Below are positions 1-64,000 of a stretch of DNA of 64,000 bases, piece by piece. The DNA lies in the IMG/VR virus record IMGVR_UViG_3300045988_101018, positions 61,635 through 125,634 of that record. One strand, 5' to 3'. The notes under the pieces were generated by a model. It had not been told where the DNA came from, ran no database searches, and saw nothing but the letters and a program-made list of their open reading frames with translations. Each line of letters opens with the position of its first letter. The stretch's first letter is position 1. The DNA is from a virus. Made by a program: the position numbers and the translations under genes.

Positions 1-474
1 ATAATACATGAACCTGTGTGGTTTGACTTCACCGTGGTAAGGCATACAGGCGTATAGCCATCGTATTTCACGCTGGTGTCAAAGTCGGCAACCGCGCCAT
101 ACCTTAATGATTTGGCGGCAGACGTGAAGCTCTTTGTCGTGTACTGGGATACGGAATGCTATGTTAAAAAATAACAAAGGTTGCCCTTACGCTTCTGTTG
201 CCAGACTGTAAATATAAATATCCATTTTGATAATAGGCAGTTGCGTGTAGGCTTATGTCAGAAACATAATAGCAATCTACACAATCGTCAGGCCGTGTAT
301 TATTTTTAATAAAATGAGATATGGGAAACACTGTAGAACATAGCGGTCTATTATTGTAAACGCATATTAAACAACCCATTTTTGTTGTGGGTAAATTGAC
401 TTTAAATGATTCGTATGAAGTAGAACCGCTTGTTTTTGCCACCTCTACAGGAGCTTGGGATACGGAATCCCCAG

Positions 475-1371
475 TTAGCTTATAGCCCTTATTTTAGACT
501 TTCTAGCTTTGTCGAATATCAGCTTCTCAACAGCCGCCTGAGCTTCTTGGCAGATTGTTTTACGAGGAACGATATAGTGATTATATGCTGTGCTAATCTC
601 TGTATGACCAAGCATCATGGCAACGGTTTCGATGCCAACTCCTGCTTCAATTGCAAGTGTAGCCCATGTATGACGCATGTTAGTCATAGATACATATGGT
701 ACACCCATCTTCTTACACTGTGACTTGATAGCACGAGCTGCTTTATCGGGAGATACATCACCGATAAGAAGCCCATGTCCTTTAATCTGCTTTAGGCGCT
801 GACGTGCAAACTTAGGTAGATAGCAAGACCTAGTAGACTTTTCTGTCTTAGTTTTTACTGTGATGATTTGACCGTTCACATATTGGCGCGACTTGCTAAT
901 ACGCACCTCGCCAGTCTTAAGATTGATATCAGACCATTCGAGAGCGCAAGCTTCGCCACGGCGCAAACCAAGAGTTACAGCACAGATAGTTACGGCTTCA
1001 GCCCAATGACCCCACATGCCGCGAAGCATCTCTGATACCTCTTGTGCGTCTAAAACATCTGGGCGATAAGGCTTGGGGTGGTTTACTTCTATGTATGCGG
1101 TTGGATCGATAATATGTAGGCGCTTCTTGCGAATCCACCAACGGATGATTTGGCGAATACATTTAAACGCTTTCTCTCCTGCGCCAGCTTTTTCAAATGA
1201 GTCTACCCACTCCTGCAAATCATCAGGGCAGATATCTTCAATCTCACATTCGCCCCATCGCGGAAGTACATGAAGACGCATTGATGAGTCGTATCCAGCT
1301 ATGGTGGATGCCGCCATCTTCTGTGTTTTCTCGGGTAGATAATGCTGTTCATAGATGTCGATAAGTTTCAT
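475..1371 (-). CDS. tyrosine recombinase / phage-integrase family (Int1, XerC/D-like; no obvious arm-binding N-domain)
   Basis: 298 aa; catalytic-domain motifs GLRRGE (Arg), MRHTWAT (HxxR), C-terminal LGHTEISTAYNHY with nucleophile Tyr. Confidence 0.85.
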   Translation of the reverse strand: MKLIDIYEQHYLPEKTQKMAASTIAGYDSSMRLHVLPRWGECEIEDICPDDLQEWVDSFEKAGAGEKAFKCIRQIIRWWIRKKRLHIIDPTAYIEVNHPKPYRPDVLDAQEVSEMLRGMWGHWAEAVTICAVTLGLRRGEACALEWSDINLKTGEVRISKSRQYVNGQIITVKTKTEKSTRSCYLPKFARQRLKQIKGHGLLIGDVSPDKAARAIKSQCKKMGVPYVSMTNMRHTWATLAIEAGVGIETVAMMLGHTEISTAYNHYIVPRKTICQEAQAAVEKLIFDKARKSKIRAIS

Positions 1372-1390
1372 TTTTTAAATCCTTTCATTG

Positions 1391-1447
1391 AAAAAATCCC
1401 ACGCAATTTAACTCGAAATGAGTATATAACTTGCGTGGGATTTTTTC
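1391..1447. terminator. 17-bp perfect inverted repeat (GAAAAAATCCCACGCAA / TTGCGTGGGATTTTTTC) with 23-nt loop; bidirectional terminator/insulator between int1 start and tail-fibre operon
   Basis: stem read directly; T-run follows on plus strand, and on minus strand hairpin is followed by TTTTTTCAATG then int1 RBS. Confidence 0.5.
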
Positions 1448-1565
1448 AATGGTGCATATAAATTTATTTATATATAAATTAAAAGTTCTACAATTTTGAA
1501 TATTAGAAAACACATTTTATGTTACAATATTAACCATATTTATAAACTCTAATGACCAAGGAGGT

Positions 1566-2402
1566 ATGTCTATGTACGAAGTGCCTTGTTTAAATCTTAA
1601 CGGAGACACAATTAATAGATTCTATCAATGGGACATAGACCAGAAGATAGTTATCGACCTTAATGGATGCGATGAGAGATATCTTCAGAATCCACCTGAA
1701 GTACATTTCTCTAATTCAAGTAGGAAAGAAGCGTTGGTTGTTCGCTCTACTGTAAAATATAGTGGTGATGATGTAGCTGTTCAAGATGACAGTGTGGCAA
1801 CAATGCACGCAGGAGATATCATTATTGCCGATATTCCTAATATTCTATTGCAGGAGCCTTATCCTCTACTTGTCTATGTATATTTAACTGACGCAGATGA
1901 TTCGTCTTCTCAGAAAACAATTCTATATAGTGAGATCCCTGTTCGTAAACGTGCAAAGCCAAGCGATTATCTCTACGTTGAGAATATTACTCGCATTACT
2001 GCCGAGATGATTAAAAAAGAAATTGAATCTAGCACCGAGACGGCTAGAACAAATGCCATTAACGAGATTAATAACGTTAAAACAGAGTCTATAGCTACTG
2101 TTACAGATACAAGAGATGCTGCTGTAAATACCATAACACAGACTAAGACAAACGCCGTTAGCACTGTTGATGAAGCCAAAGAAGGCTTTATCACCACTGG
2201 CAACGCCCTTGTTAATACCGCCACTGAGATTAAGAATAATACTCAGAAGACATATGATAATGCCGTTTCTGTTGCAAATAAGACTCAGCAGACTATTGAG
2301 ACAAACATAAACACGCTCATCACAAAGAACGGCGTGTATCTTAAGACTGTTAACGATGGAAGCGGCAATGCAAATCTTGCCATTCTCGTAAACCAATCAT
2401 AA
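1566..2402 (+). CDS. tail-fibre-associated structural protein (Asn/Thr/Ala-rich repeat region, C-terminal LVNDGSGN motif)
   Basis: 278 aa; RBS AAGGAGG upstream; repetitive N/T/A-rich segments; paralogous C-terminus with next ORF. Confidence 0.6.
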   Translation: MSMYEVPCLNLNGDTINRFYQWDIDQKIVIDLNGCDERYLQNPPEVHFSNSSRKEALVVRSTVKYSGDDVAVQDDSVATMHAGDIIIADIPNILLQEPYPLLVYVYLTDADDSSSQKTILYSEIPVRKRAKPSDYLYVENITRITAEMIKKEIESSTETARTNAINEINNVKTESIATVTDTRDAAVNTITQTKTNAVSTVDEAKEGFITTGNALVNTATEIKNNTQKTYDNAVSVANKTQQTIETNINTLITKNGVYLKTVNDGSGNANLAILVNQS

Positions 2403-2417
2403 AGGAGGTGCGATGAT

Positions 2418-2885
2418 ATGTCAACTGCCTATCATGTTGAAACTATCGAGCGCATCACCGAGCAGATGTTGACAGAGGAAGTAATCAGCGATGTAAACAA
2501 GATAATGTGGGACGCAGACACACAGGTTAAAAAGATTAAAACTGATGCTGTTAATGAGATTGAAAAAATTACTCCCGAAGCTGTCAATACAATCAACAAA
2601 ATTGAACAAGATGCTTTAAAGTATATTGCCAGTGAAAAGCGGGATATGATTTTCACTTTGGGTGAGAATGATGCCGATGGTAATCCAGCAGTAAGGGGCA
2701 AACTGCGCAAAATTGATACTGATACTACTGCGATATATAATAAGCTTCTTGATGTCGCTCCCAATACAGAAGCAAAGATACAGCAAAATATAAGAATTAT
2801 GATTGTTAATGATGGTTATGCTATTGAGCTTGTAAACGATGGCAGTGGAAACATTGCCGTTAATTTAGCAAGGAGGTCTGTATAA
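2418..2885 (+). CDS. tail-fibre-associated protein, paralog of preceding ORF (C-terminal ELVNDGSGN motif)
   Basis: 155 aa; RBS AGGAGG; shares VNDGSGN C-terminal motif and repeat character with 1566-2402. Confidence 0.55.
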   Translation: MSTAYHVETIERITEQMLTEEVISDVNKIMWDADTQVKKIKTDAVNEIEKITPEAVNTINKIEQDALKYIASEKRDMIFTLGENDADGNPAVRGKLRKIDTDTTAIYNKLLDVAPNTEAKIQQNIRIMIVNDGYAIELVNDGSGNIAVNLARRSV

Positions 2886-2889
2886 AAAT

Positions 2890-3711
2890 ATGGATGGAAA
2901 TAAGATAATGAAATCCCTTGGCGGTCTTGAGGTGTATGACGAAGCTTGCAGACAGCGCGTTGTAGGTATTACAAGTGCTGGCACTGGTGCTGCATATACT
3001 GCTGCCGTTAAGGCAATTGAAGTTCTTTCTGTTGGTGCTAACTTTGTTATGGTGCCACATGTTACTAGCACTACTACTGCGCCAACATTAAATGTCAATG
3101 GTCTTGGCGCGAAGAATATTAGGATACGTATTTCTAGCTCTCCTAAATCTACTATTCAGCTGCCAAGTGAAGATTTCCTTACAAACGGCAAGCCAGTAAG
3201 ACTTATATATGACGGTCAATATTGGATTGTAGATGATATGGTTCAGCCTAATGCCAATGGCCTATACGGTACTGTTCCTGTGGCTTCTGGTGGCACTGGT
3301 GGCACAACTGTTGAAGAAGCCAGAAACAACTTGGGTCTTGGAAATACAAGCGGTGCTCTGCCTATTGCTAATGGCGGTACTGGATGTACAACACTTGCAG
3401 ATGCTAAGAAGCTATTTAGCGTAGCAGATGATACTGGTGTCATTCCAGTATCGAGTGGCGGCACTGGTGCCAAGACCGCTGCTGATGCTAGAACGAATCT
3501 CGGTATTACTCTTGCCAATATCGGAGCCGCTGCAAGTTCTCATAAGCATGATGCTTCAGATATTACAAGCGGCGCTCTTGCTATCGAGCATGGTGGTACT
3601 GGTGCAACAAATGCGAAAGCTGCCTTGAATAATCTCGGTATCAGATGGGGTAAAGATAAAGCCGAGGATTCTGGTACACCGAATACCATCTATATTCAGT
3701 TGCTTGATTAG
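2890..3711 (+). CDS. tail fibre protein with repeated GGTGxT...A(R/K)xNLG(I/L) motifs
   Basis: 273 aa; at least 5 copies of the GGTG[AC]xT..A..NLG repeat typical of phage tail fibres. Confidence 0.75.
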   Translation: MDGNKIMKSLGGLEVYDEACRQRVVGITSAGTGAAYTAAVKAIEVLSVGANFVMVPHVTSTTTAPTLNVNGLGAKNIRIRISSSPKSTIQLPSEDFLTNGKPVRLIYDGQYWIVDDMVQPNANGLYGTVPVASGGTGGTTVEEARNNLGLGNTSGALPIANGGTGCTTLADAKKLFSVADDTGVIPVSSGGTGAKTAADARTNLGITLANIGAAASSHKHDASDITSGALAIEHGGTGATNAKAALNNLGIRWGKDKAEDSGTPNTIYIQLLD

Positions 3712-3723
3712 GTGGTGATGTAG

Positions 3724-4557
3724 ATGGCTGTTGACAAATATGGTGGCGAAGATACGCACTCTTATAGCTGGGGTACTGGCACAAGCCAAGCATATGTATG
3801 GGCTGAAGTGACAAATAAAGACGATGATACATCTTATGTACATGTAAAAGGATGTGTTTCATCTAAAGGCAATTATAGAATTAGTCAATATGGTGTTCAT
3901 GTTCAATCTGGACAAAATGGGTCTAATCAATGGACTGACACAACCGCCGTATTTGACTATAATAATTGGGTCGGCAATATTGATAGCACATGGGAAGTAG
4001 CCCGTGGAAAAAACGATAAAAGCGTAAATTGTTGGACTAAGTATTGGGGAGAAAAGGTAGGCGGCATAGGCGCTGGTTCTTGGGCTGGCAGTGTATCTGT
4101 AGATGTTACAGTTCCAAAACGTCCATATCATGAGCATGGAACCCCAACTTTAACAACTATAAAGACAACCGCACACTATGGCGAAACCATAACATTGTCT
4201 TTTGCCAAAAGTGAAACACAGGGCAACGCAAACTTTAAGCGCTTTGAATTATATCAAGGAACTACTAAGCTATATAGTGGTACTGATACAAGCTATACAG
4301 TTACACCTTCTGATGTCACTGGTGTAGTAGGTGGTACTGCAACATATACTCTTAAAGAAGTGCATGAGTGGTATGATGAATACCCGTCTAAAGAAACCTC
4401 AATATCTATTAAGGTACAGTCTGGTGTTGTCACTATATATGATGAGAATAGGGTAAAGCACGTTGGTCTTGTCACAATGTATGATGAGCAGCGTGTCAAA
4501 CACTATGTATTGATTACTGCATATGACGAAAACGGCAAGGCTCATAATGTGGTATAA
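3724..4557 (+). CDS. tail fibre / receptor-binding protein (putative)
   Basis: 277 aa; position in fibre operon; C-terminal near-duplicate segments (VTIYDENRVKHVGLVTMYDEQRVKHYVLITAYDENGKAH). Confidence 0.5.
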   Translation: MAVDKYGGEDTHSYSWGTGTSQAYVWAEVTNKDDDTSYVHVKGCVSSKGNYRISQYGVHVQSGQNGSNQWTDTTAVFDYNNWVGNIDSTWEVARGKNDKSVNCWTKYWGEKVGGIGAGSWAGSVSVDVTVPKRPYHEHGTPTLTTIKTTAHYGETITLSFAKSETQGNANFKRFELYQGTTKLYSGTDTSYTVTPSDVTGVVGGTATYTLKEVHEWYDEYPSKETSISIKVQSGVVTIYDENRVKHVGLVTMYDEQRVKHYVLITAYDENGKAHNVV

Positions 4558-4598
4558 TATAGGTAACATAAGTTAGGCTGCGTTCTAATGAGAACATT

Positions 4599-5411
4599 AT
4601 GTCTGAAACATCAGAACAATCTTTTATTGGCACAATGTCAACCAATGAGATTTGGAGGGGCAATGATACAAGTCGGTGTCTAACTGACGATCTAAATGCT
4701 ATGGACACAATTCATGAATCTTTGCCAAACACTTATGCTGCTAAGAATCATACGCACTCTGGATATGCTGCTAAAAACCACACTCACAGTTATCTGCCTT
4801 TAAGCGGTGGCACACTCACAGGAAATGTCACAACAAGCAAAGACATTAATATGGGTGTAGAAGCTGCTATACAAGGCAAGACATCAGACGGAACTTTGAA
4901 GAATGTATTCGTCCCCGTGTCTGCTGCTGGCAATACGGCAATTGGATATGACAACTATCAAAAGTCTGACGGAACAACTAATCTATACGGAAACTCTGTT
5001 CGTATTTGGAGTAAAACTGGCGGTCTTACTGGTTCTAATTATGGTGAAAATAAGGTTCTGTGGAGCGGTGCCTTATACGTAAAAGAGGATACTACTATTG
5101 CCCTTTCTGGCAATGTGTCTGCGCAACCTCATGGCATTTCTCTAATATTCAGTGCATATGACGTTGACAATGCATCTCCTGTTAATTCTAGCTGGAACTC
5201 TTTCTTTGTTCCTAAATATGCTGTAGCAAATGATAACGGCGGTGGGTTCTCATTCATACTTGAGCGTGCTGGAAAGTTCTACAAGAAGTATCTTTATATT
5301 AATAATAATGAGATAAAAGGTAATGCTGTAAATAACAACTCAGCCCTTTCTCTTCATGGTCAAACAGTTGACAACAGAAACATGGTTCTTCGTTACGTAA
5401 TCGGTGTTTAA
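4599..5411 (+). CDS. tail fibre protein with (A)KNHTHS His-rich repeats
   Basis: 270 aa; tandem YAAKNHTHSGYAAKNHTHSY motif typical of phage distal tail fibres; followed by strong terminator. Confidence 0.65.
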   Translation: MSETSEQSFIGTMSTNEIWRGNDTSRCLTDDLNAMDTIHESLPNTYAAKNHTHSGYAAKNHTHSYLPLSGGTLTGNVTTSKDINMGVEAAIQGKTSDGTLKNVFVPVSAAGNTAIGYDNYQKSDGTTNLYGNSVRIWSKTGGLTGSNYGENKVLWSGALYVKEDTTIALSGNVSAQPHGISLIFSAYDVDNASPVNSSWNSFFVPKYAVANDNGGGFSFILERAGKFYKKYLYINNNEIKGNAVNNNSALSLHGQTVDNRNMVLRYVIGV

Positions 5412-5417
5412 ATAATT

Positions 5418-5453
5418 CAGGGAAACAGATTAATTTCTGTTTCCCTTTTTTTT
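5418..5453. terminator. rho-independent terminator (bidirectional hairpin GGGAAACAG...CTGTTTCCC + T8)
   Basis: perfect 9-bp stem followed by TTTTTTTT on plus strand; ends tail-fibre operon and abuts convergent small ORF. Confidence 0.75.
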
Positions 5454-5586
5454 ACGATTTTTGGTTGCCTTCTTTTTCAATAATGTATTTTAAATCACTG
5501 CAAATAGATTGTATTTCCTTTTGAACACTTTCTAATCTAGATAATATTTTATTTACTGAATCTCGCTGTAATGTCATTGAATCCAT
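5452..5586 (-). CDS. small hypothetical protein (~44 aa)
   Basis: ORF below 60-aa cutoff; RBS AAAGGAGATGG before ATG; stop abuts the bidirectional terminator. Confidence 0.35.
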   Translation of the reverse strand: MDSMTLQRDSVNKILSRLESVQKEIQSICSDLKYIIEKEGNQKS

Positions 5587-5639
5587 CTCCTTTTAGATAT
5601 TAATTATAGTATATAAAAAAGAGGTTCAATTAAGAACCT

Positions 5640-6030
5640 CAGTGAGTGTAAGGTGTTGTATATTTGAGCCTAGTTGCGTAGACTTAGCCGAAGGAAATGG
5701 ACGATAGTGTTTAAGCAAATCCATAAGCAAATATGACTCAAATACATACAACATTAATATAAGGTATTGCTTAATTTAAGCAAATATAGGAAATCCCAAA
5801 CCCTTTGTCTATCAAGGAGTCATAATTACTTACTCGTTGTTATCTCCTAGAACTCCAAATGCAAAGCCCTTATATATATTACTTTATTTATATGGCGTTT
5901 GCAAGCCTGTTTAGAAATTTTACGCAAACGATACGCAACTGCTTTAAAACGTAAAAAATAAATTTGCTTAAATTTCTACGCAAATTGAATCTCTACGCAA
6001 ATACGCAAATAATGAATATAAAAAAAGACT
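5640..6030. repeat. repeat-rich non-coding region, candidate attP with arm-type sites (TACGCAA[A/C] x>=6 both orientations; TAAGCAAAT x4)
   Basis: no ORF; direct/inverted short repeats counted by eye; sits between tail-fibre operon and arm-binding-type integrase as attP does in lambda. Confidence 0.4.
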
Positions 6031-6056
6031 CCCATTATAATAGGAAGTCTTCTGCT
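6022..6056 (-). terminator. rho-independent terminator after int2 (stem AAGACT/AGTCTT, U7 on minus strand)
   Basis: hairpin overlapping int2 stop codon followed by TTTTTTT on minus strand. Confidence 0.6.
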
Positions 6057-7231
6057 TTTGCCACTTCTTCATTCAGTTTTGTCTCTAACAAGTGGGTATA
6101 TTTCAAAGTGGTAGCATAACTAGTATGCCCCATGATTCTTTGTATAAACACTGGATCTAATTTCTTTTCAAAACACCTAGTAGCAAACGTATGTCTAAAC
6201 GCATGTGGATAGATGTGTTCCATTTTTTCTGGCGCTCTGCCTTCTATTGCCGCATTATATTCTTCTTTTTCGTTGATGTTCTTCAATACCTTTTCAATGT
6301 TATGGGACAATGCATATCTTGTTACTGGCGAGCCAAGTGTTGTCGTAAAAACTAAATCGCCTAACTCTGGTCGCAATCTCCATCTACTTCCAAGCTTTGC
6401 TTTGTATTGGTCTTGTTTTACCTTCCAATCTTTAAATAGTTCTCCTACATTCCCGAAGAACGGAATAGTTCTGTAGCTATTGCTCGTCTTTGGCGTTGTG
6501 AGATATTCCATTTTCTTGCCGTCAACATAGCCAATGCTCAGGCTTCTTTGTATCCTGATTGTTTTGTTTTGCCAGTTTATATCCTGCCATTGAAGGCCGC
6601 TGAATTCACCGATTCTCATGCCAGTAAGTAATAAGATTTGGTAAGCTTCATTGTAATACTCATGTTCTATTTCATCTAAAAACATTTTCATTTCACGAGA
6701 ACTCAAAACCCTACGTTCTTGAACAGCTTCATTCTCGTCTTTTATTGCTATATTAATACACGGGTTAGACTTAATGATTTGATTCATAACCGCTATATCC
6801 AAACACTCTCTGAGTACGCCAAGTGCTTCTCTCAGCGTTCTTGCTTTGAATTTACTAAGCAATTCGTTTGTTGTGTCTTGCATATTCATATGAGATATAT
6901 TCTCTATCTTTTTATCCCCTATTGCAGCAATGTATGTGTTAGATACTTTTCTATGATATGCCTTTTTAGACACTTCCGACTTCAATGCTGGCTTTTTGTA
7001 TTTTTCAAACCACTCTTCAAACCATTCAGACAGTGTAAGGTTTGGTCTAATATTCTTTTCGTCTCTTAGAATCTTAATTTTTTCTTCTTCAAAACGTTTC
7101 TTTAATGTTGGTAGATGCATATCGTATAAGCAAATTTTTGTACCATTAATCATTGCACGCGCTTCAAAACGTTTATCTTTTCGTTGACTGTATCCGCGCC
7201 CCAAGTCTTTGCCTTTAAGGTCTTTCCCCAT
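6035..7231 (-). CDS. int: phage integrase, tyrosine recombinase with N-terminal arm-binding-type domain (Int2)
   Basis: 398 aa; catalytic motifs TGMRIGE (Arg), HAFRHTFAT (HxxR), LGHTSYATTLKYTHL (Tyr); long N-terminal extension. Confidence 0.85.
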   Translation of the reverse strand: MGKDLKGKDLGRGYSQRKDKRFEARAMINGTKICLYDMHLPTLKKRFEEEKIKILRDEKNIRPNLTLSEWFEEWFEKYKKPALKSEVSKKAYHRKVSNTYIAAIGDKKIENISHMNMQDTTNELLSKFKARTLREALGVLRECLDIAVMNQIIKSNPCINIAIKDENEAVQERRVLSSREMKMFLDEIEHEYYNEAYQILLLTGMRIGEFSGLQWQDINWQNKTIRIQRSLSIGYVDGKKMEYLTTPKTSNSYRTIPFFGNVGELFKDWKVKQDQYKAKLGSRWRLRPELGDLVFTTTLGSPVTRYALSHNIEKVLKNINEKEEYNAAIEGRAPEKMEHIYPHAFRHTFATRCFEKKLDPVFIQRIMGHTSYATTLKYTHLLETKLNEEVAKAEDFLL

Positions 7232-7415
7232 GATGTTAACACACCTTTATAATATATTTTTACAACAATATTGTATCTTTGTTTTACGTAAATTACAAAA
7301 GATAAGTTCTATAAAGAATATTTGCACAAAAATGGGGCTTGTTATAGCCCCACTGCATATATATTTAGTTGTTATTTTGCCGCGGGTAATCCAACGGTAT
7401 GTTGACCACATCTAT

Positions 7416-7805
7416 CTAATTGTTCTTTGCCTGCGTAGTAAATGTATTAGAAACAATAATAAAACCACTTAGCTCTTTATACTTATTAAGATACCAACGA
7501 GACTTTTCCATGTTCTCTTCGATATCACCTTTATATGGCGCTCTATACCTGTATTTCCAGCAGTTTAGAAGACAAAAATTCATAACTGCTTCTTTTCCAA
7601 AGACAAGAATCATCTCATCAATACATTCCATTCCATGCTCATAATGAGGAGGTTCGTTTACCATATCAACATCATCCTCATCATTAACAGGCTTGTCATA
7701 CATACTGTTTACAAACTCAGCAACCTCCTTAAGCTCCTCCTCATTACCATGAACAATAAGAGAGTTGTTGCCGCTCTTGCTCTCGTTATAACTAATTACC
7801 GCCAT
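7416..7805 (-). CDS. DUF3310-like phage protein (PPHYEHGMECIDEMI motif)
   Basis: 129 aa; resemblance to the NHPxHY..G.IE.ID signature of DUF3310 recalled from memory. Confidence 0.45.
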   Translation of the reverse strand: MAVISYNESKSGNNSLIVHGNEEELKEVAEFVNSMYDKPVNDEDDVDMVNEPPHYEHGMECIDEMILVFGKEAVMNFCLLNCWKYRYRAPYKGDIEENMEKSRWYLNKYKELSGFIIVSNTFTTQAKNN

Positions 7806-7806
7806 G

Positions 7807-8538
7807 CTACTCCTCCTCGCCTGTAATCAATTCTGAATATGGAAGTGTTTTGATCCAGTCGCACAACGTATGCCACTCATTAAGCTTATGGTTCTTGCGA
7901 GACTTATACATGTTCGCAAGAACCTCATAATTCAGCATGACAGTGCGCTTCTGATTATACGAGCTAGGTAGAAGCTGAATCATTTGCCACCAATATTTTT
8001 TATCTTTCGTCTCAAGATAGGCGCTTCGATATTTGTTCAAGCCTTCAATGGTTAATTCGAGAAGATCTTTTGGCCAGATGGTAGTAGCATATTTAAAATA
8101 TGTGTAGTGTTCATCATCCGCATAGGGCTCGGCGACAAGCCTATCATTATCCGAGTCTTGGTCTGGATTCTCAGCCAAATGCTCATGACTAAAATCATCA
8201 ATAGTAAACTCTTTAGCCTGAATCTTATGCATTGTGCTGCAAGAGTTTGCGACTGTGCCAACCTTGTAAGTATCGAATTCCTTCCACCAGTATAGCGGAG
8301 CTGTGATATCGCAATACACAGTAATCATACGAAGATACTTACGATGGTCTGTGCCAGCATTGCGAAGGCGCTTCATAAGATTCAAATCGTTATTGCCGAC
8401 TTCAAATACGCCCTTATATGAATCTCCACCATAATACTTATATTCGCTGTCGCTCTTAGCCCAAGAGTTCATTGGGTTGCGCATACCACGAATAGCGGGT
8501 TCCAATCCACATATCTCGGTCTTTTCAATTTTCAGCAT
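7807..8538 (-). CDS. hypothetical protein in nucleotide-metabolism cluster
   Basis: 243 aa ORF; weak overall resemblance to ThyX fold but RHR-x7-S catalytic motif not found. Confidence 0.5.
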   Translation of the reverse strand: MLKIEKTEICGLEPAIRGMRNPMNSWAKSDSEYKYYGGDSYKGVFEVGNNDLNLMKRLRNAGTDHRKYLRMITVYCDITAPLYWWKEFDTYKVGTVANSCSTMHKIQAKEFTIDDFSHEHLAENPDQDSDNDRLVAEPYADDEHYTYFKYATTIWPKDLLELTIEGLNKYRSAYLETKDKKYWWQMIQLLPSSYNQKRTVMLNYEVLANMYKSRKNHKLNEWHTLCDWIKTLPYSELITGEEE

Positions 8539-8618
8539 ATATCCTCCTAGAACTTTATATGAAGTGCCAAAAGACTAATATCTTTATATGTCTTTTGGCA
8601 CTATTATAACATATGTAT

Positions 8619-9305
8619 TTATTTGTTTAGATAAGAATCAATGGCAATCTCTAAGAACTTTAGGTAGTCTTCCCAAAGACCACGCTTATAGATATAGCCC
8701 TTGACATCGCGTGTAAGACACAAAGACTTCATATCTTGCCTGTAGTCAAACAACTTGCGCTTACCCTTCGGCCTTAGTTTCTTCGCTAGAACTTCATTGA
8801 GAAATCTATCATTAAACTTCTTAATGACGATATAGTTGTCTAGCTTTGAAACTAGACTTTTATAACGAGCAAGCTCATTTTCGGGTATATCTACCTGCGC
8901 TTTTGGTAGGTTCTTTGACGAGAATGGGCTAGTTTTCGCACCACTAGTCTTAGGCTTCATTAAAGAAGCAACTTGATCCATATCAGAAGCGTTAAACTTA
9001 AATACTACCTCTCCATCTGATTCATCACAGTCAAAAACATTTACGCCATTTTTCTTGAGGGCTTTAACTACGTTATGACCACGTTGAACAGATGGAATAT
9101 AAGCAATAAGCTTAGACCTACCATAATGCCAAATTCTTGAATTGTAATAGCATGGAATATACACATTATCCTCGTCAATCTTACCATTACAATCACGACA
9201 GAAATCATTTGTTGCATTATTGATAACAGGTAAAATACGATATACAGATTTATAATGATTAACTAAATAACCACTCATTAAACCACCCCCCCTACAGATA
9301 ATCAC
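8619..9305 (-). CDS. hypothetical protein
   Basis: 228 aa ORF in minus-strand operon; start may be internal Met. Confidence 0.5.
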   Translation of the reverse strand: MIICRGGGLMSGYLVNHYKSVYRILPVINNATNDFCRDCNGKIDEDNVYIPCYYNSRIWHYGRSKLIAYIPSVQRGHNVVKALKKNGVNVFDCDESDGEVVFKFNASDMDQVASLMKPKTSGAKTSPFSSKNLPKAQVDIPENELARYKSLVSKLDNYIVIKKFNDRFLNEVLAKKLRPKGKRKLFDYRQDMKSLCLTRDVKGYIYKRGLWEDYLKFLEIAIDSYLNK

Positions 9306-9834
9306 CGATAGACCATCCGCTTAATACACCGTTGCCAATAAGATACATCATAAACATATCCACAGATTCTTTAACCTCAATAGCAGGTGCAAACTTTGGA
9401 TTACGCTCAAGCATACTCTGATAATCATATGGCTGAAGAAACTCTTCGTCCAATACGTCAATTTTTAAATCTTCTGGCTTATCTTTTGGAATTGTGACAT
9501 TGAATGTTATTGTCGGATATTTATGTACATGCTTGCATAGATACCATGATGAAGCACCTAAATCATAAAACCCGAGTCTATTCATTTCATCATCGGAGAG
9601 AATATGCGCTTTTACATTTGCATTCAATCCATTTTTATTAATAGGTACTTTGCGAAACATACAACGCGCCTTTCCAATTGGGCGAAAGCATTCACATGCG
9701 TTTAAGTCTTTATCAATATCATCATACTTGACTTCACAAGGAATCGCCCAGTCATTCCAACCAAGATAGTGCTTGCATACATCACATGTATACTTACTTT
9801 GCATCTGTTGACCCCAGACCACCATTGCGCACAT
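9292..9834 (-). CDS. hypothetical Cys-rich protein
   Basis: 180 aa ORF, several CxxC pairs. Confidence 0.5.
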   Translation of the reverse strand: MCAMVVWGQQMQSKYTCDVCKHYLGWNDWAIPCEVKYDDIDKDLNACECFRPIGKARCMFRKVPINKNGLNANVKAHILSDDEMNRLGFYDLGASSWYLCKHVHKYPTITFNVTIPKDKPEDLKIDVLDEEFLQPYDYQSMLERNPKFAPAIEVKESVDMFMMYLIGNGVLSGWSIGDYL

Positions 9835-10360
9835 CGCTGGTGTTATCGTCTAGGGTAATACCAAATGGAAGGAAAACGCCCTGACAGAAAGCATCTCCCT
9901 TGTTAATACGAATCTCCTTGGCTAGACAACTGTTATTTGTCAACTTTACAAAAATATTGCCTTCATTATCAGAGTCAAAGTAATCGCCATCAATAATAGA
10001 TACAGTGTTTGCCATTGACAAACCGTATTTGAAACCAAGTCCACTACGCGGGAATCCCATCAGAACCCAGCCATCATACATCTCACAGCGAATACCAGTC
10101 GGAATCTTAATGGAGTCGTTAGGCTCAAGAACAAAGCTCATTGGAGAAAAGAAATCATAACCTGCACTCTGAGCTGTGGCACGCTTAGGGAGCTTGATAC
10201 CATTATAGATATTGCGAAGATGCTTCTCAAGCTTATCGTTATCAGTCTCGTCCTTTAGGGCATCGAAGGTATCAAGCCAATCATCGTGGAACTGATTGTA
10301 GGATACCTTAGAGAACTCAGCCATACGCTTCATATAAATCACCTTTCTTTGTTGTCGCAT
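9794..10360 (-). CDS. dut: dUTP diphosphatase (dUTPase)
   Basis: dUTPase motifs AGYD, PRSGLG, IDGDY, GxxFxQG, RNGGLGSTD; start probably internal MKRMAEF preceded by AAAGAAAGGTGA. Confidence 0.85.
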   Translation of the reverse strand: MRQQRKVIYMKRMAEFSKVSYNQFHDDWLDTFDALKDETDNDKLEKHLRNIYNGIKLPKRATAQSAGYDFFSPMSFVLEPNDSIKIPTGIRCEMYDGWVLMGFPRSGLGFKYGLSMANTVSIIDGDYFDSDNEGNIFVKLTNNSCLAKEIRINKGDAFCQGVFLPFGITLDDNTSDVRNGGLGSTDAK

Positions 10361-10378
10361 ATAACGTTAATTATTATA
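10357..10378 (-). promoter_or_regulatory. early motif copy 1 (minus-strand reading TATAATAATTAACGTTATATGC) upstream of dut
   Basis: -10-like TATAAT directly followed by TTAACGTTATATGC, then RBS AAAGAAAGGTGA. Confidence 0.5.
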
Positions 10379-10936
10379 CAGTACAATCTTATTTGTTGCT
10401 AGAGTTTTTTGAACATTTATTACACGCTGATTTGAACTTCCACACCACTTTAAAGATATGTCATTAAGCTCATCAACATATTTACCATCGACAACAACAT
10501 CGCACATAGAAACAATGTTCTTTCGAGCTGTCTTAACTTTAACAGTCTTAAAAAAGTCTAATGGGTTTAAATCATTTAACATAGCTGGCTTAAAGATTTG
10601 TTCCCATGTAAATCCAGTATACAGCCAGATTTTCTTGTCTGGAAACTTGGCTTTAATGTCTTTGATGAGAGAAAGAACATCGTATACATTTTCAGGCTCA
10701 AGCGGCTCTCCACCAAGGATGGTTACTCTGGCAACAAACGACTGCGCAACAAGCTTAAGAAACTCTTCTTTAGTCTGCTTAGTCCATTCTTTGCCACCAG
10801 TAAATCCCCATGTCTCACTGTTAAAACAGTTTTTACAATGGGCGCGGCACCCTTGTACAAAAAGAGAAACGCCGATGCCGCTGCCATTTGAAATATCCAT
10901 CTTGCGAATTAATGCATACCTAATTTTAATCACCAT
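10367..10936 (-). CDS. nrdG: anaerobic ribonucleotide reductase activating protein NrdG (radical SAM)
   Basis: VQGCRAHCKNC = CxxxCxxC cluster at N-terminus; directly downstream of nrdD; true start probably at 10900 (MDISNGSG). Confidence 0.85.
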   Translation of the reverse strand: MVIKIRYALIRKMDISNGSGIGVSLFVQGCRAHCKNCFNSETWGFTGGKEWTKQTKEEFLKLVAQSFVARVTILGGEPLEPENVYDVLSLIKDIKAKFPDKKIWLYTGFTWEQIFKPAMLNDLNPLDFFKTVKVKTARKNIVSMCDVVVDGKYVDELNDISLKWCGSSNQRVINVQKTLATNKIVLYNN

Positions 10937-11045
10937 CTTCCGCTGGCATATCGTCTACATGAAGGACACGCTCTTTAATCTCTTGAGTGCGTCCAGCATT
11001 CCAGAAGTTACTTCCAATGTCCTTACTACCCTCGGTTTCCCGATA
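10926..11045 (-). CDS. nrdD: nrdD exon 2 (C-terminal 39 aa: YRETEGSKDIGSNFWNAGRTQEIKERVLHVDDMPAEDGD)
   Basis: translated by hand; continues the glycyl-radical motif RRTCG|Y and matches NrdD C-terminal NAG...E..RV.H; no start codon of its own. Confidence 0.6.
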   Translation of the reverse strand, partial: YRETEGSKDIGSNFWNAGRTQEIKERVLHVDDMPAEDGD

Positions 11046-11710
11046 TTTATTAGGGGAGTAGACTATACAATCTAATCATTACCAATACGTTAAAGCCCAC
11101 TTATGAAACGACCAGTTTCTTCATCTCGTTTTAAATTACCAAGCGATACTGCATAGCCAACATTTTCTTTTGTGGTACACCACTCTAGATTCTCTGCCCT
11201 ATTGTCATCTCTTTGGCAATTTTTATGATTAACCACATTTTTATTATCTGGATTCGGAATAAAGTATTTCGCAACTAACCTATGAACATATAAGTCTTTG
11301 CGTTTCCCAGTTGACATCTGCCTACAACATATTCTCATATATCCATTTTTTGTTGGCCTTGGATTTATTTCGTATAATTCTGTGGTTTTGTCGTTCCTTC
11401 TTCTATTTCCCTTACCTAAATTACAATATACCTTTCCGTCATCAGAAATAAAGTATCCATCAAAATCTTCTATTGGCTTCATCATGCGCATCACCTCATT
11501 AGAGGTAATGATTAGTCGGTATTATAGTCGTTGAAGGTTTCTCCTATTTAGGAGACTTCCCTGCGTTTGATTACCCAATTCTTAACGATGTTACCATACC
11601 AAGTCCGTTACTACTCGCCGCAATTATATTACTATAATTGTTTGGTTGTTAAGACTCTAAGGGCTTCCCCGCAATTTAACCGATTTAACGTGGACTACAT
11701 TTTACTTCAA
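11046..11710 (-). mobile_element. intron-like intervening sequence in nrdD (probable group I intron) carrying an HNH endonuclease ORF
   Basis: ~665 nt between nrdD exon 1 (ends RRTCG) and exon 2 (starts YRETEG); boundaries approximate, ribozyme core not verified. Confidence 0.5.
11090..11494 (-). CDS. HNH homing endonuclease (intron-encoded)
   Basis: 134 aa; VNHKNCQRDDNRAENLEWCTTKEN HNH motif. Confidence 0.8.
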   Translation of the reverse strand: MMRMMKPIEDFDGYFISDDGKVYCNLGKGNRRRNDKTTELYEINPRPTKNGYMRICCRQMSTGKRKDLYVHRLVAKYFIPNPDNKNVVNHKNCQRDDNRAENLEWCTTKENVGYAVSLGNLKRDEETGRFISGL

Positions 11711-13891
11711 TCCACATGTTCTGCGTGCCACGCTCATTTTATCATGGTCGCGGTTGCCACAGTTGGGGCATTCCCAAACAAGCTCGCCAGTATCCTTATC
11801 CTCTACAATAAGGATCTCCTTGTCCCAACCGCACACCATACAATAATCGCTCTTTGTATTCAGCTCAGCATACATAATATTGTCATAGATAAACTGAATA
11901 ATCTGAATCACTGCATCGATATTGTTTGTTAGATTTGGCACCTCAACATAGCTAATGGCACCGCCCTGAGAAAGCTTCTGGAACTTAGACTCGATAGCAA
12001 GCTTGCTAAACGCATCGATGTGTTCAGTAACATTAACATGATAAGAGTTGGTAATATAATCCTTATCAGTGATACCCTCGATTACACCAAAGCGCTTCTT
12101 TAAACACTTTGCAAATTTGTATGTGGTAGATTCAATTGGGCTACCGTATGGACTGTAATCAATGTTCTCTGCTTCCTTCCATTGATTGCACTTATCGGTA
12201 AGAGCCTGCATTACCTCAAGTCCAAACTTCTCACCAATATCACCATCTGTATGGCTATGACCAGTCATATACTTTACACACTCATAAAGCCCAGCGTATC
12301 CAAGTGAAATTGTTGAATATCCATTGTAAAGAAGCTTGTCAATCTTTTCACCCTTGTCCAAGCGAGCAAAAGCGCCATGCTGCCAAAGGATAGGTGCTAC
12401 ATCAGATGGAGTACCCATGAGCCTATTATGACGTGCCTGTAGCGCCTTGTGACAAAGTTCAGTGCGCTCATCAAAAAGCTTCCAGAACTTATCAAAGTCG
12501 CCGCCAGACGATAGTGCAACATCAGGAAGGTTGATTGTCACAACACCTTGATTTAGGCGACCATAATACTTCGGCTTGCCATCATAGTTCTTAGCCTTTG
12601 CAATGTTATCATATCCATTACCACTACGGTCTGGGGTAAGGAACGAGCGGCACCCCATACAAGGATAACAATCCCCATTTCCAACCTCTTCGCCCTTAGA
12701 TAGCTTATATTCCTTCATCTTCTTTTCAGAAATATAATCAGGCACCATACGCTTTGCGGTACACTTGGCAGCAAGCTTAGTGAGATAGAAATACTTATCG
12801 CCCTCATGGATATTATCATCCTCAAGGACATAAAGCAGCTTCGGGAATGCAGGCGTTACCCATACGCCCTTCTCATTCTTAACGCCCTGAATGCGCTGAT
12901 TAAGAACCTCTTCAATAACTAGAGCAAGGTCGTTCTTAGTTTGCTCATCTTTTGCTTCGTTAAGATACATGTTCACAGAAAGGAATGGAGCCTGTCCATT
13001 GGTTGTCATAAGTGTTACAACTTGATACTGAATAGTCTGAACGCCGCGCTTAATCTCGTCCTTCACCATAGACTCGACAATATCATTGTAATTGGCAATC
13101 TCGTCATCTGTCTTAGGCTCATGTCCGACAAACTCAACATATGTATCCATCGCCTGCTTCTTAATCTTCTGTCGACTCACGTCAACAAAAGGAGCAAGAT
13201 GTGTAAGGCTAATTGTCTGTCCACCATACTGACTTGATGCAACCTGAGCAATAATCTGAGTGGCGATATTGCAAGCGGTGGCAAAGCTATGCGGCTTCTC
13301 AATCATAACATTAGAGATAACAGTGCCATTCTGAAGCATGTCTTCTAGGTTAATTAGGCAGCAATTACTGAGAGCATTCTGCCCAAAATAATCAATGTCA
13401 TGAAAATGAATGATGCCAGCTTCATGAGCTTCAACAACATCCTCTGGTAGCAAAAAGCGCTTGGAGATATCTTCACTTACAACGCCAGCCATATAATCTC
13501 GTTGAGTGGTGACAAGACTGGCATTCTTATTTGAGTTTTCGTTATTCCAATAATCGCTGTCTCCGCTTAGCAGCTCCATAATTGTTTCATCTGTTGTATT
13601 GACCTCACGAATAATCTTACGCTTATAACGGTACTCAACGTAATGAGAAGCCACATCTTTGCGCGAGGTTGACATAAGCTTGTTCACAACCATGTCTTGA
13701 ATATCCTCAACGGACATTTTCTCTTTCTTGATATTTGCGATTTCATTTGAAATCTTATTTGCAATTTTATTTGCGTCCTCGGTAACATCGCCATCGACTT
13801 CAATAAATGCTTTCTTAATAGCGTTTGAAATCTTGTTCTTGTCAAAAGCGTCTTCTCGTCCATTTCTCTTAATAACAAACATCATACGCAT
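11711..13891 (-). CDS. nrdD: anaerobic ribonucleoside-triphosphate reductase NrdD, exon 1 (ATP-cone + catalytic barrel, ends at glycyl-radical RRTCG)
   Basis: 727 aa; N-terminal ATP-cone (VIKRNGREDAFDKNKI), CxxC zinc ribbon CPNCGN, RRTCG glycyl radical motif then an in-frame stop 2 codons later. Confidence 0.9.
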
Positions 13892-13976
13892 TACCTCCTA
13901 ATTAAAGCATATAACTTTATTTGATACAATTAAATATTATACAGCATTTAGCCACTAATATACATAAGAATATAAA

Positions 13977-14681
13977 TTAATATTCAAAAATATTTCTGTT
14001 GTATACCTTGATAGTTTTAATGGGACTGTCCCAATCTTTTAAACAGTAAGACATGTCACCGTGGAACTTAATATCCTCATTCAGCGCATCTGAATCAACG
14101 ATAAATTCACTCATACATCCATTGTGCTTTGTGATGATATTATCTGAATCGGTATCTACATCAGCCTTTTGATCTCCCAAAATACACGGGATAACAGTAC
14201 CATTTTCAAGTATAATATCAAAATACTGACCAACATCAGATGTAAAATATGTACCGATAGCCACGATATATCTGCTATCAGCCATCCTAATACCGTATTC
14301 GCCAGTCTCAGCATAATGCTGTTGTAGCCTGTACTGTTTAGAATCGGTATTAGTTATCGTTCTATAATCCATAAAAGATTTAAATCCACTATTCTTAGGA
14401 GCATCATAAGTCTCGTAGCTTACATATTTTGCAGTTAAATCAGCGTATTCATCATCAGACTCTTCTGCTTTCTCTTTGTCTTTAATAATTACAACACTTG
14501 TATCATCGCTATCCTTGCCATCATTGTCACTATGAACTGGTTGAAATACGAAGTACAAAATACTAAATAAAAGAACCGCAAATATACTCAACATACCAAT
14601 AGACACTAGAATATCTTTATTCTTCAATCCAATCACCTCTTTGCATATAACATTAGGAGTTTGCAGTATGTATAATACCAC
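13977..14681 (-). CDS. membrane-anchored hypothetical protein (N-terminal TM helix, C-terminal globular domain)
   Basis: 234 aa ORF; likely TTG start near 14614 after RBS AAGAGGTGA; hydrophobic MLSIFAVLLFSILYFVF segment. Confidence 0.5.
   Translation of the reverse strand: MVLYILQTPNVICKEVIGLKNKDILVSIGMLSIFAVLLFSILYFVFQPVHSDNDGKDSDDTSVVIIKDKEKAEESDDEYADLTAKYVSYETYDAPKNSGFKSFMDYRTITNTDSKQYRLQQHYAETGEYGIRMADSRYIVAIGTYFTSDVGQYFDIILENGTVIPCILGDQKADVDTDSDNIITKHNGCMSEFIVDSDALNEDIKFHGDMSYCLKDWDSPIKTIKVYNRNIFEY
14643..14665 (-). promoter_or_regulatory. early motif copy 2 (TATTATAC...CTAATGTTATATGC) upstream of membrane-protein gene
   Basis: same arrangement; flanked by inverted repeat GGAGTTTG/CAAACTCC. 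Confidence 0.45.
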
Positions 14682-14696
14682 AAACTCCTATTAATA

Positions 14697-16973
14697 TTAT
14701 GCAGATTTTGTGTCACATAGACGCAACATTTTCTGCATAAACGTTCGCCTTGACAAGTTGGCCTTCTTTTTAACTGCAATATTAACAGCATCTACGGAGC
14801 CTAAATGATAACAACGAGACGTTGTACGTGTTAAAGCTACATATACCAAGTTGCTGTTGAGCATGAAGATATCGCTCTTAGAAGTACATACGATTACATT
14901 CTTAATGCCAGAACCCTGTGACTTGTGTATTGTCGAAGCATAACCGAGTCCAACCGTTGTCATAACTTCTTTCCCGTATTTAACAATGGTGCCATCGAAA
15001 TCAAGAACAACATACGAGGGACATGCGTATAAAATCTTTGCAGTCTCTCCATTTGCAATAAATGCAGTCTCATATTCTTCACCATCGACACTCTCTTTGC
15101 CGTTCTCGTCACATATTACGGCTTTATAGTTGTTTTGTTTTTGCATAACTATGTCATCGTCATAATATAATACATCTCCGACCTTCATGCAGCGCTTAGA
15201 TCCGAAATTTTTATTAACTTCTTTTTGAACCATATTATTAAGCGTATTTACACCACATTCACCTACATTTTTTGCGGTAATGATTTGAATATCTTCAATG
15301 CGCTCGCCGCTGTTTAACAACTTCTTGTATAATGCAACTGCGTTTTTTGGTATATCTTCTTTCGCAAGGTCAATAAACATATAGTCCTTATTTGCACCAA
15401 ACCATGTTGCCTTATTCTTCATATCTTTATTAAGATATTGTTTGCAGAATCGTACATCTGTCGCAACAGTTGATACACCTCCTTCACCGTAACGAAATAC
15501 TTTGGTCAATGTCGTTGTTGGGATAACTTTGCTCTGCATGAAATCATGAAACAAATTGCCGCAACCGACAGAAGGTAGCTGTGCGCTATCTCCAATGAGC
15601 AACAATTTCGTACATCCAAAATCTATTGCATCGATAAGATGCGTAAACAAATTAACACTCACCATAGAGCACTCGTCTACTACGATAACATCATAATCAA
15701 GCTTATTATTTTTATTATAAGTCCAGCCGCTTCGTGGATTATACCCACACATCCTATGAATTGTAGAAGCTTTTCGTCTTGTGAATTCCGAAAGCACCTT
15801 TGAAGCTTTCCCCGTAGGTGCGCAGAGCGCATATCTTTTCCCCCCATCATCTAACATGTTGATAACGGCCTGCATAGATGATGACTTGCCTGTTCCTGCC
15901 GCACCATTAAGAATGCTAATGTTATATTTACATAAATTCTCTACAGTGTGCATCTGTTCGTCAGAAAGCTCAAATTCTCCAATTCTGCGATATCTATCTG
16001 TATCAAAATCCCAAACGTTGTTGTCGTTATAAACATTATTTGCAATCGTTTCGGCAATGTACAATTCCTTATTGTATGTTGATGCAATGGCTGCATTCAT
16101 TGTAAATTTATCATAATAAATATTGCTATTTTGAATCGCTTCGACAAAATGATTTGCACAAGCTGGAACCATTGAGCAGCACTGTTCTCGAAGATCGGCA
16201 AGGTTCATCCTTGTATTACCTTCATCTTCATTCTCTTTAAGTAAATATACAATACAAGCTAAGCATCTATCTTTGCTAGTTTTCACATCATGCCCAAAAT
16301 CAACAGCGCCTTCTTTTTGTAGATTAAGAATAATAGAGTCAGCTGTTTTAAAACCTACACCGCTAATCATAGTAAGCATAGCATACGGTTCTTCTCTAAG
16401 GCGTTCTCTCAAAACATTTATATCGCAATAAGTATTATAGATTTTTTTAACCATACTAAGTGAAATAGTGCCTTTAAATTCATCTACAATATCGACAAGC
16501 TTAAAATTTTCGATAATCTTATTCTTGATTTTCTCAAACGTCTTATCGCCTATGCCTTTAAGCTTACTAATGTCCACCACATCGTCTTTGCCCTGCATTA
16601 CAAGGTCAAGAATGTTAGGATAGTTTGCGTAAAGAGTTTCAGCCTGATTATGAGTAAGCACCTCTTCTAGAAACGCCTTTGTGCCAGTAGCGCTAGTTGG
16701 CATGTCTCTATGAACATTAATTGCGCGATAGCTAACGCTATACTTAGTTTGTTCCTCTGTAGCAACAATATCATATTCAAGATTTATAGTAAGGTCAGAT
16801 AAATCTCCAATGAGGGAAACGTTATTGAATTTATTGTGTTTGATGTTTGGATACTTTTCTTTGTCCACATCAAGTGCATAAGTTTTGAAATTAGGAGAAG
16901 AGTAGACACATTTAACAACAGTGCCTTTGAACTCTACCTGATTGTTATCCATTGTGTCTACCCTTTCATACAT
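14697..16973 (-). CDS. RecD-like SF1 DNA helicase
   Basis: 758 aa; Walker A GAAGTGKSS, VIVVDECSMV (Walker B), HhH N-terminal region. Confidence 0.8.
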   Translation of the reverse strand: MYERVDTMDNNQVEFKGTVVKCVYSSPNFKTYALDVDKEKYPNIKHNKFNNVSLIGDLSDLTINLEYDIVATEEQTKYSVSYRAINVHRDMPTSATGTKAFLEEVLTHNQAETLYANYPNILDLVMQGKDDVVDISKLKGIGDKTFEKIKNKIIENFKLVDIVDEFKGTISLSMVKKIYNTYCDINVLRERLREEPYAMLTMISGVGFKTADSIILNLQKEGAVDFGHDVKTSKDRCLACIVYLLKENEDEGNTRMNLADLREQCCSMVPACANHFVEAIQNSNIYYDKFTMNAAIASTYNKELYIAETIANNVYNDNNVWDFDTDRYRRIGEFELSDEQMHTVENLCKYNISILNGAAGTGKSSSMQAVINMLDDGGKRYALCAPTGKASKVLSEFTRRKASTIHRMCGYNPRSGWTYNKNNKLDYDVIVVDECSMVSVNLFTHLIDAIDFGCTKLLLIGDSAQLPSVGCGNLFHDFMQSKVIPTTTLTKVFRYGEGGVSTVATDVRFCKQYLNKDMKNKATWFGANKDYMFIDLAKEDIPKNAVALYKKLLNSGERIEDIQIITAKNVGECGVNTLNNMVQKEVNKNFGSKRCMKVGDVLYYDDDIVMQKQNNYKAVICDENGKESVDGEEYETAFIANGETAKILYACPSYVVLDFDGTIVKYGKEVMTTVGLGYASTIHKSQGSGIKNVIVCTSKSDIFMLNSNLVYVALTRTTSRCYHLGSVDAVNIAVKKKANLSRRTFMQKMLRLCDTKSA

Positions 16974-19900
16974 TCATAATTTTCAAGTACAATCTCGCGC
17001 TCATCTGACTTTTGCCATTCACCATTAATCTTCTTGTTCTTGAAGTCATATGTAAATCCTTCAATCTTCAAGATAGAATACATGCCAAATGGAGTCTCCT
17101 TGAACACCTTTGACTGCTTAATTCTACACCCTATCTCTTCGCCGTCACAAATTCTACGCAAAACAAGATTGGGAGTGCAGGGATTCTTGTATGTCACAAA
17201 GCCAGTGACAATATAATAATCGTCTGCCATATTGGAGTTAACATAATTCACATAGCCAAGATAATCCATCTCCGCTCTTACTTGAGAAACAATATCAAGA
17301 GATTTATTCTCAAGTCTATTACAAAGCTCATTGATTAATCCTTGGTTATCGAGCTGTCTCCACTGTGATTTCGTCTCCTTGCCAGCATACTTTTGCATCA
17401 GATAATCAGATACGCCAAGCTCCTCCATCTTCTTTTTGGCAATGATTTTTGAGTTGGCAAACTTATCATAGATATCAACAACATCTAACAGATACCTATT
17501 CTTACCAAAGTCTGAAAAGAAATTAAGACTGATAAGGATGGTCAGCTGTCTAGAGTTAATAGATGTCTTATCTTTAATGTCTTTCAGCAGCTCCGTAAAC
17601 GAATCATACTTGTTCTTAGATAGCTCAAGTAGTTCATCTGCGATTTGACGATTACAATGCTTTACACTGGCAATGCCCTTATATACACAGTTCTCCTTCT
17701 TATCCATTGTATAATCAGCAGTTGATTTACCAAACTTAATCGGCTTAAGCTCAATACCGTTTCTCTTCGCATATGCAATGATTTCCAAACACTTGGCATC
17801 GTCTTCTGCATAAATGTTTAAAGCTGTTGTAACTGTCTCAAGCTTGTAATAACAACGTAGATAACCAACAACATAGCCAAGAAAACTATATGGTACAGCG
17901 TGATTATGTGAGAATAGATATGAACTTGCATCAATAATTACCTTGATAAAATTCTCAATAAGCCTATCTGCTTCTTCCTTCTCTACACCATACTTTTCCT
18001 TCATTGTCTTGATAAATCCTTCCTTAATCTTAGGAATAAACTTATCAGTACCAGTCTTCTTAGCAAAGCCACGGCGAACAATGTCGGCTTCTCCCATTGT
18101 GTAACCACAGAAAGAATGCAGGAACTCGATAATCTGTTCCTGATATACCAAATATCCTAGCGTTGGAGCCAAAAATTTATTTAGTGCTTCATGTCCATTA
18201 TCACGATATTTACCAATAGAAAGTTCCTCTCGATAACTTGCACCAGCAGGTCTGATTGCGCCGTTTGCCATTGACATTAGTTCGATATATGAGAAGTCTG
18301 GGTTCTTTTCTCTAATCTTCGCAATCGTCTCATCGCTAAACAGCTGCTTAATATAGTCACCTGCATATGAAGACTCAAACTGAAAAATCATAGTACAGTC
18401 ATCCCTAATCTCATTCCATACTTTCACATCATCAAATGAGATATTATCAGGAGTAATTCTAGGAATGCCAGCTAAATCACACGTCTCATTGATAAGACCA
18501 ACGCAATCAAGACCAAGAACATCAAGTTTAACAAACTGTAAACCATCAAGTTCCTTCATGTTGATTTGAGAAATCATATTGTCGTTTGATTTAGTACTAC
18601 AAAGACCAAACCACTCGTCAACAGGATAAGGAGAAACAACCAGACCAGATGGATGATTGCCAATTGATACGATTGTACCTTTTACAATATCAACATATTT
18701 AAATAGCTCTGGATATTTATCTGTATAGTAGGCATCAATGCAATCCTTCTTTTTATCATCTTGGTAAACAGCATCGCTAATAGTCTGAGTATCCTCAACG
18801 CCCATACCAAGCGCCCTGCCAACATCTTTAATAGCGCCCTTCATGGCAATAGTGTTGAATGTAACAATATCGCAGCAATACAAGCCGTCCTTATTGAACA
18901 TATAATCTCTTACTTTATATCTGTCTTTTTTAGACCAGTCTGTATCAATATCAGCAAGCGACACACGCTCTTTATTCATAAAACGTTCAAAGTTAAGGTT
19001 ATATTTAATTGAATCTACCTCTGTAATACCAAGAAGATACGCAATTACACTGCCACTTACCGATCCACGGGAATATCCATACGACACACCATGCTTTTTA
19101 AGAGCGGCCTTATAATCCTCGTCAAGTAGCAGAAAGTCAACGGCTCCATTATGCTTATATGTATCTAGCTCATATTGAATCTTCTTCTTATACTCGTCAA
19201 AGTTTGGGTATTTATCAATACCCCTCTTCTTAATGCCATCAACAATTTTCTTCTTTAACGTTCCTTCAGAATCAGCATATAGCTTAGGGTACTTCTTTGA
19301 ATAGTCAAGCTCGAACTCTTCAATAGAATCAGCCATGATATTTGTGTTATCAATTGCCTGCATATATACGTTCTCTGGTAGTGAATTCTGGATCTTATAT
19401 GCAGCAACAAGCTCGTCATAGGTCTTGAAAGTTAAATCCCAATCATCTTCATCAGAAAAGAACACGTTCTTGGCTTTTTGAAGAATCTTTCGCCCCTCAA
19501 CATGCTCGTCATTAAGGCAGTGTGTATCTGTGCCAGCAATCAGAGGAATGCCAGTCTTCATACTAATAGCATATAATGCCTTATTATATGTAATTTGGTC
19601 TATACAATTATGATGTTGAATCTCAAGATAGCATCTATCCTTATTAGTAATAAGGAATTTCATAAATCTCTTCTTTGTATCATTGCTACCCTTGTTTAAC
19701 ACACCGCCAAGACAAGCGGTTGTAATAATGATATTGTCCGATGTTGCGAACAGCTCTTCAAAAGTAATGCGCGGCATATAGTAGAAGTGATAATCGTCTC
19801 GATGAAATGACTTAGACACCATCTTATTAAGCTCTTTAACGCCATCATAGTTCTTAGCAATCAGAACACAGTGATAATTATCCCTGTGCTTGTCTTCAAC

Positions 19901-20140
19901 ATCATTGTCTTCTGTTAGGTATGCTTCTACAGCATGAATGTATTTCATACCAGCAGCTTCAATCGCTTGCTTTTTATGAACCCACTCAAAGATGCAGCCA
20001 TGCTCACTAAATGCCATCGCTTTCATACCAATGGAAGCGGCATAATCAACATACTCTGTATATTTTGTAACCGAATCCACATTAGTGACCCCATTGCTTA
20101 GATCCGAATGGCAATGATACACACAATAGTTATCCTGCAT
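16958..20140 (-). CDS. DNA polymerase III alpha-type replicative polymerase (PHP domain + polymerase core)
   Basis: 1060 aa; N-terminal PHP motifs YHCHSDLSNG, AFSEHG; size and architecture of DnaE/PolC-family. Confidence 0.85.
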   Translation of the reverse strand: MQDNYCVYHCHSDLSNGVTNVDSVTKYTEYVDYAASIGMKAMAFSEHGCIFEWVHKKQAIEAAGMKYIHAVEAYLTEDNDVEDKHRDNYHCVLIAKNYDGVKELNKMVSKSFHRDDYHFYYMPRITFEELFATSDNIIITTACLGGVLNKGSNDTKKRFMKFLITNKDRCYLEIQHHNCIDQITYNKALYAISMKTGIPLIAGTDTHCLNDEHVEGRKILQKAKNVFFSDEDDWDLTFKTYDELVAAYKIQNSLPENVYMQAIDNTNIMADSIEEFELDYSKKYPKLYADSEGTLKKKIVDGIKKRGIDKYPNFDEYKKKIQYELDTYKHNGAVDFLLLDEDYKAALKKHGVSYGYSRGSVSGSVIAYLLGITEVDSIKYNLNFERFMNKERVSLADIDTDWSKKDRYKVRDYMFNKDGLYCCDIVTFNTIAMKGAIKDVGRALGMGVEDTQTISDAVYQDDKKKDCIDAYYTDKYPELFKYVDIVKGTIVSIGNHPSGLVVSPYPVDEWFGLCSTKSNDNMISQINMKELDGLQFVKLDVLGLDCVGLINETCDLAGIPRITPDNISFDDVKVWNEIRDDCTMIFQFESSYAGDYIKQLFSDETIAKIREKNPDFSYIELMSMANGAIRPAGASYREELSIGKYRDNGHEALNKFLAPTLGYLVYQEQIIEFLHSFCGYTMGEADIVRRGFAKKTGTDKFIPKIKEGFIKTMKEKYGVEKEEADRLIENFIKVIIDASSYLFSHNHAVPYSFLGYVVGYLRCYYKLETVTTALNIYAEDDAKCLEIIAYAKRNGIELKPIKFGKSTADYTMDKKENCVYKGIASVKHCNRQIADELLELSKNKYDSFTELLKDIKDKTSINSRQLTILISLNFFSDFGKNRYLLDVVDIYDKFANSKIIAKKKMEELGVSDYLMQKYAGKETKSQWRQLDNQGLINELCNRLENKSLDIVSQVRAEMDYLGYVNYVNSNMADDYYIVTGFVTYKNPCTPNLVLRRICDGEEIGCRIKQSKVFKETPFGMYSILKIEGFTYDFKNKKINGEWQKSDEREIVLENYECMKG

Positions 20141-20154
20141 ATATGCACCCTCTC

Positions 20155-20187
20155 AATAAAAAATTAGGGGAAACAAACGTCTCCCCT
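20155..20187 (-). terminator. rho-independent terminator (AGGGGA...TCCCCT + U-run on minus strand)
   Basis: hairpin read directly; followed on minus strand by AATTTTTTATT; just upstream of polymerase RBS. Confidence 0.55.
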
Positions 20188-20234
20188 AAGTATAGCATAT
20201 ATTCGCTTTAATTTGCCTGTGTTTTATTAAAATA

Positions 20235-20531
20235 TTATCGGTTTGAAATAAAAAATGCAATTGCAAACCCAATAAGCATTATTAATATACCAGCAAAACC
20301 AGACAGCAAAATTTTAATAATCGTTATGCCGACAATTGTTGCAGTCAAAGTACCAGCATCAAAGCACTGGCAAGCGTAAATAATAGGCTCAACTAGCATT
20401 ACCCAAATGCTCACATAGAATCCGATGATAATACTAATTGCATATACGATAGCGCCAAGCCAATCACGAATCTTATTAAACATATCCATACTATTACTCT
20501 TCATCGTCATCAACAGTACAGCGCGGAACAA
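20235..20531 (-). CDS. small membrane protein (two predicted TM helices)
   Basis: 98 aa hydrophobic ORF. Confidence 0.5.
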   Translation of the reverse strand: MFRAVLLMTMKSNSMDMFNKIRDWLGAIVYAISIIIGFYVSIWVMLVEPIIYACQCFDAGTLTATIVGITIIKILLSGFAGILIMLIGFAIAFFISNR

Positions 20532-20655
20532 AAACTACATCGTCCATTACGCCGTTCTCATCATGTAGCACAACGCAATCAAGCTCATCGTTGATTGCAA
20601 GATACTCCATATCAACATCAAATTCTACCATATTAACCACCTTAAAACAATAATT

Positions 20656-20967
20656 TTATATATCAGAACGCTTAATCACATATCGGTTACACTCTTCTAC
20701 CACCCAATTGGTATCAAGTATAGCTACATTGTCACGATATTTAACCTTGATTTCTGACCCATAATAAAGAACTGGGAAATAGCTAAGCGGCGTATTCAGC
20801 AAAATAGCAAATGATTTATCCATATTGTCATCTTGATATGCCCATACGTTTTCTGGTATACCATCTCTACACTCGATTAAAACTCTAATGGTTCCATTAT
20901 CAAGCTCTTCTTTTTTAAGAGACTTCAAGAATTCAGATTTATTGCAAATCATCTTGTTGGCCTTCAT
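20656..20967 (-). CDS. hypothetical protein
   Basis: 103 aa ORF. Confidence 0.45.
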   Translation of the reverse strand: MKANKMICNKSEFLKSLKKEELDNGTIRVLIECRDGIPENVWAYQDDNMDKSFAILLNTPLSYFPVLYYGSEIKVKYRDNVAILDTNWVVEECNRYVIKRSDI

Positions 20968-21268
20968 ACTTTGCCTTTAGTCTGGCAAGCTCTGCAAGCT
21001 CCTTATTTCTAAATTCTTCTTTCTCTTTCTTTTGCATTGCCTTCTCAGCTTCATCAAGTTCTTTAAGGAGTGCGGTATAATCAGTATCATCAAACTCATA
21101 TTTTTCTAAGCTATACGCATCGCACATATACTCATAGTCGCTTGGCTTTGTTCTCATGTAATATTCCATACATTTCTCTGTGTCTTCTTCGCTCGTAAAA
21201 TAGCCAAGACAAAACTCAGTATCGTAATCACGAAAACGAACAAGATAGATAGACATAATCAACCTCAT
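20939..21268 (-). CDS. hypothetical acidic protein
   Basis: 109 aa ORF. Confidence 0.45.
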   Translation of the reverse strand: MRLIMSIYLVRFRDYDTEFCLGYFTSEEDTEKCMEYYMRTKPSDYEYMCDAYSLEKYEFDDTDYTALLKELDEAEKAMQKKEKEEFRNKELAELARLKAKYEGQQDDLQ

Positions 21269-21447
21269 CTACTCAAGAACTATTACCATATCGCCATCTC
21301 TAATATTAATGTAGCCAATATAATCTATGTATCGCATATCATATTCACCATATGGATGGTCATAGGTTGCAGCAGATATAGGCACACGCACAACAACATC
21401 AAAGTCTGGATATTTCAGCAGCTCTTCTGCAAGCTCTTTTGCTTTCA
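21269..21447 (-). CDS. small hypothetical protein (~59 aa, below ORF-track cutoff; coordinates approximate)
   Basis: hand-translated MKAKELAEELLKYPDFDVVV...; fills gap between flanking genes. Confidence 0.3.
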
Positions 21448-21465
21448 TTGTAGCATATTCTTTCT

Positions 21466-21660
21466 TTAAAACAGGTTATAGAACAAAGCAGGCAGAGTTC
21501 TCTTCCACTCGCCGTTTTTATATTCATACCCATTCATATAAATCTTGTCACCGATAATGCTGATTGATGAGCGTTTTGAATTTGAAGGACATTTGGGAAG
21601 CGGTCTAGTATCGATATATACTTCACCGCAACACTGAACTATAGTATGCTCTGTATCCAT
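21466..21660 (-). CDS. hypothetical protein
   Basis: 64 aa ORF. Confidence 0.4.
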   Translation of the reverse strand: MDTEHTIVQCCGEVYIDTRPLPKCPSNSKRSSISIIGDKIYMNGYEYKNGEWKRTLPALFYNLF

Positions 21661-21674
21661 TAAACCAACATCTC

Positions 21675-21959
21675 CTACACTCTAAAGAAACCGAGCCAGC
21701 AGCGGCATCGCGTTCCCTCTTTAATAGCACCGCCGTCAATCATCTCTTGGCTTATAGTATATCCCTCTTCGATACCATCAATAGCCCAAGGATTAGTCTC
21801 ATACACATAAACCACTTGACAATAGAACCACTCAGAAGGATTTTTCGGCTTTCTAATCTTCTGCGTCTCTGTGTCTACGATATAGATATCGTTGTTTTTA
21901 ATATCTTCACCAGCTATGTAATCCTTTATGACCCCACCATGGGTAAGAATTGGCGGCAT
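21675..21959 (-). CDS. hypothetical protein
   Basis: 94 aa ORF. Confidence 0.45.
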   Translation of the reverse strand: MPPILTHGGVIKDYIAGEDIKNNDIYIVDTETQKIRKPKNPSEWFYCQVVYVYETNPWAIDGIEEGYTISQEMIDGGAIKEGTRCRCWLGFFRV

Positions 21960-21968
21960 TTTGTCTCC

Positions 21969-22166
21969 TTAAAATCGCTGTCGCAGGTTTAATACGATTG
22001 TTTTTGTCTTATCGTCTGCATACCCATCTACGGGACAGAAATGTAAGGACTCTGGACTACTCAAATCATGGCTGCAATTGTCATCAAAATCATAATCCCA
22101 AATAAAGCTTGTGATTTCGTAATCTGGATATCCCATCATTAAGTTCATTAAATCTCTGGCAGTCAT
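21969..22166 (-). CDS. hypothetical acidic protein
   Basis: 65 aa ORF. Confidence 0.4.
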   Translation of the reverse strand: MTARDLMNLMMGYPDYEITSFIWDYDFDDNCSHDLSSPESLHFCPVDGYADDKTKTIVLNLRQRF

Positions 22167-22774
22167 TACACTTTCTTTCTAAAGACCCTAAATTTAATTT
22201 CGTACTCTCGACCGGCTTTGCCCTTGTTAATGGCTTCGCCCTTAAACTTTAGCACGCCATTATCTTCACCGACATAGGTTACGCGCTCTTGCATATCGGG
22301 GTTTGGATATTGGTGCGTCACCTCGCCGTACTCGCTATTAAGGTCATGTCCTTTCTCATGGAACACAAAGTAAGAAGCGTCTTCAACGCTCTTAAAATAA
22401 GACGTTTTCAGCTCATCCTTTTTATATTCGCCGATAACATCAACGACATAGACATACTTCTCAAAGCTCTTGACGGTATCGACCATCTTGTTATCAATAT
22501 AAAATGCAAGCTCTGTCTCTGGGTCTACGATACCGTTTTTCGTATCGTATTCAGGTGATGATAGCTCAACGTAGATGTTTGTGTTAGCTTGCGACAGCCA
22601 CATTCTACCGCCATGACACGAACACATCTCCCACGTAATAGACACTGGCAGGCAACCAGCCTTGACTACGACCTTATAGGAGGATGCTTCCATAACAATA
22701 AATCCAGCTTCTTCTGCTTTCATTGCTATAGCCAACATGACCTTATCTTTTTTAACTAAATCAAGAGTAGTCAT
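22166..22774 (-). CDS. hypothetical protein
   Basis: 202 aa ORF. Confidence 0.5.
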   Translation of the reverse strand: MTTLDLVKKDKVMLAIAMKAEEAGFIVMEASSYKVVVKAGCLPVSITWEMCSCHGGRMWLSQANTNIYVELSSPEYDTKNGIVDPETELAFYIDNKMVDTVKSFEKYVYVVDVIGEYKKDELKTSYFKSVEDASYFVFHEKGHDLNSEYGEVTHQYPNPDMQERVTYVGEDNGVLKFKGEAINKGKAGREYEIKFRVFRKKV

Positions 22775-22783
22775 TATAATTCC

Positions 22784-23167
22784 TTAATCCTCGTCTGGAA
22801 GATACACGTCAATCGTATATCCAGTACCATAATAACCATTGCCATCCGTACCATATACATCAAGCAACTCTGTTGTCATGCCGTCTGCGATAACGAAAAT
22901 CTTATAGTGTTCATAATAACAATCATCCTCGAACTCTTCAACGAATTCAACGTTTGTAATTGCATTATTTACAGATGCAATATGCTCCAAATAATAATTA
23001 CCAGACTCACAGCCGCCGCACCCGATGTTTGGATTAATCTGAAGCACTACGCCGTTGTCAAGAACAAGGTTGTCATAATCATCTACTGTGACTTTATGCC
23101 CAATCAGCAGCTCTTCAATTTCTTTCTCGTTGCATTCGCAAAGCGTTCTATCTTTATACATTGTCAC
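22784..23167 (-). CDS. hypothetical protein, N-terminus paralogous to 23154-23393 (MxMxKDRTLCExNEK)
   Basis: 127 aa ORF; shared N-terminal motif. Confidence 0.45.
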   Translation of the reverse strand: MTMYKDRTLCECNEKEIEELLIGHKVTVDDYDNLVLDNGVVLQINPNIGCGGCESGNYYLEHIASVNNAITNVEFVEEFEDDCYYEHYKIFVIADGMTTELLDVYGTDGNGYYGTGYTIDVYLPDED

Positions 23168-23393
23168 TCCTTAAGGCGCTCAAATCCATGCCCAGAATCT
23201 TGCCAACCTCAAATGCCGCCATACAGGTTGCGCATTTATATCCTTTACTAAAGCCATCAATCGAGCTATCACTTAGGCATCTACTACCACATTCTTTTCT
23301 ATAACGTCCTTTTACCCAGTTTTCAAGATGTTCAATAATGTCAGGATTTTTCTCGTTGTATTCGCAAAGTGTTCTGTCTTTAGACATATCCAT
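23154..23393 (-). CDS. small Cys-rich protein, paralog family (C-terminal AAFEVGKILGMD)
   Basis: 79 aa; shares N-term with 22784-23167 and C-term with 23799-23981. Confidence 0.45.
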   Translation of the reverse strand: MDMSKDRTLCEYNEKNPDIIEHLENWVKGRYRKECGSRCLSDSSIDGFSKGYKCATCMAAFEVGKILGMDLSALRSDNV

Positions 23394-23416
23394 TCCTTAA
23401 AACATATTTTTATTAT

Positions 23417-23779
23417 CTAATCGCAGCTAATAGTTAAATTCCTTTTAGGCAAGGAATAATATGCTTCAATATCAACATATGGACTACAAGTACAAGCTAC
23501 GACATTGCTATTAAAATAATTATTTAGAGCCTTTTTAAGAATTCCATCAAGTGTAACCTCATCAACAAGAATATTGTCGTATTGTATTTTGCCAGTTACA
23601 ATATCAGAAATTAAAACTGGCTCTGAAATCTTGCATCCAAGTTTTGTAGCCGTACTTTTTATATTGTCAATCATTGTTTTATAAGCAACAACAATAGGAT
23701 AGCCAGTTGCTTCGCTAATATGAATTAATTGGGTTGTTTTACCCATGCCACGGTCTTTAATAATAAGTTTCATAATCAA
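23417..23779 (-). CDS. small P-loop NTPase-like protein
   Basis: 120 aa; Walker A-like DRGMGKTT. Confidence 0.4.
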   Translation of the reverse strand: MIMKLIIKDRGMGKTTQLIHISEATGYPIVVAYKTMIDNIKSTATKLGCKISEPVLISDIVTGKIQYDNILVDEVTLDGILKKALNNYFNSNVVACTCSPYVDIEAYYSLPKRNLTISCD

Positions 23780-23798
23780 TCCTTAAAATGTGTACTTA

Positions 23799-23981
23799 TT
23801 ACTCGATATCCATACCTAGAATTTTACCAACATCAAATGCCGCAAGGCTTGTACCACACGCAACACCATCTACAAAACAATTGTACGAATTGCCCTCTGA
23901 ACATTCATAAGTCAATTCACAATCGCGTGCGTTATAGTTCTCTTCTACCCAATTCTTAAGCTGCTCAATAACGTCAGGCAT
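23799..23981 (-). CDS. small Cys-rich protein, paralog of 23154-23393
   Basis: 60 aa; C-terminal AAFDVGKILGMD. Confidence 0.4.
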   Translation of the reverse strand: MPDVIEQLKNWVEENYNARDCELTYECSEGNSYNCFVDGVACGTSLAAFDVGKILGMDIE

Positions 23982-24004
23982 ATTATCTCCTTAGAATAAA
24001 TGTT

Positions 24005-24418
24005 TTACTCCACAATACGATAAGGTGGAACAATACTACTGATATACGTCATTACATCTTTATTTGAAGAAAAGCTTTCAAGTTTACTCTTGCTAATAAC
24101 AGAAGGTTCACGCTCCCAAACAAGCTCTGGTTTATATTTATCATATAAATCCTCTACGTTTAGTACAAACGGAAATTGAAGCGGGATTGAATCATATACA
24201 TCAGTAATGCTTGCTATCGGGTCGTTAATATTAATTAGATCATCGTTAAACTCTCGTTCTTTATAAAAAACAGCGCTTATGTCTTCATCCAATTCTTCTT
24301 CTGTTGGAGTGCCAACAACAAACCAATCATTATCTATGTCTTTGCCTTCAAGCAGAAGAAGCATATCACCATATCCATTGATAACAATCATATAGCTTTT
24401 CATGTCTGACTTTTTCAT
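24005..24418 (-). CDS. hypothetical acidic protein
   Basis: 137 aa ORF. Confidence 0.45.
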   Translation of the reverse strand: MKKSDMKSYMIVINGYGDMLLLLEGKDIDNDWFVVGTPTEEELDEDISAVFYKEREFNDDLININDPIASITDVYDSIPLQFPFVLNVEDLYDKYKPELVWEREPSVISKSKLESFSSNKDVMTYISSIVPPYRIVE

Positions 24419-24441
24419 ATTTGTTCCTTAAAATAGATATT

Positions 24442-25391
24442 TTACTGCTTCATAAAACTAAGGATCCATGCAATTACGTCAACAGTCCAACCATTGCCGA
24501 TCGCCTTGACCCTGTTGCTCCTAACCCAACCTTCTGTATACCCATCAGGCAGCGTTTGAAGGCGCTCTAGCTCGGTGCAAGTCAAACGTCTAATCGTATT
24601 GTCGTAATACACAGATGCATCGCAGGCACAATCAAGAGTAGATGACTTCTGCTTAATCACACGACCACGCCGAGTCTTGCTAGTCGGGAATGATAGATTA
24701 ACGCCATCACCATTATGCGCTACAATATAACCCTTCTTGGTTGCTTGATTGATACGTAGCTCGCCATCAACTCGATTAACAATGGCAACAGCATTCTCTG
24801 GAAAGTATGAATCGAACATGATTCCCTTATGCTCAACCAATTCAACATCGGGATTGTCTTCAAGAATATCAAGCAGCTTAATACCCTTGTCCTTTGGCTT
24901 TTCAACATTGGGGATATTAGTCCAATATGTACGCCAACGATTTTGTGCGCTCATAAGTTTACTGTTAATCTCAATAGGCTCAACGCCAAGCTTATCGGTG
25001 ATAATATCTTTCCACACATCTTTCATCTTGACATTCTCAAATAGAAACAAGACATCTGGATTCTTTGTCTTAATGTCATTAAGAATATCAACGAATTCAA
25101 AAAATAGTTTACTGCGCTCATCCTTGAAATTAAGCATCATACCAGCACGAGAGAAGCCCTGACAAGGCGTGCCTGACAAAACCAAGTCGATATGCGGCAA
25201 ATCCCATTCACGCCACTTAGTAATATCACCAAGACGAATAATACCATCGTGGTTCTTCTTAGAAATAGCAATGGCATTCTAGTCAATCTCGCTTGAAAAA
25301 TACTTATTCACCTTGATGCCAGCGCGGTCAAGAGCGACCTTGCCACACGAAATACCATCACATAGATTTAAAACGTTAATACCATTGCTCA
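24442..25391 (-). pseudogene. DNA (cytosine-5) methyltransferase interrupted by an in-frame amber (TAG) codon at 25279-25281
   Basis: hand translation: GTG start after GGAGG, motif I VLNLCDGISCGKVAL, ..SSEID then TAG, then NAIAISKKN..GDI..DLVLSGTPCQGFS (motif IV), ENV (motif VI); Lys-to-amber (AAG>TAG) position. Confidence 0.6.
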
Positions 25392-25410
25392 CTGTATATC
25401 CTCCTACAAG

Positions 25411-26619
25411 TTAGGCTAGTTCATCTAACCAAGATAAATCTACTTCATCGGTCTTATTATTGCATATATCCTGACTAGTTACAACATCGTTTTTAGAATT
25501 ATTACCGACATTATCGAATAAATCAATGCCATTCTTCTGTGCTTCTAGCTTATCTAGGTATTCTTTATATGGCTTATGTAGATTTGCACTGTATCCCATT
25601 AATGTCGAGAAGTAATACGACTGCGCTTTAACATCTTCCTCAGAATCCCAAAACGCGGCATCGCTCTTAGTCTCTTCGTAATCTTTCTCGCGCATGTTAA
25701 TATCTTGAATGGTAGACACAATCGTATCAGTCCACTTATCAATTAACTCCTGTGTAAATGGAATAAATACATGGCAATCTGTAATCACATACTTATCACG
25801 TACATCATCTGGCAATACATCAATGGTGTTTGTATCAATAAGAAGCTTCAGATAATTATCAACTTCGTCTTCCGAATACCCATCGGCTTTAAGCCACATC
25901 TTAACATTTGTCTTGAGACTGTCACCAAGCTTATAGCGCTCTACCTGTCGCTCTTTTACTGCGCCATTCTTCTGATGATACTGAACGTTACAATACTTTA
26001 AGAAATTAAAGCAAATCTTTACCTTATCAAGTGGAATACCAGCTTGTACTAGTCCTAATCCATAGATAGTTAGCTGCCCTGAATGCTCTTCAAGCGTCTT
26101 GCCCTTGTACATAGAGCTAGTTTTAAAATCTATGATATTATAGCAACCATTATCATCCTTGAACAATGCATCGATATAGCCAACAAATACATTATCACCA
26201 ACCTGTGCAATTACAGGCTTCTCAATAAGCAGTTTATGCTCATACTTAATATGGTTTTTAAAGAAGATTTGTAAATCTTCCTTGTATTTAGCCTTGATAC
26301 TAGCATCATGCTCTTCATCATTACGGTCAAGCTTAAGGTCTGCAATGTCAATGGCAGTAAGCCAACCATCCTCGAACTGACTAATCATATCTTCATATGA
26401 AATATCACCCTCATAGAATGCGTCAAGAGTGTCATGTGCGATAGATCCGAGTGGCGCATATCCGCAGTCTGTTCTATCTTCATTCACGTGCTTGACGTAT
26501 TTAAGATAATACTCGTACTTAGAAGTCATGTAGGTATTTACACGACTCCATGACCATATACGTGATACGCTGTATTTTTCTTTGATTTTATCAAGTTCTT
26601 CTTTTGACAAACGCGCCAT
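25411..26619 (-). CDS. PD-(D/E)XK nuclease (RecB/Cas4-like phage exonuclease, DUF2800-like)
   Basis: 402 aa; GYIDALFKDDNGCYNIIDFKTS (D..D/E.K) and QLTIYGLGL motifs. Confidence 0.6.
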   Translation of the reverse strand: MARLSKEELDKIKEKYSVSRIWSWSRVNTYMTSKYEYYLKYVKHVNEDRTDCGYAPLGSIAHDTLDAFYEGDISYEDMISQFEDGWLTAIDIADLKLDRNDEEHDASIKAKYKEDLQIFFKNHIKYEHKLLIEKPVIAQVGDNVFVGYIDALFKDDNGCYNIIDFKTSSMYKGKTLEEHSGQLTIYGLGLVQAGIPLDKVKICFNFLKYCNVQYHQKNGAVKERQVERYKLGDSLKTNVKMWLKADGYSEDEVDNYLKLLIDTNTIDVLPDDVRDKYVITDCHVFIPFTQELIDKWTDTIVSTIQDINMREKDYEETKSDAAFWDSEEDVKAQSYYFSTLMGYSANLHKPYKEYLDKLEAQKNGIDLFDNVGNNSKNDVVTSQDICNNKTDEVDLSWLDELA

Positions 26620-26840
26620 TAATACAACTCCTTTGTAATGTATTCAAACGGATAGTTATTCTCTAAACAAAACTTCTTAGCCTGTTTACGTTTGTTGAAA
26701 TAGTATTTCTCTTCTGGAATACAGACTTGTGTTTCTTCTGGTGTAATACCTATGCATGTGCCAAACTTTTTTGTGCTAAAAGAAATTTCTTTCTTTGTAT
26801 GTTCTGGAATCGTTACGACATAAAATGTGTCTAGCTCCAT
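26619..26840 (-). CDS. hypothetical protein
   Basis: 73 aa ORF. Confidence 0.4.
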   Translation of the reverse strand: MELDTFYVVTIPEHTKKEISFSTKKFGTCIGITPEETQVCIPEEKYYFNKRKQAKKFCLENNYPFEYITKELY

Positions 26841-26934
26841 ATCGTCTCCCTATACAAATAATGACCGCCTTATATACGGTCATTATTATATCACAATATT
26901 AAATTGAATTAGACGTTAAAGGTATGTTTTATTC

Positions 26935-27005
26935 TTTGATAATTCCAATATTTTTTGTTGCTTCCAATTGCTATTTGGAATTAACATTTTTATTGGAATT
27001 ATCAA
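26935..27005. promoter_or_regulatory. cluster of TTGGAAT/ATTCCAA palindromic repeats (4 copies) in the largest intergenic gap of the replication region
   Basis: aattccaat..cttccaattgctatttggaatt..attggaatt read directly. Confidence 0.35.
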
Positions 27006-27067
27006 ACTTTTAAAATCACGATTTTAAAGCTTTTTTCGTCAACAAAACCGCAGGTCAGAGCGTTGTT

Positions 27068-27337
27068 TTAGCGCACTTTCTTGTCAATATCGTACCACGC
27101 CGCGATATATCGACCGTCTGGCTCATTATACTGGATAGACTCGCTAAACTTATAAAGATATGCGTTAATAGGGCTATCCATAGACACATACGCCGCTTCA
27201 TTCCAGATTACACGGTCAACTAAATCAAGCGCATCCTCGGCGTGCGTGAAATAATATATTCGCTGCTCCTGCTCATACCAAGGCTTATCCTCATCCTCGA
27301 CTGTCCACCAATCAAATACAACTTTATATATAGCCAT
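27068..27337 (-). CDS. hypothetical acidic protein
   Basis: 89 aa ORF. Confidence 0.45.
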   Translation of the reverse strand: MAIYKVVFDWWTVEDEDKPWYEQEQRIYYFTHAEDALDLVDRVIWNEAAYVSMDSPINAYLYKFSESIQYNEPDGRYIAAWYDIDKKVR

Positions 27338-27622
27338 ATCAATTCCCTTCTATGAATCCTCTAACATCTTCAATGCGTTTGGCATCTCGGCAATGGTGTC
27401 TTCAATCACATTGCCAACAACCAAGCCCTTAAGCTTATTATCAACCGAATCCTTAAGTTTAAACTTAAACTTCTTCATCCAATAATCTTCAATTGCCGCA
27501 GTGACTCAATTGTACATAGTCCACTCTGGCTCATCGCAGCCTTCCATGTGGTGAAGACAATAGGTATAGAACGTTTCGATATCTCCATCTACGTCAAACC
27601 ATGTTAAATCCAACGCCATAAT

Positions 27623-27895
27623 CTACACCTCCTTCTTTAACCACTTACGGAACTCGCCTGAACAATCATCACATAAGTCAAGTCTATCTTCTATACTATC
27701 CCATAGGCAAAACCTATCAAACAATATACATGTATGATGATAAAACCTTTTACCTACATTGTATGGTACTTCCTTGCCACACCTATCGCAGATTATAGTG
27801 CTTTTCTTACTCATCATAACCATCTTCTTCATACCATTTATCCAAAACATCATTATGCTCTTCTGACATGAATGAATAAAAGGTACATGAATCAA
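27623..27895 (-). CDS. zinc-ribbon protein (CDRCGK...CDDC)
   Basis: 90 aa ORF; start probably internal. Confidence 0.4.
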   Translation of the reverse strand: MIHVPFIHSCQKSIMMFWINGMKKMVMMSKKSTIICDRCGKEVPYNVGKRFYHHTCILFDRFCLWDSIEDRLDLCDDCSGEFRKWLKKEV

Positions 27896-28100
27896 GTCCG
27901 TCTAGGTCGTTATCAAAACCTATGCTCCACAGCTCATCGACATACGGTTTGCATCTATCGCACTGATGAAACGTATACATCTCATTATAACAGACTAGAT
28001 TCTGAGCTTCGTACTCTTCACCGATTTCAATCTTCTTGCCGCACATATCACACTTATGCGGCTTGCGAGCCTTCACGCGGTCAATGCTTACAATTTCCAT
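27807..28100 (-). CDS. zinc-finger protein (CDMCGK...CDRC)
   Basis: 97 aa ORF. Confidence 0.45.
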   Translation of the reverse strand: MEIVSIDRVKARKPHKCDMCGKKIEIGEEYEAQNLVCYNEMYTFHQCDRCKPYVDELWSIGFDNDLDGLDSCTFYSFMSEEHNDVLDKWYEEDGYDE

Positions 28101-28116
28101 TATCGCACCGCTCTAT

Positions 28117-28326
28117 TTATTGCATATATTTCTTTCGGAACTCTATGATATCGTGCATTTCTTTGTGCATTTTTCGAAACATACGCAGCTCATCGTCTCG
28201 AAACCCACCGTATGATGAAGCGTCTGAGATATCCATAAATTCATCTACAATGCCCATCATATAATATGTCATTTCCATAAACTGCTGAATATCATCTTTA
28301 ATATAACTACCAGTCATATACAACAT
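28117..28326 (-). CDS. hypothetical protein
   Basis: 69 aa ORF. Confidence 0.4.
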   Translation of the reverse strand: MLYMTGSYIKDDIQQFMEMTYYMMGIVDEFMDISDASSYGGFRDDELRMFRKMHKEMHDIIEFRKKYMQ

Positions 28327-28328
28327 CC

Positions 28329-28646
28329 TTAATATAGTTCAAAAGAAGCACACGCATCGTCTTCGCCACTAAAATAATCACAGCATTCAATGCAATATCC
28401 CATGTCGGTTGCACAGATATCATCTGGAATCTTTGCGAACATCGAACACTGCTTACACTTCTTGTCGATGTAACCTTCATCGCTATTCCACGGTGCGTAG
28501 GAATCTTGTTCCCAAGTGTAGTCTGGATAGTTACTCATACTTATAACCCATTTCATTCCAATGATAATAGTCGGCAAGGAAGTCATACAAATCATCAACT
28601 GTCTTGATGACATAGTGCTCAACCTCATTGCCATACTCGCCGACAC
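28329..28646 (-). CDS. hypothetical Cys-rich protein
   Basis: 105 aa ORF; overlaps next ORF, true start uncertain. Confidence 0.35.
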   Translation of the reverse strand: MSASMAMRLSTMSSRQLMICMTSLPTIIIGMKWVISMSNYPDYTWEQDSYAPWNSDEGYIDKKCKQCSMFAKIPDDICATDMGYCIECCDYFSGEDDACASFELY

Positions 28647-28842
28647 TTACAGTATTGTTCACTTCACCATATCGAGTCGTATTGATATACCATGCAACCC
28701 ACTCATATTTATCACCAACAGAATCTACAAGCGTTTGGATTAGCGAGTTTTTAACGTAGCACTTATGACCATACTGATGATAGAAGTTCTCAACTTCTTT
28801 AATTGAATTCACTGCGGAAACAAAATCTTTTTTCGTAATCAT
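28531..28842 (-). CDS. hypothetical protein
   Basis: 103 aa ORF. Confidence 0.4.
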   Translation of the reverse strand: MITKKDFVSAVNSIKEVENFYHQYGHKCYVKNSLIQTLVDSVGDKYEWVAWYINTTRYGEVNNTVSVGEYGNEVEHYVIKTVDDLYDFLADYYHWNEMGYKYE

Positions 28843-29060
28843 TTCTGCCCCTTATTGTCTGGATACAGCTTAAAAAAGTCTACATGCGACCCAACGTCAT
28901 AGACTGCCGCACCATCATCGTCTTGCCAAACGCGGGTATAATAAATGTGAAAGTCTCGTTCTCTACAGAATTTTTTAATTTCAGAATATGCATCGTCAGC
29001 CGTTGCAACATCTGCAATAGTTCGCTCATGTCCTTGACTGTTCTGAAATACGAGCTTCAT
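28839..29060 (-). CDS. hypothetical protein
   Basis: 73 aa ORF. Confidence 0.4.
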   Translation of the reverse strand: MKLVFQNSQGHERTIADVATADDAYSEIKKFCRERDFHIYYTRVWQDDDGAAVYDVGSHVDFFKLYPDNKGQK

Positions 29061-29068
29061 TGTCTACC

Positions 29069-30154
29069 TCATTTCTTCTTAAGACCATTTAAATACTTTC
29101 GATGCTCTGACTCATCATACTTAACTCGATGCTTGATAAGAAAATTATACACCTTATTTTCTGCATCGGCGGGAGCATCCTTGTCCCCGAGTAAATTCCA
29201 TCGATCCTTCACATATGACACACTTTTGTGAAGATGCAATTGCTCACATATATATCGCACTTCTTCTATCGGAACGTCATTATCAAGAGCAACAATAATT
29301 TCATCAACATTTAACTTTAAGATAATTTGTTTTTGCTTTTCACTTAGCTTCTTTCCTTGAAGCGCAACGCAAGTTCCGTCATTGCGCGAATATCTCTTTA
29401 ATACAGATTTCTCAGACTCACAAATAACTATAACTTTCTTGCGTTCAATCTCTTCTTTGTTTTCCCAAAGTCCATAAAGATTAAGATTTTTCTTATATGA
29501 AGGTGTCAGGAAATATTTACGGATTCCTAGCTCTTCATAATTTTCAACAGTAGTTCTTTGATTAAACCCAACTAGCTCACCATCTTCCCAATATCTAATG
29601 GGAATAACTACACGATGATATTTATATGAATACGCCAACCCAAACTTCTTAGCAGCCCAAGGCATAATGCCTTCTCGCAACCAATCAATATAAAGCAAAG
29701 GAACGTAATCATTGATAGCTTCTTCTTTGATAGCCTGTATCTCTGATACGTCTGCTATATTTCTATGTCTATTGCGCCTATTACGTTTATTAATAGCATT
29801 CTTAAATACAGCAAGCGGGTCTTTCTTTTCTTCTTTTTTATACGGCGTTGATTCAAGTCCAAGAATGTTATGAAGATATTTAACAGCATCTACAAATGAA
29901 CACTTCTTATTGTATTGGACAAGAGAAATAATATCTGACATATCACCAAATTCATTCTCTCTAGTCCAATTATGTATTAATAAATATTTTGTATTATATA
30001 CATTAATTGCGCTAGCGTTGTCACCATTGTAATTAGCTGCACTGTAGAAATTTTTAGAGGAGTGATACTTAATTGACTTACAACCAATTTTCTCTAGAAC
30101 AAATTCAACCTTATTATTATTGAAGATATATTTCTTCAAAGAAGCTGCATCCAT
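29069..30154 (-). CDS. DNA primase (DnaG-like TOPRIM domain)
   Basis: 361 aa; TOPRIM motifs VIVICESEKSV (Glu) and ALDNDVPIEE (DxD). Confidence 0.7.
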   Translation of the reverse strand: MDAASLKKYIFNNNKVEFVLEKIGCKSIKYHSSKNFYSAANYNGDNASAINVYNTKYLLIHNWTRENEFGDMSDIISLVQYNKKCSFVDAVKYLHNILGLESTPYKKEEKKDPLAVFKNAINKRNRRNRHRNIADVSEIQAIKEEAINDYVPLLYIDWLREGIMPWAAKKFGLAYSYKYHRVVIPIRYWEDGELVGFNQRTTVENYEELGIRKYFLTPSYKKNLNLYGLWENKEEIERKKVIVICESEKSVLKRYSRNDGTCVALQGKKLSEKQKQIILKLNVDEIIVALDNDVPIEEVRYICEQLHLHKSVSYVKDRWNLLGDKDAPADAENKVYNFLIKHRVKYDESEHRKYLNGLKKK

Positions 30155-30206
30155 CTAAATATCACTCCTTTCACGTTTAGTCACTTATTAAAGTATAGCA
30201 CTATTT

Positions 30207-30223
30207 GCATATAACGTTAATAG
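30207..30223 (-). promoter_or_regulatory. early motif copy 3 (ATTAACGTTATATGC + TGCTATACT) upstream of primase
   Basis: read directly. Confidence 0.45.
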
Positions 30224-30228
30224 AAAAA

Positions 30229-31716
30229 TTAATAATCTACTGCTACAGTTGTATATCCAATGTCTTCATATCTATTGATTGAGAAGTCCGCTTCACTAAC
30301 AATCTGAATATCGCTTTGACCAAAACGATTCTTACTTAAAAAAGTAATCATATAATGTTCGCCTTTTTCAAGTTTAAATGGAATGGTCGTAGCACTATTC
30401 TCTGTTGGCTTCTTCCAGCAATATAGTTCTTCTTTTTCATCTTTGAACTCAGATGGTAGCGGCCTTCTAAAGAACATATTAACACTGAATACATCAAGAA
30501 TGCCCTTTGACACGCCAATATCGGCATTAGTAAGGTATTTACTCTTATTCTTTACAAGCTGATATGTGATAATCATGCACGTATTGGTATGCTTAATGCG
30601 GTCATAAAAATCAACACAGTCAGTCATTAACGATTTCCACGACTCTTGATTACGAGAGTCATAACTTTCTTTCAGTGTATCAAGAACTATAACGTCAATA
30701 CCCATCCTTGTATATTTCTTAATAAGCTTGATTACCGTCCTTGCAGTATATTGCTCAAGAGGAATAATTGTAATGTTGTGATTGTCTTTCTGACTTTCAA
30801 ACCATTCAGATGCTTTATAAAGAGCTTCTTTTGTTTCTTTGTCAAAACCACCATCACGAAGAACACGCTTCTGAACTGGATGTTTTAATACATTTGTACA
30901 ATACCAGACAAGCGCTTCTTTTTTAAACTTGTTTTGATCTTCCTCATTGATAATAAATAAAGCCTTAAGATTATATTTTATCATAGAAGGAAAAACATAA
31001 TTAATGCTCAAGGTACTCTTACCAACGCCGCTACTGGCACCCATGCCAATGATATTTCCTCCTAGCATACCACCAGTTTCCTTGTTAAGAATTGAACAAT
31101 TTGCAAACGGAATGCCAACATTCATTCCCTCATCAAGCTCATCAACAAGCTCTCGCATACCTTCAAAGCCATTATATGATTTAACATTGTTGTCAATGTT
31201 AGCAAAAATATCATTAAGATATACCGTATATTCAGCATAAATCTCGTCTGCTGACATATCACATAATTCGCTAATACGTTTTTTATCACAAGGGAATCCG
31301 CACTTAATAAGCTTGATTACAACATTCCACTTTCTAAGATCAGTTACATAACCATCAAAGTTTCCAGTATCGATATATGCATCAGAATCTTCAATAGTTT
31401 GATAGCCGCCATATTCATCGTATTTCTTAGAGAGCTTTGGATGTTTCTCAAGATAAAGAGCCACCGTAACATCGGTAAGAACGGTCTTCTTTTCGTTGAT
31501 AATTAGGTCACGAGCAATCTCAAAATATACGCGCCATGCATTATTGTGAAACTCATTAATATCTAGATTGCTTTCAATAAGAAAATCTGGTTGCTTATAA
31601 ATCATTGGCACAATGGATGCTTCTGCACCAAGTTTATATTCTAGAACCTGCTCAGCAGCTTTCTTTTGTTGTTGCTCAAATGGGCTTAACTTAGTGTTTT
31701 TTTCTGCCATGCACAC
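30229..31716 (-). CDS. replicative DNA helicase, DnaB family
   Basis: 495 aa; Walker A GMGASSGVGKST in C-terminal RecA-like domain; DnaB-like N-terminal domain. Confidence 0.8.
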   Translation of the reverse strand: MCMAEKNTKLSPFEQQQKKAAEQVLEYKLGAEASIVPMIYKQPDFLIESNLDINEFHNNAWRVYFEIARDLIINEKKTVLTDVTVALYLEKHPKLSKKYDEYGGYQTIEDSDAYIDTGNFDGYVTDLRKWNVVIKLIKCGFPCDKKRISELCDMSADEIYAEYTVYLNDIFANIDNNVKSYNGFEGMRELVDELDEGMNVGIPFANCSILNKETGGMLGGNIIGMGASSGVGKSTLSINYVFPSMIKYNLKALFIINEEDQNKFKKEALVWYCTNVLKHPVQKRVLRDGGFDKETKEALYKASEWFESQKDNHNITIIPLEQYTARTVIKLIKKYTRMGIDVIVLDTLKESYDSRNQESWKSLMTDCVDFYDRIKHTNTCMIITYQLVKNKSKYLTNADIGVSKGILDVFSVNMFFRRPLPSEFKDEKEELYCWKKPTENSATTIPFKLEKGEHYMITFLSKNRFGQSDIQIVSEADFSINRYEDIGYTTVAVDY

Positions 31717-31726
31717 ACCACCTTTA

Positions 31727-32197
31727 TTACCACAAGTCAGAAAACTTATCTGTCTTTACAGTTTGTTTCTTAGGTTTATATTGTACATCTTTATATGCTG
31801 GTTCAATAGCAGAAGTTTTAATCGCTTCTTCTTTTGCTTTCTCTACATTCTTCATGCGCATATACACTGTATTGATATTGTTCTCTACAATTCTCATAAT
31901 ATAGTTAAACTTACCGCATGTATCCTTAAAAGCAATACGCCCAACAGCACGTTGAATATCTGGCATACAATACTTAAATGTATTTAAAATAAGTTTATAA
32001 GAGTAATGCGCCTTGTCTTTAATCTTTTTATTTGCAATAGTCTTACCGTCAGCAAGACCTTTTAGTCTTAATACGATATAAGGCTCTAACGATTGGTTCT
32101 TATCGTAGCCCATTACTTTTGAACGCACATACTCATAAAGCTCGTCCCAATCTGCAAGCTCTTGCTCTGTCATTTTTTTCTTAGATGTCTTAGCCAC
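31727..32197 (-). CDS. hypothetical protein (between helicase and recombination genes)
   Basis: 156 aa ORF. Confidence 0.5.
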   Translation of the reverse strand: MAKTSKKKMTEQELADWDELYEYVRSKVMGYDKNQSLEPYIVLRLKGLADGKTIANKKIKDKAHYSYKLILNTFKYCMPDIQRAVGRIAFKDTCGKFNYIMRIVENNINTVYMRMKNVEKAKEEAIKTSAIEPAYKDVQYKPKKQTVKTDKFSDLW

Positions 32198-32261
32198 GGC
32201 GGAACCTCCTTATACAAAACTGCCCACGACTGTTATGTCATGGGCAGAACATTCAAGTCAA

Positions 32262-32690
32262 TTAATTATCTAGCAAATTCAAGTCGATATACTTGTCTTT
32301 CCAATAAACAAAGTCTTTCCACTTTACATGCGGAATATTTTCGCCAGACCAGTTTGCAAAGCTCTGCCACTCTTTATTGCTCTTGTTGTAAGTTAAACCG
32401 ATACAAAAACCGAATGTACCAACTCGAATATTTGGGAAAATCTTTGCAATCTCATCAGTTTCCTGAAAGCTGTTCAGCTTGCCGCAAATAGGACAATAAC
32501 TTACATAAGTATCAGTCCATTTGCCAGCCACCTTATCATACGACTGAATAATTAAATTCTTATATTCATGTTTATGATTAGACTTCTTAGGCTTTTGCTT
32601 CTTCGTCTTCTTTAATGGCTCATTGGAAGCATCGTCTGAAATATACTCATACTTGTTTTTCAGGAACTCTTGTTTAAGGTCGGAAGACAT
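32262..32690 (-). CDS. hypothetical protein (start trimmed to MSSDLKQEF after GGAG RBS)
   Basis: ORF-track N-terminal extension overlaps neighbouring small gene in another frame. Confidence 0.45.
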   Translation of the reverse strand: MSSDLKQEFLKNKYEYISDDASNEPLKKTKKQKPKKSNHKHEYKNLIIQSYDKVAGKWTDTYVSYCPICGKLNSFQETDEIAKIFPNIRVGTFGFCIGLTYNKSNKEWQSFANWSGENIPHVKWKDFVYWKDKYIDLNLLDN

Positions 32691-32730
32691 ATAGGCTCCT
32701 TTCGCTGAAGTAACATTCCATGAAGATATG

Positions 32731-32871
32731 CTAGGAAAGAATAATGCCGTTCTTAGCCTTATTAATCTTACGGCGTAGCTTGCGCATAATGCCAACATTC
32801 TCGGAGTTCTTACCCTTGCGGTTGAGTAGCATCTGATAACGCTGCTCCATGACCTCAATAGACTGTGCCAT
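32731..32871 (-). CDS. small basic protein (~46 aa, MAQSIEVMEQRYQMLLNRKGK...)
   Basis: below ORF cutoff; RBS AAAGAAAGG 7 nt upstream of ATG. Confidence 0.4.
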   Translation of the reverse strand: MAQSIEVMEQRYQMLLNRKGKNSENVGIMRKLRRKINKAKNGIILS

Positions 32872-32952
32872 AATCAAACCTTTCTTTAGTACGTACAACC
32901 ATGCTACATTTTTCTATATTTTGTAGCACGGTTGTACATTATATCAGAATTA

Positions 32953-34107
32953 CTAAGAAATTAGAGCGAGAATCTTGTTTGCGTCCTCGATATTGTCAAT
33001 AGACTTGGGGTTGTCATACCCAAGATTCTTGACGGCTGCAAGAACTGGCTTAATCTTTGCAATGTCAGACTTGTTCTCAGTAAAGAAATCAACAATCTGA
33101 GCAACTACATCATCCACAGCAGCCTGAGACTTAGCCTGCTCTTCCTGCTCGGCAACGCGCTTCTCAAGCTCCTTCTCCTGCTTAGCCTGCTTCTTCTTAG
33201 CTGTATCAAGTGACACGCCAGACTTAGACTGCTCAGACTTGATTGCGTCTGTAAGCGCCTGAATAAATGCATCTGCATTCATATCAATCTCTGGAATGAT
33301 ATTAGCAAAACGAGAACCAGAATCAACAGCGTAGTTATCGTCACGGAACTTAATCTTGCGCGACTCTGACGCGACCTTGTTTACAGTCTCGTCCTTCTTT
33401 GTCACAGCGTTCTTGCGCCCAGTCTTCTCCTTGATAACATCACGGTCAATGTATGCTAGACCAAGGAAGTGTAGATTCTTCTTAAGCGCGTTAAAATAAT
33501 TCTGCTGCTGATCTGAAGTAAGAATCTGATAAGACTCACCAGAGACTACATCAGAAATCTCTTTCGTCTTAACATGCCCGATGATAATAGAAGCAACTCC
33601 AACATTACGAAGTCGAGCCATCATATCAAACATAATCTCAATGGCCTTTTTCTCACCGCGACCATAGCCAGACCACGCCTGATTAATGCTCTTTACACAC
33701 TTCTCGGCATGTCCGCTATTGCGGCACTCCTTGTTCCACATATCGATTGACTTCTGTTCCGCAATGTCAATCAGGTGGTCATATGTATCGAAAATTACCG
33801 CCTTAAGATTGGGATACTCGCTAGTCTTATTCTCGATAATATCCTCACAAACATCAGCTAGACCAGCGCTGTTTGTAAGCTCATCATAATCCATATCCCA
33901 CTCAGGACAGTTAATATAGTTAATTCCCTGAATGGCATCGGCTCCTCGCTCAGTGCCACATTCTAGGAACAGATAGCCGTCATCGCCTGCAAGCTTCTCA
34001 CAAACCTCTTTCATAAGGGTAGTCTTACCAACTTTAGACTCGCCAAGAAGACAAATGTTATATGCAAGAGGGTCTAAACGCACATTATTTTTTTTACCAA
34101 ACGCCAT
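32953..34107 (-). CDS. AAA_24-like phage ATPase (Walker A LLGESKVGKTT), replication/recombination module
   Basis: 384 aa; P-loop near N-terminus; Lys/Glu-rich C-terminal coiled region. Confidence 0.6.
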   Translation of the reverse strand: MAFGKKNNVRLDPLAYNICLLGESKVGKTTLMKEVCEKLAGDDGYLFLECGTERGADAIQGINYINCPEWDMDYDELTNSAGLADVCEDIIENKTSEYPNLKAVIFDTYDHLIDIAEQKSIDMWNKECRNSGHAEKCVKSINQAWSGYGRGEKKAIEIMFDMMARLRNVGVASIIIGHVKTKEISDVVSGESYQILTSDQQQNYFNALKKNLHFLGLAYIDRDVIKEKTGRKNAVTKKDETVNKVASESRKIKFRDDNYAVDSGSRFANIIPEIDMNADAFIQALTDAIKSEQSKSGVSLDTAKKKQAKQEKELEKRVAEQEEQAKSQAAVDDVVAQIVDFFTENKSDIAKIKPVLAAVKNLGYDNPKSIDNIEDANKILALIS

Positions 34108-34143
34108 ATGTATTCACCTTTCTAAGATGTTAATTGAGAATGA

Positions 34144-34172
34144 GCGGGAGAGTTCAAACTTATCTCTCCCGC
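34144..34172 (-). promoter_or_regulatory. 9-bp perfect hairpin (GCGGGAGAG...CTCTCCCGC) in the 5' UTR of the ATPase gene, immediately downstream of early motif copy
   Basis: read directly; no U-run so not a canonical terminator. Confidence 0.4.
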
Positions 34173-34191
34173 ATATAACCTTAATAGTATA
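34171..34191 (-). promoter_or_regulatory. early motif copy 4 (TATACTATTAAGGTTATATGC) upstream of AAA ATPase gene
   Basis: read directly; followed by 5' UTR hairpin. Confidence 0.45.
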
Positions 34192-34197
34192 TATTGT

Positions 34198-35346
34198 TTA
34201 CAGGGAATCAAGCCAAGACATGTCCGAGTCATCTGAAGACTTCTCATCAGTATCAAATGGCGCATCCTCATCGCTACCAGTGTTAATTACAAGCTCATCC
34301 TCTTCATACTTATCATCAAAGATTTGGACAACAGGAGTCTTGTCATCGCCAACAAGCTTAATCACTGGCTTCTGAAGAATCATACGGCGCTCACGAGAGC
34401 CGCTTGCACTACACTTGGCAAGTGCTTCCTCCTCAGAATAAATACCCGCATCAATTAGATCCTTGATATCATCGGGAACATCATCCATTGTTGCGGTAAC
34501 AGTAGCTCCGCCCTCAACAAAGATACCATCAAATGTTACCTGACGAACATTCTTCTTAATCTTAAAGAGCTTATCATAAACCTTCTTGCAAAGCTCAGGC
34601 TTAGTGAAGTCCATTGGAAACTCGAACTGCTCTGTGAACGGATACTGACCATTAATCTCAGTACCGTTAAGCTCACTCACATAATCAAGAACACGAGCAT
34701 TCACATACATAACGCCCTTGTCCTTGTCAACATCCTTAAGGCTTGCAGAATCCTTATCAAGAAGAACAGACTGAGTGAATCGAGCATAGTACTTAGAAGG
34801 CTCATCTGCGCTGCTAAGAACAATGCTCTGAATAGTCTTACGAACCTGAACGGTATCATTGTACATACTGTACTGCAAACGACCCTTGACGTTTACGACC
34901 ATGCCGTCCTCAAGATGCTCCTGAGCATAGGCAATGGCATCATACTCGCTAAGAAAGTTCTTATAATAAGTCTTTCCAGTCGTAGTCTTCTCAAGACCGA
35001 CAACGATGAACGAAAGGTCGCCAACCTCATCTAGAATCGTATCATCAAAGCGGTCTTCCCAAGCAACAGTCATCTGCTTAGAGAAGTCATCATTGCCGTT
35101 ATCGTCCTTGCCGTGGGCATAGATAATGTTCTCGCGGTCTGGGGAATATCCACCAAACATCTCGGCGCGTACAGTACCATACTTCTCACCGCAGTCAATG
35201 TTAAGGCTCATAGAATTATAAACCCAAGAACTACGCTCACTCTGCTTGTCGATAGTAAAAGTATAATCATTTACCTTTACAGCGCCAACTAGAACAAAGT
35301 TTGACTTCCAGTCAGTCTTCTTAATGCCACTCTTCTCATTTGCCAT
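34198..35346 (-). CDS. putative ssDNA-binding / annealing protein with acidic C-terminal tail (DUF2815-like N-terminus?)
   Basis: 382 aa; acidic tail ...DEDAPFDTDEKSSDDSDMSWLDSL; genomic context with AAA_24 ATPase and PD-(D/E)XK nuclease. Confidence 0.4.
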   Translation of the reverse strand: MANEKSGIKKTDWKSNFVLVGAVKVNDYTFTIDKQSERSSWVYNSMSLNIDCGEKYGTVRAEMFGGYSPDRENIIYAHGKDDNGNDDFSKQMTVAWEDRFDDTILDEVGDLSFIVVGLEKTTTGKTYYKNFLSEYDAIAYAQEHLEDGMVVNVKGRLQYSMYNDTVQVRKTIQSIVLSSADEPSKYYARFTQSVLLDKDSASLKDVDKDKGVMYVNARVLDYVSELNGTEINGQYPFTEQFEFPMDFTKPELCKKVYDKLFKIKKNVRQVTFDGIFVEGGATVTATMDDVPDDIKDLIDAGIYSEEEALAKCSASGSRERRMILQKPVIKLVGDDKTPVVQIFDDKYEEDELVINTGSDEDAPFDTDEKSSDDSDMSWLDSL

Positions 35347-35372
35347 CTAAGATACCTCCGTATATTTATTAA

Positions 35373-35396
35373 GGCATATAACATTAGTTATTATAT
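35373..35396 (-). promoter_or_regulatory. early motif copy 5 (GATATAATAACTAATGTTATATGC) upstream of SSB-like gene, adjacent to ACTAATGTA iterons
   Basis: read directly. Confidence 0.5.
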
Positions 35397-35435
35397 CATA
35401 AGTACAAACTAATCTAGCAGATAATCTAAAAATTT

Positions 35436-35469
35436 TTTACATTAGTCTACATTAGTTTTACATTAGTTT
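35436..35469. repeat. three direct repeats TACATTAGT(C/T)T (iterons) sharing the CTAATGT core of the early motif
   Basis: ttacattagtctacattagttttacattagttta read directly. Confidence 0.5.
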
Positions 35470-35470
35470 A

Positions 35471-35908
35471 TTACGCCATCAAATGCTGACATGCAACATA
35501 GTCGATAAGCTCGTCAAATGTATCGCACATGCGCGTTGTACACTCAATCAACCAAGGATGCAGCTCAACGTTATCTTCGTTCAATCCAGCAACGGGAATA
35601 CGATTCTCCTTGGCGATAGCAAGCTCCATAGCAGTACCGATTGACGAAGGCGAGTTGAAGTTTACAATAACCAAGTCAGACCTGCGGACATTATAAGTCT
35701 CAAGCTCAAACACTTCGCGTTCACTCTTATGAAGTTCTTCCTCTAAAGTGTAGTGCATCAAAGGATTGAAGAACACGGGCATATAATCATACCTATAAAA
35801 ATCAATGCTCTCAAGAATCTTAGTGCGCACGTCCTTATGCCATTGCCACTGCTCATCACGACTAAGCCCACTCATGCCACCAGCAAGATAAAGCAACTTA
35901 TTTTCCAT
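35471..35908 (-). CDS. nucleoside 2-deoxyribosyltransferase
   Basis: 145 aa; LYLAGGM and SIGTAMELAIA motifs of the NDT family. Confidence 0.8.
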   Translation of the reverse strand: MENKLLYLAGGMSGLSRDEQWQWHKDVRTKILESIDFYRYDYMPVFFNPLMHYTLEEELHKSEREVFELETYNVRRSDLVIVNFNSPSSIGTAMELAIAKENRIPVAGLNEDNVELHPWLIECTTRMCDTFDELIDYVACQHLMA

Positions 35909-36170
35909 TTACACCATCCTTAACAATCTTAAACATATCGGCGATATCATCCATCAAATCATAACGCTCGGTAGACACAGAACTCTTAGCGAACTGTCGA
36001 TTAACAGCATCTACATACATAGTGCAGACATAGATTGAAAAAACACAGGCACTACTTCACTTCCCACCTAAAATCACCAAGCTCACGTTCGACTTCTTTT
36101 CTCCAAGCCCAACGTTGCTTGTTGGCGATGCCGTTCCTGCCACCTGATAAGAGAATCTTGAATTTATCCA

Positions 36171-36917
36171 TTAGGCAACACCTCTCACATTATCAGGCAC
36201 ATCCTTCTGGCTGTTGTCATAACTCCACTCGCCAAAATATTTTTCTTCTGCTTCTTTTCGGGCAGACACAGCATCTTCAAAGTCGTTAAATTTTCCTAAA
36301 TGAATGCGTTTATTATCTATTCCGATATACGCTTCCCATTTATCACTTTTCTTATTGAAAGATACACCAGTAACACCAGAGGTATTGGTTTGCAACAACA
36401 CTCTGTTCATAGCATTTTGATTTGGTGTTGCGATTCTAAGATTAGATTTCCTATTATCGAACCTTGATTTTTCTCCATGTTTGTGATCGATATATACCTC
36501 TGTGTTATCGCATTCCATAATAATTCTATGTAACAACACTCTATTTCTATTCTTTGGATTATATGCCGAAACATATCCCTTATTGGTAATAGTCCAACAA
36601 TAATCCTTTATTTTATCATAATCCTCTAAATCAAACCAAAATTCATTCCCATTTGATGTATAACCAATTCCATATTCGCCAGATAAATCATATGTATTAT
36701 ACTTTTTTCTTGCTTTTGCAAATGCTTCATCATGTAAACATCCGCACGATTGTGTATTTCCCGATGTTAACATATACCCAAGCACAGTTGCATAATTACC
36801 ACAATCACATTTACACAACCATTGCGACCTTTTCTGTCCACTTGGAAGAATACGATTCTCGACTCGTTTTATTATTGTTAGTCTACCAAATCTTTTTCCA
36901 TTTAAATCTAATGCCAT
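36171..36917 (-). CDS. free-standing HNH homing endonuclease with AP2 DNA-binding domain
   Basis: 248 aa; IDHKHGEKSRFDNRKSNLRIATPNQN HNH motif; C-terminal GVSFNKKSDKWEAYIGIDNKRIHLGKFNDFEDA AP2-like. Confidence 0.8.
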   Translation of the reverse strand: MALDLNGKRFGRLTIIKRVENRILPSGQKRSQWLCKCDCGNYATVLGYMLTSGNTQSCGCLHDEAFAKARKKYNTYDLSGEYGIGYTSNGNEFWFDLEDYDKIKDYCWTITNKGYVSAYNPKNRNRVLLHRIIMECDNTEVYIDHKHGEKSRFDNRKSNLRIATPNQNAMNRVLLQTNTSGVTGVSFNKKSDKWEAYIGIDNKRIHLGKFNDFEDAVSARKEAEEKYFGEWSYDNSQKDVPDNVRGVA

Positions 36918-37807
36918 TATTCATTTACTTTCTTAAACATGTCCGCAATATCGTCCGTTATTGGGAATCGCTCTACAGATACGGAACTTTTTGCAAATTC
37001 TCGTTTAACACTATCTACGTATAAAGAAAATTTACCATCATCACCCATATAAAATTCTTTATAGTCTTTATCACTCATAAGGCGCTTAGGTTCAAGCTGC
37101 TTAATTGCAAGGTTATCAAAACTAATGCACTTAAACCAACCATCGTTCACAATCTTAGGTAGCATATCATAGAACTGGGATTTTAGATAATCAATTTGGC
37201 TACCGCACTCATCATATAGGGTTTTGCCACGCCTAAAATCCTTATATCCAAGAATGAGAATCTTCAAATCATTATTGGCAAGGGCTTCTAGACCGTCCAT
37301 ATGCACAATACCGTTAATAACATGAACAACAGCATTTGGAAATTGCTTGATTGCTTCAATGCAATTGCTATGACGGCCACCGATATATGAGATACCAAGA
37401 CCATAGATTAACTTATTATCAGTAAGCTCTTTTAGCAAATCAATATTCTGCATAAAGTGCATTTGATTCACCGTCATACTTGCGATAATCTTACGCTCTT
37501 TAAGATGCTCAAGAAACTCAATCAGGTCTGGATGGGTCAAAGGATTACCGCCACCGATTGCAACCTCGCTATAGGGAAACATGGTATCGATAAACGGAAG
37601 GTTCAGAATATCGCCATGCTTCCCATCTGGCGTTGAGTTCTCGTGGCACATGTTACACGCCATATCGCACCTGTTAGTAATCTTAAGGTCGATTGACTCA
37701 GGCTTGATTGGGTTAAATGAATCCTTATCATTCCACCTAATTTTAGTACCGTCTGAGAACATGGTACAGGTATAGTCGTTGTTCTTATAACTGCCAAGAA
37801 TCTTCAT
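36917..37807 (-). CDS. radical SAM domain protein (CDMACNMC cluster), function unknown
   Basis: 296 aa; CxxxCxxC near N-terminus; glycine-rich SAM-binding-like GGGNPL. Confidence 0.65.
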   Translation of the reverse strand: MKILGSYKNNDYTCTMFSDGTKIRWNDKDSFNPIKPESIDLKITNRCDMACNMCHENSTPDGKHGDILNLPFIDTMFPYSEVAIGGGNPLTHPDLIEFLEHLKERKIIASMTVNQMHFMQNIDLLKELTDNKLIYGLGISYIGGRHSNCIEAIKQFPNAVVHVINGIVHMDGLEALANNDLKILILGYKDFRRGKTLYDECGSQIDYLKSQFYDMLPKIVNDGWFKCISFDNLAIKQLEPKRLMSDKDYKEFYMGDDGKFSLYVDSVKREFAKSSVSVERFPITDDIADMFKKVNE

Positions 37808-37815
37808 TACTTCTC

Positions 37816-38288
37816 CTAGCGATATCCATATGCTCCGAATGCAATCATATCATCACCAGACGGAGTTGTAAAGGATGTCTCATACTGCTCTAGTTCGTCA
37901 TTATATCTACACCAATCATCATATGTATAGATACCTAGGTCGTACAGTCTTGAATCCTCGCGGCTAGACTCTACCTCTTCGTCATCGCTATACTCCAACA
38001 TGTCAACATCGACAGGAGTATACCATTGCTCATCTTTATACTTCTCTTCATAATACTTTGCGTACTTTTCGATAGCCTGCTTCACTGCTTCTTTATCATA
38101 GATTCCGCTTCCAACACCATCAGCAAAACAACGATTAAAAGAATAGCCATATCCATCTCCATCAACAAAATAATATTCACCATGATTACTCGAAACCCAT
38201 TTATTAAAATCGTCTTTCGTCATAATACATAGTGAGTGCGTTGAACTTGAATTAGTCTCGAACACACCAGCGCGAATCTGAATCATTA
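37816..38288 (-). CDS. hypothetical protein, paralog family MIQIR(A/N)GVFETNSSSTHS
   Basis: start trimmed to internal MIQIRAGVFE; tandem paralog of next gene. Confidence 0.45.
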
Positions 38289-38296
38289 TATAACAC

Positions 38297-38878
38297 CTAG
38301 TTTCCCTTATAGAAGTATTCGTATTTCTCTTCATCATGATTGGGGTTTGGCTCTTCCCAGCCGTTGTGCCAATCCGTATCCCACTTCCAGATAGTAGGCT
38401 CTGCGGCATTGCACATCATGCCACCCTCGTCATTGTCATTGCCAGTATACACATGACTATCGCTAAAGAGATAGCGAATCAGCATATCGTCATTGTCAAG
38501 CACTGCATGTACGAACTCATATGTATCATATCCGTGGTCGATATAGCCAACATCAAGCTCGTCCCATTCATTTCCATCACCATAATCATAGTGAACTGTC
38601 TTGGGCTTTTCAAACGTATAGGTGATACCATGAGCATCGAGAATATCCTTTAGCTTATCGAGAAGCCCGTCTTTGCCACTACGGTCAAGCTCATAGATTG
38701 CCGTGTATAGATAATCCGCTACATCGGCATCTCCATTCTCCCAGCCAAACTCTCCAAAATGAAAGTCAACATGGCAACCATCTGCATCAACAGGTTTCTT
38801 GGAGATACAAATGCTGTGCGTACTTGAGCTATTAGTCTCAAATACTCCATTGCGAATCTGAATCATATCAATCACCAC
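38297..38878 (-). CDS. hypothetical protein, paralog family MIQIRNGVFETNSSSTHS
   Basis: 193 aa; shares N-terminal 20-aa motif with 37816-38288. Confidence 0.5.
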   Translation of the reverse strand: MVIDMIQIRNGVFETNSSSTHSICISKKPVDADGCHVDFHFGEFGWENGDADVADYLYTAIYELDRSGKDGLLDKLKDILDAHGITYTFEKPKTVHYDYGDGNEWDELDVGYIDHGYDTYEFVHAVLDNDDMLIRYLFSDSHVYTGNDNDEGGMMCNAAEPTIWKWDTDWHNGWEEPNPNHDEEKYEYFYKGN

Positions 38879-38880
38879 TC

Positions 38881-39000
38881 ATCCCAAATACCATAGTCTT
38901 CATTCCCATACCTACGAAGTTCATCTTCCTTGTGGGAAATCTTACAGCACGTATATGATACCACAATTACCGCCACCATAACGATTGCAATTACTATCAT
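38881..39000 (-). CDS. small membrane protein (~39 aa, MIVIAIVMVAVIVVSY...)
   Basis: below cutoff; ATGA start/stop overlap with upstream gene. Confidence 0.35.
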
Positions 39001-39413
39001 GCTGCACCCACCTCATTTTTCCAATCAAAATCATCAAATACATTGCCAATGACCTCAATGATTAGATTAATGTCTTCGCCAAAGCTATAATACTTAGAAT
39101 GCTCCCAGTCAAACATGAAATAAGAAGCACGCTCTTCGACATATGCAATTTCGACAGTAATCGTATTGCCATCCTCATGTCCTTCTTCCATGTCAACTGT
39201 ACAGATATCGCCTTCATATAGCTCGACACCATGTTTATCCACAATTCCTAGGCTTTTGTGGAATAAGTACCTATCTTCAGGCAATTCCTTCAATTTTTGC
39301 CATCCGAACACAGCGTTTCCGCAGGTCAGAAGCTTGTTTTCTCCGCATGAAATTAGAATTTTATCGGGGTCTGCCCATTCACGATTTTTTAGATCAAAAA
39401 CCCTATACGACAT
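38997..39413 (-). CDS. hypothetical protein
   Basis: 138 aa ORF. Confidence 0.5.
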   Translation of the reverse strand: MSYRVFDLKNREWADPDKILISCGENKLLTCGNAVFGWQKLKELPEDRYLFHKSLGIVDKHGVELYEGDICTVDMEEGHEDGNTITVEIAYVEERASYFMFDWEHSKYYSFGEDINLIIEVIGNVFDDFDWKNEVGAA

Positions 39414-39425
39414 ATAAAAACTCCT

Positions 39426-40367
39426 TTAGTGTGCGGCCTTATCTGCTTCATGTAGAATCATAACACACTGCATGAAGTAATCGCCCCACAATTTTTTATA
39501 TTTGTTATACATCTTCTCGTTGTTATCCCTCTCCCACACCCAAGGTTTCATGTGATTTGAGATAAGCGCTGAAACAAATAAGGAACTGATGCCAGCAACA
39601 TATGTAAAGAACAGGCTGTCATATGCACCTACATGTTCATGTCCATAATAGTGGGCTATGTCTGTAGTTTCGCCTTTGTTATTCTTAAATGTCTTACAAA
39701 ATGGCTTGCCGCAATCATGGATTAGCGCCGCATCTATTATGGCTCCAATTGAAGCGTGATGGAACCAATCGCTGCCATATAGCCAATACGCAGCCTTCAT
39801 ACAATGCACACCAAGGGTTGACTCGTGGTGCGGATTATCTTGATTATAATTCTTATAACTTAGCGCCCAAGACATTGGAAGTAATGAGCCGTTGCAGCTA
39901 CCTTTCCAATACTCAATGCTAATACAGTCAAAAGATTCATAATGATACGGTGTGTCAAAGCTTTTGTACATACGCTCAATAATATAATCTGGTACACGTC
40001 TGTCTCTGCTCGCATTATTTCTCAGACATTGCTCATATGGAGTAGCGGCGATGATACATTCTTTCCGACAAGGGATGCGTTTCAGCTCTTGCAAAAAAGC
40101 AATGCGTCTTTTAGAGCTTAGATTGCAAGCGTCATAGATAACATTATTACCTTCTTTTAATGCCGTCTTAATACGCTTATGTAGCTCTATAAACAACTCA
40201 TGGTTATGCGTCTGGTCGTTAATATCTCCGTAAAGTTCTTCTCTTAATTCATCTGAGCTGAATATAATATAATTATTTTCTTTGGCTAGATTATAAGCGA
40301 TGGTGGACTTGCCACTTGCAGGCAAACCCACCATCATCACTAGCACTGGCTTTGTGCTAGTCTCCAT
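39426..40367 (-). CDS. polynucleotide kinase (P-loop) fused to HD-domain phosphohydrolase (RNA end-healing enzyme, Pnk-like)
   Basis: 313 aa; N-terminal GLPASGKST Walker A + SSDELRE; C-terminal HD-domain residues H..HD..H..H..D. Confidence 0.7.
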   Translation of the reverse strand: METSTKPVLVMMVGLPASGKSTIAYNLAKENNYIIFSSDELREELYGDINDQTHNHELFIELHKRIKTALKEGNNVIYDACNLSSKRRIAFLQELKRIPCRKECIIAATPYEQCLRNNASRDRRVPDYIIERMYKSFDTPYHYESFDCISIEYWKGSCNGSLLPMSWALSYKNYNQDNPHHESTLGVHCMKAAYWLYGSDWFHHASIGAIIDAALIHDCGKPFCKTFKNNKGETTDIAHYYGHEHVGAYDSLFFTYVAGISSLFVSALISNHMKPWVWERDNNEKMYNKYKKLWGDYFMQCVMILHEADKAAH

Positions 40368-41546
40368 TTATTCACCAGCTTTAAGCAAGAATTTGCGGGA
40401 GACGTTCTTGAAACTGCGCTGTCCATCCTGACTACGATACACAAAGCCCTCGCGTAGACACTTCTTATTGATTACACTCTTGCCATCAGCAGACTGCTTG
40501 AACTCCTCAAAGTCATCAGCATCGGGCAAGATATAGTTATCATCAATAATAGGCACGAATGGAATATCGTACTCGGCTAGAATCTTCTTTGCTTCGACAG
40601 AACCAAGACGCTCTCCATCAAAGATTAGATTGAATGCTGCAAAGCGGCGCTCATCAAGCTTGTACTTGTTACCCTGTACGGACTCACCGTATGTCTCACC
40701 CTGTAGTACAACGTGCTTATGGTTATGCTTCTTTGCAATATCCTTAAGAGCATCCTCGACATTGTACTTGAAAGCCATTTCCCAGTAGACGTTTCCGATA
40801 CCAGACATATCAGAAACAAAGTTCTTCTGGTCTGCATCCATCTGACGAACATTGCGTGAACACACACCAAAATCAGGCTTACGACCACTCAAATCAAGGA
40901 AGAACGTAGTAGAAGTGCCATCAATCTTCTCAGTCACAACATAAGGATTCTTGTCTTCGAGCATGAACATAACATTCTCGATGCGATCCTCATCTGTTTT
41001 CTTTACCCATACAGGCCAATTCTTAGGATTGTCTTTCTTACGACCAAAGAAAACAAACAGTAGCTTGCGACCCCATGCACGCTTCATAAGCCACTTCCAC
41101 CACTTCTTCTTGGCAAGCTTAGAATTGCGTGCGCACATATTATTGTACTTGGCGTTGGGATTAGACTTAGCCTTACGAGCATTATCCTCGGCTACATAAT
41201 ACTTAATACCAAGCAGATTTGTCACGTCCTCGTGAACGTCCTTATCCTTAATCTCAGGGAACACATCAATGGGCATGAGAAGTCCCTGCGAATAGACCTT
41301 ACACATCTTAATGGTCTTAACCTTATAATGCTTTTTCTCAAGGAATGCAAAGCGCTCATCGTTACTAGGAACAAGCGAATCAGTCTCGATATACAAAGCC
41401 TTATCGCCTACCTTAAACTGATTCTTCTGGGCGATAATCCACCAGCCGCCGACACGTGCATGTTCAACACGGTCATAGTTTGGAATAGGCTTAATCTCCT
41501 CAACGATAACTGGATAAGCCAATGCACGCTCGCCATTTACTAGCAT
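40368..41546 (-). CDS. ATP-dependent polynucleotide (RNA) ligase, KxDG nucleotidyltransferase with N-terminal extra domain
   Basis: 392 aa; VVTEKIDGTSTTFF motif I lysine at ~215; stop/start overlap with Pnk-like gene. Confidence 0.6.
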   Translation of the reverse strand: MLVNGERALAYPVIVEEIKPIPNYDRVEHARVGGWWIIAQKNQFKVGDKALYIETDSLVPSNDERFAFLEKKHYKVKTIKMCKVYSQGLLMPIDVFPEIKDKDVHEDVTNLLGIKYYVAEDNARKAKSNPNAKYNNMCARNSKLAKKKWWKWLMKRAWGRKLLFVFFGRKKDNPKNWPVWVKKTDEDRIENVMFMLEDKNPYVVTEKIDGTSTTFFLDLSGRKPDFGVCSRNVRQMDADQKNFVSDMSGIGNVYWEMAFKYNVEDALKDIAKKHNHKHVVLQGETYGESVQGNKYKLDERRFAAFNLIFDGERLGSVEAKKILAEYDIPFVPIIDDNYILPDADDFEEFKQSADGKSVINKKCLREGFVYRSQDGQRSFKNVSRKFLLKAGE

Positions 41547-41629
41547 ATCGTAACCTTTCTACTCTAGTAAACTTGTTGTTATCATATTATAGCAACTGTT
41601 TTAGTTTCAAACACGTCAAAGCAACGGAT

Positions 41630-42796
41630 TTAGTTGCTATTCCTTATAATCTTCATAATCTTTACTACTTTTTCAATAACATAATCAATGGCTTCATATG
41701 TAATGTCAGAAGAAATCGTAAATCTAATAGACCTTGCACATTCTTCATCCGTTAATCCAAGGGCTTTGAGAACATAAGACGGCTTCTTAGAATGACTATT
41801 GCAGGCAGAACCAGTGCTGCATTGAATATCATCTAGGTCAAGCATATACAAAAGCTCTTCTGAACCAATGCCTTCAGGCAACCTTACATTAATATTATTT
41901 GGCAGTCTTGACGCTAAACTGCCATTTGGAACACATCCTCTTGTGACAAGCTCACGCATGAAATAATTACGCTTCATACATATGGCATCTTTATTTTCCA
42001 TTTCCTCAGATGCGAGTTCAACGGCTTTCGCAAAGCCGACAATACCAGCAACATTTTCAGTTCCCCCTCTAAGTCCAGAATTCTGGCTACCATAGATAAT
42101 GGGCTGAATTTCAATGCCGTTTTTCTTGTATAAGAACCCAACCCCTTTAACACCTCCAATCTTATGTGCCGATGCGCTTAACATATCAATACCCATTTCC
42201 TTAACATCAATAGGAATCTGTCCAAAGGCTTGCGTTGCATCTACATGAAGAACGCCACCATATTTATGAACAATCTCAGAGACATCCACGATGTTCTGAA
42301 TAGTGCCAACCTCGTTATTCGCCATCTGAATCGACACTAAAACATCATAATAAGTAGGTTCTTCACGCTCTTCGAATACAGACTCAAGTTGGTCTACATC
42401 TACAAACCCAAATTCATCAACATCAAGATATGTTACATCACAATAGTAAGTACTGCTACCAAGTCGCTCCATAGCATCAACACATTCCATGATAGACTTG
42501 TGCTCAATCTTGGTTGTAACAATGGAAGTACTGGAAATATCCATCATACCAGCAAGCACATAACCCTGAATAGCCCAGCAATTGCTTTCAGAACTGCCAG
42601 AAGTGAAATAGATTTCATCTACATCCGCATTGATGAAGTTTGCAATCGTCTGGCGTGAATCTTCAATGGCGTGCTTGACCCTAGCGCCGCTACTATAAAT
42701 AGCAGAAGGATTATAAAACTCGTCCTTCAAATATGGCATCATGGCTTCAAGAACTTCTGTGTTAACCATAGTAGTTCCTGCATTGTCTAAGTACAT
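41630..42796 (-). CDS. cysteine desulfurase (NifS/IscS-like class V aminotransferase)
   Basis: 388 aa; PLP-lysine SASAHKIGG, active-site CSTGSACNS. Confidence 0.75.
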   Translation of the reverse strand: MYLDNAGTTMVNTEVLEAMMPYLKDEFYNPSAIYSSGARVKHAIEDSRQTIANFINADVDEIYFTSGSSESNCWAIQGYVLAGMMDISSTSIVTTKIEHKSIMECVDAMERLGSSTYYCDVTYLDVDEFGFVDVDQLESVFEEREEPTYYDVLVSIQMANNEVGTIQNIVDVSEIVHKYGGVLHVDATQAFGQIPIDVKEMGIDMLSASAHKIGGVKGVGFLYKKNGIEIQPIIYGSQNSGLRGGTENVAGIVGFAKAVELASEEMENKDAICMKRNYFMRELVTRGCVPNGSLASRLPNNINVRLPEGIGSEELLYMLDLDDIQCSTGSACNSHSKKPSYVLKALGLTDEECARSIRFTISSDITYEAIDYVIEKVVKIMKIIRNSN

Positions 42797-42898
42797 ACAT
42801 TAACTCCTTAACAATATGGAGAATAGCAGCGACTAGTATTCTATCAGAATACATATTATCCAAACCATTCTCCATATAATTTATATGTATTCTATTGT

Positions 42899-43453
42899 TT
42901 AGCAGTAAACCTTATTATAATAGTCATTACGATAAGGATTAAACTCACGATAGCGGCGCTTATGACTATGACGCGCTAAATCATCAAGATAATCATCAAC
43001 ATAATCTAGATAATCACTGTAAGTCTGAATGAGCTTATCCCAATAATCATCGTCCTCATCATCATGATTCTTGCGCTTCGGCTCATCCTTTACATCATCC
43101 TCGTCCTGAGAATCATATAGGTCGCAATGCTCGCAATCTCCATCGCAATCTTGCTCATCAACGACATCATCGCCATCGGAAACATCTGAATAATGGTATA
43201 GTTTGTTCTGTAGGAGATAGCCCTCAAGCTCCCACACCTTGCGCTCAATATTCTTCATGCAAATGTCAATACCCATATCTTCATCATAATTAGCAGGATC
43301 AACGCAAGAAGAAGATTCGACAATTACAAAACCATTTGGCAGCTGACATGCCACAATAGTACACTTATCAAATGCCTTGGTAATTGCAATATCGGAACTC
43401 TCAATAAGTTCATCTACAACAGCCTGAGTTACCGTATTCTTTGTACGTGCCAT
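42899..43453 (-). CDS. highly acidic early protein (candidate DNA mimic / anti-restriction)
   Basis: 184 aa; C-terminal half ~45% D/E with Tyr (DDEDDDYWDKLIQTYSDYLDYVDDYLDD); preceded by early motif. Confidence 0.5.
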   Translation of the reverse strand: MARTKNTVTQAVVDELIESSDIAITKAFDKCTIVACQLPNGFVIVESSSCVDPANYDEDMGIDICMKNIERKVWELEGYLLQNKLYHYSDVSDGDDVVDEQDCDGDCEHCDLYDSQDEDDVKDEPKRKNHDDEDDDYWDKLIQTYSDYLDYVDDYLDDLARHSHKRRYREFNPYRNDYYNKVYC

Positions 43454-43473
43454 AATAAATCACCTTTCTATTG

Positions 43474-43494
43474 GCATATAACCTTAATTATAAG
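43474..43494 (-). promoter_or_regulatory. early motif copy 6 (CTTATAATTAAGGTTATATGC) upstream of acidic-protein gene
   Basis: read directly; followed by RBS AAAGGTGA. Confidence 0.5.
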
Positions 43495-44026
43495 ACAGAA
43501 AATCAATAGCTTTTGTGCCGAGTCTTTCCACAGTCCTAGTGACATTCTGTCTTGTACAATCCATTGTATCACTAATCTCTTGATGTGTCATCCCATTTAA
43601 TAGACATGATAAAATATATTTTTCATTGTCGTTTAAGCTGTCGATAAATTCTTTAACCATCATGTCACTGATAATTCTATCATCAAAATCATAATCAATC
43701 AAATTTTGGTTAATTTCTTCATCAGAAACACACATGTTTTCATATGAATAATAATCTGCCAATTCTTTTTCTTCGTTTAACAGATAATATGGGTTTGCAT
43801 CGTTAAGCGCACCATCAATGATTCTATTCATTTCATCTGTCTCGCCATTAGAAAACTCTCTAAGTTTATATTCGTTTTCCAATAGCCATTCAATAGCTTC
43901 TAATGAACAGTCACCAGCATGATCGCAATTATAATCCGCATCTGATATCTCAATATCAAGACAACTATAAAAATCATAGTAGAAATCATCGTTTTCTACT
44001 GTTTGTTCTTTAATGGGTGTTTCCAT
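43484..44026 (-). CDS. sigma-70 region-4-like HTH protein (putative phage sigma factor / transcription regulator)
   Basis: 180 aa; C-terminal EKYILSCLLNGMTHQEISDTMDCTRQNVTRTVERL HTH; acidic N-terminus. Confidence 0.5.
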   Translation of the reverse strand: METPIKEQTVENDDFYYDFYSCLDIEISDADYNCDHAGDCSLEAIEWLLENEYKLREFSNGETDEMNRIIDGALNDANPYYLLNEEKELADYYSYENMCVSDEEINQNLIDYDFDDRIISDMMVKEFIDSLNDNEKYILSCLLNGMTHQEISDTMDCTRQNVTRTVERLGTKAIDFLSYN

Positions 44027-44152
44027 ATATCATATTCCAACTTTCTTTCAATCTATTTACATCACAAAGAATCTTCCATCAGAAAATTCTGTTTTATTCT
44101 TATGATATTATATCAGAAAAGTAACACAAATGGAACTCTCTTCACAAAATAA

Positions 44153-44593
44153 TTACACATCAAGTTGGAGATAGCTATAACCATCGTTATCAGTATAATA
44201 GATATGCCTAATACCAAGGTTTTTCAGGGCGTTCATACAAGCAGGACATGGCTTTGCACACGCCATTTTAGTATCGTTCATCGGTCTATAGATATAGATA
44301 CTAGCCTTATCCCATCTCACATTTATTCCGACAGTATATGAAATTGAGCATATTGCAGAAATCTCTGCGTGTAATTTATCTGGGGAGTATACATCGGCAT
44401 TGTTGTAATCTCTATATCTATTAAACTCCTTCTGTAAAGGATGGGTTTTATTGCTGTTGCATCCTCGGCCTATGATATGCCCCTTATATGTTATGACAGC
44501 ACCGACATGTTGCGAACGTCTTTTATACGTGCTTTTTATTGCTTCTTTATGCGCTTCGTTGAACATTCGCATATCGAACTTTGAGAACTCCAC
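44153..44593 (-). CDS. dCMP deaminase (CMP/dCMP deaminase zinc-binding family)
   Basis: 146 aa; HAEISAI and CAKPCPAC zinc ligand motifs. Confidence 0.8.
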   Translation of the reverse strand: MEFSKFDMRMFNEAHKEAIKSTYKRRSQHVGAVITYKGHIIGRGCNSNKTHPLQKEFNRYRDYNNADVYSPDKLHAEISAICSISYTVGINVRWDKASIYIYRPMNDTKMACAKPCPACMNALKNLGIRHIYYTDNDGYSYLQLDV

Positions 44594-44601
44594 TTTAACC
44601 C

Positions 44602-44994
44602 TTAATCATATAGCCTGTTTTTACTTCTTGCATTTGCATATTCATCCTGTGGGTTGTACCCATCAGAACAATTATGCGTTAAATGCCATCGCTTACATAT
44701 CTTGCACTTATATGGCATCAGTATATTTCCAGAACTGTTAAATATCTTCCTTGCCGCACATAGGGCATCATATCTACACGAGTATACCTTCTTTGATTTA
44801 CAAGTGTCGATATTCTTTCCGCGCACATGTATAAAGTTTGGACAAAGGAATGACTTGTCATACAGCTTAGTTGTATCTTCAATCATATCGTGAGTTGTAT
44901 TGTCATACCCACAAAGAACTGAACTTCCATGTTCTTTAATTCTGTTTTGGCATACTGTGCATATAAATGTCGGCATATATATTCTCCAATACAC
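44602..44994 (-). CDS. Cys-rich zinc-ribbon protein
   Basis: 130 aa; multiple CxxC pairs. Confidence 0.5.
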   Translation of the reverse strand: MYWRIYMPTFICTVCQNRIKEHGSSVLCGYDNTTHDMIEDTTKLYDKSFLCPNFIHVRGKNIDTCKSKKVYSCRYDALCAARKIFNSSGNILMPYKCKICKRWHLTHNCSDGYNPQDEYANARSKNRLYD

Positions 44995-45031
44995 TTGCTT
45001 TGCGTATATATTATATCATCTAGATATAAAA

Positions 45032-45064
45032 AGAGAGGGTACATCCAAAAGGACGTACCCTCTC
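45032..45064 (-). terminator. rho-independent terminator (11-bp stem AGAGAGGGTAC/GTACCCTCTCT + U-run on minus strand)
   Basis: read directly; downstream of SPFH gene stop. Confidence 0.7.
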
Positions 45065-45179
45065 TACATATATTAAACACAATTGCTTTCGCGTTAAGAT
45101 TTCAAGAACGCATTCTCTACTTTCACATAGCCGAAACTATCCGTCTTTCATGGGCTTAAACCAAGGCTATTCAAACAAG

Positions 45180-46202
45180 CTAATTACCAGTGTTAATCAT
45201 TGGAGTAGAACCGTTAGGAACCACAACAAGATTGCCTTCCTTGCCGACATCCTTTAGTGCATCAATGTAATGCTGCTGCAACACTTGGTCATTAAGGCTC
45301 TGTGCAAGAACAGCATTTGCATCTGCTTCACCCTGAGCTTCAATCTTCTTAGTCTCAGCCTGAACCTTGGCAGTCTCCTGCTCATTCTTCGCCTTCTGCT
45401 TTGCCACTTCAGCTGCCTGAGCCTGTGAATAGCTATCGGTAATAGACTTAGGATAGCGTACATCCTGTACGCTTACCTGCTCAACAGTAAGACCGATTTT
45501 ATTCCACTTCTTAGTCAGCGCATCCTGAACCGCCTTAGTGAACTGAGAGCGATCGGTCAGCATGGTAACGGTATCAAACTTACCAGAAACCTCACGGGTA
45601 ACAGCACGAACATCATTGGAAATATACTTCTCAACAAAGCTCTCCTGAGTACCATACTCAGAATAAAGATTAAGTGCTGAGTCTGGATTTAAACTATAGT
45701 TAACCTGAATATCAATGTTGGCACTGGCACCAGACTTATCATTGATTGATACCTGCTTGCCCTCATATGAGCCACCATCAACCTTGTAATCGGTATCGCC
45801 ATAGAAATTGATAAGATTGTTGCGTACATCATACGTAATAACATCTTGCCAAGGCATCTTGATATGGAAACCAGCTTCAGAAGTTGAATCGGCAAGAGAA
45901 CCACCGAGATTACGAATTACGCAAACCTCACCAGTGTCCTGTGTATAGATGCAAGAACCACTGATAAATGCAAAGGCAAAGACAATACATACTACTGCAA
46001 CGCCACGAGCGCAAGTGTGCGCAAATTTTACAGTCTTAATATCCGTCTCGTTTTTAATATATGACTTCCCAAGAATATTGGTGTCTTCGACAGGTTCGGG
46101 AATCTTTGTGCGAATATCAAAGACAATGAATGGAATTGCAATAAGTAGTGCAATAATTCCGACAACAAACGTTATCATACCAACCCTTTCTACGTACAAC
46201 AT
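45180..46202 (-). CDS. SPFH/band-7 (prohibitin/HflC-like) membrane protein
   Basis: 340 aa; N-terminal TM helix, SPFH core, Ala/Gln/Glu-rich coiled C-terminal region. Confidence 0.75.
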   Translation of the reverse strand: MLYVERVGMITFVVGIIALLIAIPFIVFDIRTKIPEPVEDTNILGKSYIKNETDIKTVKFAHTCARGVAVVCIVFAFAFISGSCIYTQDTGEVCVIRNLGGSLADSTSEAGFHIKMPWQDVITYDVRNNLINFYGDTDYKVDGGSYEGKQVSINDKSGASANIDIQVNYSLNPDSALNLYSEYGTQESFVEKYISNDVRAVTREVSGKFDTVTMLTDRSQFTKAVQDALTKKWNKIGLTVEQVSVQDVRYPKSITDSYSQAQAAEVAKQKAKNEQETAKVQAETKKIEAQGEADANAVLAQSLNDQVLQQHYIDALKDVGKEGNLVVVPNGSTPMINTGN

Positions 46203-46207
46203 TCAAA

Positions 46208-46241
46208 CAAAAAAAACAGGATGCGTATTCACGGCACATCC
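46208..46241 (-). terminator. rho-independent terminator ending the tRNA operon (GGATG..CATCC stem + U8 on minus strand)
   Basis: read directly. Confidence 0.65.
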
Positions 46242-46420
46242 AGAGGATCTGTTTTTACGGTGTTTCAGCTCACCAATTACTCCGTGAAAGCACTTGCTTA
46301 TCTCCTAGCAAGAAGGCTCGCTATCCTCCCGAATAGCTATGCGGCGTTGCCTATTCTTCCGCGAAAGATTGTTTTCGGGGACAATCTTGAAACCCACTGC
46401 CAATAGGGGCAGGATGTATA

Positions 46421-46506
46421 TGGCGGAGACATTGGGAATCGAACCCAAACTAGATTGCTCTAGGACACCTTAGCAGGGTGCTGCGCTACCTTTACGCCAT
46501 GTCTCC
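46421..46506 (-). tRNA. tRNA-Ser (anticodon GCU), type II with long variable arm
   Basis: cloverleaf folded by hand: acceptor GGAGACA/TGTCTCC, anticodon loop CUGCUAA, T-loop GGTTCGATTCC, CCA encoded. Confidence 0.8.
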
Positions 46507-46596
46507 TTCGTTGCGGGGTGCGTTGCCAACTACACCACATGTCTTTTGTAAAATAACATAATAATAAGCACATGGCTACTTATTTTCCGTCTATAC

Positions 46597-46680
46597 TGAG
46601 ACACGTCTGGACTCGAACCAGAGACAGTTGAGCCGTTATCATCCATGAGAATCTGGCTTTATCGTGATTATATCCACGCC
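46597..46680 (-). ncRNA. tRNA-like 3' fragment (T-arm TCTGG-TTCGAGT-CCAGA plus acceptor-like strand) with no matching 5' acceptor; preceded by extended -10 promoter TTGACATTGTATAAT
   Basis: T-arm consensus present but no cloverleaf could be completed; possible degenerate tRNA or small RNA. Confidence 0.3.
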
Positions 46681-46720
46681 CCGATTATTATACAATGTCA
46701 ACTATGACAAGAAAAAATCA

Positions 46721-46796
46721 TGGAGCCGATGACAGGAATCGAACCTGCAACAGACTGATTACAAATCAGTTACTCTACCAATTGAGTCACATCGGC
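46721..46796 (-). tRNA. tRNA-Thr (anticodon UGU)
   Basis: acceptor GCCGATG/CATCGGC, anticodon loop TTTGTAA, T-loop GGTTCGATTCC, CCA encoded. Confidence 0.8.
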
Positions 46797-46815
46797 AATT
46801 GTGCAATTGATTGTG

Positions 46816-46889
46816 TGCGCTATGTAGGATTCGAACCTACGACCTACAGATTAGAAGTCTGTTACTCTATCCAGCTGAGTTAATAGCGC
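46816..46889 (-). tRNA. tRNA-Arg (anticodon UCU)
   Basis: acceptor GCGCTAT/ATAGCGC, anticodon loop CTTCTAA, T-loop GGTTCGAATCC. Confidence 0.8.
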
Positions 46890-46940
46890 ACACAATCAAT
46901 TGTTGTATATAAAAGATATTATATCATATCTTAATATATC

Positions 46941-47025
46941 TGGTAGGGAAGAAGGGATTCGAACCCTCACGCTCTATGAGCAAGAGATTTTAAGTCTCCG
47001 ATGTCTGCCATTCCATCACTTCCCC
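46941..47025 (-). tRNA. tRNA-Leu (anticodon UAA), type II
   Basis: acceptor GGGGAAG/CTTCCCT, anticodon loop CTTAAAA, long variable arm, CCA encoded. Confidence 0.8.
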
Positions 47026-47031
47026 GAGTTT

Positions 47032-47106
47032 TGGTATCGGCTACGGGAATCGAACCCGTGTTTCCACCTTGAAAGGGTGATGTCCTAACCGTTAGACGAA
47101 GCCGAC
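47032..47106 (-). tRNA. tRNA-Glu (anticodon UUC)
   Basis: acceptor GTCGGCT/AGCCGAT, anticodon loop CTTTCAA, T-loop GGTTCGATTCC, CCA encoded. Confidence 0.8.
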
Positions 47107-47109
47107 ATT

Positions 47110-47195
47110 TGGTGCCGCATCTAGGTAACGCTCCTAGCCAGTCATAGACATTGGATTTACAGTCCAACCCTCGTCTTTAAAGGATTACTGCGGCA
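47110..47195 (-). tRNA. tRNA-Tyr (anticodon GUA), type II, non-canonical T-loop (AGCGTTA)
   Basis: perfect 7-bp acceptor TGCCGCA/TGCGGCA, anticodon loop CTGTAAA, CCA encoded; D- and T-arms atypical. Confidence 0.6.
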
Positions 47196-47197
47196 AT

Positions 47198-47274
47198 TGG
47201 TGGACACAGTAGGATTTGAACCTACGACCTTATGCGTGTAAAGCATCTGCGCTAACCAGCTGCGCCATGCGTCC
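47198..47274 (-). tRNA. tRNA-Val (anticodon UAC)
   Basis: acceptor GGACGCA/TGTGTCC, anticodon loop TTTACAC, T-loop GGTTCAAATCC, CCA encoded. Confidence 0.8.
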
Positions 47275-47275
47275 G

Positions 47276-47351
47276 TGGTGGGGTCGGTGGGGGTCGAACC
47301 CACGACCTTGGGATTAAAAGTCCCCTGCTCTTCCAACTGAGCTACAACCCC
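47276..47351 (-). tRNA. tRNA-Lys (anticodon UUU)
   Basis: acceptor GGGGTTG/CGACCCC, anticodon loop CTTTTAA, T-loop GGTTCGACCCC, CCA encoded. Confidence 0.8.
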
Positions 47352-47355
47352 GTTA

Positions 47356-47430
47356 TGGTGGGAGATGAGTGAGTCGAACACTCTTCAATCCGTTATAAGC
47401 AGACTGCCCTAACCGTTGTGCTAATCTCCC
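47356..47430 (-). tRNA. tRNA-Ile-like with anticodon UAU (AUA decoder) - unusual
   Basis: acceptor GGGAGAT/ATCTCCC, anticodon stem GTCTG/CGGAT with loop CTTATAA, T-arm GAGTG-TTCGACT-CACTC, CCA encoded. Confidence 0.6.
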
Positions 47431-47461
47431 ATAGCCATTACAATAGACGGTAATATATCGT

Positions 47462-47547
47462 TGGCAGTGACAAGATTTGAACTTGTATACAGGAGCTACC
47501 TGTTTTGCCCATTAAAGCATAGCGTATACCGATTTCGCCACACCGCC
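47462..47547 (-). tRNA. type II tRNA-like gene (Leu/Ser/Tyr-class architecture) with unresolved anticodon arm containing UUUAAUGG (possible 8-nt loop)
   Basis: acceptor GGCGGTG/CACTGCC, T-arm ACAAG-TTCAAAT-CTTGT, variable arm ACAGG-TAGCT-CCTGT; no standard 5-bp/7-nt anticodon stem-loop could be drawn. Confidence 0.5.
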
Positions 47548-47560
47548 AAGTCACATTACC

Positions 47561-48700
47561 GTCTATGGAATATATACTTTTCAAGCATGGTCTATATGCT
47601 CTTAGATCGATTCTGGCAATAAATCTGTTCATACCATACAACAACACGCAATGATAATATATACTCCATAGACGGTGGTAGCTTACTAAAGTCCTCACCA
47701 ACTACCAGAGGGGTCACTTATTTTAAATACCGTCCGCGCTGGCAGACCTTCCAACGCTACCGATTTTACGCAACGGTGTACGCTTAACAGTCCGCTTCCT
47801 CCGTTAAGACAAGGGGTAACATTACGCCGTTACCATGCGCCCAAGACTTGTCAGGTAGCTATCTCCATCGTAAACCTTGGGACTAAGCGTTAACGGAAAA
47901 TACGTTTGAGTTAAATTGGAGCAACCATGAAACCAAAACAGAAAGGAGCCATTGTATTTTCCGTCTGCGGAATCGTACCGCACCATCTGTATCAGCAAAG
48001 CAACCAAAAACCTAATACAGAATCGAACCTCGCTTTGTCGGTCAAGCAAACCAACGCGAAAGATTGTCTCAGGCCTTCGCCTTACCTTCATAAAACGTAG
48101 TGGTAATTCGGTCACATAGGAAATGGAGCTGAGACACAAGGAGCGACCTCGTATCTTTCCATCCCAACTTGCGTCAATCTATGGCTGGATTGGCTACCAA
48201 CAACTTTCACCCACCATTCAGCATATTAATCTTCTATACTATCCAAATTTGGGCTACTCGTACTCACGTCTGGTCTTATAGCTGATTACCAGCATCAATT
48301 GGACAACTATCTTGTGGCACTCCAAGCGATTGGCATAGCTGCCACACTATCCTCTACTTGGTTCAATGAAGTGCGTACCTCATATCTATTGCGATAGCGA
48401 CCAGTTAGCGATACCATTTTCTTGCGTTTCATCACAGCACCGTGTCTGCCCTCAGTTGAGATTTTCCATCTCTCCTGCCCTTCTAAAGATGTCAGTTACC
48501 TGCATCAGGCAAAGCCTACCTATAGGGTATCCTCTATAGTGGAACTCTTTGAACACGTCCATGACCCAATGGAATTTGGAATACACATGGTTGAAACAAT
48601 CCTTCGCGTTGATTTCTCAACGCTGATACTTTATGCAAATATCAAGGTGCAACTGGAAACTTCCGTTTCTCTGTGTCAGATATTATAGCATCTAACTTTA
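47561..48700 (-). ncRNA. ~1.1-kb ORF-poor, GC-richer region adjacent to tRNA array: candidate large structured ncRNA (ROOL/GOLLD-like?); strand not determined
   Basis: only short random-looking ORFs; 18-bp near-perfect inverted repeat 47569-47587/47650-47668; composition differs from flanks; context typical of phage large ncRNAs. Confidence 0.35.
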
Positions 48701-48857
48701 TCAGTTGCAAGAACTTTTTTGAACTTTTTTCCATCTTCTTTTCTCAAGGTGCTCATCAGATTGATCTGCGATTTGTCCGCGTCTCTTTCTGACATCAACT
48801 ATATTACACGGTGCCTATATCTATGTCAACAACTTTTTTAGAAAATTTTGAAAACTT

Positions 48858-48882
48858 TTTTCGTGGCAGTCCGCATTGCATC
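48858..48882 (-). promoter_or_regulatory. hairpin AGTCCGC-ATTGCATCA-GCGGACT at 3' end of gene 48900-49241 (weak terminator, no U-run)
   Basis: read directly. Confidence 0.3.
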
Positions 48883-48899
48883 AGCGGACTAAATATGTA

Positions 48900-49241
48900 T
48901 CAACAAACATAGGCAATGATATTATAGCAGATATTTGCAATGGTAAAAAATATAGAACACCTAAAATCTTCCGTCAATTTAAACTGCACATCACATACGC
49001 TGTCAAAAGAGAAATTTGAAATAGTAGTTTTAAAGCAGTCATTCCGTCTGATTATCATTCTATCGTCCTCTAGCGAAGCTGTGACATTTTCTTCAAAAGA
49101 CCTTAAAATAAATGTATATGGTCTTGCTATATATGTATCTATGTTTACCGATTCAAACTCTATCTTGTCTTCGAGAACACGTTTAAGCTCGGTCTTATCG
49201 CCATTGGAAAATCCGTATTTACTATAGTCGAACATATGCAA
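48900..49241 (-). CDS. hypothetical protein
   Basis: 113 aa ORF. Confidence 0.45.
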   Translation of the reverse strand: MHMFDYSKYGFSNGDKTELKRVLEDKIEFESVNIDTYIARPYTFILRSFEENVTASLEDDRMIIRRNDCFKTTISNFSFDSVCDVQFKLTEDFRCSIFFTIANICYNIIAYVC

Positions 49242-49350
49242 ATGCTCCTCTCAAGAAGTGTGTTGTGAAATATTTAGAATATAGCAATACTTCACAACAC
49301 TAAGATATTAGCACCAAACCATATCATTTGCATCATATAAAATATTCCAT

Positions 49351-50292
49351 CTAAGAAGAGAAAATATCTATATGGCCTTTGACCATTTCCCTGAAGTTAC
49401 GCACTGGCGTATCGCACATGCTGCGCTTCAATTCATCTGAAATTATTCCATTCACTTTTCTATCCTTGTTATTATCCGCAAAGGCATCTTTGATATTTAT
49501 CCCGCACTTGTCTAATTCCAATGTTATCCTGTGCATTATTCCGCTCACATATATCTGTAGCGGCAGCAGATTATATCCAACATAGTTCTTAGATATATTC
49601 CGCAATAGCCTATAGTAACTGAACCTATAGGAATATTCCGAACTGCCTTTGCGATTCTCCACCTTGAAACAGCTGTCTTCATGCAATCCGACTATTGGTA
49701 TCTTGCATGTCCCATACCTGTTCCGTCTTTCCCATATATCAATTTCGCTCAGCTTAATCAAATCATCGGCTAATTTTTCCGATATAGATATATCATACGG
49801 CTCGCCATTATCGGGCTTTAACGTTGCTCCATCCCACCATATATTTTCCGCTCTAAGGTTTTTCACAACGCTCATATCATCATTATAGACACCTTCATAT
49901 AGGCTTCTAAACAATGTCTGTATATAAAATCCGTTATAGTCCTCATACATTCCTATATCATGGTATATCTTTTCAAACTGCGCATTGGAAATAAATTTCT
50001 TAGAAGCATTTGGTTTGGCTAATGACCAAAGAATATTCCGATCCAAATCATTCAACATATATTCCATATCTTTATTGCCAAGATATTTGGCATACAAACC
50101 AAGGATATATATAATAGTCGTTATAGCCTTTGGGCTATTAGGATTCATTCCTAATATAATATTCTGTAAATCAACAGGTGTGCAATTTGAATAATCATAT
50201 TCGCCTATAACACATAATGATTTAGCCACCTTTGCCGTGTTATCGGAATCAAATGTCTGTATAAAGTCATCAAAATTTTTCCGCAAAGACAA
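49351..50292 (-). CDS. hypothetical protein (313 aa)
   Basis: long ORF downstream of Int3; no recognised motifs. Confidence 0.5.
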   Translation of the reverse strand: MSLRKNFDDFIQTFDSDNTAKVAKSLCVIGEYDYSNCTPVDLQNIILGMNPNSPKAITTIIYILGLYAKYLGNKDMEYMLNDLDRNILWSLAKPNASKKFISNAQFEKIYHDIGMYEDYNGFYIQTLFRSLYEGVYNDDMSVVKNLRAENIWWDGATLKPDNGEPYDISISEKLADDLIKLSEIDIWERRNRYGTCKIPIVGLHEDSCFKVENRKGSSEYSYRFSYYRLLRNISKNYVGYNLLPLQIYVSGIMHRITLELDKCGINIKDAFADNNKDRKVNGIISDELKRSMCDTPVRNFREMVKGHIDIFSS

Positions 50293-50394
50293 GCGCTCCC
50301 TTCTCTTAGTTTTGTTTTATCACTCCAACGCTCTCCAATATCTAAGATTATAATAAACAAAGGCGGCTGTCAAAAAACAACCGCCTTATATCAA

Positions 50395-50580
50395 TTACTT
50401 TGCGTATGCCGCTACTGAAATTTTTCCGTATGACTGTTCGGCCTTACTCACATAGTAATCAAGATTTTCCATCTTCTTGACTATAGTTTTATTATCAACG
50501 CCACTCTCAATATCTTTCCAGTACAAATCCCAGTCAAATACCATGTTTGTAATGTCTTTTTTCCGACCAAAGATACCCAT
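50395..50580 (-). CDS. small hypothetical protein
   Basis: 61 aa ORF. Confidence 0.4.
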   Translation of the reverse strand: MGIFGRKKDITNMVFDWDLYWKDIESGVDNKTIVKKMENLDYYVSKAEQSYGKISVAAYAK

Positions 50581-50595
50581 GATACCAACCTTTCA

Positions 50596-51405
50596 TTAGA
50601 TAAAATCGTAACCAAGCTCAAGACTGTCGAACACGTCTTTGATTTCATCGTCCATAATGCCGATGTATTTTCGTGTAGTAGCCACGCTGCTATGATTGAA
50701 CACATAGCTTAGAATGACAAGCGCCTTGTCCTTATCTTCCGCATCATGCCACGCCCTAAAGCCGAATGATTTCCTCAAGGAATGGCTACCGATATTCTGA
50801 TTGATCCCAGCTTCCTTGGCTGCGCTCTTAACGATACGCCAAAGGGTAGTAGCCGCAATAGCACCGTCACCCTCACGGGATTTAAACATATACTCGTTTA
50901 AATTATCCACAGGAAATTCATTAAGGTACTCTACGACAACCTTCTTGACAGTGTTATTAAAGAACAGCTTAACAAACTTCTTCTGCTTGCGTGTTTTTTT
51001 AGGTTGCAAAGTATAGAAGTCCTTAAACTTATACTCCCCGTCCTTAACGCAGTCCAAGAAGAAACTCCATTTAAGCGTAATCAAATCGCTTGCACGCAGA
51101 CCGACATTGATGCCGATAACGAACAGCAACTTATTCCGACTGGCAAGCTGACGATGATGCTCATCGGTGGCTTCATTGATATGCTTGTCAAACACATCAA
51201 TCATAGACTTAATCTCTTCATCGGTACGGAAAGCATACACCTCAGAAGATACACCAGCAGGCTTTAATCCGCCGCTATTATCACGAGCCTTCGGACTTTT
51301 GGGTTTAACGTCTTTGGTGCCTATGATAACGCTAAACGGAATGATATTGTTCTGCTGCTTTTCTTCCACAACAACTGGCGCAAATGCTGGACTAGCCATT
51401 ATCAA
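50596..51405 (-). CDS. tyrosine recombinase (Int3), short form
   Basis: 269 aa; GLRASD (Arg), HSLRKSFG (HxxR), SVATTRKYIGI (Tyr); preceded by GTAGTTATCAAGTAG motif. Confidence 0.75.
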   Translation of the reverse strand: MIMASPAFAPVVVEEKQQNNIIPFSVIIGTKDVKPKSPKARDNSGGLKPAGVSSEVYAFRTDEEIKSMIDVFDKHINEATDEHHRQLASRNKLLFVIGINVGLRASDLITLKWSFFLDCVKDGEYKFKDFYTLQPKKTRKQKKFVKLFFNNTVKKVVVEYLNEFPVDNLNEYMFKSREGDGAIAATTLWRIVKSAAKEAGINQNIGSHSLRKSFGFRAWHDAEDKDKALVILSYVFNHSSVATTRKYIGIMDDEIKDVFDSLELGYDFI

Positions 51406-51450
51406 TCCCTTCCTCTCGTCTTTCTTTACTATATTCTACCTTATATCAAT

Positions 51451-51470
51451 GTAGTTATCAAGTAGTTAGC
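51451..51470 (-). promoter_or_regulatory. conserved motif GTAGTTATCAAGTAG (copy 1 of 4) upstream of Int3
   Basis: read directly; ~45 nt upstream of start codon. Confidence 0.4.
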
Positions 51471-51555
51471 TCATATTTTTGCAGTCAATTTTGAAAATAA
51501 AAAAGGGTGGAACGATAAACATTCCACCCATCTATTATAACCTATATATAAGGTG

Positions 51556-51774
51556 TTATTCTTCTAAATCAAGATCCAACTTATTCTTTTCAAACTTAAT
51601 ACGAAACTCGCCATTTGCAAACTGTCGCATAAGAATCTCTAGCACCGTATTCATAGAGAAACCAACCTGTTTGCAATAGGCACTGAAAGCGTCTTTAACA
51701 TCCTTGTCGATGGTTGTATTGAGTACAACCTTATTGTTTTCCACCATGCTAATCCCAATCCTCGTCACGCACAC
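51556..51774 (-). CDS. ribbon-helix-helix protein (RelB/DinJ/CopG-like) paralog 1
   Basis: 72 aa; LNTTIDKDVKDAFSAYCKQVGFSMNTVLEILMRQFA matches RHH antitoxin/repressor pattern. Confidence 0.55.
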   Translation of the reverse strand: MCVTRIGISMVENNKVVLNTTIDKDVKDAFSAYCKQVGFSMNTVLEILMRQFANGEFRIKFEKNKLDLDLEE

Positions 51775-51961
51775 GGGTAGACTTTACGGCCACAAAATCA
51801 TCGCACCATGAATCATCATCCAAGTATACAATCTCCCACTCATGCGCCTTGCAATAGCCTGCTTCATCGTCCTCAACTTCAAAGCCATTATCAAACGGCT
51901 CGCAATTACGACAGTTAGCGCAGCAGCGTGGATGAATCTTAGACATTTTTTCTCCTAACAA
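51749..51961 (-). CDS. small Cys-rich acidic protein
   Basis: 70 aa ORF, CCANCRNC. Confidence 0.4.
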   Translation of the reverse strand: MLGEKMSKIHPRCCANCRNCEPFDNGFEVEDDEAGYCKAHEWEIVYLDDDSWCDDFVAVKSTRVRDEDWD

Positions 51962-52303
51962 TTAGTACAAATCAAACTCACGAATGAAATAACATGAATT
52001 ATTATATGGATATTCCTCGTCATATGGCACATGCCACTCTATATATTCTCCACCATATCCGTTCTCGACCTGCTTTATATAGCCGCAATCATCAAGATAT
52101 TTAGCGGCATCATCATAGCTGGAAAAGATTCTATCTATGTCTTGATAGTTATCATCATACTCTTCTCCGTTATCATACCATACAACATATACCTTGTCTT
52201 TGACTGCCTGTGCCATCTTGGTAAACGTATCATCAATCTTTTTCGTTGCCGCCTGCGGAACTACAGTTGGCTCTTCCATGACAATAAAACCAACATCACT
52301 CAT
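51962..52303 (-). CDS. hypothetical acidic protein
   Basis: 113 aa ORF. Confidence 0.45.
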   Translation of the reverse strand: MSDVGFIVMEEPTVVPQAATKKIDDTFTKMAQAVKDKVYVVWYDNGEEYDDNYQDIDRIFSSYDDAAKYLDDCGYIKQVENGYGGEYIEWHVPYDEEYPYNNSCYFIREFDLY

Positions 52304-52458
52304 AATTTTCCAACCTAACTATATATATGGATAAACTCTAAGACAAGAAATGTCGTACAAAAAATAAAACAAAAGATTATAGTTTTCCAGTCATCGCTAT
52401 TCATACCCACGGTCTATCCTTTCTTCCGACTATCAACATACATGATACTACTTATCAT

Positions 52459-52480
52459 ATAGTTGTCAAGTAGATATTCC
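52459..52480 (-). promoter_or_regulatory. conserved motif ATAGTTGTCAAGTAG (copy 2)
   Basis: read directly. Confidence 0.35.
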
Positions 52481-52503
52481 AAACAAAAAAGACTAGCTAA
52501 ATG

Positions 52504-52713
52504 CTAGTCTTTAATATCAATCTTATTGCCCTTGCCTATCTTCAATACAAACTCGCCTGATACAAACTGTACCATGAACGTCTCCAATACCGTGTTCATA
52601 GGCATCCCAGCGCCTTTACAATGGGCTTTAAAGCTATCTAAAACGTCTTTATTTATTGTCGTATTAAGCATGGCACGCTCATTTTTCTGGACATTTACTT
52701 TCATACTTGACAT
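52504..52713 (-). CDS. ribbon-helix-helix protein paralog 2
   Basis: 69 aa; LNTTINKDVLDSFKAHCKGAGMPMNTVLETFMVQFV. Confidence 0.55.
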   Translation of the reverse strand: MSSMKVNVQKNERAMLNTTINKDVLDSFKAHCKGAGMPMNTVLETFMVQFVSGEFVLKIGKGNKIDIKD

Positions 52714-52766
52714 ACATAAGCACTCCTTTATATGTTACATTAGTCTAACTATATTGTATTGCATAT

Positions 52767-52790
52767 AAAAGTAGTTATCAAGTAGATAAG
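52767..52790 (-). promoter_or_regulatory. conserved motif AAAAGTAGTTATCAAGTAGATAAG (copy 3) upstream of RHH paralog 2
   Basis: read directly; ~55 nt upstream of start. Confidence 0.4.
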
Positions 52791-52853
52791 AAAGCAGGGC
52801 TTAAACAGCCCTGCTAAAACGTTTTACTTTTCCGTATAAGACACGATTAAAAA

Positions 52854-53267
52854 CTAATCGTCATACTCACCATACTTGCCATTAAGCCAGTCATTAGTGG
52901 TCTTTAGCATCTGTCCAAACGTCCAATAATAAGCGCCCTCGACATATTTATTCGTGAGAACGTTGTTAATAATATCGTTCTTAGTGATAGCAAAATCGAC
53001 CAGCTCGTCAAATGAACCGTTACCATCATAGACATAGTAAGTAACCACAAACAATTCATCATCAGACAACATCATTTCATTTGTCTGTAAAGAATCAGTA
53101 TACCAATCATTACCATTTGGATCAAGGGCAGAAGCCACGCACTCATGCTCGCCAGCACAATGCTCACTGTCAGCTACATAGACAATATCCTCAAGAACAT
53201 CCTCAATCGTATCGTCATAAGCCCAATAATCAGCATCTTCCATACTCTTGCAAATCGCAGTCAGCAT
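52854..53267 (-). CDS. hypothetical acidic protein
   Basis: 137 aa ORF. Confidence 0.45.
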   Translation of the reverse strand: MLTAICKSMEDADYWAYDDTIEDVLEDIVYVADSEHCAGEHECVASALDPNGNDWYTDSLQTNEMMLSDDELFVVTYYVYDGNGSFDELVDFAITKNDIINNVLTNKYVEGAYYWTFGQMLKTTNDWLNGKYGEYDD

Positions 53268-53290
53268 ATTATACTCCTTTTATGCGGACA

Positions 53291-54103
53291 CTAATAAACC
53301 TGCGATAGATTATTGCACATATTGAGCAGCGCGTCAAGGTGCCTTTGTATATCTTCTTTGAGCTTTTCTAAATCGGACTCATTCTTAATAACATTACCGT
53401 CAGCATCAAGCAGATAGCAATTGAAAAGCTCGCCGTCCTCGTCATAGTCACTGAATACAGCGACAACCATTCCATTCTCATACTTCACAGCATAGTCATA
53501 AGGCGTGAAATCTTCTGAAATAGTCTGTACACAATTATCAATAAAGCCATACTGATAACTGTTGTCGCCTACAAAATTATAGTTATCGTCAACGTCAACA
53601 CACGAAAGCATGATAAGCATGAAATAAAGCAGGGCAGATACGCAATTAGCATTATCCTTGACGTATCCATCATACCAATCATCCCAGTTGTTAGGTGTGA
53701 ACGATACATAACCATCGTGAGAAGTATACTTCTTCTCAAGAAACTCCTCAAAATTATCACGGTTCATGGCAGCATAGCCAAGCATATACTCACACAGTTC
53801 ATCCGTGTATGCAAAATCAAACAGGGTCGAATCAGTTTCAAAATTATACCACTTCGGATGATACGTGCCAGTATATGTCACTTCAAACTCATCATAATAA
53901 GACGGGAAAATATCAGTAAAAAAAGCATCCTCGATATAATCCACAGCGCACTTACCGATTTCATCATCAGCCTTGCCGCGCGTTGCATACGGGATACCTC
54001 CCCAAAGCTCTCCAAGATACGTCTCGTAAAGCCCACTGTCGATAAAGTTTCCGATACAAGTAGTGGAAGTCTGAATCTTATGGGTCATAGTTTCTTTCAT
54101 CAT
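53291..54103 (-). CDS. hypothetical acidic protein (start trimmed to MMKETM after AGAGAAAGG RBS)
   Basis: ~270 aa ORF. Confidence 0.5.
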   Translation of the reverse strand: MMKETMTHKIQTSTTCIGNFIDSGLYETYLGELWGGIPYATRGKADDEIGKCAVDYIEDAFFTDIFPSYYDEFEVTYTGTYHPKWYNFETDSTLFDFAYTDELCEYMLGYAAMNRDNFEEFLEKKYTSHDGYVSFTPNNWDDWYDGYVKDNANCVSALLYFMLIMLSCVDVDDNYNFVGDNSYQYGFIDNCVQTISEDFTPYDYAVKYENGMVVAVFSDYDEDGELFNCYLLDADGNVIKNESDLEKLKEDIQRHLDALLNMCNNLSQVY

Positions 54104-54321
54104 TGTAGTACCTTTCTCTAAGGTTCTTTCTCTTTCCTTGCCTAATAGTATATATAGTTGGCAACTACATGTCAACTATATTTCAAGTTCATATTTCCTC
54201 CACAAAAAAAATACCACGCCTTATAGACGGCAACGCAATGAAAGGAAAGAAAGTGAGAAAAAGGCGTGGGATAGCGTTGCCGCCTATGAGACGTGATATT
54301 ATATATTCCCATATGGTAAAA

Positions 54322-54549
54322 TTATAAGTTGCACCAAAAGTCATCTTCGGTAAACTCTGTACCGTGGTAAAGATTGTACATCAGCCAATCTGGAATATCC
54401 GTGGGGTATGTCGCGCTTGCCAAAACATTACGCTCCGTTGCAATCATCGGCGGCAACGCTTCTTGATTGTAGTAAAAATCAGTATACAGCTTGTCTTTAA
54501 GCTCATACATTTCATCATCGCTAAGCTGTTCAACCTTCATGGTAACCAC
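54322..54549 (-). CDS. small hypothetical protein
   Basis: 75 aa ORF. Confidence 0.4.
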   Translation of the reverse strand: MVTMKVEQLSDDEMYELKDKLYTDFYYNQEALPPMIATERNVLASATYPTDIPDWLMYNLYHGTEFTEDDFWCNL

Positions 54550-54583
54550 CTTTCTAAGTCATTGTAGTACGATTTAAGACACG

Positions 54584-54946
54584 CTAAGCCCAAGCGCGTG
54601 TACCAAACCCAACCTTGTCCCAACCACCCATTAAAAAGGCATACATCCATCCATCCACGATAAAGCACGCCTTCATCGGGTTGCTCTTATGGTCTTTCGC
54701 TTCGTCCTCATAGTATACGTTGACGATATTAACGATGCCCATACTTTGCAAATGCAACAATGCTTTACGTACATTGCTACATAGCTTTTCATCGCCAATA
54801 GCTTTTGCAAGCTCGCTATACGTACCCTCGAATACATCCATCTTCATAAGATAATCCATGATACGTACTTCTTGTTTGGTAAGCTCACGAAACTTGCGCA
54901 TAAGTGTATAAGTCTCGTCATAATCAAAACCCATAGTATTAGCCAA
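54584..54946 (-). CDS. winged-helix transcriptional regulator (MarR/PadR-like HTH?)
   Basis: 120 aa; EVRIMDYLMK...GTYSELAKAIG HTH-like segment. Confidence 0.4.
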   Translation of the reverse strand: MANTMGFDYDETYTLMRKFRELTKQEVRIMDYLMKMDVFEGTYSELAKAIGDEKLCSNVRKALLHLQSMGIVNIVNVYYEDEAKDHKSNPMKACFIVDGWMYAFLMGGWDKVGFGTRAWA

Positions 54947-54971
54947 TGTTATATCCTTTCAGTTAAAATTA

Positions 54972-55469
54972 CTAGAACTCACGGTTGCGTTTGCCTTTAA
55001 GAAAATCAATATGATTTTCTGCCTGCTTCATGGTCTTGCAATTAAAATCATTCTTTCCATCTTCAAATGTAGAATAATTATATCCAATTGTTTTAAGGTT
55101 ATCACTCGCTTCACGAATCTCCATGTTAGGCAAACGATAATTACTTTGCTGATAAACAATAACCTTGTCAATAGTAATCTTAACAATGCTGTCATCAAGA
55201 ATACCAGTGCCGCCAATAGAACGACTATTCTTAATCAGCAAAGGAATCTTGACGTTACCACAACTGCGGCTAACATAACCAATGGTATCGTAAATCTCCA
55301 TCCAGTCACGACCAGTTTCAGTATCTCCATAGAAAACACGAATACGCTCATGGTTTTTCATTGCACCATCGAGAATCTGAATAACCCTATCAGGCGTATC
55401 AAGACAATACCAAGTGTCGTTGTAAATCTTATAGTGCCTGCCATTGAACTCTTTAACCTGAATGTCCAT
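54972..55469 (-). CDS. hypothetical protein (start trimmed to MDIQVKEF after GAGAAAGG RBS)
   Basis: ~165 aa ORF. Confidence 0.45.
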   Translation of the reverse strand: MDIQVKEFNGRHYKIYNDTWYCLDTPDRVIQILDGAMKNHERIRVFYGDTETGRDWMEIYDTIGYVSRSCGNVKIPLLIKNSRSIGGTGILDDSIVKITIDKVIVYQQSNYRLPNMEIREASDNLKTIGYNYSTFEDGKNDFNCKTMKQAENHIDFLKGKRNREF

Positions 55470-55624
55470 CGCAGTTCCTTTCTCGTCTGCTCTTTCCTTG
55501 TCTATATAATACTCTAATCCAAAGAGATACAGTCGAGATTTTCCACCTTCACAGATCATACACAATTCATTTCAGTGTAATTTCAATTCATTACTGAAAC
55601 GACACCAAAACAAAAAGGGGCGAA

Positions 55625-55810
55625 TTACTTCGCCCCAAAAACATAATGCCACACACACCCATTACAGCATGGCACCCAAGTTTTCTTAGCACTACCATCG
55701 CTAGGCACAAGAATCGGCACATCATATTTCACACTAAGTTTTGAATGGCAGAAAGTACACTCACGCTCTTTATCTTCCCACCACTTGTTAACGCGCCTAT
55801 ATCTATCCAT
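55625..55810 (-). CDS. small zinc-binding protein
   Basis: 61 aa ORF, CTFCH...CCNGC. Confidence 0.4.
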   Translation of the reverse strand: MDRYRRVNKWWEDKERECTFCHSKLSVKYDVPILVPSDGSAKKTWVPCCNGCVWHYVFGAK

Positions 55811-55940
55811 GATAACTCCTAAAAGAACTATTTTAAGCTGTTATATACAGCCACCACAGCAACCCCATTCAACGTTCTCATTGACACAACGCTCAATCTC
55901 GTCTTTAATGTCTGCATATTTTCTCCGTTAAGATTCTATT

Positions 55941-56240
55941 TTAATCAGCGTTTAAAATAAGTCCGTTTAAATAATCACAACTAAAATCATTCGTAACATA
56001 ATAGACATCGTTGTCTAAGTCAAGCCAATAGACAAAATAGTTTGTATCCTTATGCCACTCCGCATACACATAATTTCGTGTTGCTTCAATGCTGTCATAT
56101 TCCTTCTCGTACTTATCAAGAATAGGCTTATAATGTTCCGCGACAATATCAGGGATATGAATCTCGACAAATCGCGTATCCTTATCGTCATTAAGTACAC
56201 GAATATCATCAGAAGCAATTTCAGAAAGCATTGCAATCAT
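55941..56240 (-). CDS. hypothetical acidic protein
   Basis: 99 aa ORF. Confidence 0.45.
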   Translation of the reverse strand: MIAMLSEIASDDIRVLNDDKDTRFVEIHIPDIVAEHYKPILDKYEKEYDSIEATRNYVYAEWHKDTNYFVYWLDLDNDVYYVTNDFSCDYLNGLILNAD

Positions 56241-56273
56241 AATTATTCCTTCCGTTAAAAGCGTGCTTTTATT

Positions 56274-56615
56274 CTAAGCCAAAACCCAGCTCATATCAAC
56301 GCCCATCTCGTACATGCCGAAAATATCAGGCTCGACACACGTAATATCGCCCTCATAATCCTCGATAAACGTATCGGTTTCAAACAAATAATCATAGCGC
56401 GTGCCATCGCCGATACCGTTATCCGCATCACGATTCAATACGCGCATGACGCGCATCGCTTCGGGCTTGGTGAAATGCGGATGCTCATAACCTCCGCTAT
56501 TCTTCTCGCAGAAACCGCGCCTACCGTATCCAACCAAATAAGCGTCAAAGACATTGCAATCGTCACCATCAAGACAAACCTTGACGGGCTTGAGAGTGTA
56601 AACCATATCGCTCAT
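56274..56615 (-). CDS. hypothetical protein ending in VDMSWVLA (shared C-terminal D[LM]SW motif)
   Basis: 113 aa ORF; C-terminus resembles those of the nuclease (25411-26619) and SSB-like (34198-35346) proteins. Confidence 0.45.
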   Translation of the reverse strand: MSDMVYTLKPVKVCLDGDDCNVFDAYLVGYGRRGFCEKNSGGYEHPHFTKPEAMRVMRVLNRDADNGIGDGTRYDYLFETDTFIEDYEGDITCVEPDIFGMYEMGVDMSWVLA

Positions 56616-56799
56616 TTCTGCTCCTTTTTTCCGAGCGCCTTTCCTTGACTACATATTACCAAAGATTTATTCCATATAGCCGAGAATCTTTGTCTACATA
56701 TCTTCTCCACGGATCCTCCACATTTATGTGTGTTGCAAATGTCTGATATTTTCCGACAATCGAAACAAAAAGCGCCCACAATAGGGCGCTTATATTGCA

Positions 56800-57432
56800 C
56801 TATCGTCTAACTGGCATAACCATTCCGAAACAAGTACGTGTATTCTTATAATCGCTAGTCATAATCTCCATAGCGCGTCCCTCGTACCCCATCATAATCT
56901 GAATAGGTGTATCTTTTCCGTAAGCGAGTTTTACAGCCGCGCAAATATCAGACATATAATCAGCATTTACCCATGCACTATACCCTTGGTGAGCCGTTCC
57001 GCCATTCTCACGCTGCGTCTCAATGATAGACTTATAGTCGATATACTTCCATCCAAACGCGGAAAGGTTGTTGAACTCAACAACATCACGCAACCAATTA
57101 TCAGACTTGTTCTCCTTATAGATATGCGCTGTCAAAGTATCATCATTAGGAAAATAACCAATGGTCACAGCGCTATCGGTTGACTTAATGTATTTCTTGA
57201 CCTCCTCGACATAGACAAGGAAATCAGCGTCATATTTTTCCGAAACATCAGCGGCATTATAATCAAGTTTATGCTCAAACTCAATCAGTTTATACCCATC
57301 GCTACCGACAATCGTATATTTGTCGTGACGAACCTTAATGAGCAGGCACTTAGCCCAGCTACGAATCTGGTCTTTATCGTATGCCAAACGAGCAGCTGCC
57401 AAAAGTTCTTTTGCATCCAAAGTAACGAGCAT
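56800..57432 (-). CDS. possible DNA sliding-clamp-like protein (start trimmed to MLVTLDAKELL after GGAAGGA RBS)
   Basis: ~211 aa; weak beta-clamp-like N-terminal pattern; very tentative. Confidence 0.3.
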   Translation of the reverse strand: MLVTLDAKELLAAARLAYDKDQIRSWAKCLLIKVRHDKYTIVGSDGYKLIEFEHKLDYNAADVSEKYDADFLVYVEEVKKYIKSTDSAVTIGYFPNDDTLTAHIYKENKSDNWLRDVVEFNNLSAFGWKYIDYKSIIETQRENGGTAHQGYSAWVNADYMSDICAAVKLAYGKDTPIQIMMGYEGRAMEIMTSDYKNTRTCFGMVMPVRR

Positions 57433-57517
57433 TGCGATTCCTTCCGTCTGGTTTGCTCCATGGCTTAATAATATCACGATTATGGCTACAACATATTTTC
57501 TCCACATAATTTTCCAC

Positions 57518-57548
57518 AAAAGAAAAGGGGAGCGGCTATGCGCTCCCC
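57518..57548 (-). terminator. rho-independent terminator (GGGGAGCGC...GCGCTCCCC + U-run on minus strand)
   Basis: read directly. Confidence 0.65.
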
Positions 57549-57685
57549 TAATCCGCTTGAAAGAACCACCAATCAAGCATCAACCACATTCATACCAACA
57601 CCAAACAAGGGCAGTATGCAACATAAAAGCTAGTTCGTTTTTGTTCCGTATCATTTATGTTGTACCAAACATTGTAATAAGTTGC

Positions 57686-57708
57686 TGCGTAGCTGTCAAG
57701 TAGTTTTC
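57686..57708 (-). promoter_or_regulatory. conserved motif GTAGCTGTCAAGTAG (copy 4) next to GAAAACTTTTTTCG element
   Basis: read directly. Confidence 0.35.
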
Positions 57709-57721
57709 AAAACTTTTTTCG

Positions 57722-58297
57722 CTAATTTTCCGCGCTGATATATCCAAGGTTAACCAACGTATTGCGCATACTACGGTAACGATGCACACTTACGTAGCTC
57801 GACACGGCACCATAAGGACTAAGCCCCTTATATTGATTCTTTTGAGGGAAGTATTCCACCACGGTATCACGCTTGTACACGATAGTCTTTTTGCGATTGA
57901 CCGTCATGCCATAGGGATGAAACACAAAGGTATTATTATCTTCCGTGTGAACGATAACGTTAGTCCTCAATAGGTCGAACACATCTTTAATGCGATGCTC
58001 CGTCACGTATAGATAGCCACTGATAGATTCATCTGTTGACTTAAAGCGATACCACGTCTTTTGATTCTTCACGATAGGCACATCGTACTCGACATTTCCG
58101 ACAAACCTATAGCCCTCTTTGTATTTCTTCCGAAGCTCGTCAACATCAGAATACTCCGATACCCAAATGTTACCGTCAACAAACATATGAAACCTTTCCG
58201 TCTTGCGTTTGCTTTGCTTTGCCCAAAGTATATCACACATATAACTAAAGGTATTTAATCCGATGCGTTTAAATCTAGTGATCCATATTCTCTCCAT
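57722..58297 (-). CDS. hypothetical protein downstream of DnaA-box-like/palindrome cluster (candidate origin-binding or regulator)
   Basis: start trimmed to MERIWITRF; ORF-track 5' extension covers the repeat cluster. Confidence 0.4.
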   Translation of the reverse strand: MERIWITRFKRIGLNTFSYMCDILWAKQSKRKTERFHMFVDGNIWVSEYSDVDELRKKYKEGYRFVGNVEYDVPIVKNQKTWYRFKSTDESISGYLYVTEHRIKDVFDLLRTNVIVHTEDNNTFVFHPYGMTVNRKKTIVYKRDTVVEYFPQKNQYKGLSPYGAVSSYVSVHRYRSMRNTLVNLGYISAEN

Positions 58298-58322
58298 AAA
58301 TATATATTCCGTCTCGTTATAT

Positions 58323-58470
58323 ATTCCACAAATAATAATCAAAGTGTGGAATATCTTTAACTTGTCCACAAAAAGCGTGGGAAACTCGCAAAAGTATCTC
58401 ACTTGTCCACACTTTCCGTGGACAACCATACCAAAGTAGGGTGAGTTGTCCACGTTTTTTGTGGAAAAAT
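58323..58470. repeat. cluster of TTGTCCACA / TATTCCACA DnaA-box-like 9-mers arranged as inverted repeats
   Basis: cttgtccacaaaaagcgtgg, cttgtccacactttccgtggacaacc, gttgtccacgttttttgtggaaaa read directly. Confidence 0.45.
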
Positions 58471-58762
58471 GAACATTCCTAACAAAATAGATATAATACA
58501 AAATAGATAAATATGCTTCGCAAGATTTTTCCGTATCAGTATATATAAGAAAATAAAAAAGGGCGGATAATTTTCCGTCCTCATATGATACTTTTCTTAT
58601 CTTGTCTTTGGTCGTGTATTTTATGGTCGTGTACCCCACTTTCAAAAGGGTCGATTTAAAGGCTTAGAGCGCGTTATTTACCCATATTTGCCCCGATAAG
58701 CACTCGACCCTAGTAAGTACCCATATTAAAAATACAAAGGCAAATAAAGCGTTTTATCGCGT

Positions 58763-58809
58763 AAAAAATGCAATACCCTACAAACGCATTTTATGGTGCA
58801 TCTGTAGGG
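58763..58809 (-). terminator. rho-independent terminator after hicA (CCCTACA...TGTAGGG + U-run)
   Basis: read directly. Confidence 0.6.
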
Positions 58810-58817
58810 TAATATGT

Positions 58818-59024
58818 TTATAAGTCAACGATTAAATTGTTCTCTTTGATAAGCCGCCTTGCAATACATGGGTTAATATGTTTCTTTTTAGCTAGCACAA
58901 TAGTACCGTTACCGTCTCCACGTTTGTATATACAATGGTCGCCAGTACACCGCACATAGGCATACCCATTGCGCTTGACAATCTTAGTCATTTCAAGGTA
59001 GGTGTATTGCCGCATTTTCGCCAT
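58818..59024 (-). CDS. hicA: HicA-family toxin (mRNA interferase-like), no adjacent HicB
   Basis: 68 aa; KIVKRNGYAYVRCTGDHCIYKRGDGNGTIVLAKKKHINPCIARRLIKE matches HicA G-DH-IY...G consensus. Confidence 0.6.
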   Translation of the reverse strand: MAKMRQYTYLEMTKIVKRNGYAYVRCTGDHCIYKRGDGNGTIVLAKKKHINPCIARRLIKENNLIVDL

Positions 59025-59121
59025 GACTGCCCCAATCTCTAGCAGGTTTTAACTTAATATAAATATATCATATGCTTGCCATGTATGTAGGTTATTCATA
59101 TAATCTACATATTTATATTGA

Positions 59122-59153
59122 TAAAAGAAAAGGGACTAGTCTCCCAGTCCCTT
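59122..59153 (-). terminator. rho-independent terminator (GGGACTGG..AGTCCC + U-run)
   Basis: read directly. Confidence 0.6.
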
Positions 59154-59158
59154 AGTTA

Positions 59159-59398
59159 TTAAAAAAGCGATGCAAGGGCGCTATTACGACTACCAACAGC
59201 ATACAGCTCACCATCTGCTCGGCTAATCCATTCAGCGCCATTTATGCCATAGGTGCCACGGCTATATGCGATGCACTGTAGCTTGAGGTTTCGCGTGTAC
59301 TCATACCAATCATCGCGCCCATACTCGGCACTTAGGTCGTGGGCGATGCCGTATGCAATATCCTCTCGTATGTCCTTCTGACGCACTCGCTTAGTCAA
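59159..59398 (-). CDS. hypothetical small protein
   Basis: 79 aa ORF between two terminators. Confidence 0.45.
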   Translation of the reverse strand: MTKRVRQKDIREDIAYGIAHDLSAEYGRDDWYEYTRNLKLQCIAYSRGTYGINGAEWISRADGELYAVGSRNSALASLF

Positions 59399-59545
59399 TT
59401 TAGGTGCCTTCTTTCTGCTCGGCTTTGCTTTACTTGTCTATATAATACCTAATATCTATTCTATATTGTCGTGAATGTTTTACTTCACAAAGTCTACACA
59501 TCTATATCGACAAAAGAAAAGGCGGTATCTCTACCGCCTTAATCT

Positions 59546-59713
59546 CTGCTAGGCAATCATGATAATATCGAATGGCTCGATACTGTCAAGGATATACCAA
59601 TCACATGCGCCGTCTAAAGCCTTTACGTCCTCTGGTGCATCGCCCCAAGTGCCGCTATAGACCTCCTTGCCGCCCACGTAGGTAATGACCTTCTGCTCGT
59701 CCCTAACGTCCAT
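59546..59713 (-). CDS. small hypothetical protein (~55 aa, MDVRDEQKVITYVGGKEVYSG...)
   Basis: below cutoff; RBS GGGTAAGAAG; flanked by conserved CTTCACAAAGTCTACACAT element and terminator. Confidence 0.35.
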
Positions 59714-59874
59714 CTTCTTACCCTTCTGCTATTGTCAACCCATCGGGCTTATCCCCTTTGGTTGATATTATTATTGCACTGATAGAGTCTATGAGTATCG
59801 AGAATCTTTAACTTCACAAAGTCTACACATATCAATGGTCAAAAAAAGACCGCCTAAATATAGGCGGTCTAGCT

Positions 59875-60120
59875 TTAGCAAAAGTCATCCAAGGTAAACA
59901 TAAATGCCGCTGCTTCTCTATCGCTAGAGATAAAATCGCCACGGTAATTCACGAACTCGCGCACAAAATCTCTATGCTGCTTCACAAAATCATCAAATGC
60001 TTCTGTCGCTTCTCGCTGTCCCGCTACCTCCCTATTATGCTTATTTGCATCATAGATAAAATCATAGTTACTATCGAACTTAGCGAGAAAATCAGCAATG
60101 TTAAAATTGAAAACCATCAT
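59875..60120 (-). CDS. hypothetical small acidic protein
   Basis: 81 aa; conserved leader GGGAAACCAAAAGAAAGG upstream. Confidence 0.45.
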   Translation of the reverse strand: MMVFNFNIADFLAKFDSNYDFIYDANKHNREVAGQREATEAFDDFVKQHRDFVREFVNYRGDFISSDREAAAFMFTLDDFC

Positions 60121-60236
60121 TCAACCTTTCTTTTGGTTTCCCTTGTTGGTTAAATGATACCATAGCTTTGCTATGTTCACGTTATCTTCACATATATACA
60201 CGCAAAAATAAGCCCACCATTTAGGTGGGCTTGTCG

Positions 60237-60455
60237 CTATCCCCTATAGTCTAGCTTGACAACGCAACTAGAGTGACCATCACGTTGCACATATGCGTCT
60301 GGTTCAATAGCCCTTACCTTGCAATTGTCAAGCCACGGGCGCTTTTGCACCATATCAAACGGGTAGCCCTCAATCGTAAGCGGTGCCTTATCTATGGCAA
60401 ATACCGAAACGTTGACCATGCCGCTCCATACACTTCGCAAATCTTTGAATAACAT
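60237..60455 (-). CDS. hypothetical small protein (start trimmed to MLFKDLRS)
   Basis: conserved leader GAAACCAAACGAAAGG 8 nt upstream of ATG. Confidence 0.45.
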   Translation of the reverse strand: MLFKDLRSVWSGMVNVSVFAIDKAPLTIEGYPFDMVQKRPWLDNCKVRAIEPDAYVQRDGHSSCVVKLDYRG

Positions 60456-60689
60456 TTTGTACCGCCTTTCGTTTGGTTTCTTTCGTTGATTAGATATTAC
60501 CATGCTTTACTTGTCTCCATACCATCTTCACAAAATTATATCCAGACAAAAGTTTCTAATGGTTAACTAAAAAAATAGACATAACTGTAGCTCAATAAAT
60601 AAGTCATTATGAGTGGCGTATGTAGGTCGCTTTGTCCTCCCGACTAGTTACATAATACCATACTTTTAGGTTGTGTAAGTGTGATCTAC

Positions 60690-61150
60690 GAACTCCATAA
60701 TTTCTCCACAAATGAACACACAATAATATAATTCCGTATAGGCTGTCAATAGATTTTCCATGTTGATTTTCCAACCATAGAACCTCCATAATCTTCCGCG
60801 CTAGTCTCAAATGTTCCGCTATCTTTTCCGACTAGTCCGATAACATTTATCCGTATAAGGCACTGCAAGGCGATTTAAGACGTGGTTTTTTCCGCGCCTT
60901 GTCCGACTAGGGACTATCGTTTTTCCATGCCTTAAAACGCATTTGGTGGGCTTGTTTTTTCCATGCTTGCTAGATTTTCCGTAGTTCTTCCGTGGTGTGA
61001 GTGTCTAGTTTGTCCAGCAAAGTGTTATCTTTTTCGTAGTATTTTCCGTAACGTGTGCGTAGTTTATCCGTAATGCGATTATTCCAGTAGCATTTTTCCG
61101 TATTATTTTTCGTGATATGGTTTTGTTTTAGTAGCATTTTTTCCAAAAAA
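60690..61150. repeat. array of >20 degenerate TTTTCCGT / TTTTCCAT / TTATCCGTA / TTCTCCACA motifs (DnaA-box-like), no credible ORF
   Basis: motifs counted by eye; AT-rich, ORF-track hits look spurious. Confidence 0.45.
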
Positions 61151-61174
61151 AAAGAGCGGATATTTAATCCGCTC
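61146..61174 (-). terminator. rho-independent terminator (GAGCGGAT...ATCCGCTC + U9)
   Basis: read directly. Confidence 0.65.
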
Positions 61175-61182
61175 AATTTTTC

Positions 61183-61344
61183 CTAGCCGAAAATATGCCA
61201 AACATCCGCAGGGTATCCAGTTGCTAGGCACACCAAAAAGCAAAACAACCTAACCGCGATTATTCCAACGAAACCCCAGAAAACCCCAGTCAAAACCTCC
61301 TTGCCGCTTTCAGTGCTTGCCCAGTCTGCAATTTTCCGAAACAT
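61183..61344 (-). CDS. small membrane protein (~53 aa, MFRKIADWASTESGKEVLTGVFWGFVGIIAVRLFCFLV...)
   Basis: RBS GGAAAGGTGA before ATG; one TM helix. Confidence 0.4.
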   Translation of the reverse strand: MFRKIADWASTESGKEVLTGVFWGFVGIIAVRLFCFLVCLATGYPADVWHIFG

Positions 61345-61399
61345 TTTTTCACCTTTCCAGTCTGTTTCGCGTACCACTCTATTTTAGCGCGTTTTGATA

Positions 61400-61700
61400 T
61401 TTTCCAGCCTATGATTTTCCAGCGCGTCAAATCTCCACAAATGCTCCACGGTTTCTCCATATTCCAGTCTAGGATTTTCTCCATGAAACCTCTACAAAGA
61501 TTCCATAATTCCTCCATCAAAGTTCCACGAAACTTCCATCAAAGCTCCATAGCTTTTCCATCAGATGCACATAAAATCTCCATCAAAGTTCCATAGATTC
61601 TCCACATTTTCTCCATAATTATGGATCCTCCACAATGTCTACATATTTTCTCCACAGCTTCTCCATGAAAAAATTACAGAATCTCCATAACTTTTTCCAT
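61400..61700. repeat. phased array of TCCA(T/C) motifs at 11-bp (and 22-bp) spacing over ~24 helical turns
   Basis: TCCA start positions 61434,61445,61456,61502,61513,61524,61535,61546,61557,61579,61590,61601,61612,61651,61662,61684,61696 measured from sequence. Confidence 0.6.
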
Positions 61701-61731
61701 AAAAAAAGGGGAACTCGGGATAGAGTTCCCC
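61701..61731 (-). terminator. rho-independent terminator (GGGGAACTC...GAGTTCCCC + U7)
   Basis: read directly; immediately downstream of gene 61741-62163. Confidence 0.65.
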
Positions 61732-61740
61732 TAATTCTAG

Positions 61741-62163
61741 CTAGTATTCGGGTTCCTCCCAATACCAGTAATGTATGGTCGCTTCATTCATGATAGCACA
61801 TGCAACATCGGTTGCCGAAAAATCGCTATTGTCGTCAATGTCGGTGTGCTCGTATATGTCTTTTGCGATATGCTCCACAACGTCAAGATATTTGCCGCTA
61901 TCGTCCTCGATAGTTTCGTTATCGCGGACAAAATCAAGCATATGCTCATATGCAACGCTACTACCAGCGTTATACCAGTCGCGTTTGATGCACATATTCA
62001 TGATGCACCTTGGTGACGTGTTCCAGCAGTAGTGACGCAGCGCGTTACGTGTAGTGTTCATGATTGTACCTTTCTTTTTGGTGGTTGGTTGGTTGGTTGG
62101 TTGATAACCCACAATACGGGCGCACGGTAGTAGTTTTAGATAGCGTAGTAAATATACGTCCAA
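61741..62163 (-). CDS. hypothetical protein (GC-richer module); leader carries (AACC)6 tract
   Basis: 140 aa ORF; probable start MNTTRNAL after ACCAAAAAGAAAGG. Confidence 0.45.
   Translation of the reverse strand: MDVYLLRYLKLLPCARIVGYQPTNQPTTKKKGTIMNTTRNALRHYCWNTSPRCIMNMCIKRDWYNAGSSVAYEHMLDFVRDNETIEDDSGKYLDVVEHIAKDIYEHTDIDDNSDFSATDVACAIMNEATIHYWYWEEPEY
62063..62087. repeat. tetranucleotide microsatellite (GGTT)6 in the 5' leader of gene 61741-62163
   Basis: ggttggttggttggttggttggtt read directly. Confidence 0.8.
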
Positions 62164-62167
62164 GGTT

Positions 62168-62455
62168 CTAAAGTGGTTGGATTAAGGCACGCAACACGGT
62201 AGAAGTCGTATCCGTTAATATGGTACTTTTCAACGCTAGTGTGCGAGCTATCGAGTCTGCTATGTTCGCCGTCCTCGCGGATAAAGTCAAGGCCATAGCT
62301 TTTCTTGACGGCTTTACGCCGTTGCGCCGTTGACAATACGTCCCAGTTAATTTTTGTGCAAGGTCGCCATCGTCAAGTGCGGTGCGAAACGTACCGATAT
62401 AGATACTAGTTTGTGCAACGCACTCGCGCATAAATTGAGCGGTGGAAACTTTCAT
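62168..62455 (-). CDS. hypothetical protein
   Basis: 95 aa ORF. Confidence 0.4.
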   Translation of the reverse strand: MKVSTAQFMRECVAQTSIYIGTFRTALDDGDLAQKLTGTYCQRRNGVKPSRKAMALTLSARTANIADSIARTLALKSTILTDTTSTVLRALIQPL

Positions 62456-62546
62456 AGTATGCTCCAGTCTTGCGCCCCGTATTGTAGGCTATCAACTTAT
62501 AGGTGCCACTTTAGGCAGGTGCTCAATCGAGCGCCTACCCGTGCCG

Positions 62547-62888
62547 TTATGCCCAGCTTGCGCGGTATACCGCTACGCCATAGCCGATGACGCTATCGTT
62601 TTTGAGAGCGTTACGCAGGTCTGTTATGGTAGCAGATACGCCCACGTAGTCCTCACAGAACTTGCGCACGTGCATCATCGTGGTGTTACTACAATCGTAG
62701 TCTTCGCCCAGCAGTAGCGCCATACCGTGATGCTCATGCTCAACGCCGTTATCATCGATAACAGTACCGTCAATCATGCCCAGCAGGGCAACGGGGGTTG
62801 CATAGCTAATTAGTTCGTAGCTGTTGTAAAAACCGTTGTTGTTGATATTGACGTGGGCAGAGCAATGCCGTAGTTGTTTCGTGGTCAT
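62547..62888 (-). CDS. hypothetical protein
   Basis: 113 aa ORF. Confidence 0.45.
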   Translation of the reverse strand: MTTKQLRHCSAHVNINNNGFYNSYELISYATPVALLGMIDGTVIDDNGVEHEHHGMALLLGEDYDCSNTTMMHVRKFCEDYVGVSATITDLRNALKNDSVIGYGVAVYRASWA

Positions 62889-63010
62889 AGTATGATCTCC
62901 ATTCTACTAGTTTACACGGGTTAACTATTTACCCGCCTAGAATGGCACCGATAATCGTTGCACAGTCCTGTTTTGGGCGGGTGCCCTATAAGGCGGGCAC
63001 CCTTGCACGG

Positions 63011-63322
63011 CTAGTAACCCAGTCGTTTGTCGAGATATTGACAATACAGTTCCTCAAGCGCCCAGTGAATTGTATATGCTCGATGATATTCAAGGTCGTT
63101 ATCTAACCCGCCATCTGTGACGCTGTTAACAGCGCCCTCAATCGTATTGGCGTATTGATAGACAAACCCGTCATACAACCGTGTAATCAACTCTGTTTCA
63201 AACGGCCCCGTACAGTCGCTATGCTCAATCTCGTATTGAGCGGTAAAAACGGCCTGTGCGGCGTTGTTCAATTCATCGTTGCCACTGATATAGGCGATGA
63301 TAGTTACCTCTGTGTTAGTCAT
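63011..63322 (-). CDS. hypothetical protein (start trimmed to MTNTEVTIIAY)
   Basis: conserved leader AACCAAACGAAAGG upstream of ATG. Confidence 0.45.
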   Translation of the reverse strand: MTNTEVTIIAYISGNDELNNAAQAVFTAQYEIEHSDCTGPFETELITRLYDGFVYQYANTIEGAVNSVTDGGLDNDLEYHRAYTIHWALEELYCQYLDKRLGY

Positions 63323-63739
63323 TTTATGCATCCTTTCGTTTGGTTTTGACGGATATTTACCCGCCCAAAACAGGACTTGCAACCACCCGCGCGGCGCGGG
63401 GTCAGTTTGTTTGGTTCGATATACAATTCTCAAGGTTCAAGATAGCTTTCCTGTAGTCTTGCAATGGTTTATCAGTTTGACCCACATCGCCACGCGCAAC
63501 AGGTACGCTACGCTGTCTCAAGACAGCACACCTATATAGATAACAGGTGCCTATATGTGTTTGGGTTGCTAACCCGCTGTTTGCTTTCGTCCTTTCGTTT
63601 GGGTTCCTGTTTGACGGCTCAAACTATGCAGTGCATAAAGTGGTTTGTGCGGTAATTCATATTTTGAACACAATTGCAATAAAACAGCAGGTAAACGATG
63701 GTATGGCAACGACCGAAACGGCTATATGCTACTAACACA

Positions 63740-64000
63740 TAGCTATATCACGTGCATAAAACAGGTCGATATATGCAAAAACGTGCATACTTAAGGTTCA
63801 AGTTTAGGTTTAAGGTTTCGGGGTCGATATGCATAAAACAGGTCGTTTTTTGCATAAAAACGCGGGTTTTTTGGGTGAAAACTGTATATTTTTATTTTTA
63901 GTTTCTACTGAAAGATATGTTGAAAACTTTGTTGTACAACTTTTTTTGTTGAAAACTTTGTTGAAAAGTCGTGGATCTGTTGAAAAGTTGTTGAAAACTT
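63740..64000. repeat. terminal repeat-rich region: TGCATAAAACAGGTCG x2, AAGGTTCAAG x2 and >=5 direct repeats of GTTGAAAA(C/G)T running off the window
   Basis: read directly; no ORF. Confidence 0.5.

Follow-up and report, generated by a model that had tools for sequence, protein, structure and literature searches.

In an uncultivated gut phage with a genome of 126 kb and a relationship to SPbeta, a short DNA word recurs in front of replication genes, which raises the question of what it controls and what reads it. The window, i.e. the whole stretch of 64,000 nucleotides analysed here, contains seven copies of the 13-base word TAAnGTTATATGC on the coding (minus) strand. Each precedes a minus-strand gene, and the seven genes behind the motif belong to DNA replication and nucleotide metabolism (Table 1). 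The sequence-only reading had reported six copies and missed the one before nrdD. Matches to GCATATAACNTTAA with at most one mismatch number seven, all on the plus strand, compared with 0.28 expected, and none of 100 shuffles reaches this count. The exact 9-mer GCATATAAC is likewise found seven times on the plus strand, at the left-hand coordinates of the seven copies in Table 1. Rather than occurring equally within coding regions, the motif is intergenic in all seven cases (intergenic DNA makes up 8.2% of positions 6035-46202; chance P ~3e-8), and a single inverted 9-mer lies in a coding region (34057-34065). Motif and gene orientation agree in 7 of 7 copies, and the ribosome-binding site follows at a distance of 2-50 nt, a wider range than the 10-40 nt initially assigned.

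Table 1. Positions of the motif copies and neighbouring features in the window.
Feature	Coordinates	Strand	Context
Copy 1 TAACGTTATATGC	10357-10369	-	23 nt before dUTPase start codon (ATG at 10333)
Extended -10-like box TGTATAAT	10373-10380	-	7 nt before G of copy 1
Copy 2 TAAAGTTATATGC	13907-13919	-	before nrdD, anaerobic ribonucleotide reductase (start 13891)
Extended -10-like box TGTATAAT	13936-13943	-	20 nt before G of copy 2
Copy 3 TAATGTTATATGC	14643-14655	-	ends 2-3 nt before ribosome-binding site; ORF start TTG 14627
Extended -10-like box TGGTATTAT	14672-14680	-	20 nt before G of copy 3
Extended -10-like box TGCTATACT	30192-30200	-	6 nt downstream of copy 4
Copy 4 TAACGTTATATGC	30207-30219	-	between DnaB-like helicase gene and primase gene (start 30154)
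Stem-loop GCGGGAGAG-N11-CTCTCCCGC	34144-34172	-	begins at GC of copy 5
Copy 5 TAAGGTTATATGC	34171-34183	-	before AAA_24 (YorG/Sak4-like) gene (start 34107)
Copy 6 TAATGTTATATGC	35374-35386	-	before phrog_2367 gene (start 35346), at yorF position
Extended -10-like box TGATATAAT	35390-35398	-	7 nt before G of copy 6
Three direct repeats of ACTAATGTA	35438-35467	-	upstream of copy 6, then TTTTAGATTAT repeats
Copy 7 TAAGGTTATATGC	43474-43486	-	before N4-gp49/Sf6-gp66 family gene (start 43453)
180-aa protein gene	43484-44026	-	variable acidic N-terminus, invariant C-terminal helix-turn-helix (sigma-region-4 / LuxR-GerE type)
Near-copy TAAAGTTAGATGC, 1 mismatch	48688-48700	-	in spacer of sigma-A-type promoter preceding ROOL RNA

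The motif is kept at the same slots in relatives of 68-93% protein identity. Across 14 non-redundant related loci the 10-nt core TAAnGTTATA occurs 63 times in forward and 8 times in reverse orientation, and in 49 of the 63 forward cores a ribosome-binding site and start codon lie at most 65 nt downstream. Copy 1 is conserved in six orthologous upstream regions and copy 7 in every relative lineage except L092; the counterpart of copy 3 in L062/L063 has decayed to GCCATATGT. GTTATA is invariant across all copies, and a further 8 nt upstream of the TAAnGTTATATGC consensus are more weakly conserved. Aligned over 14 non-redundant sites, the conservation forms a single block that spans roughly -11 to +8 counted from the G; a conserved -35 box is missing, and there is no information content between -35 and -25. 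The motif also precedes the YonO-type RNA polymerase gene of the same phage, outside the window, but is found neither in the early region (44-64 kb) nor in the 10 kb of tail genes left of the window. The motif is almost certainly a transcription control signal, familiar in kind and new in sequence. The earlier idea of a regulon-type cis element is borne out by orientation, position and cross-phage conservation; its sigma-like reader is not supported in the form proposed.

Conserved extended -10 boxes of the sigma-A type lie within 20 nt of six of the seven copies. A -10-like hexamer had been placed directly upstream of every copy, leaving the motif in the fixed position of a classical operator. 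The spacing in fact varies, with gaps of 4-7 nt or 20 nt or with the hexamer downstream, and some copies have no box. Measured to the G of GTTATATGC, the gaps are 7, 6 and 7 nt at copies 1, 5 and 6, and 20 nt at copies 2 and 3. At copy 4 a box is missing on the upstream side, and the TTAACG of the motif is located 17 nt upstream of a TATACT hexamer. Copy 2 and its box form the same cassette as in the relatives of group B, and the copy 3 box TGGTATTAT is enclosed by a 9-bp inverted repeat (AGGAGTTTG/CAAACTCCT). The TATAAT noted before copy 7 consists of the final two codons (Tyr-Asn) of ORF 43484-44026, the stop codon of which provides the first three bases of the motif. It is not conserved, reading TGTAAT, TGCAAT or TACAAT in relatives, where no sigma-A-type box is found near copy 7. 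By reading of the sequences, four of the five motif sites in L262 also have no such box nearby. The promoter ahead of the ROOL RNA is of the sigma-A type (TTGCAA-N17-TATAAT), and conservation of the near-copy in its spacer extends to L265, a distant phage.

The boxes bring in the main rival explanation, a possible though doubtful one, in which the motif would be an asymmetric operator lying across or right next to the extended -10 promoters, of the host sigma-A type, that serve the replication and nucleotide genes. A single phage regulator, either the helix-turn-helix protein 43484-44026 or another protein, would bind it and repress (or activate) these promoters as one regulon, as MrpR does at SPBRE and C1 in phage P1. 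A working precedent is SPBRE itself, a 15-bp element repeated in about ten promoter regions of SPbeta, to which ChAP-seq shows binding of MrpR, the master repressor (PMC10516654). In the SPBRE copies that we extracted from NC_001884, all of which follow gene orientation, the element is located in the -35/-10 spacer at yorE, yorZ, yonP and yosX, and downstream of the -10 box, abutting the ribosome-binding site, at yonX, yopM and yopV. SPBRE and the window motif are thus alike in being short, asymmetric, gene-oriented elements of intergenic promoter regions with a variable position relative to sigma-A boxes, and both are associated with a replication module and a YonO operon. The phage shares further SPbeta-type features, namely YonJ and YonG domains besides the YonO-type polymerase; its primase and polymerase similarity to SPbeta is distant, and the relative L230 has a YorH-family match. 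The boxes near 6/7 copies together with the near-copy in the ROOL spacer reproduce the SPBRE operator layout, an observation that speaks against the promoter reading developed below. The conserved ROOL near-copy, the invariance of both the helix-turn-helix and the motif, and a weak dyad, (A/G)TAAC-N7-GTTAT, which is clearest in L262 and group B, would also suit an operator.

However, the window's own copies show this dyad poorly, and where copies have no sigma-A box (copy 7 in relatives, the four L262 sites), a situation unlike that of SPBRE, an operator would have nothing to control unless it served as a roadblock. The cores differ (SPBRE AATATGTATA, window TAAnGTTATATGC), and TAAnGTTATA does not occur in SPbeta. 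Among the two recombinase-fold proteins encoded in the window we found no MrpR-like repressor by sequence comparison, BLASTP with YopR returning E = 2.8 for one and 0.056 for the other. A palindrome, TGTCCAC-N6-GTGGACA, present in four copies in a divergent control region just outside the window, is the likelier immunity site. The slot discussed below holds a full sigma factor in other phages, which would not be expected to bind DNA alone, and a sigma-family gene is present in the clade of this phage but not in SPbeta. An operator also leaves unexplained why the position of the leader hairpin goes with the motif's 3' edge. The operators of P1 C1 are asymmetric, about 17 bp long and dispersed over a large genome at replication and other lytic promoters; unlike these, the window copies all share gene orientation.

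ORF 43484-44026 had been proposed as a sigma-like factor, which cannot be upheld for a complete sigma since only a region-4 helix-turn-helix is detected. The protein scores 27.1 bits on TIGR02937 (cut-off 42.9), over residues 112-169 only, and aligns with 18 full sigma family members through its last 73 residues alone (hhalign, 99.7%). Further matches are phrog_351, phrog_1740 and phrog_5767, with a weak one to GerE. Among 12 homologues the last 47 residues (134-180) show little or no variation, and the N-termini differ by large insertions and deletions; homologues of 124 amino acids are too short for a region 2. An HMM of the sigma family's region 2 finds nothing in the window, and no region-2 ORF was found in 82 of the phage's 126 kb. 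Of the features of a sigma-70 family factor, the protein has the region 4.2 helix-turn-helix and positional orthology with proven family members, but no detectable region 2, the domain of core binding and -10 recognition.

Its syntenic counterparts in L230, L234 and L235 are complete small sigma factors. P0123, P0125 and P0129 reach 47-63 bits on TIGR02937 against the same cut-off (P0123 59, P0125 63), and Sigma70_r2 matches are on record for P0123, P0125 and, faintly, P0129. The slots of P0123 and P0125 have the gene order of the window slot (dCMP deaminase, sigma, gp49_66, Aminotran_5). The motif directly follows the full sigma genes of L230, L234, L262 and L265, as at copy 7, and in L235 it lies a few nucleotides past the stop of the sigma gene. 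The link to a sigma family is thus real. Relatives of group B have no sigma gene at the slot and L021 has only an 83-aa region-2 fragment; both keep TAAnGTTATA, an observation that counts against the promoter reading.

We favour, tentatively and at a probability of roughly 40%, the reading that the motif is the single-block core of a phage-specific class of 'middle' promoters with no -35 box. In TAAnGT, the T, A and T of a -10 hexamer would be preserved; TATAT would serve as discriminator, and the RNA would begin at or beside the terminal G/C of the motif. At copy 3 and in L021a, 1-3 nt separate the motif from the ribosome-binding site, so any start must lie within or at the end of the motif. 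Replication, nucleotide metabolism and the YonO-type late RNA polymerase would be transcribed from units that begin with such promoters, which would become active later than the early sigma-A promoters. The ancestral reader may have been the host core polymerase with a small phage sigma encoded just upstream of the first copy. The sequences show the motif itself, its orientation and conservation, its linkage to the sigma gene and the hairpins beside it, whereas start site, timing and reader are inferred. In the lineage of this phage the sigma gene retains the region-4 half only, so that recognition would need region 2 of host sigma-A or another partner in addition to the 43484-44026 protein. 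The proposed reader is thus incomplete in this phage.

One block with no -35, strict orientation and a position directly after full sigma genes speak for a promoter, as do the absence of the motif from the early region and tail flank and its presence before the YonO-type polymerase gene. Known single-element promoters of phage sigma factors, and the use of GTTATA as a -10 box elsewhere, are precedents on the same side. On the other side, TAAnGT is a weak -10, and the register relative to the start is assumed.

Single-element promoters of this kind are known from other phages, e.g. T4 late TATAAATA with gp55, and the promoters of SPO1 gp28 and gp33/34. The gp36 sigma of phiEco32 reads the single element AATGTA centred at -11.5, and the phage sigma gene itself is transcribed from an early promoter of the host type (PMC12276001). 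The window motif resembles them in having one block near -10 and no conserved -35 while heading middle or late genes. It differs in that its presumed cognate protein has lost the -10-reading region and in that conservation runs through the presumed discriminator and start.

Two further known promoter types resemble the motif in part. GTTATA is also the -10 box of BotR and TetR, where it is combined with a -35 TTTACA (TcdR family, group 5 sigma), and ATGTTATATG is common to copies 3 and 6 and to TATGTTATATGTTATATGTAA, the ha promoter of C. botulinum (PMC3610760). At 16-18 nt upstream of the motif, however, a box resembling TTTACA is missing. Full sigma factors of the related phages match best to a general sigma-70/ECF model; SigK, SigE and SigH are weaker and sub-threshold, and no TcdR-type model is among their matches. 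The second type is the Gram-positive extended -10 or '-16 region' form of sigma-A promoters, TRTGnTATAAT. At L007, L009, the ROOL promoter and L265 the -10 hexamer follows directly, making TATGC of the motif a perfect TRTGn, whereas in the seven window copies TATGC is not followed by anything resembling TATAAT. The motif itself does not qualify, because in the TGn register the hexamer is TATATG, in which the invariant G replaces the needed final T. The T of TG is present in 2/7 window copies, and at copy 3, where there is no room, a start 7 nt further on would be within the ribosome-binding site. The L014 sequence TAATGTTATAAT is an ordinary extended -10, preceded by TTGACA at a distance of 17 nt.

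The hairpin reported after one copy is real, with -20.3 kcal/mol and z = -3.55 at copy 5. AAA_24 leaders of relatives form non-homologous stems of -14 to -20 kcal/mol, and in 7 of 11 distinct folded leaders the hairpin starts 7-12 nt after the G of GTTATA, which lends indirect support to RNA 5' ends at the motif's 3' edge. In Firmicutes, stem-loops near the 5' end stabilise mRNA. These hairpins would fit a processed 5' end equally well, i.e. an RNA-level 5'-leader or inter-cistronic element (UAAnGUUAUAUGC). The motif would then either be processed by an endoribonuclease, leaving defined 5' ends protected by hairpins, or be bound by a translational regulator. We consider this unlikely, despite the constant sense orientation just upstream of ribosome-binding sites and the frequent location at gene junctions, where the TAA of the motif is the stop codon of the upstream gene. 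Copies 1, 2, 3, 5 and 6 could be transcribed from the upstream extended -10 promoters, but at copy 4, L007b, L009 and the ROOL promoter the nearest -10 comes only after the motif, which would then enter RNA by read-through only. There is also no conserved pairing partner: pairing with the start region is seen at copies 1 and 2 only, not in orthologues, with z between -0.75 and -2, and no Rfam family matches at any copy.

A single block ending at the presumed start with no -35 also resembles the promoters of phage-encoded polymerases, and just outside the window the phage encodes a 966-aa YonO-like protein (Pfam PF05183). That the motif is the promoter of this single-chain RNA polymerase is nevertheless very improbable. 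In SPbeta, transcription by YonO is limited to the late operon and begins at a single site upstream of yonK (PMC5467207). The window motif does not occur in SPbeta; in the present phage it stands before middle genes and before the YonO gene itself, and the 10 kb of tail genes have none.

The three ACTAATGTA iterons described earlier beside the motif are present as well, and relatives keep them.

The repeated element upstream of the minus-strand replication and nucleotide genes is a cis-acting control signal for the DNA-metabolism regulon of the phage; it is real, non-random and conserved, and the general idea of the sequence-only reading, a regulon-type control signal, holds. On the coding (minus) strand the motif reads TAAnGTTATATGC. 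The plus-strand pattern GCATATAACNTTAA, with at most one mismatch, gives seven matches, all on the plus strand, against 0.28 expected, and none of 100 shuffles reaches seven. The earlier count of six had overlooked the copy before nrdD. All seven copies are intergenic, in a region (6035-46202) with an intergenic share of 8.2% (chance P ~3e-8). A relaxed scan revealed one convincing near-copy and, in the early region and in coding DNA in gene orientation, no further motif above chance. To the right of the window, ~150 nt upstream of the YonO-type RNA polymerase gene, there is an exact copy, and the HU-like gene is preceded by a near-copy; both are in gene orientation, and the 10 kb of tail genes to the left contain none. 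In an exact-pattern scan of IMG/VR for ATTAANGTTATATGC, chance matches dominated among the matches listed, and the scan yielded no genome-wide map.

Positions of the motif copies and of other features (window coordinates unless a locus is named; box distances refer to the extended -10 box TGnTATAAT relative to the motif)
Feature	Position	Strand	Remarks
Motif copy 1 (exact 9-mer)	10357		dUTPase downstream; box 6-7 nt upstream
Motif copy 2	13907		nrdD; box 20 nt upstream
Motif copy 3	14643		small ORF, TTG start 14627; box 20 nt upstream
Motif copy 4	30207		primase; box 6 nt downstream
Motif copy 5	34171		AAA_24 (Sak4/YorG-like) ATPase; box 6-7 nt upstream
Motif copy 6	35374		phrog_2367 protein; box 6-7 nt upstream
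Motif copy 7	43474		N4-gp49-family protein
Inverted exact 9-mer	34057		sole inverted copy; within coding region
Near-copy TAAAGTTAGATGC	48688-48700		relaxed scan
'Sigma-like' gene	43484-44026		180 aa; directly upstream of copy 7
Region-2 ORF of L021	1052-1303 of IMGVR_UViG_3300000304_000005		83 aa; adjoins HNH endonuclease gene
Late transcription genes	1-7575 of L316	window +	966-aa YonO-type RNA polymerase (PF05183); HU-like; YonJ-like (YonJ_N); YonG-like (YonG_N/C)
TGTCCAC-N6-GTGGACA, four copies	7576-7900 of L316	L316 reverse	around TATAAT boxes; ~last 300 nt before 279-aa gene
Extended -10 boxes with hairpin	8539-8618; 20141-20234; 26841-27067; 32859-32952		5' arm begins 0-5 nt past hexamer
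Early promoter family	51406-51555; 52304-52853; 57577-57721		CTACTTGA(C/T)A(A/G)CTAC, N17, TAnAAT
ROOL RNA	48052-48614	-	Rfam RF03087, 288 bits; full length
ROOL promoter	48705-48710; 48682-48687		TTGCAA; TATAAT
tRNA array	46421-47548	-	nine genes, one with unusual anticodon loop
Five ORFs	1566-5411	+	four of ~270-280 aa; one of 155 aa (2418-2885)
Tyrosine-recombinase genes	475-1371; 6035-7231		flank the five ORFs
TTTGCGTA-type repeats	5412-6034		five or six copies; 623-nt non-coding stretch
(A/G)TGGAGAA direct repeats	61521-61740		~10 copies, dense
ACTAATGTA x3	35438-35467		upstream of copy 6
TTTTAGATTAT x2-3	35400-35437		upstream of copy 6
Extra ACTAATGTA	52736-52744		after early promoter
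DNA methyltransferase	24442-25410		in-frame stop in 'intergenic' 25201-25410

GenBank phages show no nucleotide similarity to the window in near or distant search modes; its DnaE-type polymerase shares 45-50% identity with the enzymes of Clostridioides phage pCD1602_4 and Bacillus siphophages (~165 kb). The window corresponds to positions ~25418-89417 of a 125.7-kb human-gut contig (ENA ERZ27272354, k119_171382), and the related contigs measure 100-160 kb and fall into bins of Clostridia, Lachnospiraceae and Bacilli MAGs. A scan of isolate and MAG genomes returned phage-size MAG contigs only and no integration site. On the minus strand an early block (64 to 44 kb) with small ORFs, tRNAs and the ROOL RNA precedes a DNA-metabolism block (44 to 6 kb); the plus strand carries the late genes. 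In this gut phage the four genes just to the right of the window, on the strand opposite to these blocks, form a late transcription apparatus like that of SPbeta. The gene order helicase, primase, polymerase matches that of yorI, yorJ and yorL in SPbeta, and in the syntenic relative L230 a YorH-family gene lies directly upstream of the helicase homologue; together with the YonO, YonJ and YonG genes this identifies a distant SPbeta-like phage. The motif links this late apparatus with a sigma-family gene that is missing in SPbeta. It is very unlikely to be a promoter read by the YonO-type polymerase, because YonO of SPbeta uses a single late start and the YonO gene itself has the motif upstream. 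SPbeta does not contain the motif, and TTATATGC near yonK is unrelated.

Conservation was analysed in related loci retrieved by homology to the helicase, the exonuclease-V-like helicase, the phrog_12787 protein and the 'sigma-like' helix-turn-helix protein. The exact 9-mer occurs there 130 times forward versus 19 times in reverse, and the core TAAnGTTATA 63 versus 8 times in 14 non-redundant loci, with a ribosome-binding site and start codon at most 65 nt after the core in 49 of the 63 forward copies. Upstream regions were also collected by homology of the downstream gene, whether or not the motif was present; the motif sits at equivalent slots within variable flanks, with losses of single copies (copy 3 in L062 and L063, copy 7 in L092). 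Across 14 non-redundant sites, conservation extends from about -11 to +8, counted from the G of GTTATA (tAAywAnTAAnGTTATATGC), and the -35 position shows no conservation, neither a TTTACA-type nor another -35 box. A set of relatives termed group B keeps TAAnGTTATA without the TGC. The motif offers a handle on gene expression in a common uncultivated phage family (~100-170 kb) found in the human gut and similar environments. Because it stands at the start of the replication and nucleotide transcription units and before the YonO-type late polymerase gene, it can serve to annotate operons and temporal classes across hundreds of related contigs.

Six of the seven copies have a conserved extended -10 box of the sigma-A type nearby, at differing positions. 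Copies 2 and 3 match a cassette recurrent in group B, TGTATAAT-N6/7-GTAAC-N3-TAAnGTTATA. In the related loci L007, L009 and L265 and in the ROOL promoter the -10 hexamer stands directly 3' of the motif, so that TATGC corresponds to the Gram-positive TRTGn element. In relative L262, sigma-A-type boxes are on our reading missing near four of five sites; several relatives likewise have none near copy 7. In front of copy 7, TATAAT encodes the last two residues (Tyr-Asn) of the upstream ORF, and TGTAAT, TGCAAT or TACAAT stands there elsewhere. The proposal that a -10 hexamer is immediately followed by GTTATATGC is therefore correct for some copies but not in general. Further extended -10 boxes, each with a strong hairpin at once after the hexamer, recur as a promoter-plus-hairpin design in the middle region, and a second conserved promoter family with an extended -35 context, distinct from the motif, is found in the early region.

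Three layouts need explanation: the motif alone, the motif after a sigma-A box, and the motif before or inside a sigma-A promoter. The motif is of a known kind, either a phage-specific promoter or a dispersed operator. With a probability of roughly 40% we favour an independent promoter, with the RNA starting at the 3' edge of the motif. This would account for all three layouts, for the strict orientation and for the location 1-3 nt before some ribosome-binding sites, and would fit the ancient linkage of the motif to the sigma gene. Precedents are phiEco32 gp36 and the GTTATA -10 box of BotR and TetR. A weakness is that the protein of this phage has no domain reading a -10 element. Also in line with a promoter, 7 of the 11 distinct AAA_24 leaders folded have a stable hairpin that starts 7-12 nt after the G of GTTATA, although the hairpin sequences are unrelated; RNAalifold was dropped in favour of single-sequence folds, as MAFFT could not align the non-homologous stems.

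An action of the motif in the transcript would agree with its sense-strand position; this appears improbable, given that some copies lie upstream of their nearest -10 box and that neither a conserved pairing partner nor an Rfam family is found. Pairing with the start-codon region was seen for copies 1 and 2 only, is lost in orthologues and has no significant z-scores.

SPbeta itself strongly suggests a dispersed operator of the type of SPBRE, the repeated element bound by the repressor MrpR (YopR). The SPBRE copies from NC_001884 likewise vary in layout and are oriented with their genes, and their targets are the replication module and the yonO operon. The conserved motif-like spacer of the ROOL promoter points the same way. 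However, some motif copies are without any promoter, no MrpR homologue was found in a comparison of YopR with the window's two recombinases, and classical palindromic operators are present in a divergent control region outside the window. We regard an operator as a serious but on balance unlikely candidate; if confirmed, it would show the SPBRE principle a second time, with an unrelated sequence.

The product of the 'sigma-like' gene yields weak matches only, all C-terminal. Homologues have 124, 145-149 or 180 aa, with the C-terminal 47 residues (134-180) invariant or nearly so and variable, acidic N-termini. The AlphaFold2 model of the 180-aa protein (mean pLDDT 50; the helix-turn-helix alone confident) and its Foldseek matches to sigma factors (all E > 0.02) were not used as evidence. 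A profile search of 1.8 billion representative proteins identified remote homologues of 165-185 aa, which exceed the TIGR02937 cut-off and whose N-termini are a textbook region 2 (NHNLIY...YYDxLAIGLCKAA...FSTxA); in the profile-profile comparison with the window family the last 73 residues alone align. Of the sigma-like factor proposed earlier, the region-4 part is related to sigma factors, but no region 2 is detected, and in this detail the sequence-only reading does not hold. Two full sigma factors from relatives (P0123 and P0125) occupy the same syntenic slot with the motif after their stop codons, and L230 has the motif also at the slots of copies 5 and 6. A third (P0129) likewise has the motif downstream, on a 935-nt contig too short for synteny. 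Across the broader sigma family (179 IMG/VR contigs) the motif lies 3' of the sigma gene in this clade only. What is unusual is that the associated sigma gene has decayed to a region-4-only protein, yet is strictly conserved.

Relative L021 has at the sigma slot the 83-aa region-2 ORF alone (E = 1.7e-18 with an HMM of the family's own region 2; no Pfam match), which could be a truncated or split sigma; five motif copies are still present. Group B has no sigma gene at this slot. The 82 kb covered in this genome (record positions 15892-98305 of 125,707) contain no region-2 ORF. A search for a separate region-2 partner found none in the window, in its flanks (L223 and L316) or in family loci other than L021. 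The variants in the family (full length, region 4 only, region 2 only, absent) represent a natural experiment on the phage/host division of promoter recognition. A more far-reaching reading, which we consider improbable, is that of a phage sigma reduced in this lineage to a stand-alone region 4 with a new acidic N-terminal domain. It would take over the site of host sigma-A region 4 at the polymerase flap and so shut down those early and host promoters that need a -35 box. The hybrid enzyme, with region 2 from the host and region 4 from the phage, would be sent to the -35-less motif and to extended -10 promoters; the L021 ORF would be the complementary half in a sister lineage. If true, this would be 'sigma appropriation' in which a sigma fragment takes the role of an AsiA/MotA-type pair.

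Several further features were observed. The ROOL RNA lies upstream of the nine-tRNA array, and its promoter is of the sigma-A type with a motif-like spacer kept even in the distant phage L265. The TGTCCAC-N6-GTGGACA palindromes in the divergent control region resemble classical repressor operators and possibly form the immunity switch. Dense direct repeats of GTTGAAAAC follow further right on the reverse strand of L316; these and the (A/G)TGGAGAA array are iteron-like and near the early/late divergence point. The ACTAATGTA and TTTTAGATTAT repeats are conserved across the window family with copy numbers differing between relatives. The TTTGCGTA-type repeats, located where plus- and minus-strand gene blocks converge, could be a replication origin or recombinase site. 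The DNA methyltransferase frame appears interrupted, with N-terminal coding sequence extending into the 'intergenic' stretch. The three long plus-strand ORFs scanned among the five flanked by recombinase genes all match tail-fibre or tape-measure families, and this shufflon-like arrangement could switch host range.

Follow-up and report, generated by a model that had tools for sequence, protein, structure and literature searches.

The nrdD (sunY) gene of phage T4 harbors a group I intron that encodes I-TevII, an endonuclease of the GIY-YIG type. This intron is variably present among relatives of T4, its insertion site lies at about residue 167–181 of 605, its ORF is located near the intron 3' end, and nrdG follows nrdD. 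The DNA-polymerase introns of Bacillus phages SPO1 and SP82 encode I-HmuI and I-HmuII. In Staphylococcus phages Twort and K, introns reside in nrdE (I-TwoI), lysK, and pol, and the one in Twort nrdE is placed at codons for highly conserved catalytic residues (PMC3653736). In the human-gut 'Jug' jumbo phages, nrdD is fragmented by group I introns, often accompanied by HNH endonucleases, and splicing is backed by metatranscriptome reads (Sci Adv 2026, PMC12880540). In these Bacteroides/Phocaeicola jumbo phages, a single gene has several introns, each short at ~206 nt (PMC12880540); they are likened to the locus described here by description.

Here, we focus on an insert of 689 nt in nrdD of an uncultured phage from the human gut; the cultured phages closest to it by NrdD infect Enterocloster. 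The whole 64-kb stretch of phage DNA that was analysed is referred to as the window. On its minus strand, nrdD exon 1 is followed by the insert, a 95-nt exon 2, and nrdG (Table 1). With a probability of roughly 0.92, the insert is a mobile group I self-splicing intron. Its structure, splice-site geometry, frame restoration, covariation, and three allelic states come directly from computation; splicing catalysis, endonuclease activity, and the endonuclease target are what we infer.

Like the T4 intron, the insert is variably present among relatives and is followed by nrdG. In contrast to T4, it is inserted at the equivalent of Gly580/Tyr581, its ORF lies in P8, and its endonuclease is of the HNH type. 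I-HmuI and the endonuclease of the window belong to the same family, HNH_3, but the latter has 131 aa and is without the I-HmuI C-terminal domain. The SPO1/SP82, Twort, and K introns occupy other host genes and sites; the position at catalytic codons is shared with Twort nrdE. Literature searches brought up no specific account of an intron at the glycyl-radical site of nrdD.

The unspliced NrdD ORF (minus strand, 13891..11702) ends in ...SVARRTCGLK and a stop, two codons past ...SVARRTCG, just as a first-pass annotation of this DNA had described. Exon 1 scores 590 bits against Pfam NRDD (profile 1–541 of 562), 77 bits against ATP-cone, and 55 bits against Gly_radical. Addition of exon 2 makes the NRDD match complete (562/562), and the C-terminal 114 aa of NrdD rise from 68.3 bits unspliced to 101 bits joined, a gain of 33 bits. 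Judged by profile score, the match of the downstream segment to NrdD exceeds chance. The joined NrdD has 758 aa and reads ...RRTCGYIGSNFWNAGRTQEIKERVLHV...; its alignment to homologues, which the first-pass annotation had proposed as a check, is continuous over the junction and includes the solved structures 9D3X and T4 1H78 (...RTCGYLG...). The nrdG ATG overlaps the last codons of exon 2 (ATGGTGATTAA).

Table 1. Features of the interrupted nrdD locus in the window, with the basis of each placement.
Feature	Position	Strand	Basis or remark
nrdD exon 1	11710..13891	-	ATP-cone + NRDD domain to ...RRTCG + T (first base of Tyr codon); ORF list + Pfam
P1 exon strand AUGUGGAU	11710..11717	-	pairs with GUCCACGU; U 11710 = U·G wobble at 5' splice site
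Group I intron, 689 nt	11021..11709	-	splice sites, RF00028 match, identical ORF-less 265-nt core in L010/L014/L016, covariation
In-frame TAA	11702..11704	-	stops unspliced frame 8 nt into intron, in P1 loop
P10 guide AAUGU	11697..11701	-	complements first five exon-2 bases ACAUU (11020..11016)
Internal guide sequence GUCCACGU, 3' strand of P1	11688..11695	-	pairs with 11717..11710
Catalytic core 5' half	11515..11686	-	Rfam Intron_gpI, constrained + free folds
P3 5' strand	11683..11679	-	core 5' half
P4-P5-P5a/b-P6	11673..11536	-	core 5' half
P7 5' strand GACUAUA	11529..11523	-	pairs with 11061..11067
P3 3' strand ACCGA	11520..11516	-	core 5' half
P8 5' strand CUAAUCAUUACC	11504..11515	-	perfect 12-bp complement of 11083..11072
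Hairpin CAUUACCUC-UAAU-GAGGUGAUG	11489..11510	-	buries endonuclease Shine-Dalgarno GAGGUGA; local fold -13 kcal/mol
Homing endonuclease gene (putative), P8 loop	11090..11485	-	131 aa from ATG 11485; mechanical call GTG 11494 = 134 aa
P8 3' strand GGUAAUGAUUAG	11072..11083	-	complement of P8 5' strand
P7 3' strand UAUAGUC, guanosine-binding helix	11061..11067	-	pairs with 11529..11523
P9 region + tail to base before terminal G	11022..11058	-	constrained + free folds
P9 tetraloop hairpin UCGG-GAAA-CCGA	11043..11032	-	folds; co-varies in L004
Terminal intron guanosine (omegaG)	11021	-	sole G keeping frame and giving Tyr (T + AC)
nrdD exon 2	10926..11020	-	AC + IGSNFWNAGRTQEIKERVLHVDDMPAEDGD and stop; open frame without start codon, ends at 10926
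nrdG (activase)	10367..10936	-	Pfam Fer4_12 E 7.7e-43 + Radical_SAM

The first-pass annotation had read the insert in the glycyl-radical motif as a homing intron, self-splicing and probably of group I, that carries an HNH endonuclease, and this reading is supported by an Rfam match, the P1/P10/omegaG geometry, a covarying core, and uninterrupted homologues. It had also suggested the Rfam search itself, in which RF00028 (Intron_gpI) was the sole family matching the region (37.2 bits, E 1.3e-7, model positions 47–158); the match is partial because the ORF splits the model. An ORF-less twin in another contig, L010, matches RF00028 from end to end (1–253/253; 38.6 bits, E 1.7e-8). Both scores are statistically significant yet below the curated gathering score of 50 bits. 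When whole loci were searched (L001, L003, and L004), no Rfam match was found at E <= 0.01, whereas the same model matches the intron region given alone; the blank is put down to filtering and search size and is not counted against the intron.

Guide and exon vary together in L007 (A-U to G-C), L004, and Enterococcus phage iF6. An equivalent P10 can be recognized by eye in L003 (CCGAUAU/AUAUCGG) and iF6 (CCUAAA/UUUAGG). P7 is retained through compensatory variants, GAACAUA/UAUGUUC in L003 and GACUGUA/UACAGUC in L007, and P8 of the ORF-less twin is 6 bp (CUAAUC/GAUUAG). The unconstrained minimum-energy fold yields P4-P6, P7 with P8, and P9 (z = -1.98), and structure placement gave no P2 and no P7.1/P7.2 in the intron. 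Covariation was scored over 31 pairs in six distinct same-site introns, a set of six sequences only that are related to one another; 96.8% of cells were paired versus 31–42% for slid pairings, and the observed score was reached by 0 of 500 shuffles. Two-sided changes occur in 11 pairs, among them 4/5 in P3, 3/7 in P7, and 3/4 in the P9 hairpin.

Other classes of insert were set aside. A group II intron and an intein were both rejected: Rfam gives no group II match, there is no reverse transcriptase, and the insert is out of frame and starts with a stop codon. Nothing is concluded from a sigma-70-like promoter inside the intron (TTAACA-18-TATAAT, 11652..11623): such matches are not above shuffle expectation, and it is also present in the ORF-less twin. 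Searches of the 64-kb window gave no further copies of the conserved modules of the intron and no other introns (Rfam E <= 0.01).

The insert was compared with the 80 closest NrdD loci in IMG/VR. Seventy-two of them are uninterrupted through CGY[IL]G and do not end at RRTCG, including L018–L022 at 97–99% amino-acid identity; three have the ORF-less 265-nt intron, two have intron plus HNH, and two have another intron 1 nt away. Near-identical phage contigs occur in three states, namely intronless, with the same intron lacking the ORF, and with intron plus ORF, the pattern classically left by homing. L010/L014/L016 share the intron core of the window at 100% identity but the surrounding nrdD at just 91–93%, and identity climbs to 97–100% over the 300 nt on the upstream side of the insertion. 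The far higher identity of the intron, together with the upstream rise, is consistent with horizontal spread and co-conversion. In 201 phage records, intron ends are 91–98% identical to the 3' module of about 50 nt (P9 region). Core (~70% identity) and 3' module resemble introns in endolysin, terminase, polymerase, and RNR genes of Staphylococcus, Bacillus, Listeria, and Enterococcus myophages.

Two cultured phages, Enterococcus phage iF6 (MT909815) and Enterocloster phage CB457P1 (OP172753), contain unannotated introns at the identical insertion point (GG. T/AY, the slash marking the site). Both have the 3' module of the window, and their P1, P3, P7, and P9 are homologous and show compensatory changes. 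The iF6 intron encodes a 250-aa ORF annotated as 'DNA endonuclease', with a LAGLIDADG-like motif and no HNH, whereas that of CB457P1 has no ORF. In the GenBank records of both phages, nrdD ends ...CG and exon 2 is unannotated.

The insert might instead be a decayed, splicing-dead intron relic, with nrdD a truncated pseudogene and the phage dependent on the host reductase. The Rfam scores below gathering would fit such a relic, as would the view of GenBank annotators, who called nrdD of related phages truncated. However, no core helix is broken, and copies in other contigs have the same helices without a change. Exon 2 is also intact, fits the profile of the family, and runs into the start of nrdG, and its variation in related introns is synonymous at 10 of 10 sites. 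A dead relic at the radical site would abolish NrdD, yet the layout is seen again in many independent contigs, and iF6 and CB457P1, which have it too, are viable phages in culture. A relic is therefore very unlikely, and a functional intron is preferred.

The intact HNH ORF that the first-pass annotation placed at 11090-11494 is present inside the insert. It matches Pfam HNH_3 (40.7 bits against a cutoff of 24.8, E 1.9e-10) and, below the cutoff, the N-terminal DNA-binding motif NUMOD4 (20.7 bits against 23.4, E 5e-4). It also matches the HNH endonucleases of PHROG 59 (E 2.3e-35) and PHROG 959 (E 3.7e-29), and the 131-aa product fits the short PHROG 959 family (profile length 138). The ORF is homologous to the intron-encoded nicking endonuclease I-HmuI (PDB 1U3E, E 1.2e-9). 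At the beta-beta-alpha-metal motif, the alignment keeps the His (vvNHKn versus vvDHKd) and the Asn in eNLEW/tNLRW; it ends at residue 107 of 174, and the I-HmuI C-terminal helix-turn-helix DNA-binding domain is missing. Just before the His, Asn stands where I-HmuI has Asp74, a metal ligand, and because of this endonuclease activity is not assured.

The hairpin that buries the Shine-Dalgarno sequence may limit endonuclease translation. Two SNPs between the window and L013 were considered as compensatory changes in it and rejected, one being a loop change and the other a change from U-A to U·G; L013 retains the pairing via a one-sided change only. Because these SNPs are not compensatory, the regulatory role stays at the level of a suggestion from the fold.

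In another reading, a free-standing HNH gene split nrdD into two separately translated, reassembling polypeptides, as in nrdA/mobE of Aeromonas phage Aeh1. RNR genes split without introns do exist (PMC3653736), and in T4 the free-standing HNH gene mobC lies between nrdG and nrdD. Nevertheless, exon 2, which starts partway through a codon, offers neither a start codon nor a ribosome-binding site, the non-coding flanks fold into a covarying group I core, and same-site ORF-less inserts are unexplainable by insertion of a free-standing gene. Such a split is even less probable than a dead relic, and a group I intron accounts for the locus better.

The insertion point of this intron lies between bases 1 and 2 of the Tyr codon after the radical glycine (RRTCG/Y). 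The codon is split T/AC; the 5' exon ends with T 11710, and exon 2 starts with A 11020. The join GGA T/AC ATT gives ...RRTCG-Y-IGSNFWNAG..., in agreement with every intronless homologue (n=72). The predicted spliced junction reads ...ACATGTGGAT/ACATTGGAAG..., and the intronless allele around the site (L018 or L020) reads ...TGCGGAT/ACCTGGGG.... In the first-pass annotation, a start-less downstream frame was said to complete the Gly-Tyr of the radical motif and to match the conserved NrdD C-terminal segment. Its C-terminal segment does complete Pfam NRDD, but the first nine residues that were quoted (YRETEGSKD) are not in the spliced protein: the 3' junction had been set 24 nt (8 codons) too far upstream (91.1 bits versus 101). 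The first eight codons of exon 2 as then drawn are the intron 3' end (P9), and the apparent D codon, GAC, is made up of the terminal G (11021) and the two bases that open exon 2. A terminal G, which the annotation could not place at its junction, is found once the 3' splice site is shifted 24 nt downstream, to G 11021. Splicing at the earlier junction, with exon 2 starting YRETEGSKDIGS..., leaves the frame open and also produces G-Y, but it is scarcely credible, as no G precedes that junction, its 8 extra residues are absent in 72/72 intronless homologues, Pfam NRDD is 10 bits lower, its 24 nt belong to a P9 conserved in introns of unrelated genes, and 14/14 homologous introns end ...AAGG right before exon AY.

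It is proposed that the intron splices and spreads as follows. After transcription, the RNA would fold into the group I core, and P1 would form between the guide and the exon end, placing U·G at the cleavage site. P7 would bind an external guanosine, which would attack after U 11710. P10 (AAUGU/ACAUU) would align exon 2, and the freed exon-1 3'-OH would attack after the terminal G. Ligation would restore full-length NrdD and allow coupled translation of the overlapping nrdG. In a co-infection of intron-plus and intron-less phages, the HNH endonuclease would be expected to nick or cut intronless nrdD near the site, and recombinational repair would copy the intron along with flanking exon sequence.

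Homologous ribozymes occur at the same nucleotide in four arrangements: with HNH in P8 (the window), with a LAGLIDADG-like gene in P8 (iF6), with no gene, and as a 275-nt P8-less form. It is possible, though doubtful, that the G/Y codon boundary of phage nrdD is a homing hot spot that captures stages of mobile-intron formation and decay. In loci with the P8-less form (L003/L011), the closest relative of the HNH of the window (48–50% identity) is free-standing just downstream of nrdD, a 'collaborative homing' layout. The free-standing HNH gene of L003/L008/L011/L015 has a conserved in-frame TAG. The different intron 1 nt away is found in a phage with exons 99–100% identical to those of the window. 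P8 is usually regarded as part of the conserved group I core; should the P8-less form splice, a group I ribozyme would exist in nature without a usual core helix.

The intron is of a known type, and no new mechanism is revealed. For intron biology, it provides a precisely mapped site, inside the Tyr codon beside the radical glycine, and so adds to the phage introns whose targets are the most conserved codons in genes of nucleotide metabolism. Empty alleles, the ORF-less intron, the intron with an endonuclease gene, and the adjacent free-standing endonuclease gene form a natural series in which the gain and loss of endonuclease genes by introns may be studied. For annotation, nrdD of this phage group, iF6, and CB457P1 is listed as truncated, minus the C-terminal 30 residues, and would be intact after the predicted splicing.

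In this phage, an RNR gene is interrupted by a mobile group I intron that carries an HNH homing endonuclease. The first-pass annotation had proposed such an intron in nrdD; the feature is real and its interpretation right, and it is the 3' junction that needs correction. The gene layout had been described accurately, since the exon-1 ORF covers only positions 1-541 of the 562 in the Pfam NRDD profile and lacks the last 21, which begin just past the radical glycine.

Features of the split nrdD gene, of same-site introns in other phages, and of the RNA genes elsewhere in the window
Feature	Record	Coordinates	Strand	Remarks
nrdD exon-1 ORF	window	13891..11702	-	729 codons; ATP-cone and NRDD domain; ends ...SVARRTCGLK*
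P1, exon strand	window	11717..11710	-	AUGUGGAU
Intron	window	11709..11021	-	689 nt
ORF-free stretch	window		-	~215 nt directly after the 729-codon ORF
P10 guide	window	11701..11697	-	AAUGU
P1, guide sequence	window	11695..11688	-	GUCCACGU
Promoter-like sequence	window	11623-11652	-	TTAACA-18-TATAAT
Local hairpin	window	11510..11489	-	-13 kcal/mol
HNH ORF	window	from GTG 11494	-	134 codons
Non-coding stretch	window		-	~70 nt, between HNH ORF and start-less frame
Open frame without start codon	window	ends 10926	-
nrdG-like radical-SAM activase	window	10936..10367	-	ATG overlaps end of start-less frame
Same-site intron locus	iF6, MT909815.1	2927-4060		LAGLIDADG-like ORF
Same-site intron locus	CB457P1, OP172753.1	2738-3115		ORF-less, 293 nt
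Same-site intron	L003, MT835556.1	1747-2019		ORF-less, 275 nt
Free-standing HNH gene	L003	about 2175-2546
Free-standing HNH gene	L011	about 11152-11523
Second intron	L023, IMGVR_UViG_3300045988_107970	3019-4005		~977 nt
tRNA array	window	46421-47548	-	nine genes
tRNA-like gene	window	47460-47548	-	89 nt, within array; no anticodon called
RAGATH-36-like weak match	window	47813-47985		39.6 bits, below gathering score of 70; between ROOL RNA and tRNA array
ROOL RNA, full-length	window	48052-48614	-	RF03087, 288 bits; adjoins tRNA array

Group I chemistry requires a 5' exon ending in U paired with G, and an intron ending in G. In P1 the exon end pairs with the guide sequence so that U 11710 lies opposite a G, and exon 1 ends at codon position 1 (T) at the predicted junction. 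Downstream, G 11021 is the only G that keeps the frame open and yields Tyr, the next bases being AC ATT GGA AGT... The P10 guide, immediately 5' of the guide sequence, is complementary to ACAUU, the first five bases of exon 2. The P1 U-G pair, the frame-keeping G, and P10 together set the intron boundaries, and the predicted ligated message encodes 758 aa with the C-terminus ...RRTCG-Y-IGSNFWNAGRTQEIKERVLHVDDMPAEDGD. Of three alternatives scored against Pfam NRDD over the C-terminal 114 aa, the junction at G 11021 gives 101 bits and completes the profile to 562/562, the junction first proposed, which retains YRETEGSKD, gives 91.1 bits, and the unspliced ORF gives 68.3 bits and stops at 541/562. 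The earlier junction needs correction: the predicted 3' splice site lies 24 nt further downstream, and this shift supplies the terminal G that had been missing. The intervening 24 nt belong to P9. Aligned with homologues, as the first-pass annotation had suggested, the spliced NrdD shows no gap at the junction against solved structures (9D3X, ...KRTCGYLGNP...; T4 1H78, ...RRTCAYLGNP...).

Intron_gpI is the sole Rfam family matching the intron region and the sole intron match in the whole window, so that the suggested Rfam search does return a group I model (37.2 bits, E 1.3e-7), under the gathering score of 50. The match is partial (model positions 47-158, P3 through the P3 3' strand) because the endonuclease ORF interrupts the model; the ORF-less 265-nt copy of the intron (L010) matches end to end (38.6 bits, E 1.7e-8). 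Folding constrained by P1 and P3, with P7 reserved, gives the canonical order P1, P3, P4, P5, P5a/b, P6, [P7], P3', P8, [P7'], P9, with a GUAA-capped hairpin in P5a/b and a GAAA tetraloop on P9. An unconstrained fold independently recovers P4-P6, P7 around P8, and P9 (z = -1.98). Folding of the intron yielded no P2 and no P7.1/P7.2, and the class is therefore left at group I, with no subgroup given. Upstream of the HNH gene, P5a/P5b also contains a sigma-70-type promoter-like sequence (11/12 consensus), present in the ORF-less intron as well; the number of such matches is not above shuffle expectation.

When IMG/VR was scanned for the intron 3' end followed directly by exon 2, 11 loci matched, each an nrdD gene interrupted at exactly the same nucleotide as in the window. 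Two further same-site introns come from GenBank records of cultured phages, Enterococcus phage iF6 (Herelleviridae, Schiekvirus) and Enterocloster phage CB457P1. Across six distinct aligned sequences and 31 pairs of P1, P3, P4, P7, and P9, standard pairs fill 96.8% of cells, versus 31-42% after a shift of the 3' partners by 1-3 columns; both partners change in eleven pairs, and none of 500 shuffles reaches the observed covariation score. For example, P3 occurs as UCGGU/ACCGA, UCGAU/AUCGA, ACGGA/UCCGU, CCAUC/GGUGG, and CCGUG/CACGG, P7 as GACUAUA/UAUAGUC, GAACAUA/UAUGUUC, and GACUGUA/UACAGUC, and the P9 hairpin changes from CGG/CCG to UAG/CUA in CB457P1. On visual inspection, the P1 and P10 guide sequences follow each host's exon sequence (iF6, AGUGUGGGU/GCUCACACU; P10 of L003, CCGAUAU/AUAUCGG). 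Because the set is small and its six sequences are related, the covariation supports the group I structure, short of proof.

The HNH ORF reported earlier stands, with an HNH_3 match of 40.7 bits (Pfam cutoff 24.8), but its start is more plausibly ATG 11485, 5 nt past the Shine-Dalgarno sequence GAGGTGA, than the GTG. A NUMOD4 match is weak (20.7 bits, under the cutoff of 23.4), and the ORF matches PHROG families 59 and 959, HNH endonuclease. It also matches I-HmuI (PDB 1U3E; E 1.2e-9), the intron-encoded nicking endonuclease of Bacillus phage SPO1, in an alignment that pairs the catalytic His and the NLxW Asn of the two proteins; in contrast, the Asp before the His is Asn in the window's ORF, and the C-terminal DNA-binding domain is absent. 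Judged by sequence, the ORF product is probably, though not certainly, an active endonuclease. Set against the ORF-less twin, the window's intron holds an additional cassette of ~424 nt in the P8 terminal loop, and P8 grows from 6 bp (CUAAUC/GAUUAG) to 12 bp (CUAAUCAUUACC/GGUAAUGAUUAG) with the cassette. The local hairpin buries the endonuclease gene's Shine-Dalgarno sequence; translational restraint is known for T4 intron ORFs, and it is reasonable to infer that this hairpin, although without covariation support, may restrain translation here.

Among the 80 closest NrdD loci in IMG/VR, 72 are uninterrupted through CGY[IL]G, which disposes of the alternative that homologues genuinely end at RRTCG; five uninterrupted loci (L018-L022) are 97-99% identical to the window's NrdD protein. 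Three carry the ORF-less 265-nt intron (L024, L026, L027), two the intron with HNH (L025, L030), and two a different intron 1 nt upstream (L023, L078); one is not scorable (L056). Between the window and the loci with the ORF-less intron, identity is 100% in the ribozyme core and 91-93% in the nrdD around it, where the 300 nt upstream of the insertion reach 97-100%. Homing with co-conversion leaves such a pattern, an intron much more alike than its host gene beside a flanking tract of raised identity. The second intron of L023 and L078 falls exactly at the boundary of the Gly (GGT) and Tyr (TAC) codons; its 5' half holds an HNH-type ORF of 248 aa that differs from the window's. Its 3' module is closely similar to the window's, identical from UAAAUAUCGGGAAACCGAGGGUA, while the preceding segment and following tail differ. 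Per bin, the L023 exons match the window's at 93-100% identity, in most bins 99-100%, and two different introns thus occupy essentially one site within one phage lineage.

At the same nrdD nucleotide, L003, L008, L011, L015, and L017 carry a 275-nt ORF-less intron without a P8 helix, since only 10 nt (AUCAUUAUUG) separate the P3 and P7 3' strands. It is ~99% identical among contigs versus exons that differ by ~12%, and in exon 2 all 10 variable sites are synonymous. These are either P8-less group I ribozymes that still splice or very recent decay products. Contigs with this intron also have an HNH gene outside it, free-standing between nrdD and nrdG, 150-521 nt past the exon 2 start; with 48-50% identity, it is the best match of the window's intron HNH in the INPHARED phage set (H121). 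The layout resembles 'collaborative homing', and the placement that of T4 mobC, between nrdG and nrdD. In four diverged contigs (L003, L008, L011, L015) this free-standing HNH gene has the same in-frame TAG (ADGHI*TTLA) at codon 27 of the frame as called, whose first codon lies about 8-9 codons before the probable start; ~115 codons beyond the TAG remain open. The TAG may be read through or recoded, or it may be an inactivating mutation that the four contigs have in common. In the window itself, the tRNA array (Ser-GCU, Thr-UGU, Arg-UCU, Leu-UAA, Glu-UUC, Val-UAC, Lys-UUU, Ile-UAU, and the tRNA-like gene) has no CUA-anticodon tRNA.

Phage RNR genes with group I introns and homing endonucleases include T4 nrdB and nrdD, Twort nrdE, and SPbeta nrdE/F. 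The window's intron is distinct from that of T4 nrdD, which interrupts the gene within residues 167-181 of 605 and codes for I-TevII, a GIY-YIG enzyme, not an HNH. The ribozyme's family is widespread in Firmicutes myophages. In 201 phage records, exon boundaries of split terminase, polymerase, and other genes carry its 3' ~50 nt at 91-98% identity, and its P3-P7 core is ~70% identical to introns of Staphylococcus endolysin genes, Bacillus SPO1-like phages, PBS1, Lak megaphages, and a crAss-like phage. In a survey of split phage RNR genes, nrdD is the most frequently split (PMC3653736), and a 2026 study of 104 gut jumbo-phage genomes reports group I introns breaking up nrdD in 95 of them, with splicing supported by metatranscriptomics (PMC12880540). 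Our literature search found no paper describing an intron at the nrdD glycyl-radical codon. In GenBank, the introns of iF6, whose P8 holds a 250-aa 'DNA endonuclease', and CB457P1 are unannotated, and both nrdD genes are annotated as truncated, with exon 2 missing (ends ...KRQCG and ...RRTCGLTL, respectively).

The kind of element is well known, and the window's intron is a new member of it with a precisely mapped insertion site. Its practical value is annotation correction, and the range of alleles found at a single nucleotide is a possible research angle.

Follow-up and report, generated by a model that had tools for sequence, protein, structure and literature searches.

Two diverged radical-SAM gene ends flank a phage homing endonuclease gene: a probable scar of one-sided homing

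Within the window, the 64,000-nt stretch of viral DNA analysed here, the 3' end of a radical-SAM gene occurs twice, once on each side of a free-standing HNH-AP2 homing endonuclease gene (HEG). Which of the two ends belongs to the host gene, and how could one insertion have left both in place? All genes at the locus (sequence, 35471-37807) lie on the minus strand, and the features referred to below are as follows.

36917-37807 (-), radical-SAM ORF, 296 aa, ending in ...LYVDSVKREFAKSSVSVERFPITDDIADMFKKVNE and a stop
37035-37807 (-), native radical-SAM body, comprising codons 1-258 as far as ...FYMGDDG; HEG-less relatives align collinearly with it through GATGATGG
36917-37033 (-), tail A, a foreign replacement of the radical-SAM 3' end, KFSLYVDSVKREFAKSSVSVERFPITDDIADMFKKVNE plus stop, fused in frame
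36171-36917 (-), free-standing HNH-AP2 homing endonuclease gene, 248 aa
36174-36206 (-), last 11 endonuclease codons, KDVPDNVRGVA, probable fossil of another radical-SAM tail
36025-36171 (-), decayed 5' fragment, about 49 codons, from a foreign NDT-like gene
36052-36171 (-), 39-codon ORF, part of the NDT-like 5' fragment
36019-36024 (-), right junction CACTAT, which reads as NDT (..L H/Y Y..) or as native radical-SAM (..F T M..)
35898-36024 (-), tail B, the displaced native radical-SAM 3' end, near-identical to the gene ends of HEG-less relatives
35898-36020 (-), 40-codon mini-ORF, MYVDAVNRQFAKSSVSTERYDLMDDIADMFKIVKDGVNGK plus stop, inside tail B and downstream of the HNH-AP2 gene
35471-35908 (-), resident NDT-like (nucleoside-deoxyribosyltransferase-like) gene, intact, 145 aa

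Origin of the two radical-SAM tails

The radical-SAM body matches Pfam Radical_SAM (E 1e-7) and PHROG 16999, Fe-S oxidoreductase (E 3e-47), and its nearest neighbour is the HEG-less locus L001, at 3.0% nucleotide difference. The resident NDT matches Nuc_deoxyrib_tr (E 2.6e-6) and Nuc_deoxyri_tr2 (E 7.9e-5), both just under the Pfam cut-off, and is 88-97% identical in amino acid sequence to the NDT of HEG-less relatives (68% for L014). A promoter and terminator scan returned no terminator and 18 promoter-like matches, against 10.5 ± 3.8 expected. The 39- and 40-codon ORFs are called as genes in public assemblies.

A first-pass annotation had reported that the end of the radical-SAM gene recurs as the 40-codon mini-ORF, and this observation holds. 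Tail A and the mini-ORF share 23 of 35 residues (BLASTP E 2e-14), and the two tails are identical at 71 of 105 nucleotides (67.6%) without a gap. Their local alignment score of 39 compares with 8.0 ± 1.3 (maximum 15) in 2000 shuffles, while the best unrelated 105-nt window within the 64 kb gives 53 matches. The coordinates first assigned to the mini-ORF (35909-36031) were 11 nt off. A nucleotide-level repeat search of the window reported only the short families D4 and D7 and not this pair, because the two tails are too diverged. By codon position they match at 29/35 first, 29/35 second and 13/35 third positions, the last being near saturation. Differences thus fall at 22 of 35 third positions but at only 6 of 35 in each of the other two classes, and we reject in-situ duplication: the tails evolved as parts of separate functional genes that diverged long ago.

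Tail A was found in none of 16 HEG-less relatives; it is identical at the nucleotide level to the tail of L107 and nearly so to those of L100-L103, all of which carry the endonuclease. Tail B is identical at 40 of 40 residues to the true gene end in the HEG-less loci L001, L004 and L006 and over 39 of 40 residues in L014, and in L098 and L099 it has background-specific variants. In all 16 HEG-less relatives the radical-SAM gene itself ends with the mini-ORF sequence; the copy downstream of the endonuclease is therefore native, and tail A, now read in frame, is foreign. The earlier description of a duplicated upstream gene end was thus right about the presence of two tails, but it left their polarity unstated and missed the NDT 5' fragment (36052-36171). 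The ATG of the mini-ORF has no preceding Shine-Dalgarno sequence. Tail B includes an AAGGA ribosome-binding site and overlaps the NDT start; although it now lies outside the radical-SAM ORF, it would still supply the resident NDT with its ribosome-binding site and start context.

The foreign cassette and its junctions

The endonuclease belongs to PHROG 374 and 99, both 'HNH endonuclease' (E 6e-45 and 5e-41). Its HNH motif is intact, with IDH (143-145), DNRKSNLR (154-161) and TPNQN (164-168) at 36390-36536, and it has a Cys cluster at 36732-36818 and an AP2-like domain at 36243-36380. Pfam matches lie under the curated cut-offs, HNH_3 with E 0.017 and 15.2 bits (cut-off 24.8) and AP2, over residues 180-225, with E 1.4e-4 and 22.5 bits (cut-off 33.3); the homologues, which number 5,448, include bearers of precomputed PF13392 and many of PF00847. 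A PDB sequence search gave weak matches to plant AP2/ERF domains (E 0.1-0.6). The gene is an ORF of its own, with separate start and stop and TAATG overlaps at both ends; at its 5' end the TAA of tail A overlaps the endonuclease ATG. An Rfam search of 35300-38000 returned no intron family, even at E <= 1. A group I intron-encoded endonuclease was rejected on this result and on the existence of clean alleles without tail B.

The endonuclease C-terminus appears to carry a further trace of a radical-SAM gene. Paralogues at other sites align only to about residue 238. The radical-SAM protein of HEG-less L108 ends in ...AAGGTGAGGAGTGTTGCTTAATGG, a sequence that L104 retains after its endonuclease, and the C-terminus of the window endonuclease aligns to this tail sequence in the same position and frame. 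The last 11 codons are therefore probably the fossil of an L108/L104-type radical-SAM tail end (IKEMFNKVRSVA plus stop). These codons supply a GAGAGG ribosome-binding site for the 39-codon ORF that follows.

This 39-codon ORF aligns to the start of the resident NDT (9/31 identical, 20/31 positives, E 1e-6). The fragment is 61-65% identical in amino acid sequence to the NDT of the L108/L109 lineage versus 29-32% to the resident NDT, and about 63% identical by hand count to the L104 homologue. The nucleotide alignment to L104 reveals two frameshifts: a 1-nt deletion creates the premature TAG of the ORF, and the frame is regained through a 1-nt insertion in a T-run. In a tblastn search with the resident NDT, similarity passes the stop and reaches 36019. 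These affinities indicate that the fragment is foreign and part of the insert.

The foreign cassette so delimited comprises 1,009 nt (37033-36025), namely tail A, the endonuclease and the decayed NDT fragment. Position 37034, at the edge of tail A, is an ambiguous Gly wobble base. The cassette lies inside the 3' part of the radical-SAM gene, at ...GATGATGG^(A)TCATT^CACTATG..., where it replaces about 5 nt of native sequence 39 codons (about 117 nt) before the native stop. HEG-less genomes read ...TATATGGGTGATGATGGATCATTCACTATGTATGTAGATGCTG... across this point, and the L001-type empty site is GACTATAAAGAATTTTATATGGGTGATGATGGATCATTCACTATGTATGTAGATGCTGTTAATCGACAG. The native sequence ...GATGATGG(A)TCATTCACTATGTATG... 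is to be compared with ...GATGATGG(T)/AAATTTTCT...CTATGTCTG/CACTATGTATG... in the window, where slashes mark the junctions. The native sequence has lost no more than about 5 nt, which places the two junctions at one and the same point.

The two sides of this point differ in the homology that they offer. To the left, the conserved TATATGGGNGAYGATGG motif is common to the lineages and provides usable homology. To the right, the donor-type NDT start is only 29% identical in amino acid sequence to the resident NDT. Native radical-SAM homology begins at 36024 and NDT homology extends to 36019 or 36020, so that the 5-6 nt CACTA(T) may represent microhomology at an illegitimate right join. The microhomology rests on homologues, since the direct donor is unsampled; the predicted donor NDT at the breakpoint reads ...TGTCTGCACTAT....

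Since the junctions are adjacent in the recipient sequence, we infer that the endonuclease cut at the insertion point, and ...GATGATGG^(A)TCATT^CACTATGTATGTAGATGC... in HEG-less radical-SAM genes is the predicted candidate target. This point is neither at the end of the radical-SAM gene, where the candidate cleavage site had initially been placed, nor in the intergenic space, but about 117 nt upstream of the native stop. A recognition site wholly within tail B would make the genome self-cleaving, which would argue for a site elsewhere.

Related loci and spread of the cassette

The endonuclease is absent from this site in 16 of 16 IMG/VR relatives, whose radical-SAM proteins are 76-94% identical to that of the window, in agreement with the first-pass view of a free-standing gene whose presence varies from one close relative to another. 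In these HEG-less relatives a 300-aa radical-SAM protein ends with tail B, and its stop overlaps the NDT gene by 8 nt. A clean arrangement of radical-SAM (296 aa, tail A type), endonuclease and NDT with no leftovers occurs at eight loci, in which the endonuclease is 98% (L107), 78% (L100-L103) or 72% (L104-L106) identical to that of the window, and this gene order extends to the more distant L020 and L021. These loci show that the usual place of the endonuclease in related phages is between radical-SAM and NDT. The clean L107 type may be a deletion derivative of the window type, or it may have arisen independently. When L104 is compared with its HEG-less relative L108, its foreign tail begins right after the same GDDG codons and the native last 12 codons are kept after the endonuclease, apparently an independent recurrence of the left boundary.

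An identical endonuclease protein is encoded on 10 contigs from varied samples and assemblers; three places were displayed and have the gene order of the window, and the other seven were grouped with them as having mostly the same neighbouring proteins. The cassette differs at 0 of 1009 positions from that of L099 and at 3 of 1009 from that of L098, whereas divergence in the flanks (radical-SAM body, tail B and NDT) is 5-11% (cassette versus flanks, Fisher p = 5e-22 and 2e-29). L098 and L099 have in common only the cassette with 35 nt to its left and 60 nt to its right. Trees built from the flanks group every genome that has the cassette most closely with one that lacks the HEG, and the phage group is highly mosaic. 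Because the cassette is only 0-0.3% divergent against 5-11% for the flanks, the comparison shows, at the level of sequence, that the cassette has recently moved as a whole into three or more diverged backgrounds, and the recent arrival proposed at the outset is borne out. We take endonuclease drive to be the likely force behind this spread; part of the contrast between cassette and flanks could reflect ordinary recombination after a single insertion.

Searches for the donor and for other copies gave the following results. With the endonuclease as query, matches in IMG/VR did not exceed 59% identity and none had the arrangement seen in the window, and a donor with tail A, endonuclease and an intact L104-like NDT was not found. 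The frame-corrected NDT fragment returned only the 39-aa fragment itself from a database of 5.8 billion proteins. A degenerate DNA pattern for WAWRKEVE retrieved L108 and L109, two HEG-less members of the L104 lineage, from IMG/VR and no donor. Among GenBank phages, megablast of 33000-40400 gave no match; blastn of 35400-37900 gave only matches of about 165 nt at 70% to Lak megaphages and one of 116 nt, of no use for synteny; and tblastn with the radical-SAM protein gave only 41-48% relatives (Lak and Microcystis phages). At a second endonuclease hot spot, after an SSB-like gene, no duplicated flanks were found.

Proposed history and comparison with known systems

We propose, with a probability of about 0.7, that the 1,009-nt foreign cassette entered the 3' part of the radical-SAM gene by one-sided homing and pushed the native tail downstream. 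During co-infection the endonuclease would have introduced a break into a HEG-less genome at GATGATGG^(A)TCATT^CACTATG or directly beside it. The left end would have been repaired by homology within the conserved TATATGGGNGAYGATGG motif, with copying continuing through tail A, the endonuclease and the start of the donor NDT, which was presumably too divergent for a homologous second crossover, and the right end would then have been joined illegitimately at the 5-6 nt microhomology CACTA(T). The composite cassette would disrupt its own target; it has since spread as a unit. Adjacent junctions, with a putative microhomology on the right, fit one double-strand break with homologous repair on one side and illegitimate repair on the other. 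Foreign flanking sequence did come in with the endonuclease, but co-conversion, the process first invoked for this locus, replaces such sequence and does not duplicate it; the duplication fits better as a scar of one-sided repair.

Mosaicism independent of the endonuclease deserves the most weight among the alternatives, although we consider it unlikely. Divergent co-infecting phages would have recombined illegitimately and homologous recombination would have spread the product, with the endonuclease as a passenger; the pervasive mosaicism of the flank trees and the unsampled donor both suit such a course. In recipient coordinates, however, only about 5 nt separate the homologous exchange from the illegitimate join, a proximity expected from repair of one break and not from two unrelated crossovers, and an independent lineage also has its left boundary right after GDDG. 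The low-divergence tract, moreover, matches the cassette edges within 0-60 nt in three backgrounds, and the endonuclease ORF is intact and identical on all 10 contigs. Much less probable is clean homing with co-conversion in which an unrelated local event, before or after, duplicated the radical-SAM/NDT junction in tandem. Clean products with the same tail A do exist (L107, L100-L103), and a junction duplication would also yield two tails and two NDT starts. Yet this account already appears contradicted by the divergence pattern, as the tails, 68% identical with saturated third positions, are not duplicates, the NDT starts are 29% identical in amino acid sequence, and each junction copy is closest to a different phage lineage.

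We give still less credence to a cassette that is a self-splicing intron or is otherwise spliced out, which would join the radical-SAM body to tail B and leave the mini-ORF as the functional end. The GATGATGG-CACTATG join does stay in frame, with two codons lost, and the cassette ends in G; against this, 35300-38000 contains no Rfam intron family at E <= 1, tail A continues the reading frame to a stop of its own, and the endonuclease-bearing loci L107 and L100-L103 have tail A without tail B, which makes tail A a sufficient gene end. An assembly chimera of two strains would explain why the region mixes sequence types of different lineages, but it is scarcely credible when the endonuclease is present on 10 contigs (ENA ERZ27272354, ERZ27259482; Logan SRR29934073), with differing flanks in the three displayed places that have this arrangement and mostly the same neighbouring proteins in the seven grouped ones.

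One-sided homing is thus our preferred reading, and it may extend further, in a form that we hold tentatively and at somewhat less than even odds. The 1-kb block may be a stable composite mobile element with its homing site inside the radical-SAM ORF: its own replacement tail would give immunity and keep the host gene intact, the recipient tail would be left driving NDT translation, and the nested fossils (tail A, the older tail end in the endonuclease C-terminus, the NDT start of foreign origin and the native tail) would be the traces of successive jumps from one phage lineage to another, across a divergence too great for homologous repair on both sides. If true, the element would be a natural phage counterpart of the mitochondrial mobile-ORF gene hybrids and would illustrate a general route for free-standing endonucleases across lineage boundaries. 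The locus offers what appears to be a base-precise natural footprint of a free-standing phage HEG entering a genome with only partly homologous flanks, and a predicted target site for an HNH-AP2 enzyme not yet characterised. It also warns annotators that short ORFs beside endonuclease genes can be displaced or foreign gene fragments and not genes. The 3' end of the radical-SAM host gene is itself chimeric.

One-sided homing with microhomology junctions has been described in T4 (Parker, Belisle and Belfort 1999) and, in the summary given in PMC2988022, was proposed as a route into sites of poor homology. As summarised there, the T4 events resemble the window in having homology on one side only and a second junction at microhomology. 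They came from an engineered system with an intron-encoded endonuclease and extensive degradation, whereas the window holds a putative natural product with a free-standing HNH-AP2 gene and a loss of only about 5 nt of recipient sequence and, unlike the engineered case in that account, this product has gone on to spread. Free-standing phage HEGs (T4 SegB/SegF/SegG and MobE; ICP1 IPA-HNH) are likewise intergenic ORFs, present or absent among close relatives, with which foreign flanking gene segments travel. Nuclease genes are located at boundaries of genetic exchange (PMC2988022, PMC10448857), and the HNH plus AP2 architecture has been described for phages (PMC10448857). In contrast to the T4 and ICP1 cases, the native flank in the window is kept as a displaced fragment and not replaced, the cassette includes decayed sequence from the next gene downstream in the donor, and cleavage and target are predictions here.

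The closest architectural parallel is found in the mobile-ORF gene hybrids of fungal mitochondria, in Allomyces macrogynus atp6 and in Glomus atp6, atp9, cox2 and nad3 (PMC3630166). There, as in the window, a foreign in-frame C-terminus is followed by an endonuclease ORF and the native C*-terminus downstream, the native copy being near-identical to ORF-less relatives and the inserted copy divergent (PMC3630166). The fungal enzymes are LAGLIDADG or GIY-YIG in organelle genomes, whereas the window has an HNH enzyme in a phage genome, which makes it an architectural analogue and not a member of that class; its cassette also bears a donor downstream-gene fragment and the fossil of an earlier tail. 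Mechanism and architecture both have precedents, and the locus is an illustrative case rather than a new principle: a mobile element of a common type whose insertion scars are unusually easy to read.

Repeated gene junction at the radical-SAM locus

All genes across 33-40 kb lie on the minus strand, and the locus comprises:

37807-36917, minus, radical-SAM protein, 296 aa (Pfam Radical_SAM, E 1e-7; PHROG 'Fe-S oxidoreductase', E 3e-47)
36917-36171, minus, HNH-AP2 protein, 248 aa
36171-36052, minus, 39-codon ORF
between the 39- and 40-codon ORFs, spacer of 31 nt
36020-35898, minus, 40-codon ORF (mini-ORF)
35908-35471, minus, nucleoside 2-deoxyribosyltransferase-like protein (NDT), 145 aa (Pfam PF05014, E 2.6e-6, just under the cut-off)

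The endonuclease ORF shares a TAATG overlap with the neighbouring ORF at each end. Its PHROG support is strong, its Pfam domain scores are sub-threshold, and by sequence similarity the enzyme appears to belong among phage HNH-AP2 endonucleases. The nearest GenBank phage relatives of the radical-SAM protein (36917-37807) are in the Prevotella Lak megaphages (46-48% aa identity) and the Microcystis phages Ma-LMM01/MaMV (41% aa), and are labelled 'Fe-S oxidoreductase'. A megablast of the window against GenBank phages gave no match. Two adjoining paralogous genes with no assigned function, 37816-38409 and 38297-38878 (minus), have the N-terminal motif MIQIR(A/N)GVFETNSSSTHS in common and gave no hit in a Pfam search. 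The mechanically listed 197-aa ORF of this pair overlaps its neighbour and is probably over-extended, because relatives start at an internal Met and are called at ~156 aa.

The first-pass annotation had the radical-SAM end recurring downstream of the endonuclease, and indeed the 40-codon ORF is identical to the last 35 residues at 23/35 positions (E 2e-14); its mini-ORF coordinates were 11 nt off and all else that it quoted was correct. The end fused in frame upstream of the endonuclease (tail A) and the downstream copy (tail B) match at 71/105 nucleotide positions, compared to 53 for the next-best 105-nt window across the whole 64 kb, and their local score is 39 versus 8.0 +/- 1.3 in 2000 shuffles. 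A second duplicate, overlooked by that annotation, is the 39-codon ORF, which aligns to residues 1-31 of the resident NDT (E 1e-6). Thus, the repeated unit is the entire radical-SAM-end/NDT-start junction, and its first copy houses the endonuclease. By codon position the tails agree at 29/35 (first), 29/35 (second) and just 13/35 (third), a pattern left by functional genes that separated long ago and not by a recent local duplication. In a shorter repeat (D7), 18 nt from the early part of the endonuclease ORF (36887-36904; plus-strand sequence CAAATCTTTTTCCATTTA; ...LNGK...) match 35894-35911, the tail B end and NDT start (CAACTTATTTTCCATTTA, ...VNGK-stop/MEN), at 15/18 positions; this may be chance or a remnant of the intergenic site at which the insertion first took place.

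Native gene end and foreign cassette

We compared sixteen related IMG/VR loci with radical-SAM proteins of 76-94% aa identity. The endonuclease is absent at this position in 16/16 (HEG-less loci), and in every one the radical-SAM gene has 300 codons, ends ...MYVDAVNRQFAKSSVSTERYDLMDDIADMFKIVKDGVNGK-stop and shares 8 nt with the start of the NDT. The window mini-ORF is 100% identical to this gene end in L001, L004 and L006, and identical in L014 over 39/40 residues. Since the HEG-less relatives end the gene with the mini-ORF sequence, tail B is the native end and tail A foreign. Among the loci compared, tail A is found in the 78-100% endonuclease clade (window, L097-L103, L107) and tail B in every HEG-less allele; the more distant L104 has a foreign tail of another kind. 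The HEG-less empty site of L002 (5740-5790) reads ...TTCACTTTATACGTAGACGCT... (SFTLYVDAV), with a TTTATACGTAGA patch as in tail A and not the usual CACTATGTATGTAGAT; this variant could be a resistant target or an endonuclease-loss scar.

Base-level boundaries were taken from the multiple alignment. The native sequence at the site is ...TATATGGGTGATGATGG(A)TCATTCACTATGTATGTAGATGCT..., the window left junction is ...GATGATGG(T)/AAATTTTCTTTATACGTAGATAGT... and the right junction is ...CAATCTATGTCTG/CACTATGTATGTAGATGCT.... The insert (37033-36025; 1,009 nt) replaces ~5 nt (TCATT) 39 codons ahead of the native stop; this cassette consists of tail A, the endonuclease and an NDT-like 5' fragment. The 39-codon ORF is the 5' part of an NDT gene of foreign origin, with 61-65% aa identity to the L108/L109-lineage NDT, ~63% (hand count) to the L104 homologue and just 29-32% to the resident NDT. 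Compared to L104, a 1-nt deletion after ...DFR creates a premature TAG and a 1-nt T-run insertion then restores the frame (...PVFF/NLCLH), making this a decayed fragment of ~49 codons that extends to the right junction. NDT-type similarity runs to 36019 or 36020 (including repeat D4) and native radical-SAM similarity begins at 36024. Because the two overlap there, we infer from the homologues of an unsampled donor that the right-hand join lies in a 5-6 nt stretch of microhomology, CACTA(T).

A protein-database search and contig look-ups revealed loci in which members of this endonuclease clade sit cleanly between the two genes. L107 has a 98% identical endonuclease, a 296-aa radical-SAM protein with tail A nucleotide-identical to the window, and a native-type NDT directly after. 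L100-L103 carry a 78% identical endonuclease and the tail A variant SFSLYVDSV, the more distant lineage L104-L106 a 72% identical one, and in the still more distant L020 and L021 the gene order is unchanged. The locus had been interpreted as an endonuclease gene insertion with co-conversion of flanking sequence, a reading that is partly right. The clean alleles are what co-conversion yields; the window keeps its native tail and is probably the variant whose right-hand exchange failed.

Proposed one-sided insertion and recent spread

The comparisons establish that the cassette is foreign, where exactly its junctions lie, that donor-type arrangements exist and that the native tail has been kept. 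In the mechanism we propose, the endonuclease would have broken a HEG-less genome at or beside GG^(A)TCATT^CACTAT. The left end would have invaded via the conserved TATATGGGNGAYGATGG motif, which is common even to L104 and L108, and synthesis would have copied tail A, the endonuclease and the donor NDT start. With a donor NDT too divergent to allow another crossover by homology, the right end would have been joined at the microhomology. A single break is argued chiefly from the recipient coordinates, in which only ~5 nt separate the point of homologous exchange from the illegitimate join. The model predicts a recognition site that extends across the insertion point, with bases required on both sides, since tail B is intact here and the phage would otherwise cut itself.

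The arrangement comes from independent contigs that differ in sample and assembler, which rules out an assembly chimera. In-situ duplication is ruled out by how the two copies have diverged and by their having different nearest relatives. Against an intron, no Rfam family matched at E <= 1 and tail B is absent from the clean alleles. Mosaicism independent of the endonuclease might also have made such an arrangement, but it is disfavoured because the junctions adjoin and the boundary recurs.

The identical endonuclease protein occurs on 10 contigs; the arrangement is present in all three places shown, and the seven others were collapsed because most of their neighbouring proteins are the same. 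Across 35400-37900, L097 and the window are identical. L098 differs from the window by 11.1% in the radical-SAM body, 5.2% in tail B and 8.9% in the NDT versus 3/1009 in the cassette (Fisher p, cassette vs flanks, 2e-29), and L099 by 7.4%, 5.2% and 5.0% versus 0/1009 (p 5e-22). L098 and L099 have in common the cassette with 35 nt on its left and 60 nt on its right, and nothing more. Neighbour-joining flank trees do not group the three genomes that carry the cassette; each is nearest a HEG-less genome (window with L001, L098 with L008/9, L099 with L006 for the NDT). Tail B shows background-specific variants and no decay while the NDT fragment has two frameshifts, which suggests that the cassette and its NDT fragment move as a unit that gains a fresh tail B per entry. 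These phages are mosaic, and ordinary recombination could account for part of the spread pattern, so that we can only infer drive by the endonuclease.

A probable older layer, neighbouring hot spots and known systems

L104 has a HEG-less relative, L108, with nucleotide identity of 88% to the left and 97% to the right. The L104 foreign tail likewise begins directly after GDDG, and the native last 12 codons (IKKMFDKVRSVA-stop), including the GAGGAG ribosome-binding site for the NDT, are kept after the endonuclease. The last ~40 nt of the window endonuclease (...KDVPDNVRGVA-stop) align to this remnant at the matching position and in frame with it, and alignments to paralogues at other sites stop at ~residue 238; the C-terminus is therefore probably in part the relic of a tail displaced earlier. 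If so, radical-SAM ends of three generations lie within 1.1 kb. Tail B is best seen as the NDT translation-initiation region and not as a gene, because AAGGATGG, inside it, precedes the NDT ATG and the mini-ORF ATG has no Shine-Dalgarno upstream. GAGAGG, inside the endonuclease 3' end, precedes the NDT-fragment ATG. Public assemblies annotate both the 39- and the 40-codon ORF as genes.

Other endonuclease types fill neighbouring junctions in L104 and L107, and the block as a whole is a hot spot for such genes. Directly upstream of radical-SAM, L104 has a NUMOD4 and HNH_3 gene (2042-2614). The product of L107 1-995 has HD (weak), NUMOD4 and HNH_3 (weak) hits, and its window counterpart is the AAA_33/HD gene at 39426-40367. 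A second HNH-AP2 hot spot is the gap at 34108-34197 between an SSB-like gene (34198-35346) and an AAA_24 gene (32953-34107), which holds no endonuclease in the window. Paralogues 41-59% identical to the window enzyme are found there in L005, L008/L009, L010, L098, L102 and L107. In 7/7 relatives with an endonuclease at this gap the downstream AAA_24 allele is very divergent from that of the window (50-70% aa identity), and in 16/16 without one it is 97-99% identical; the SSB-like protein stays at 87-100%. No duplicated gene ends were found at this hot spot.

The HNH-AP2 architecture has been described for ICP1 and other phages (PMC10448857). The proposed mechanism is like the one-sided illegitimate homing of T4 introns, for which junctions at microhomology were shown experimentally (Parker, Belisle and Belfort 1999, as summarised in PMC2988022). 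No phage example described in these terms turned up in the literature searched, which does not prove absence. Gene hybrids made by mobile ORFs in fungal mitochondria (Allomyces atp6; Glomus atp6, atp9, cox2 and nad3; PMC3630166) resemble the window in having a foreign C-terminus, an endonuclease ORF and a displaced native C-terminus, but are organellar and involve other enzyme families. The cassette is a known kind of element, with an insertion history that is well resolved and testable.
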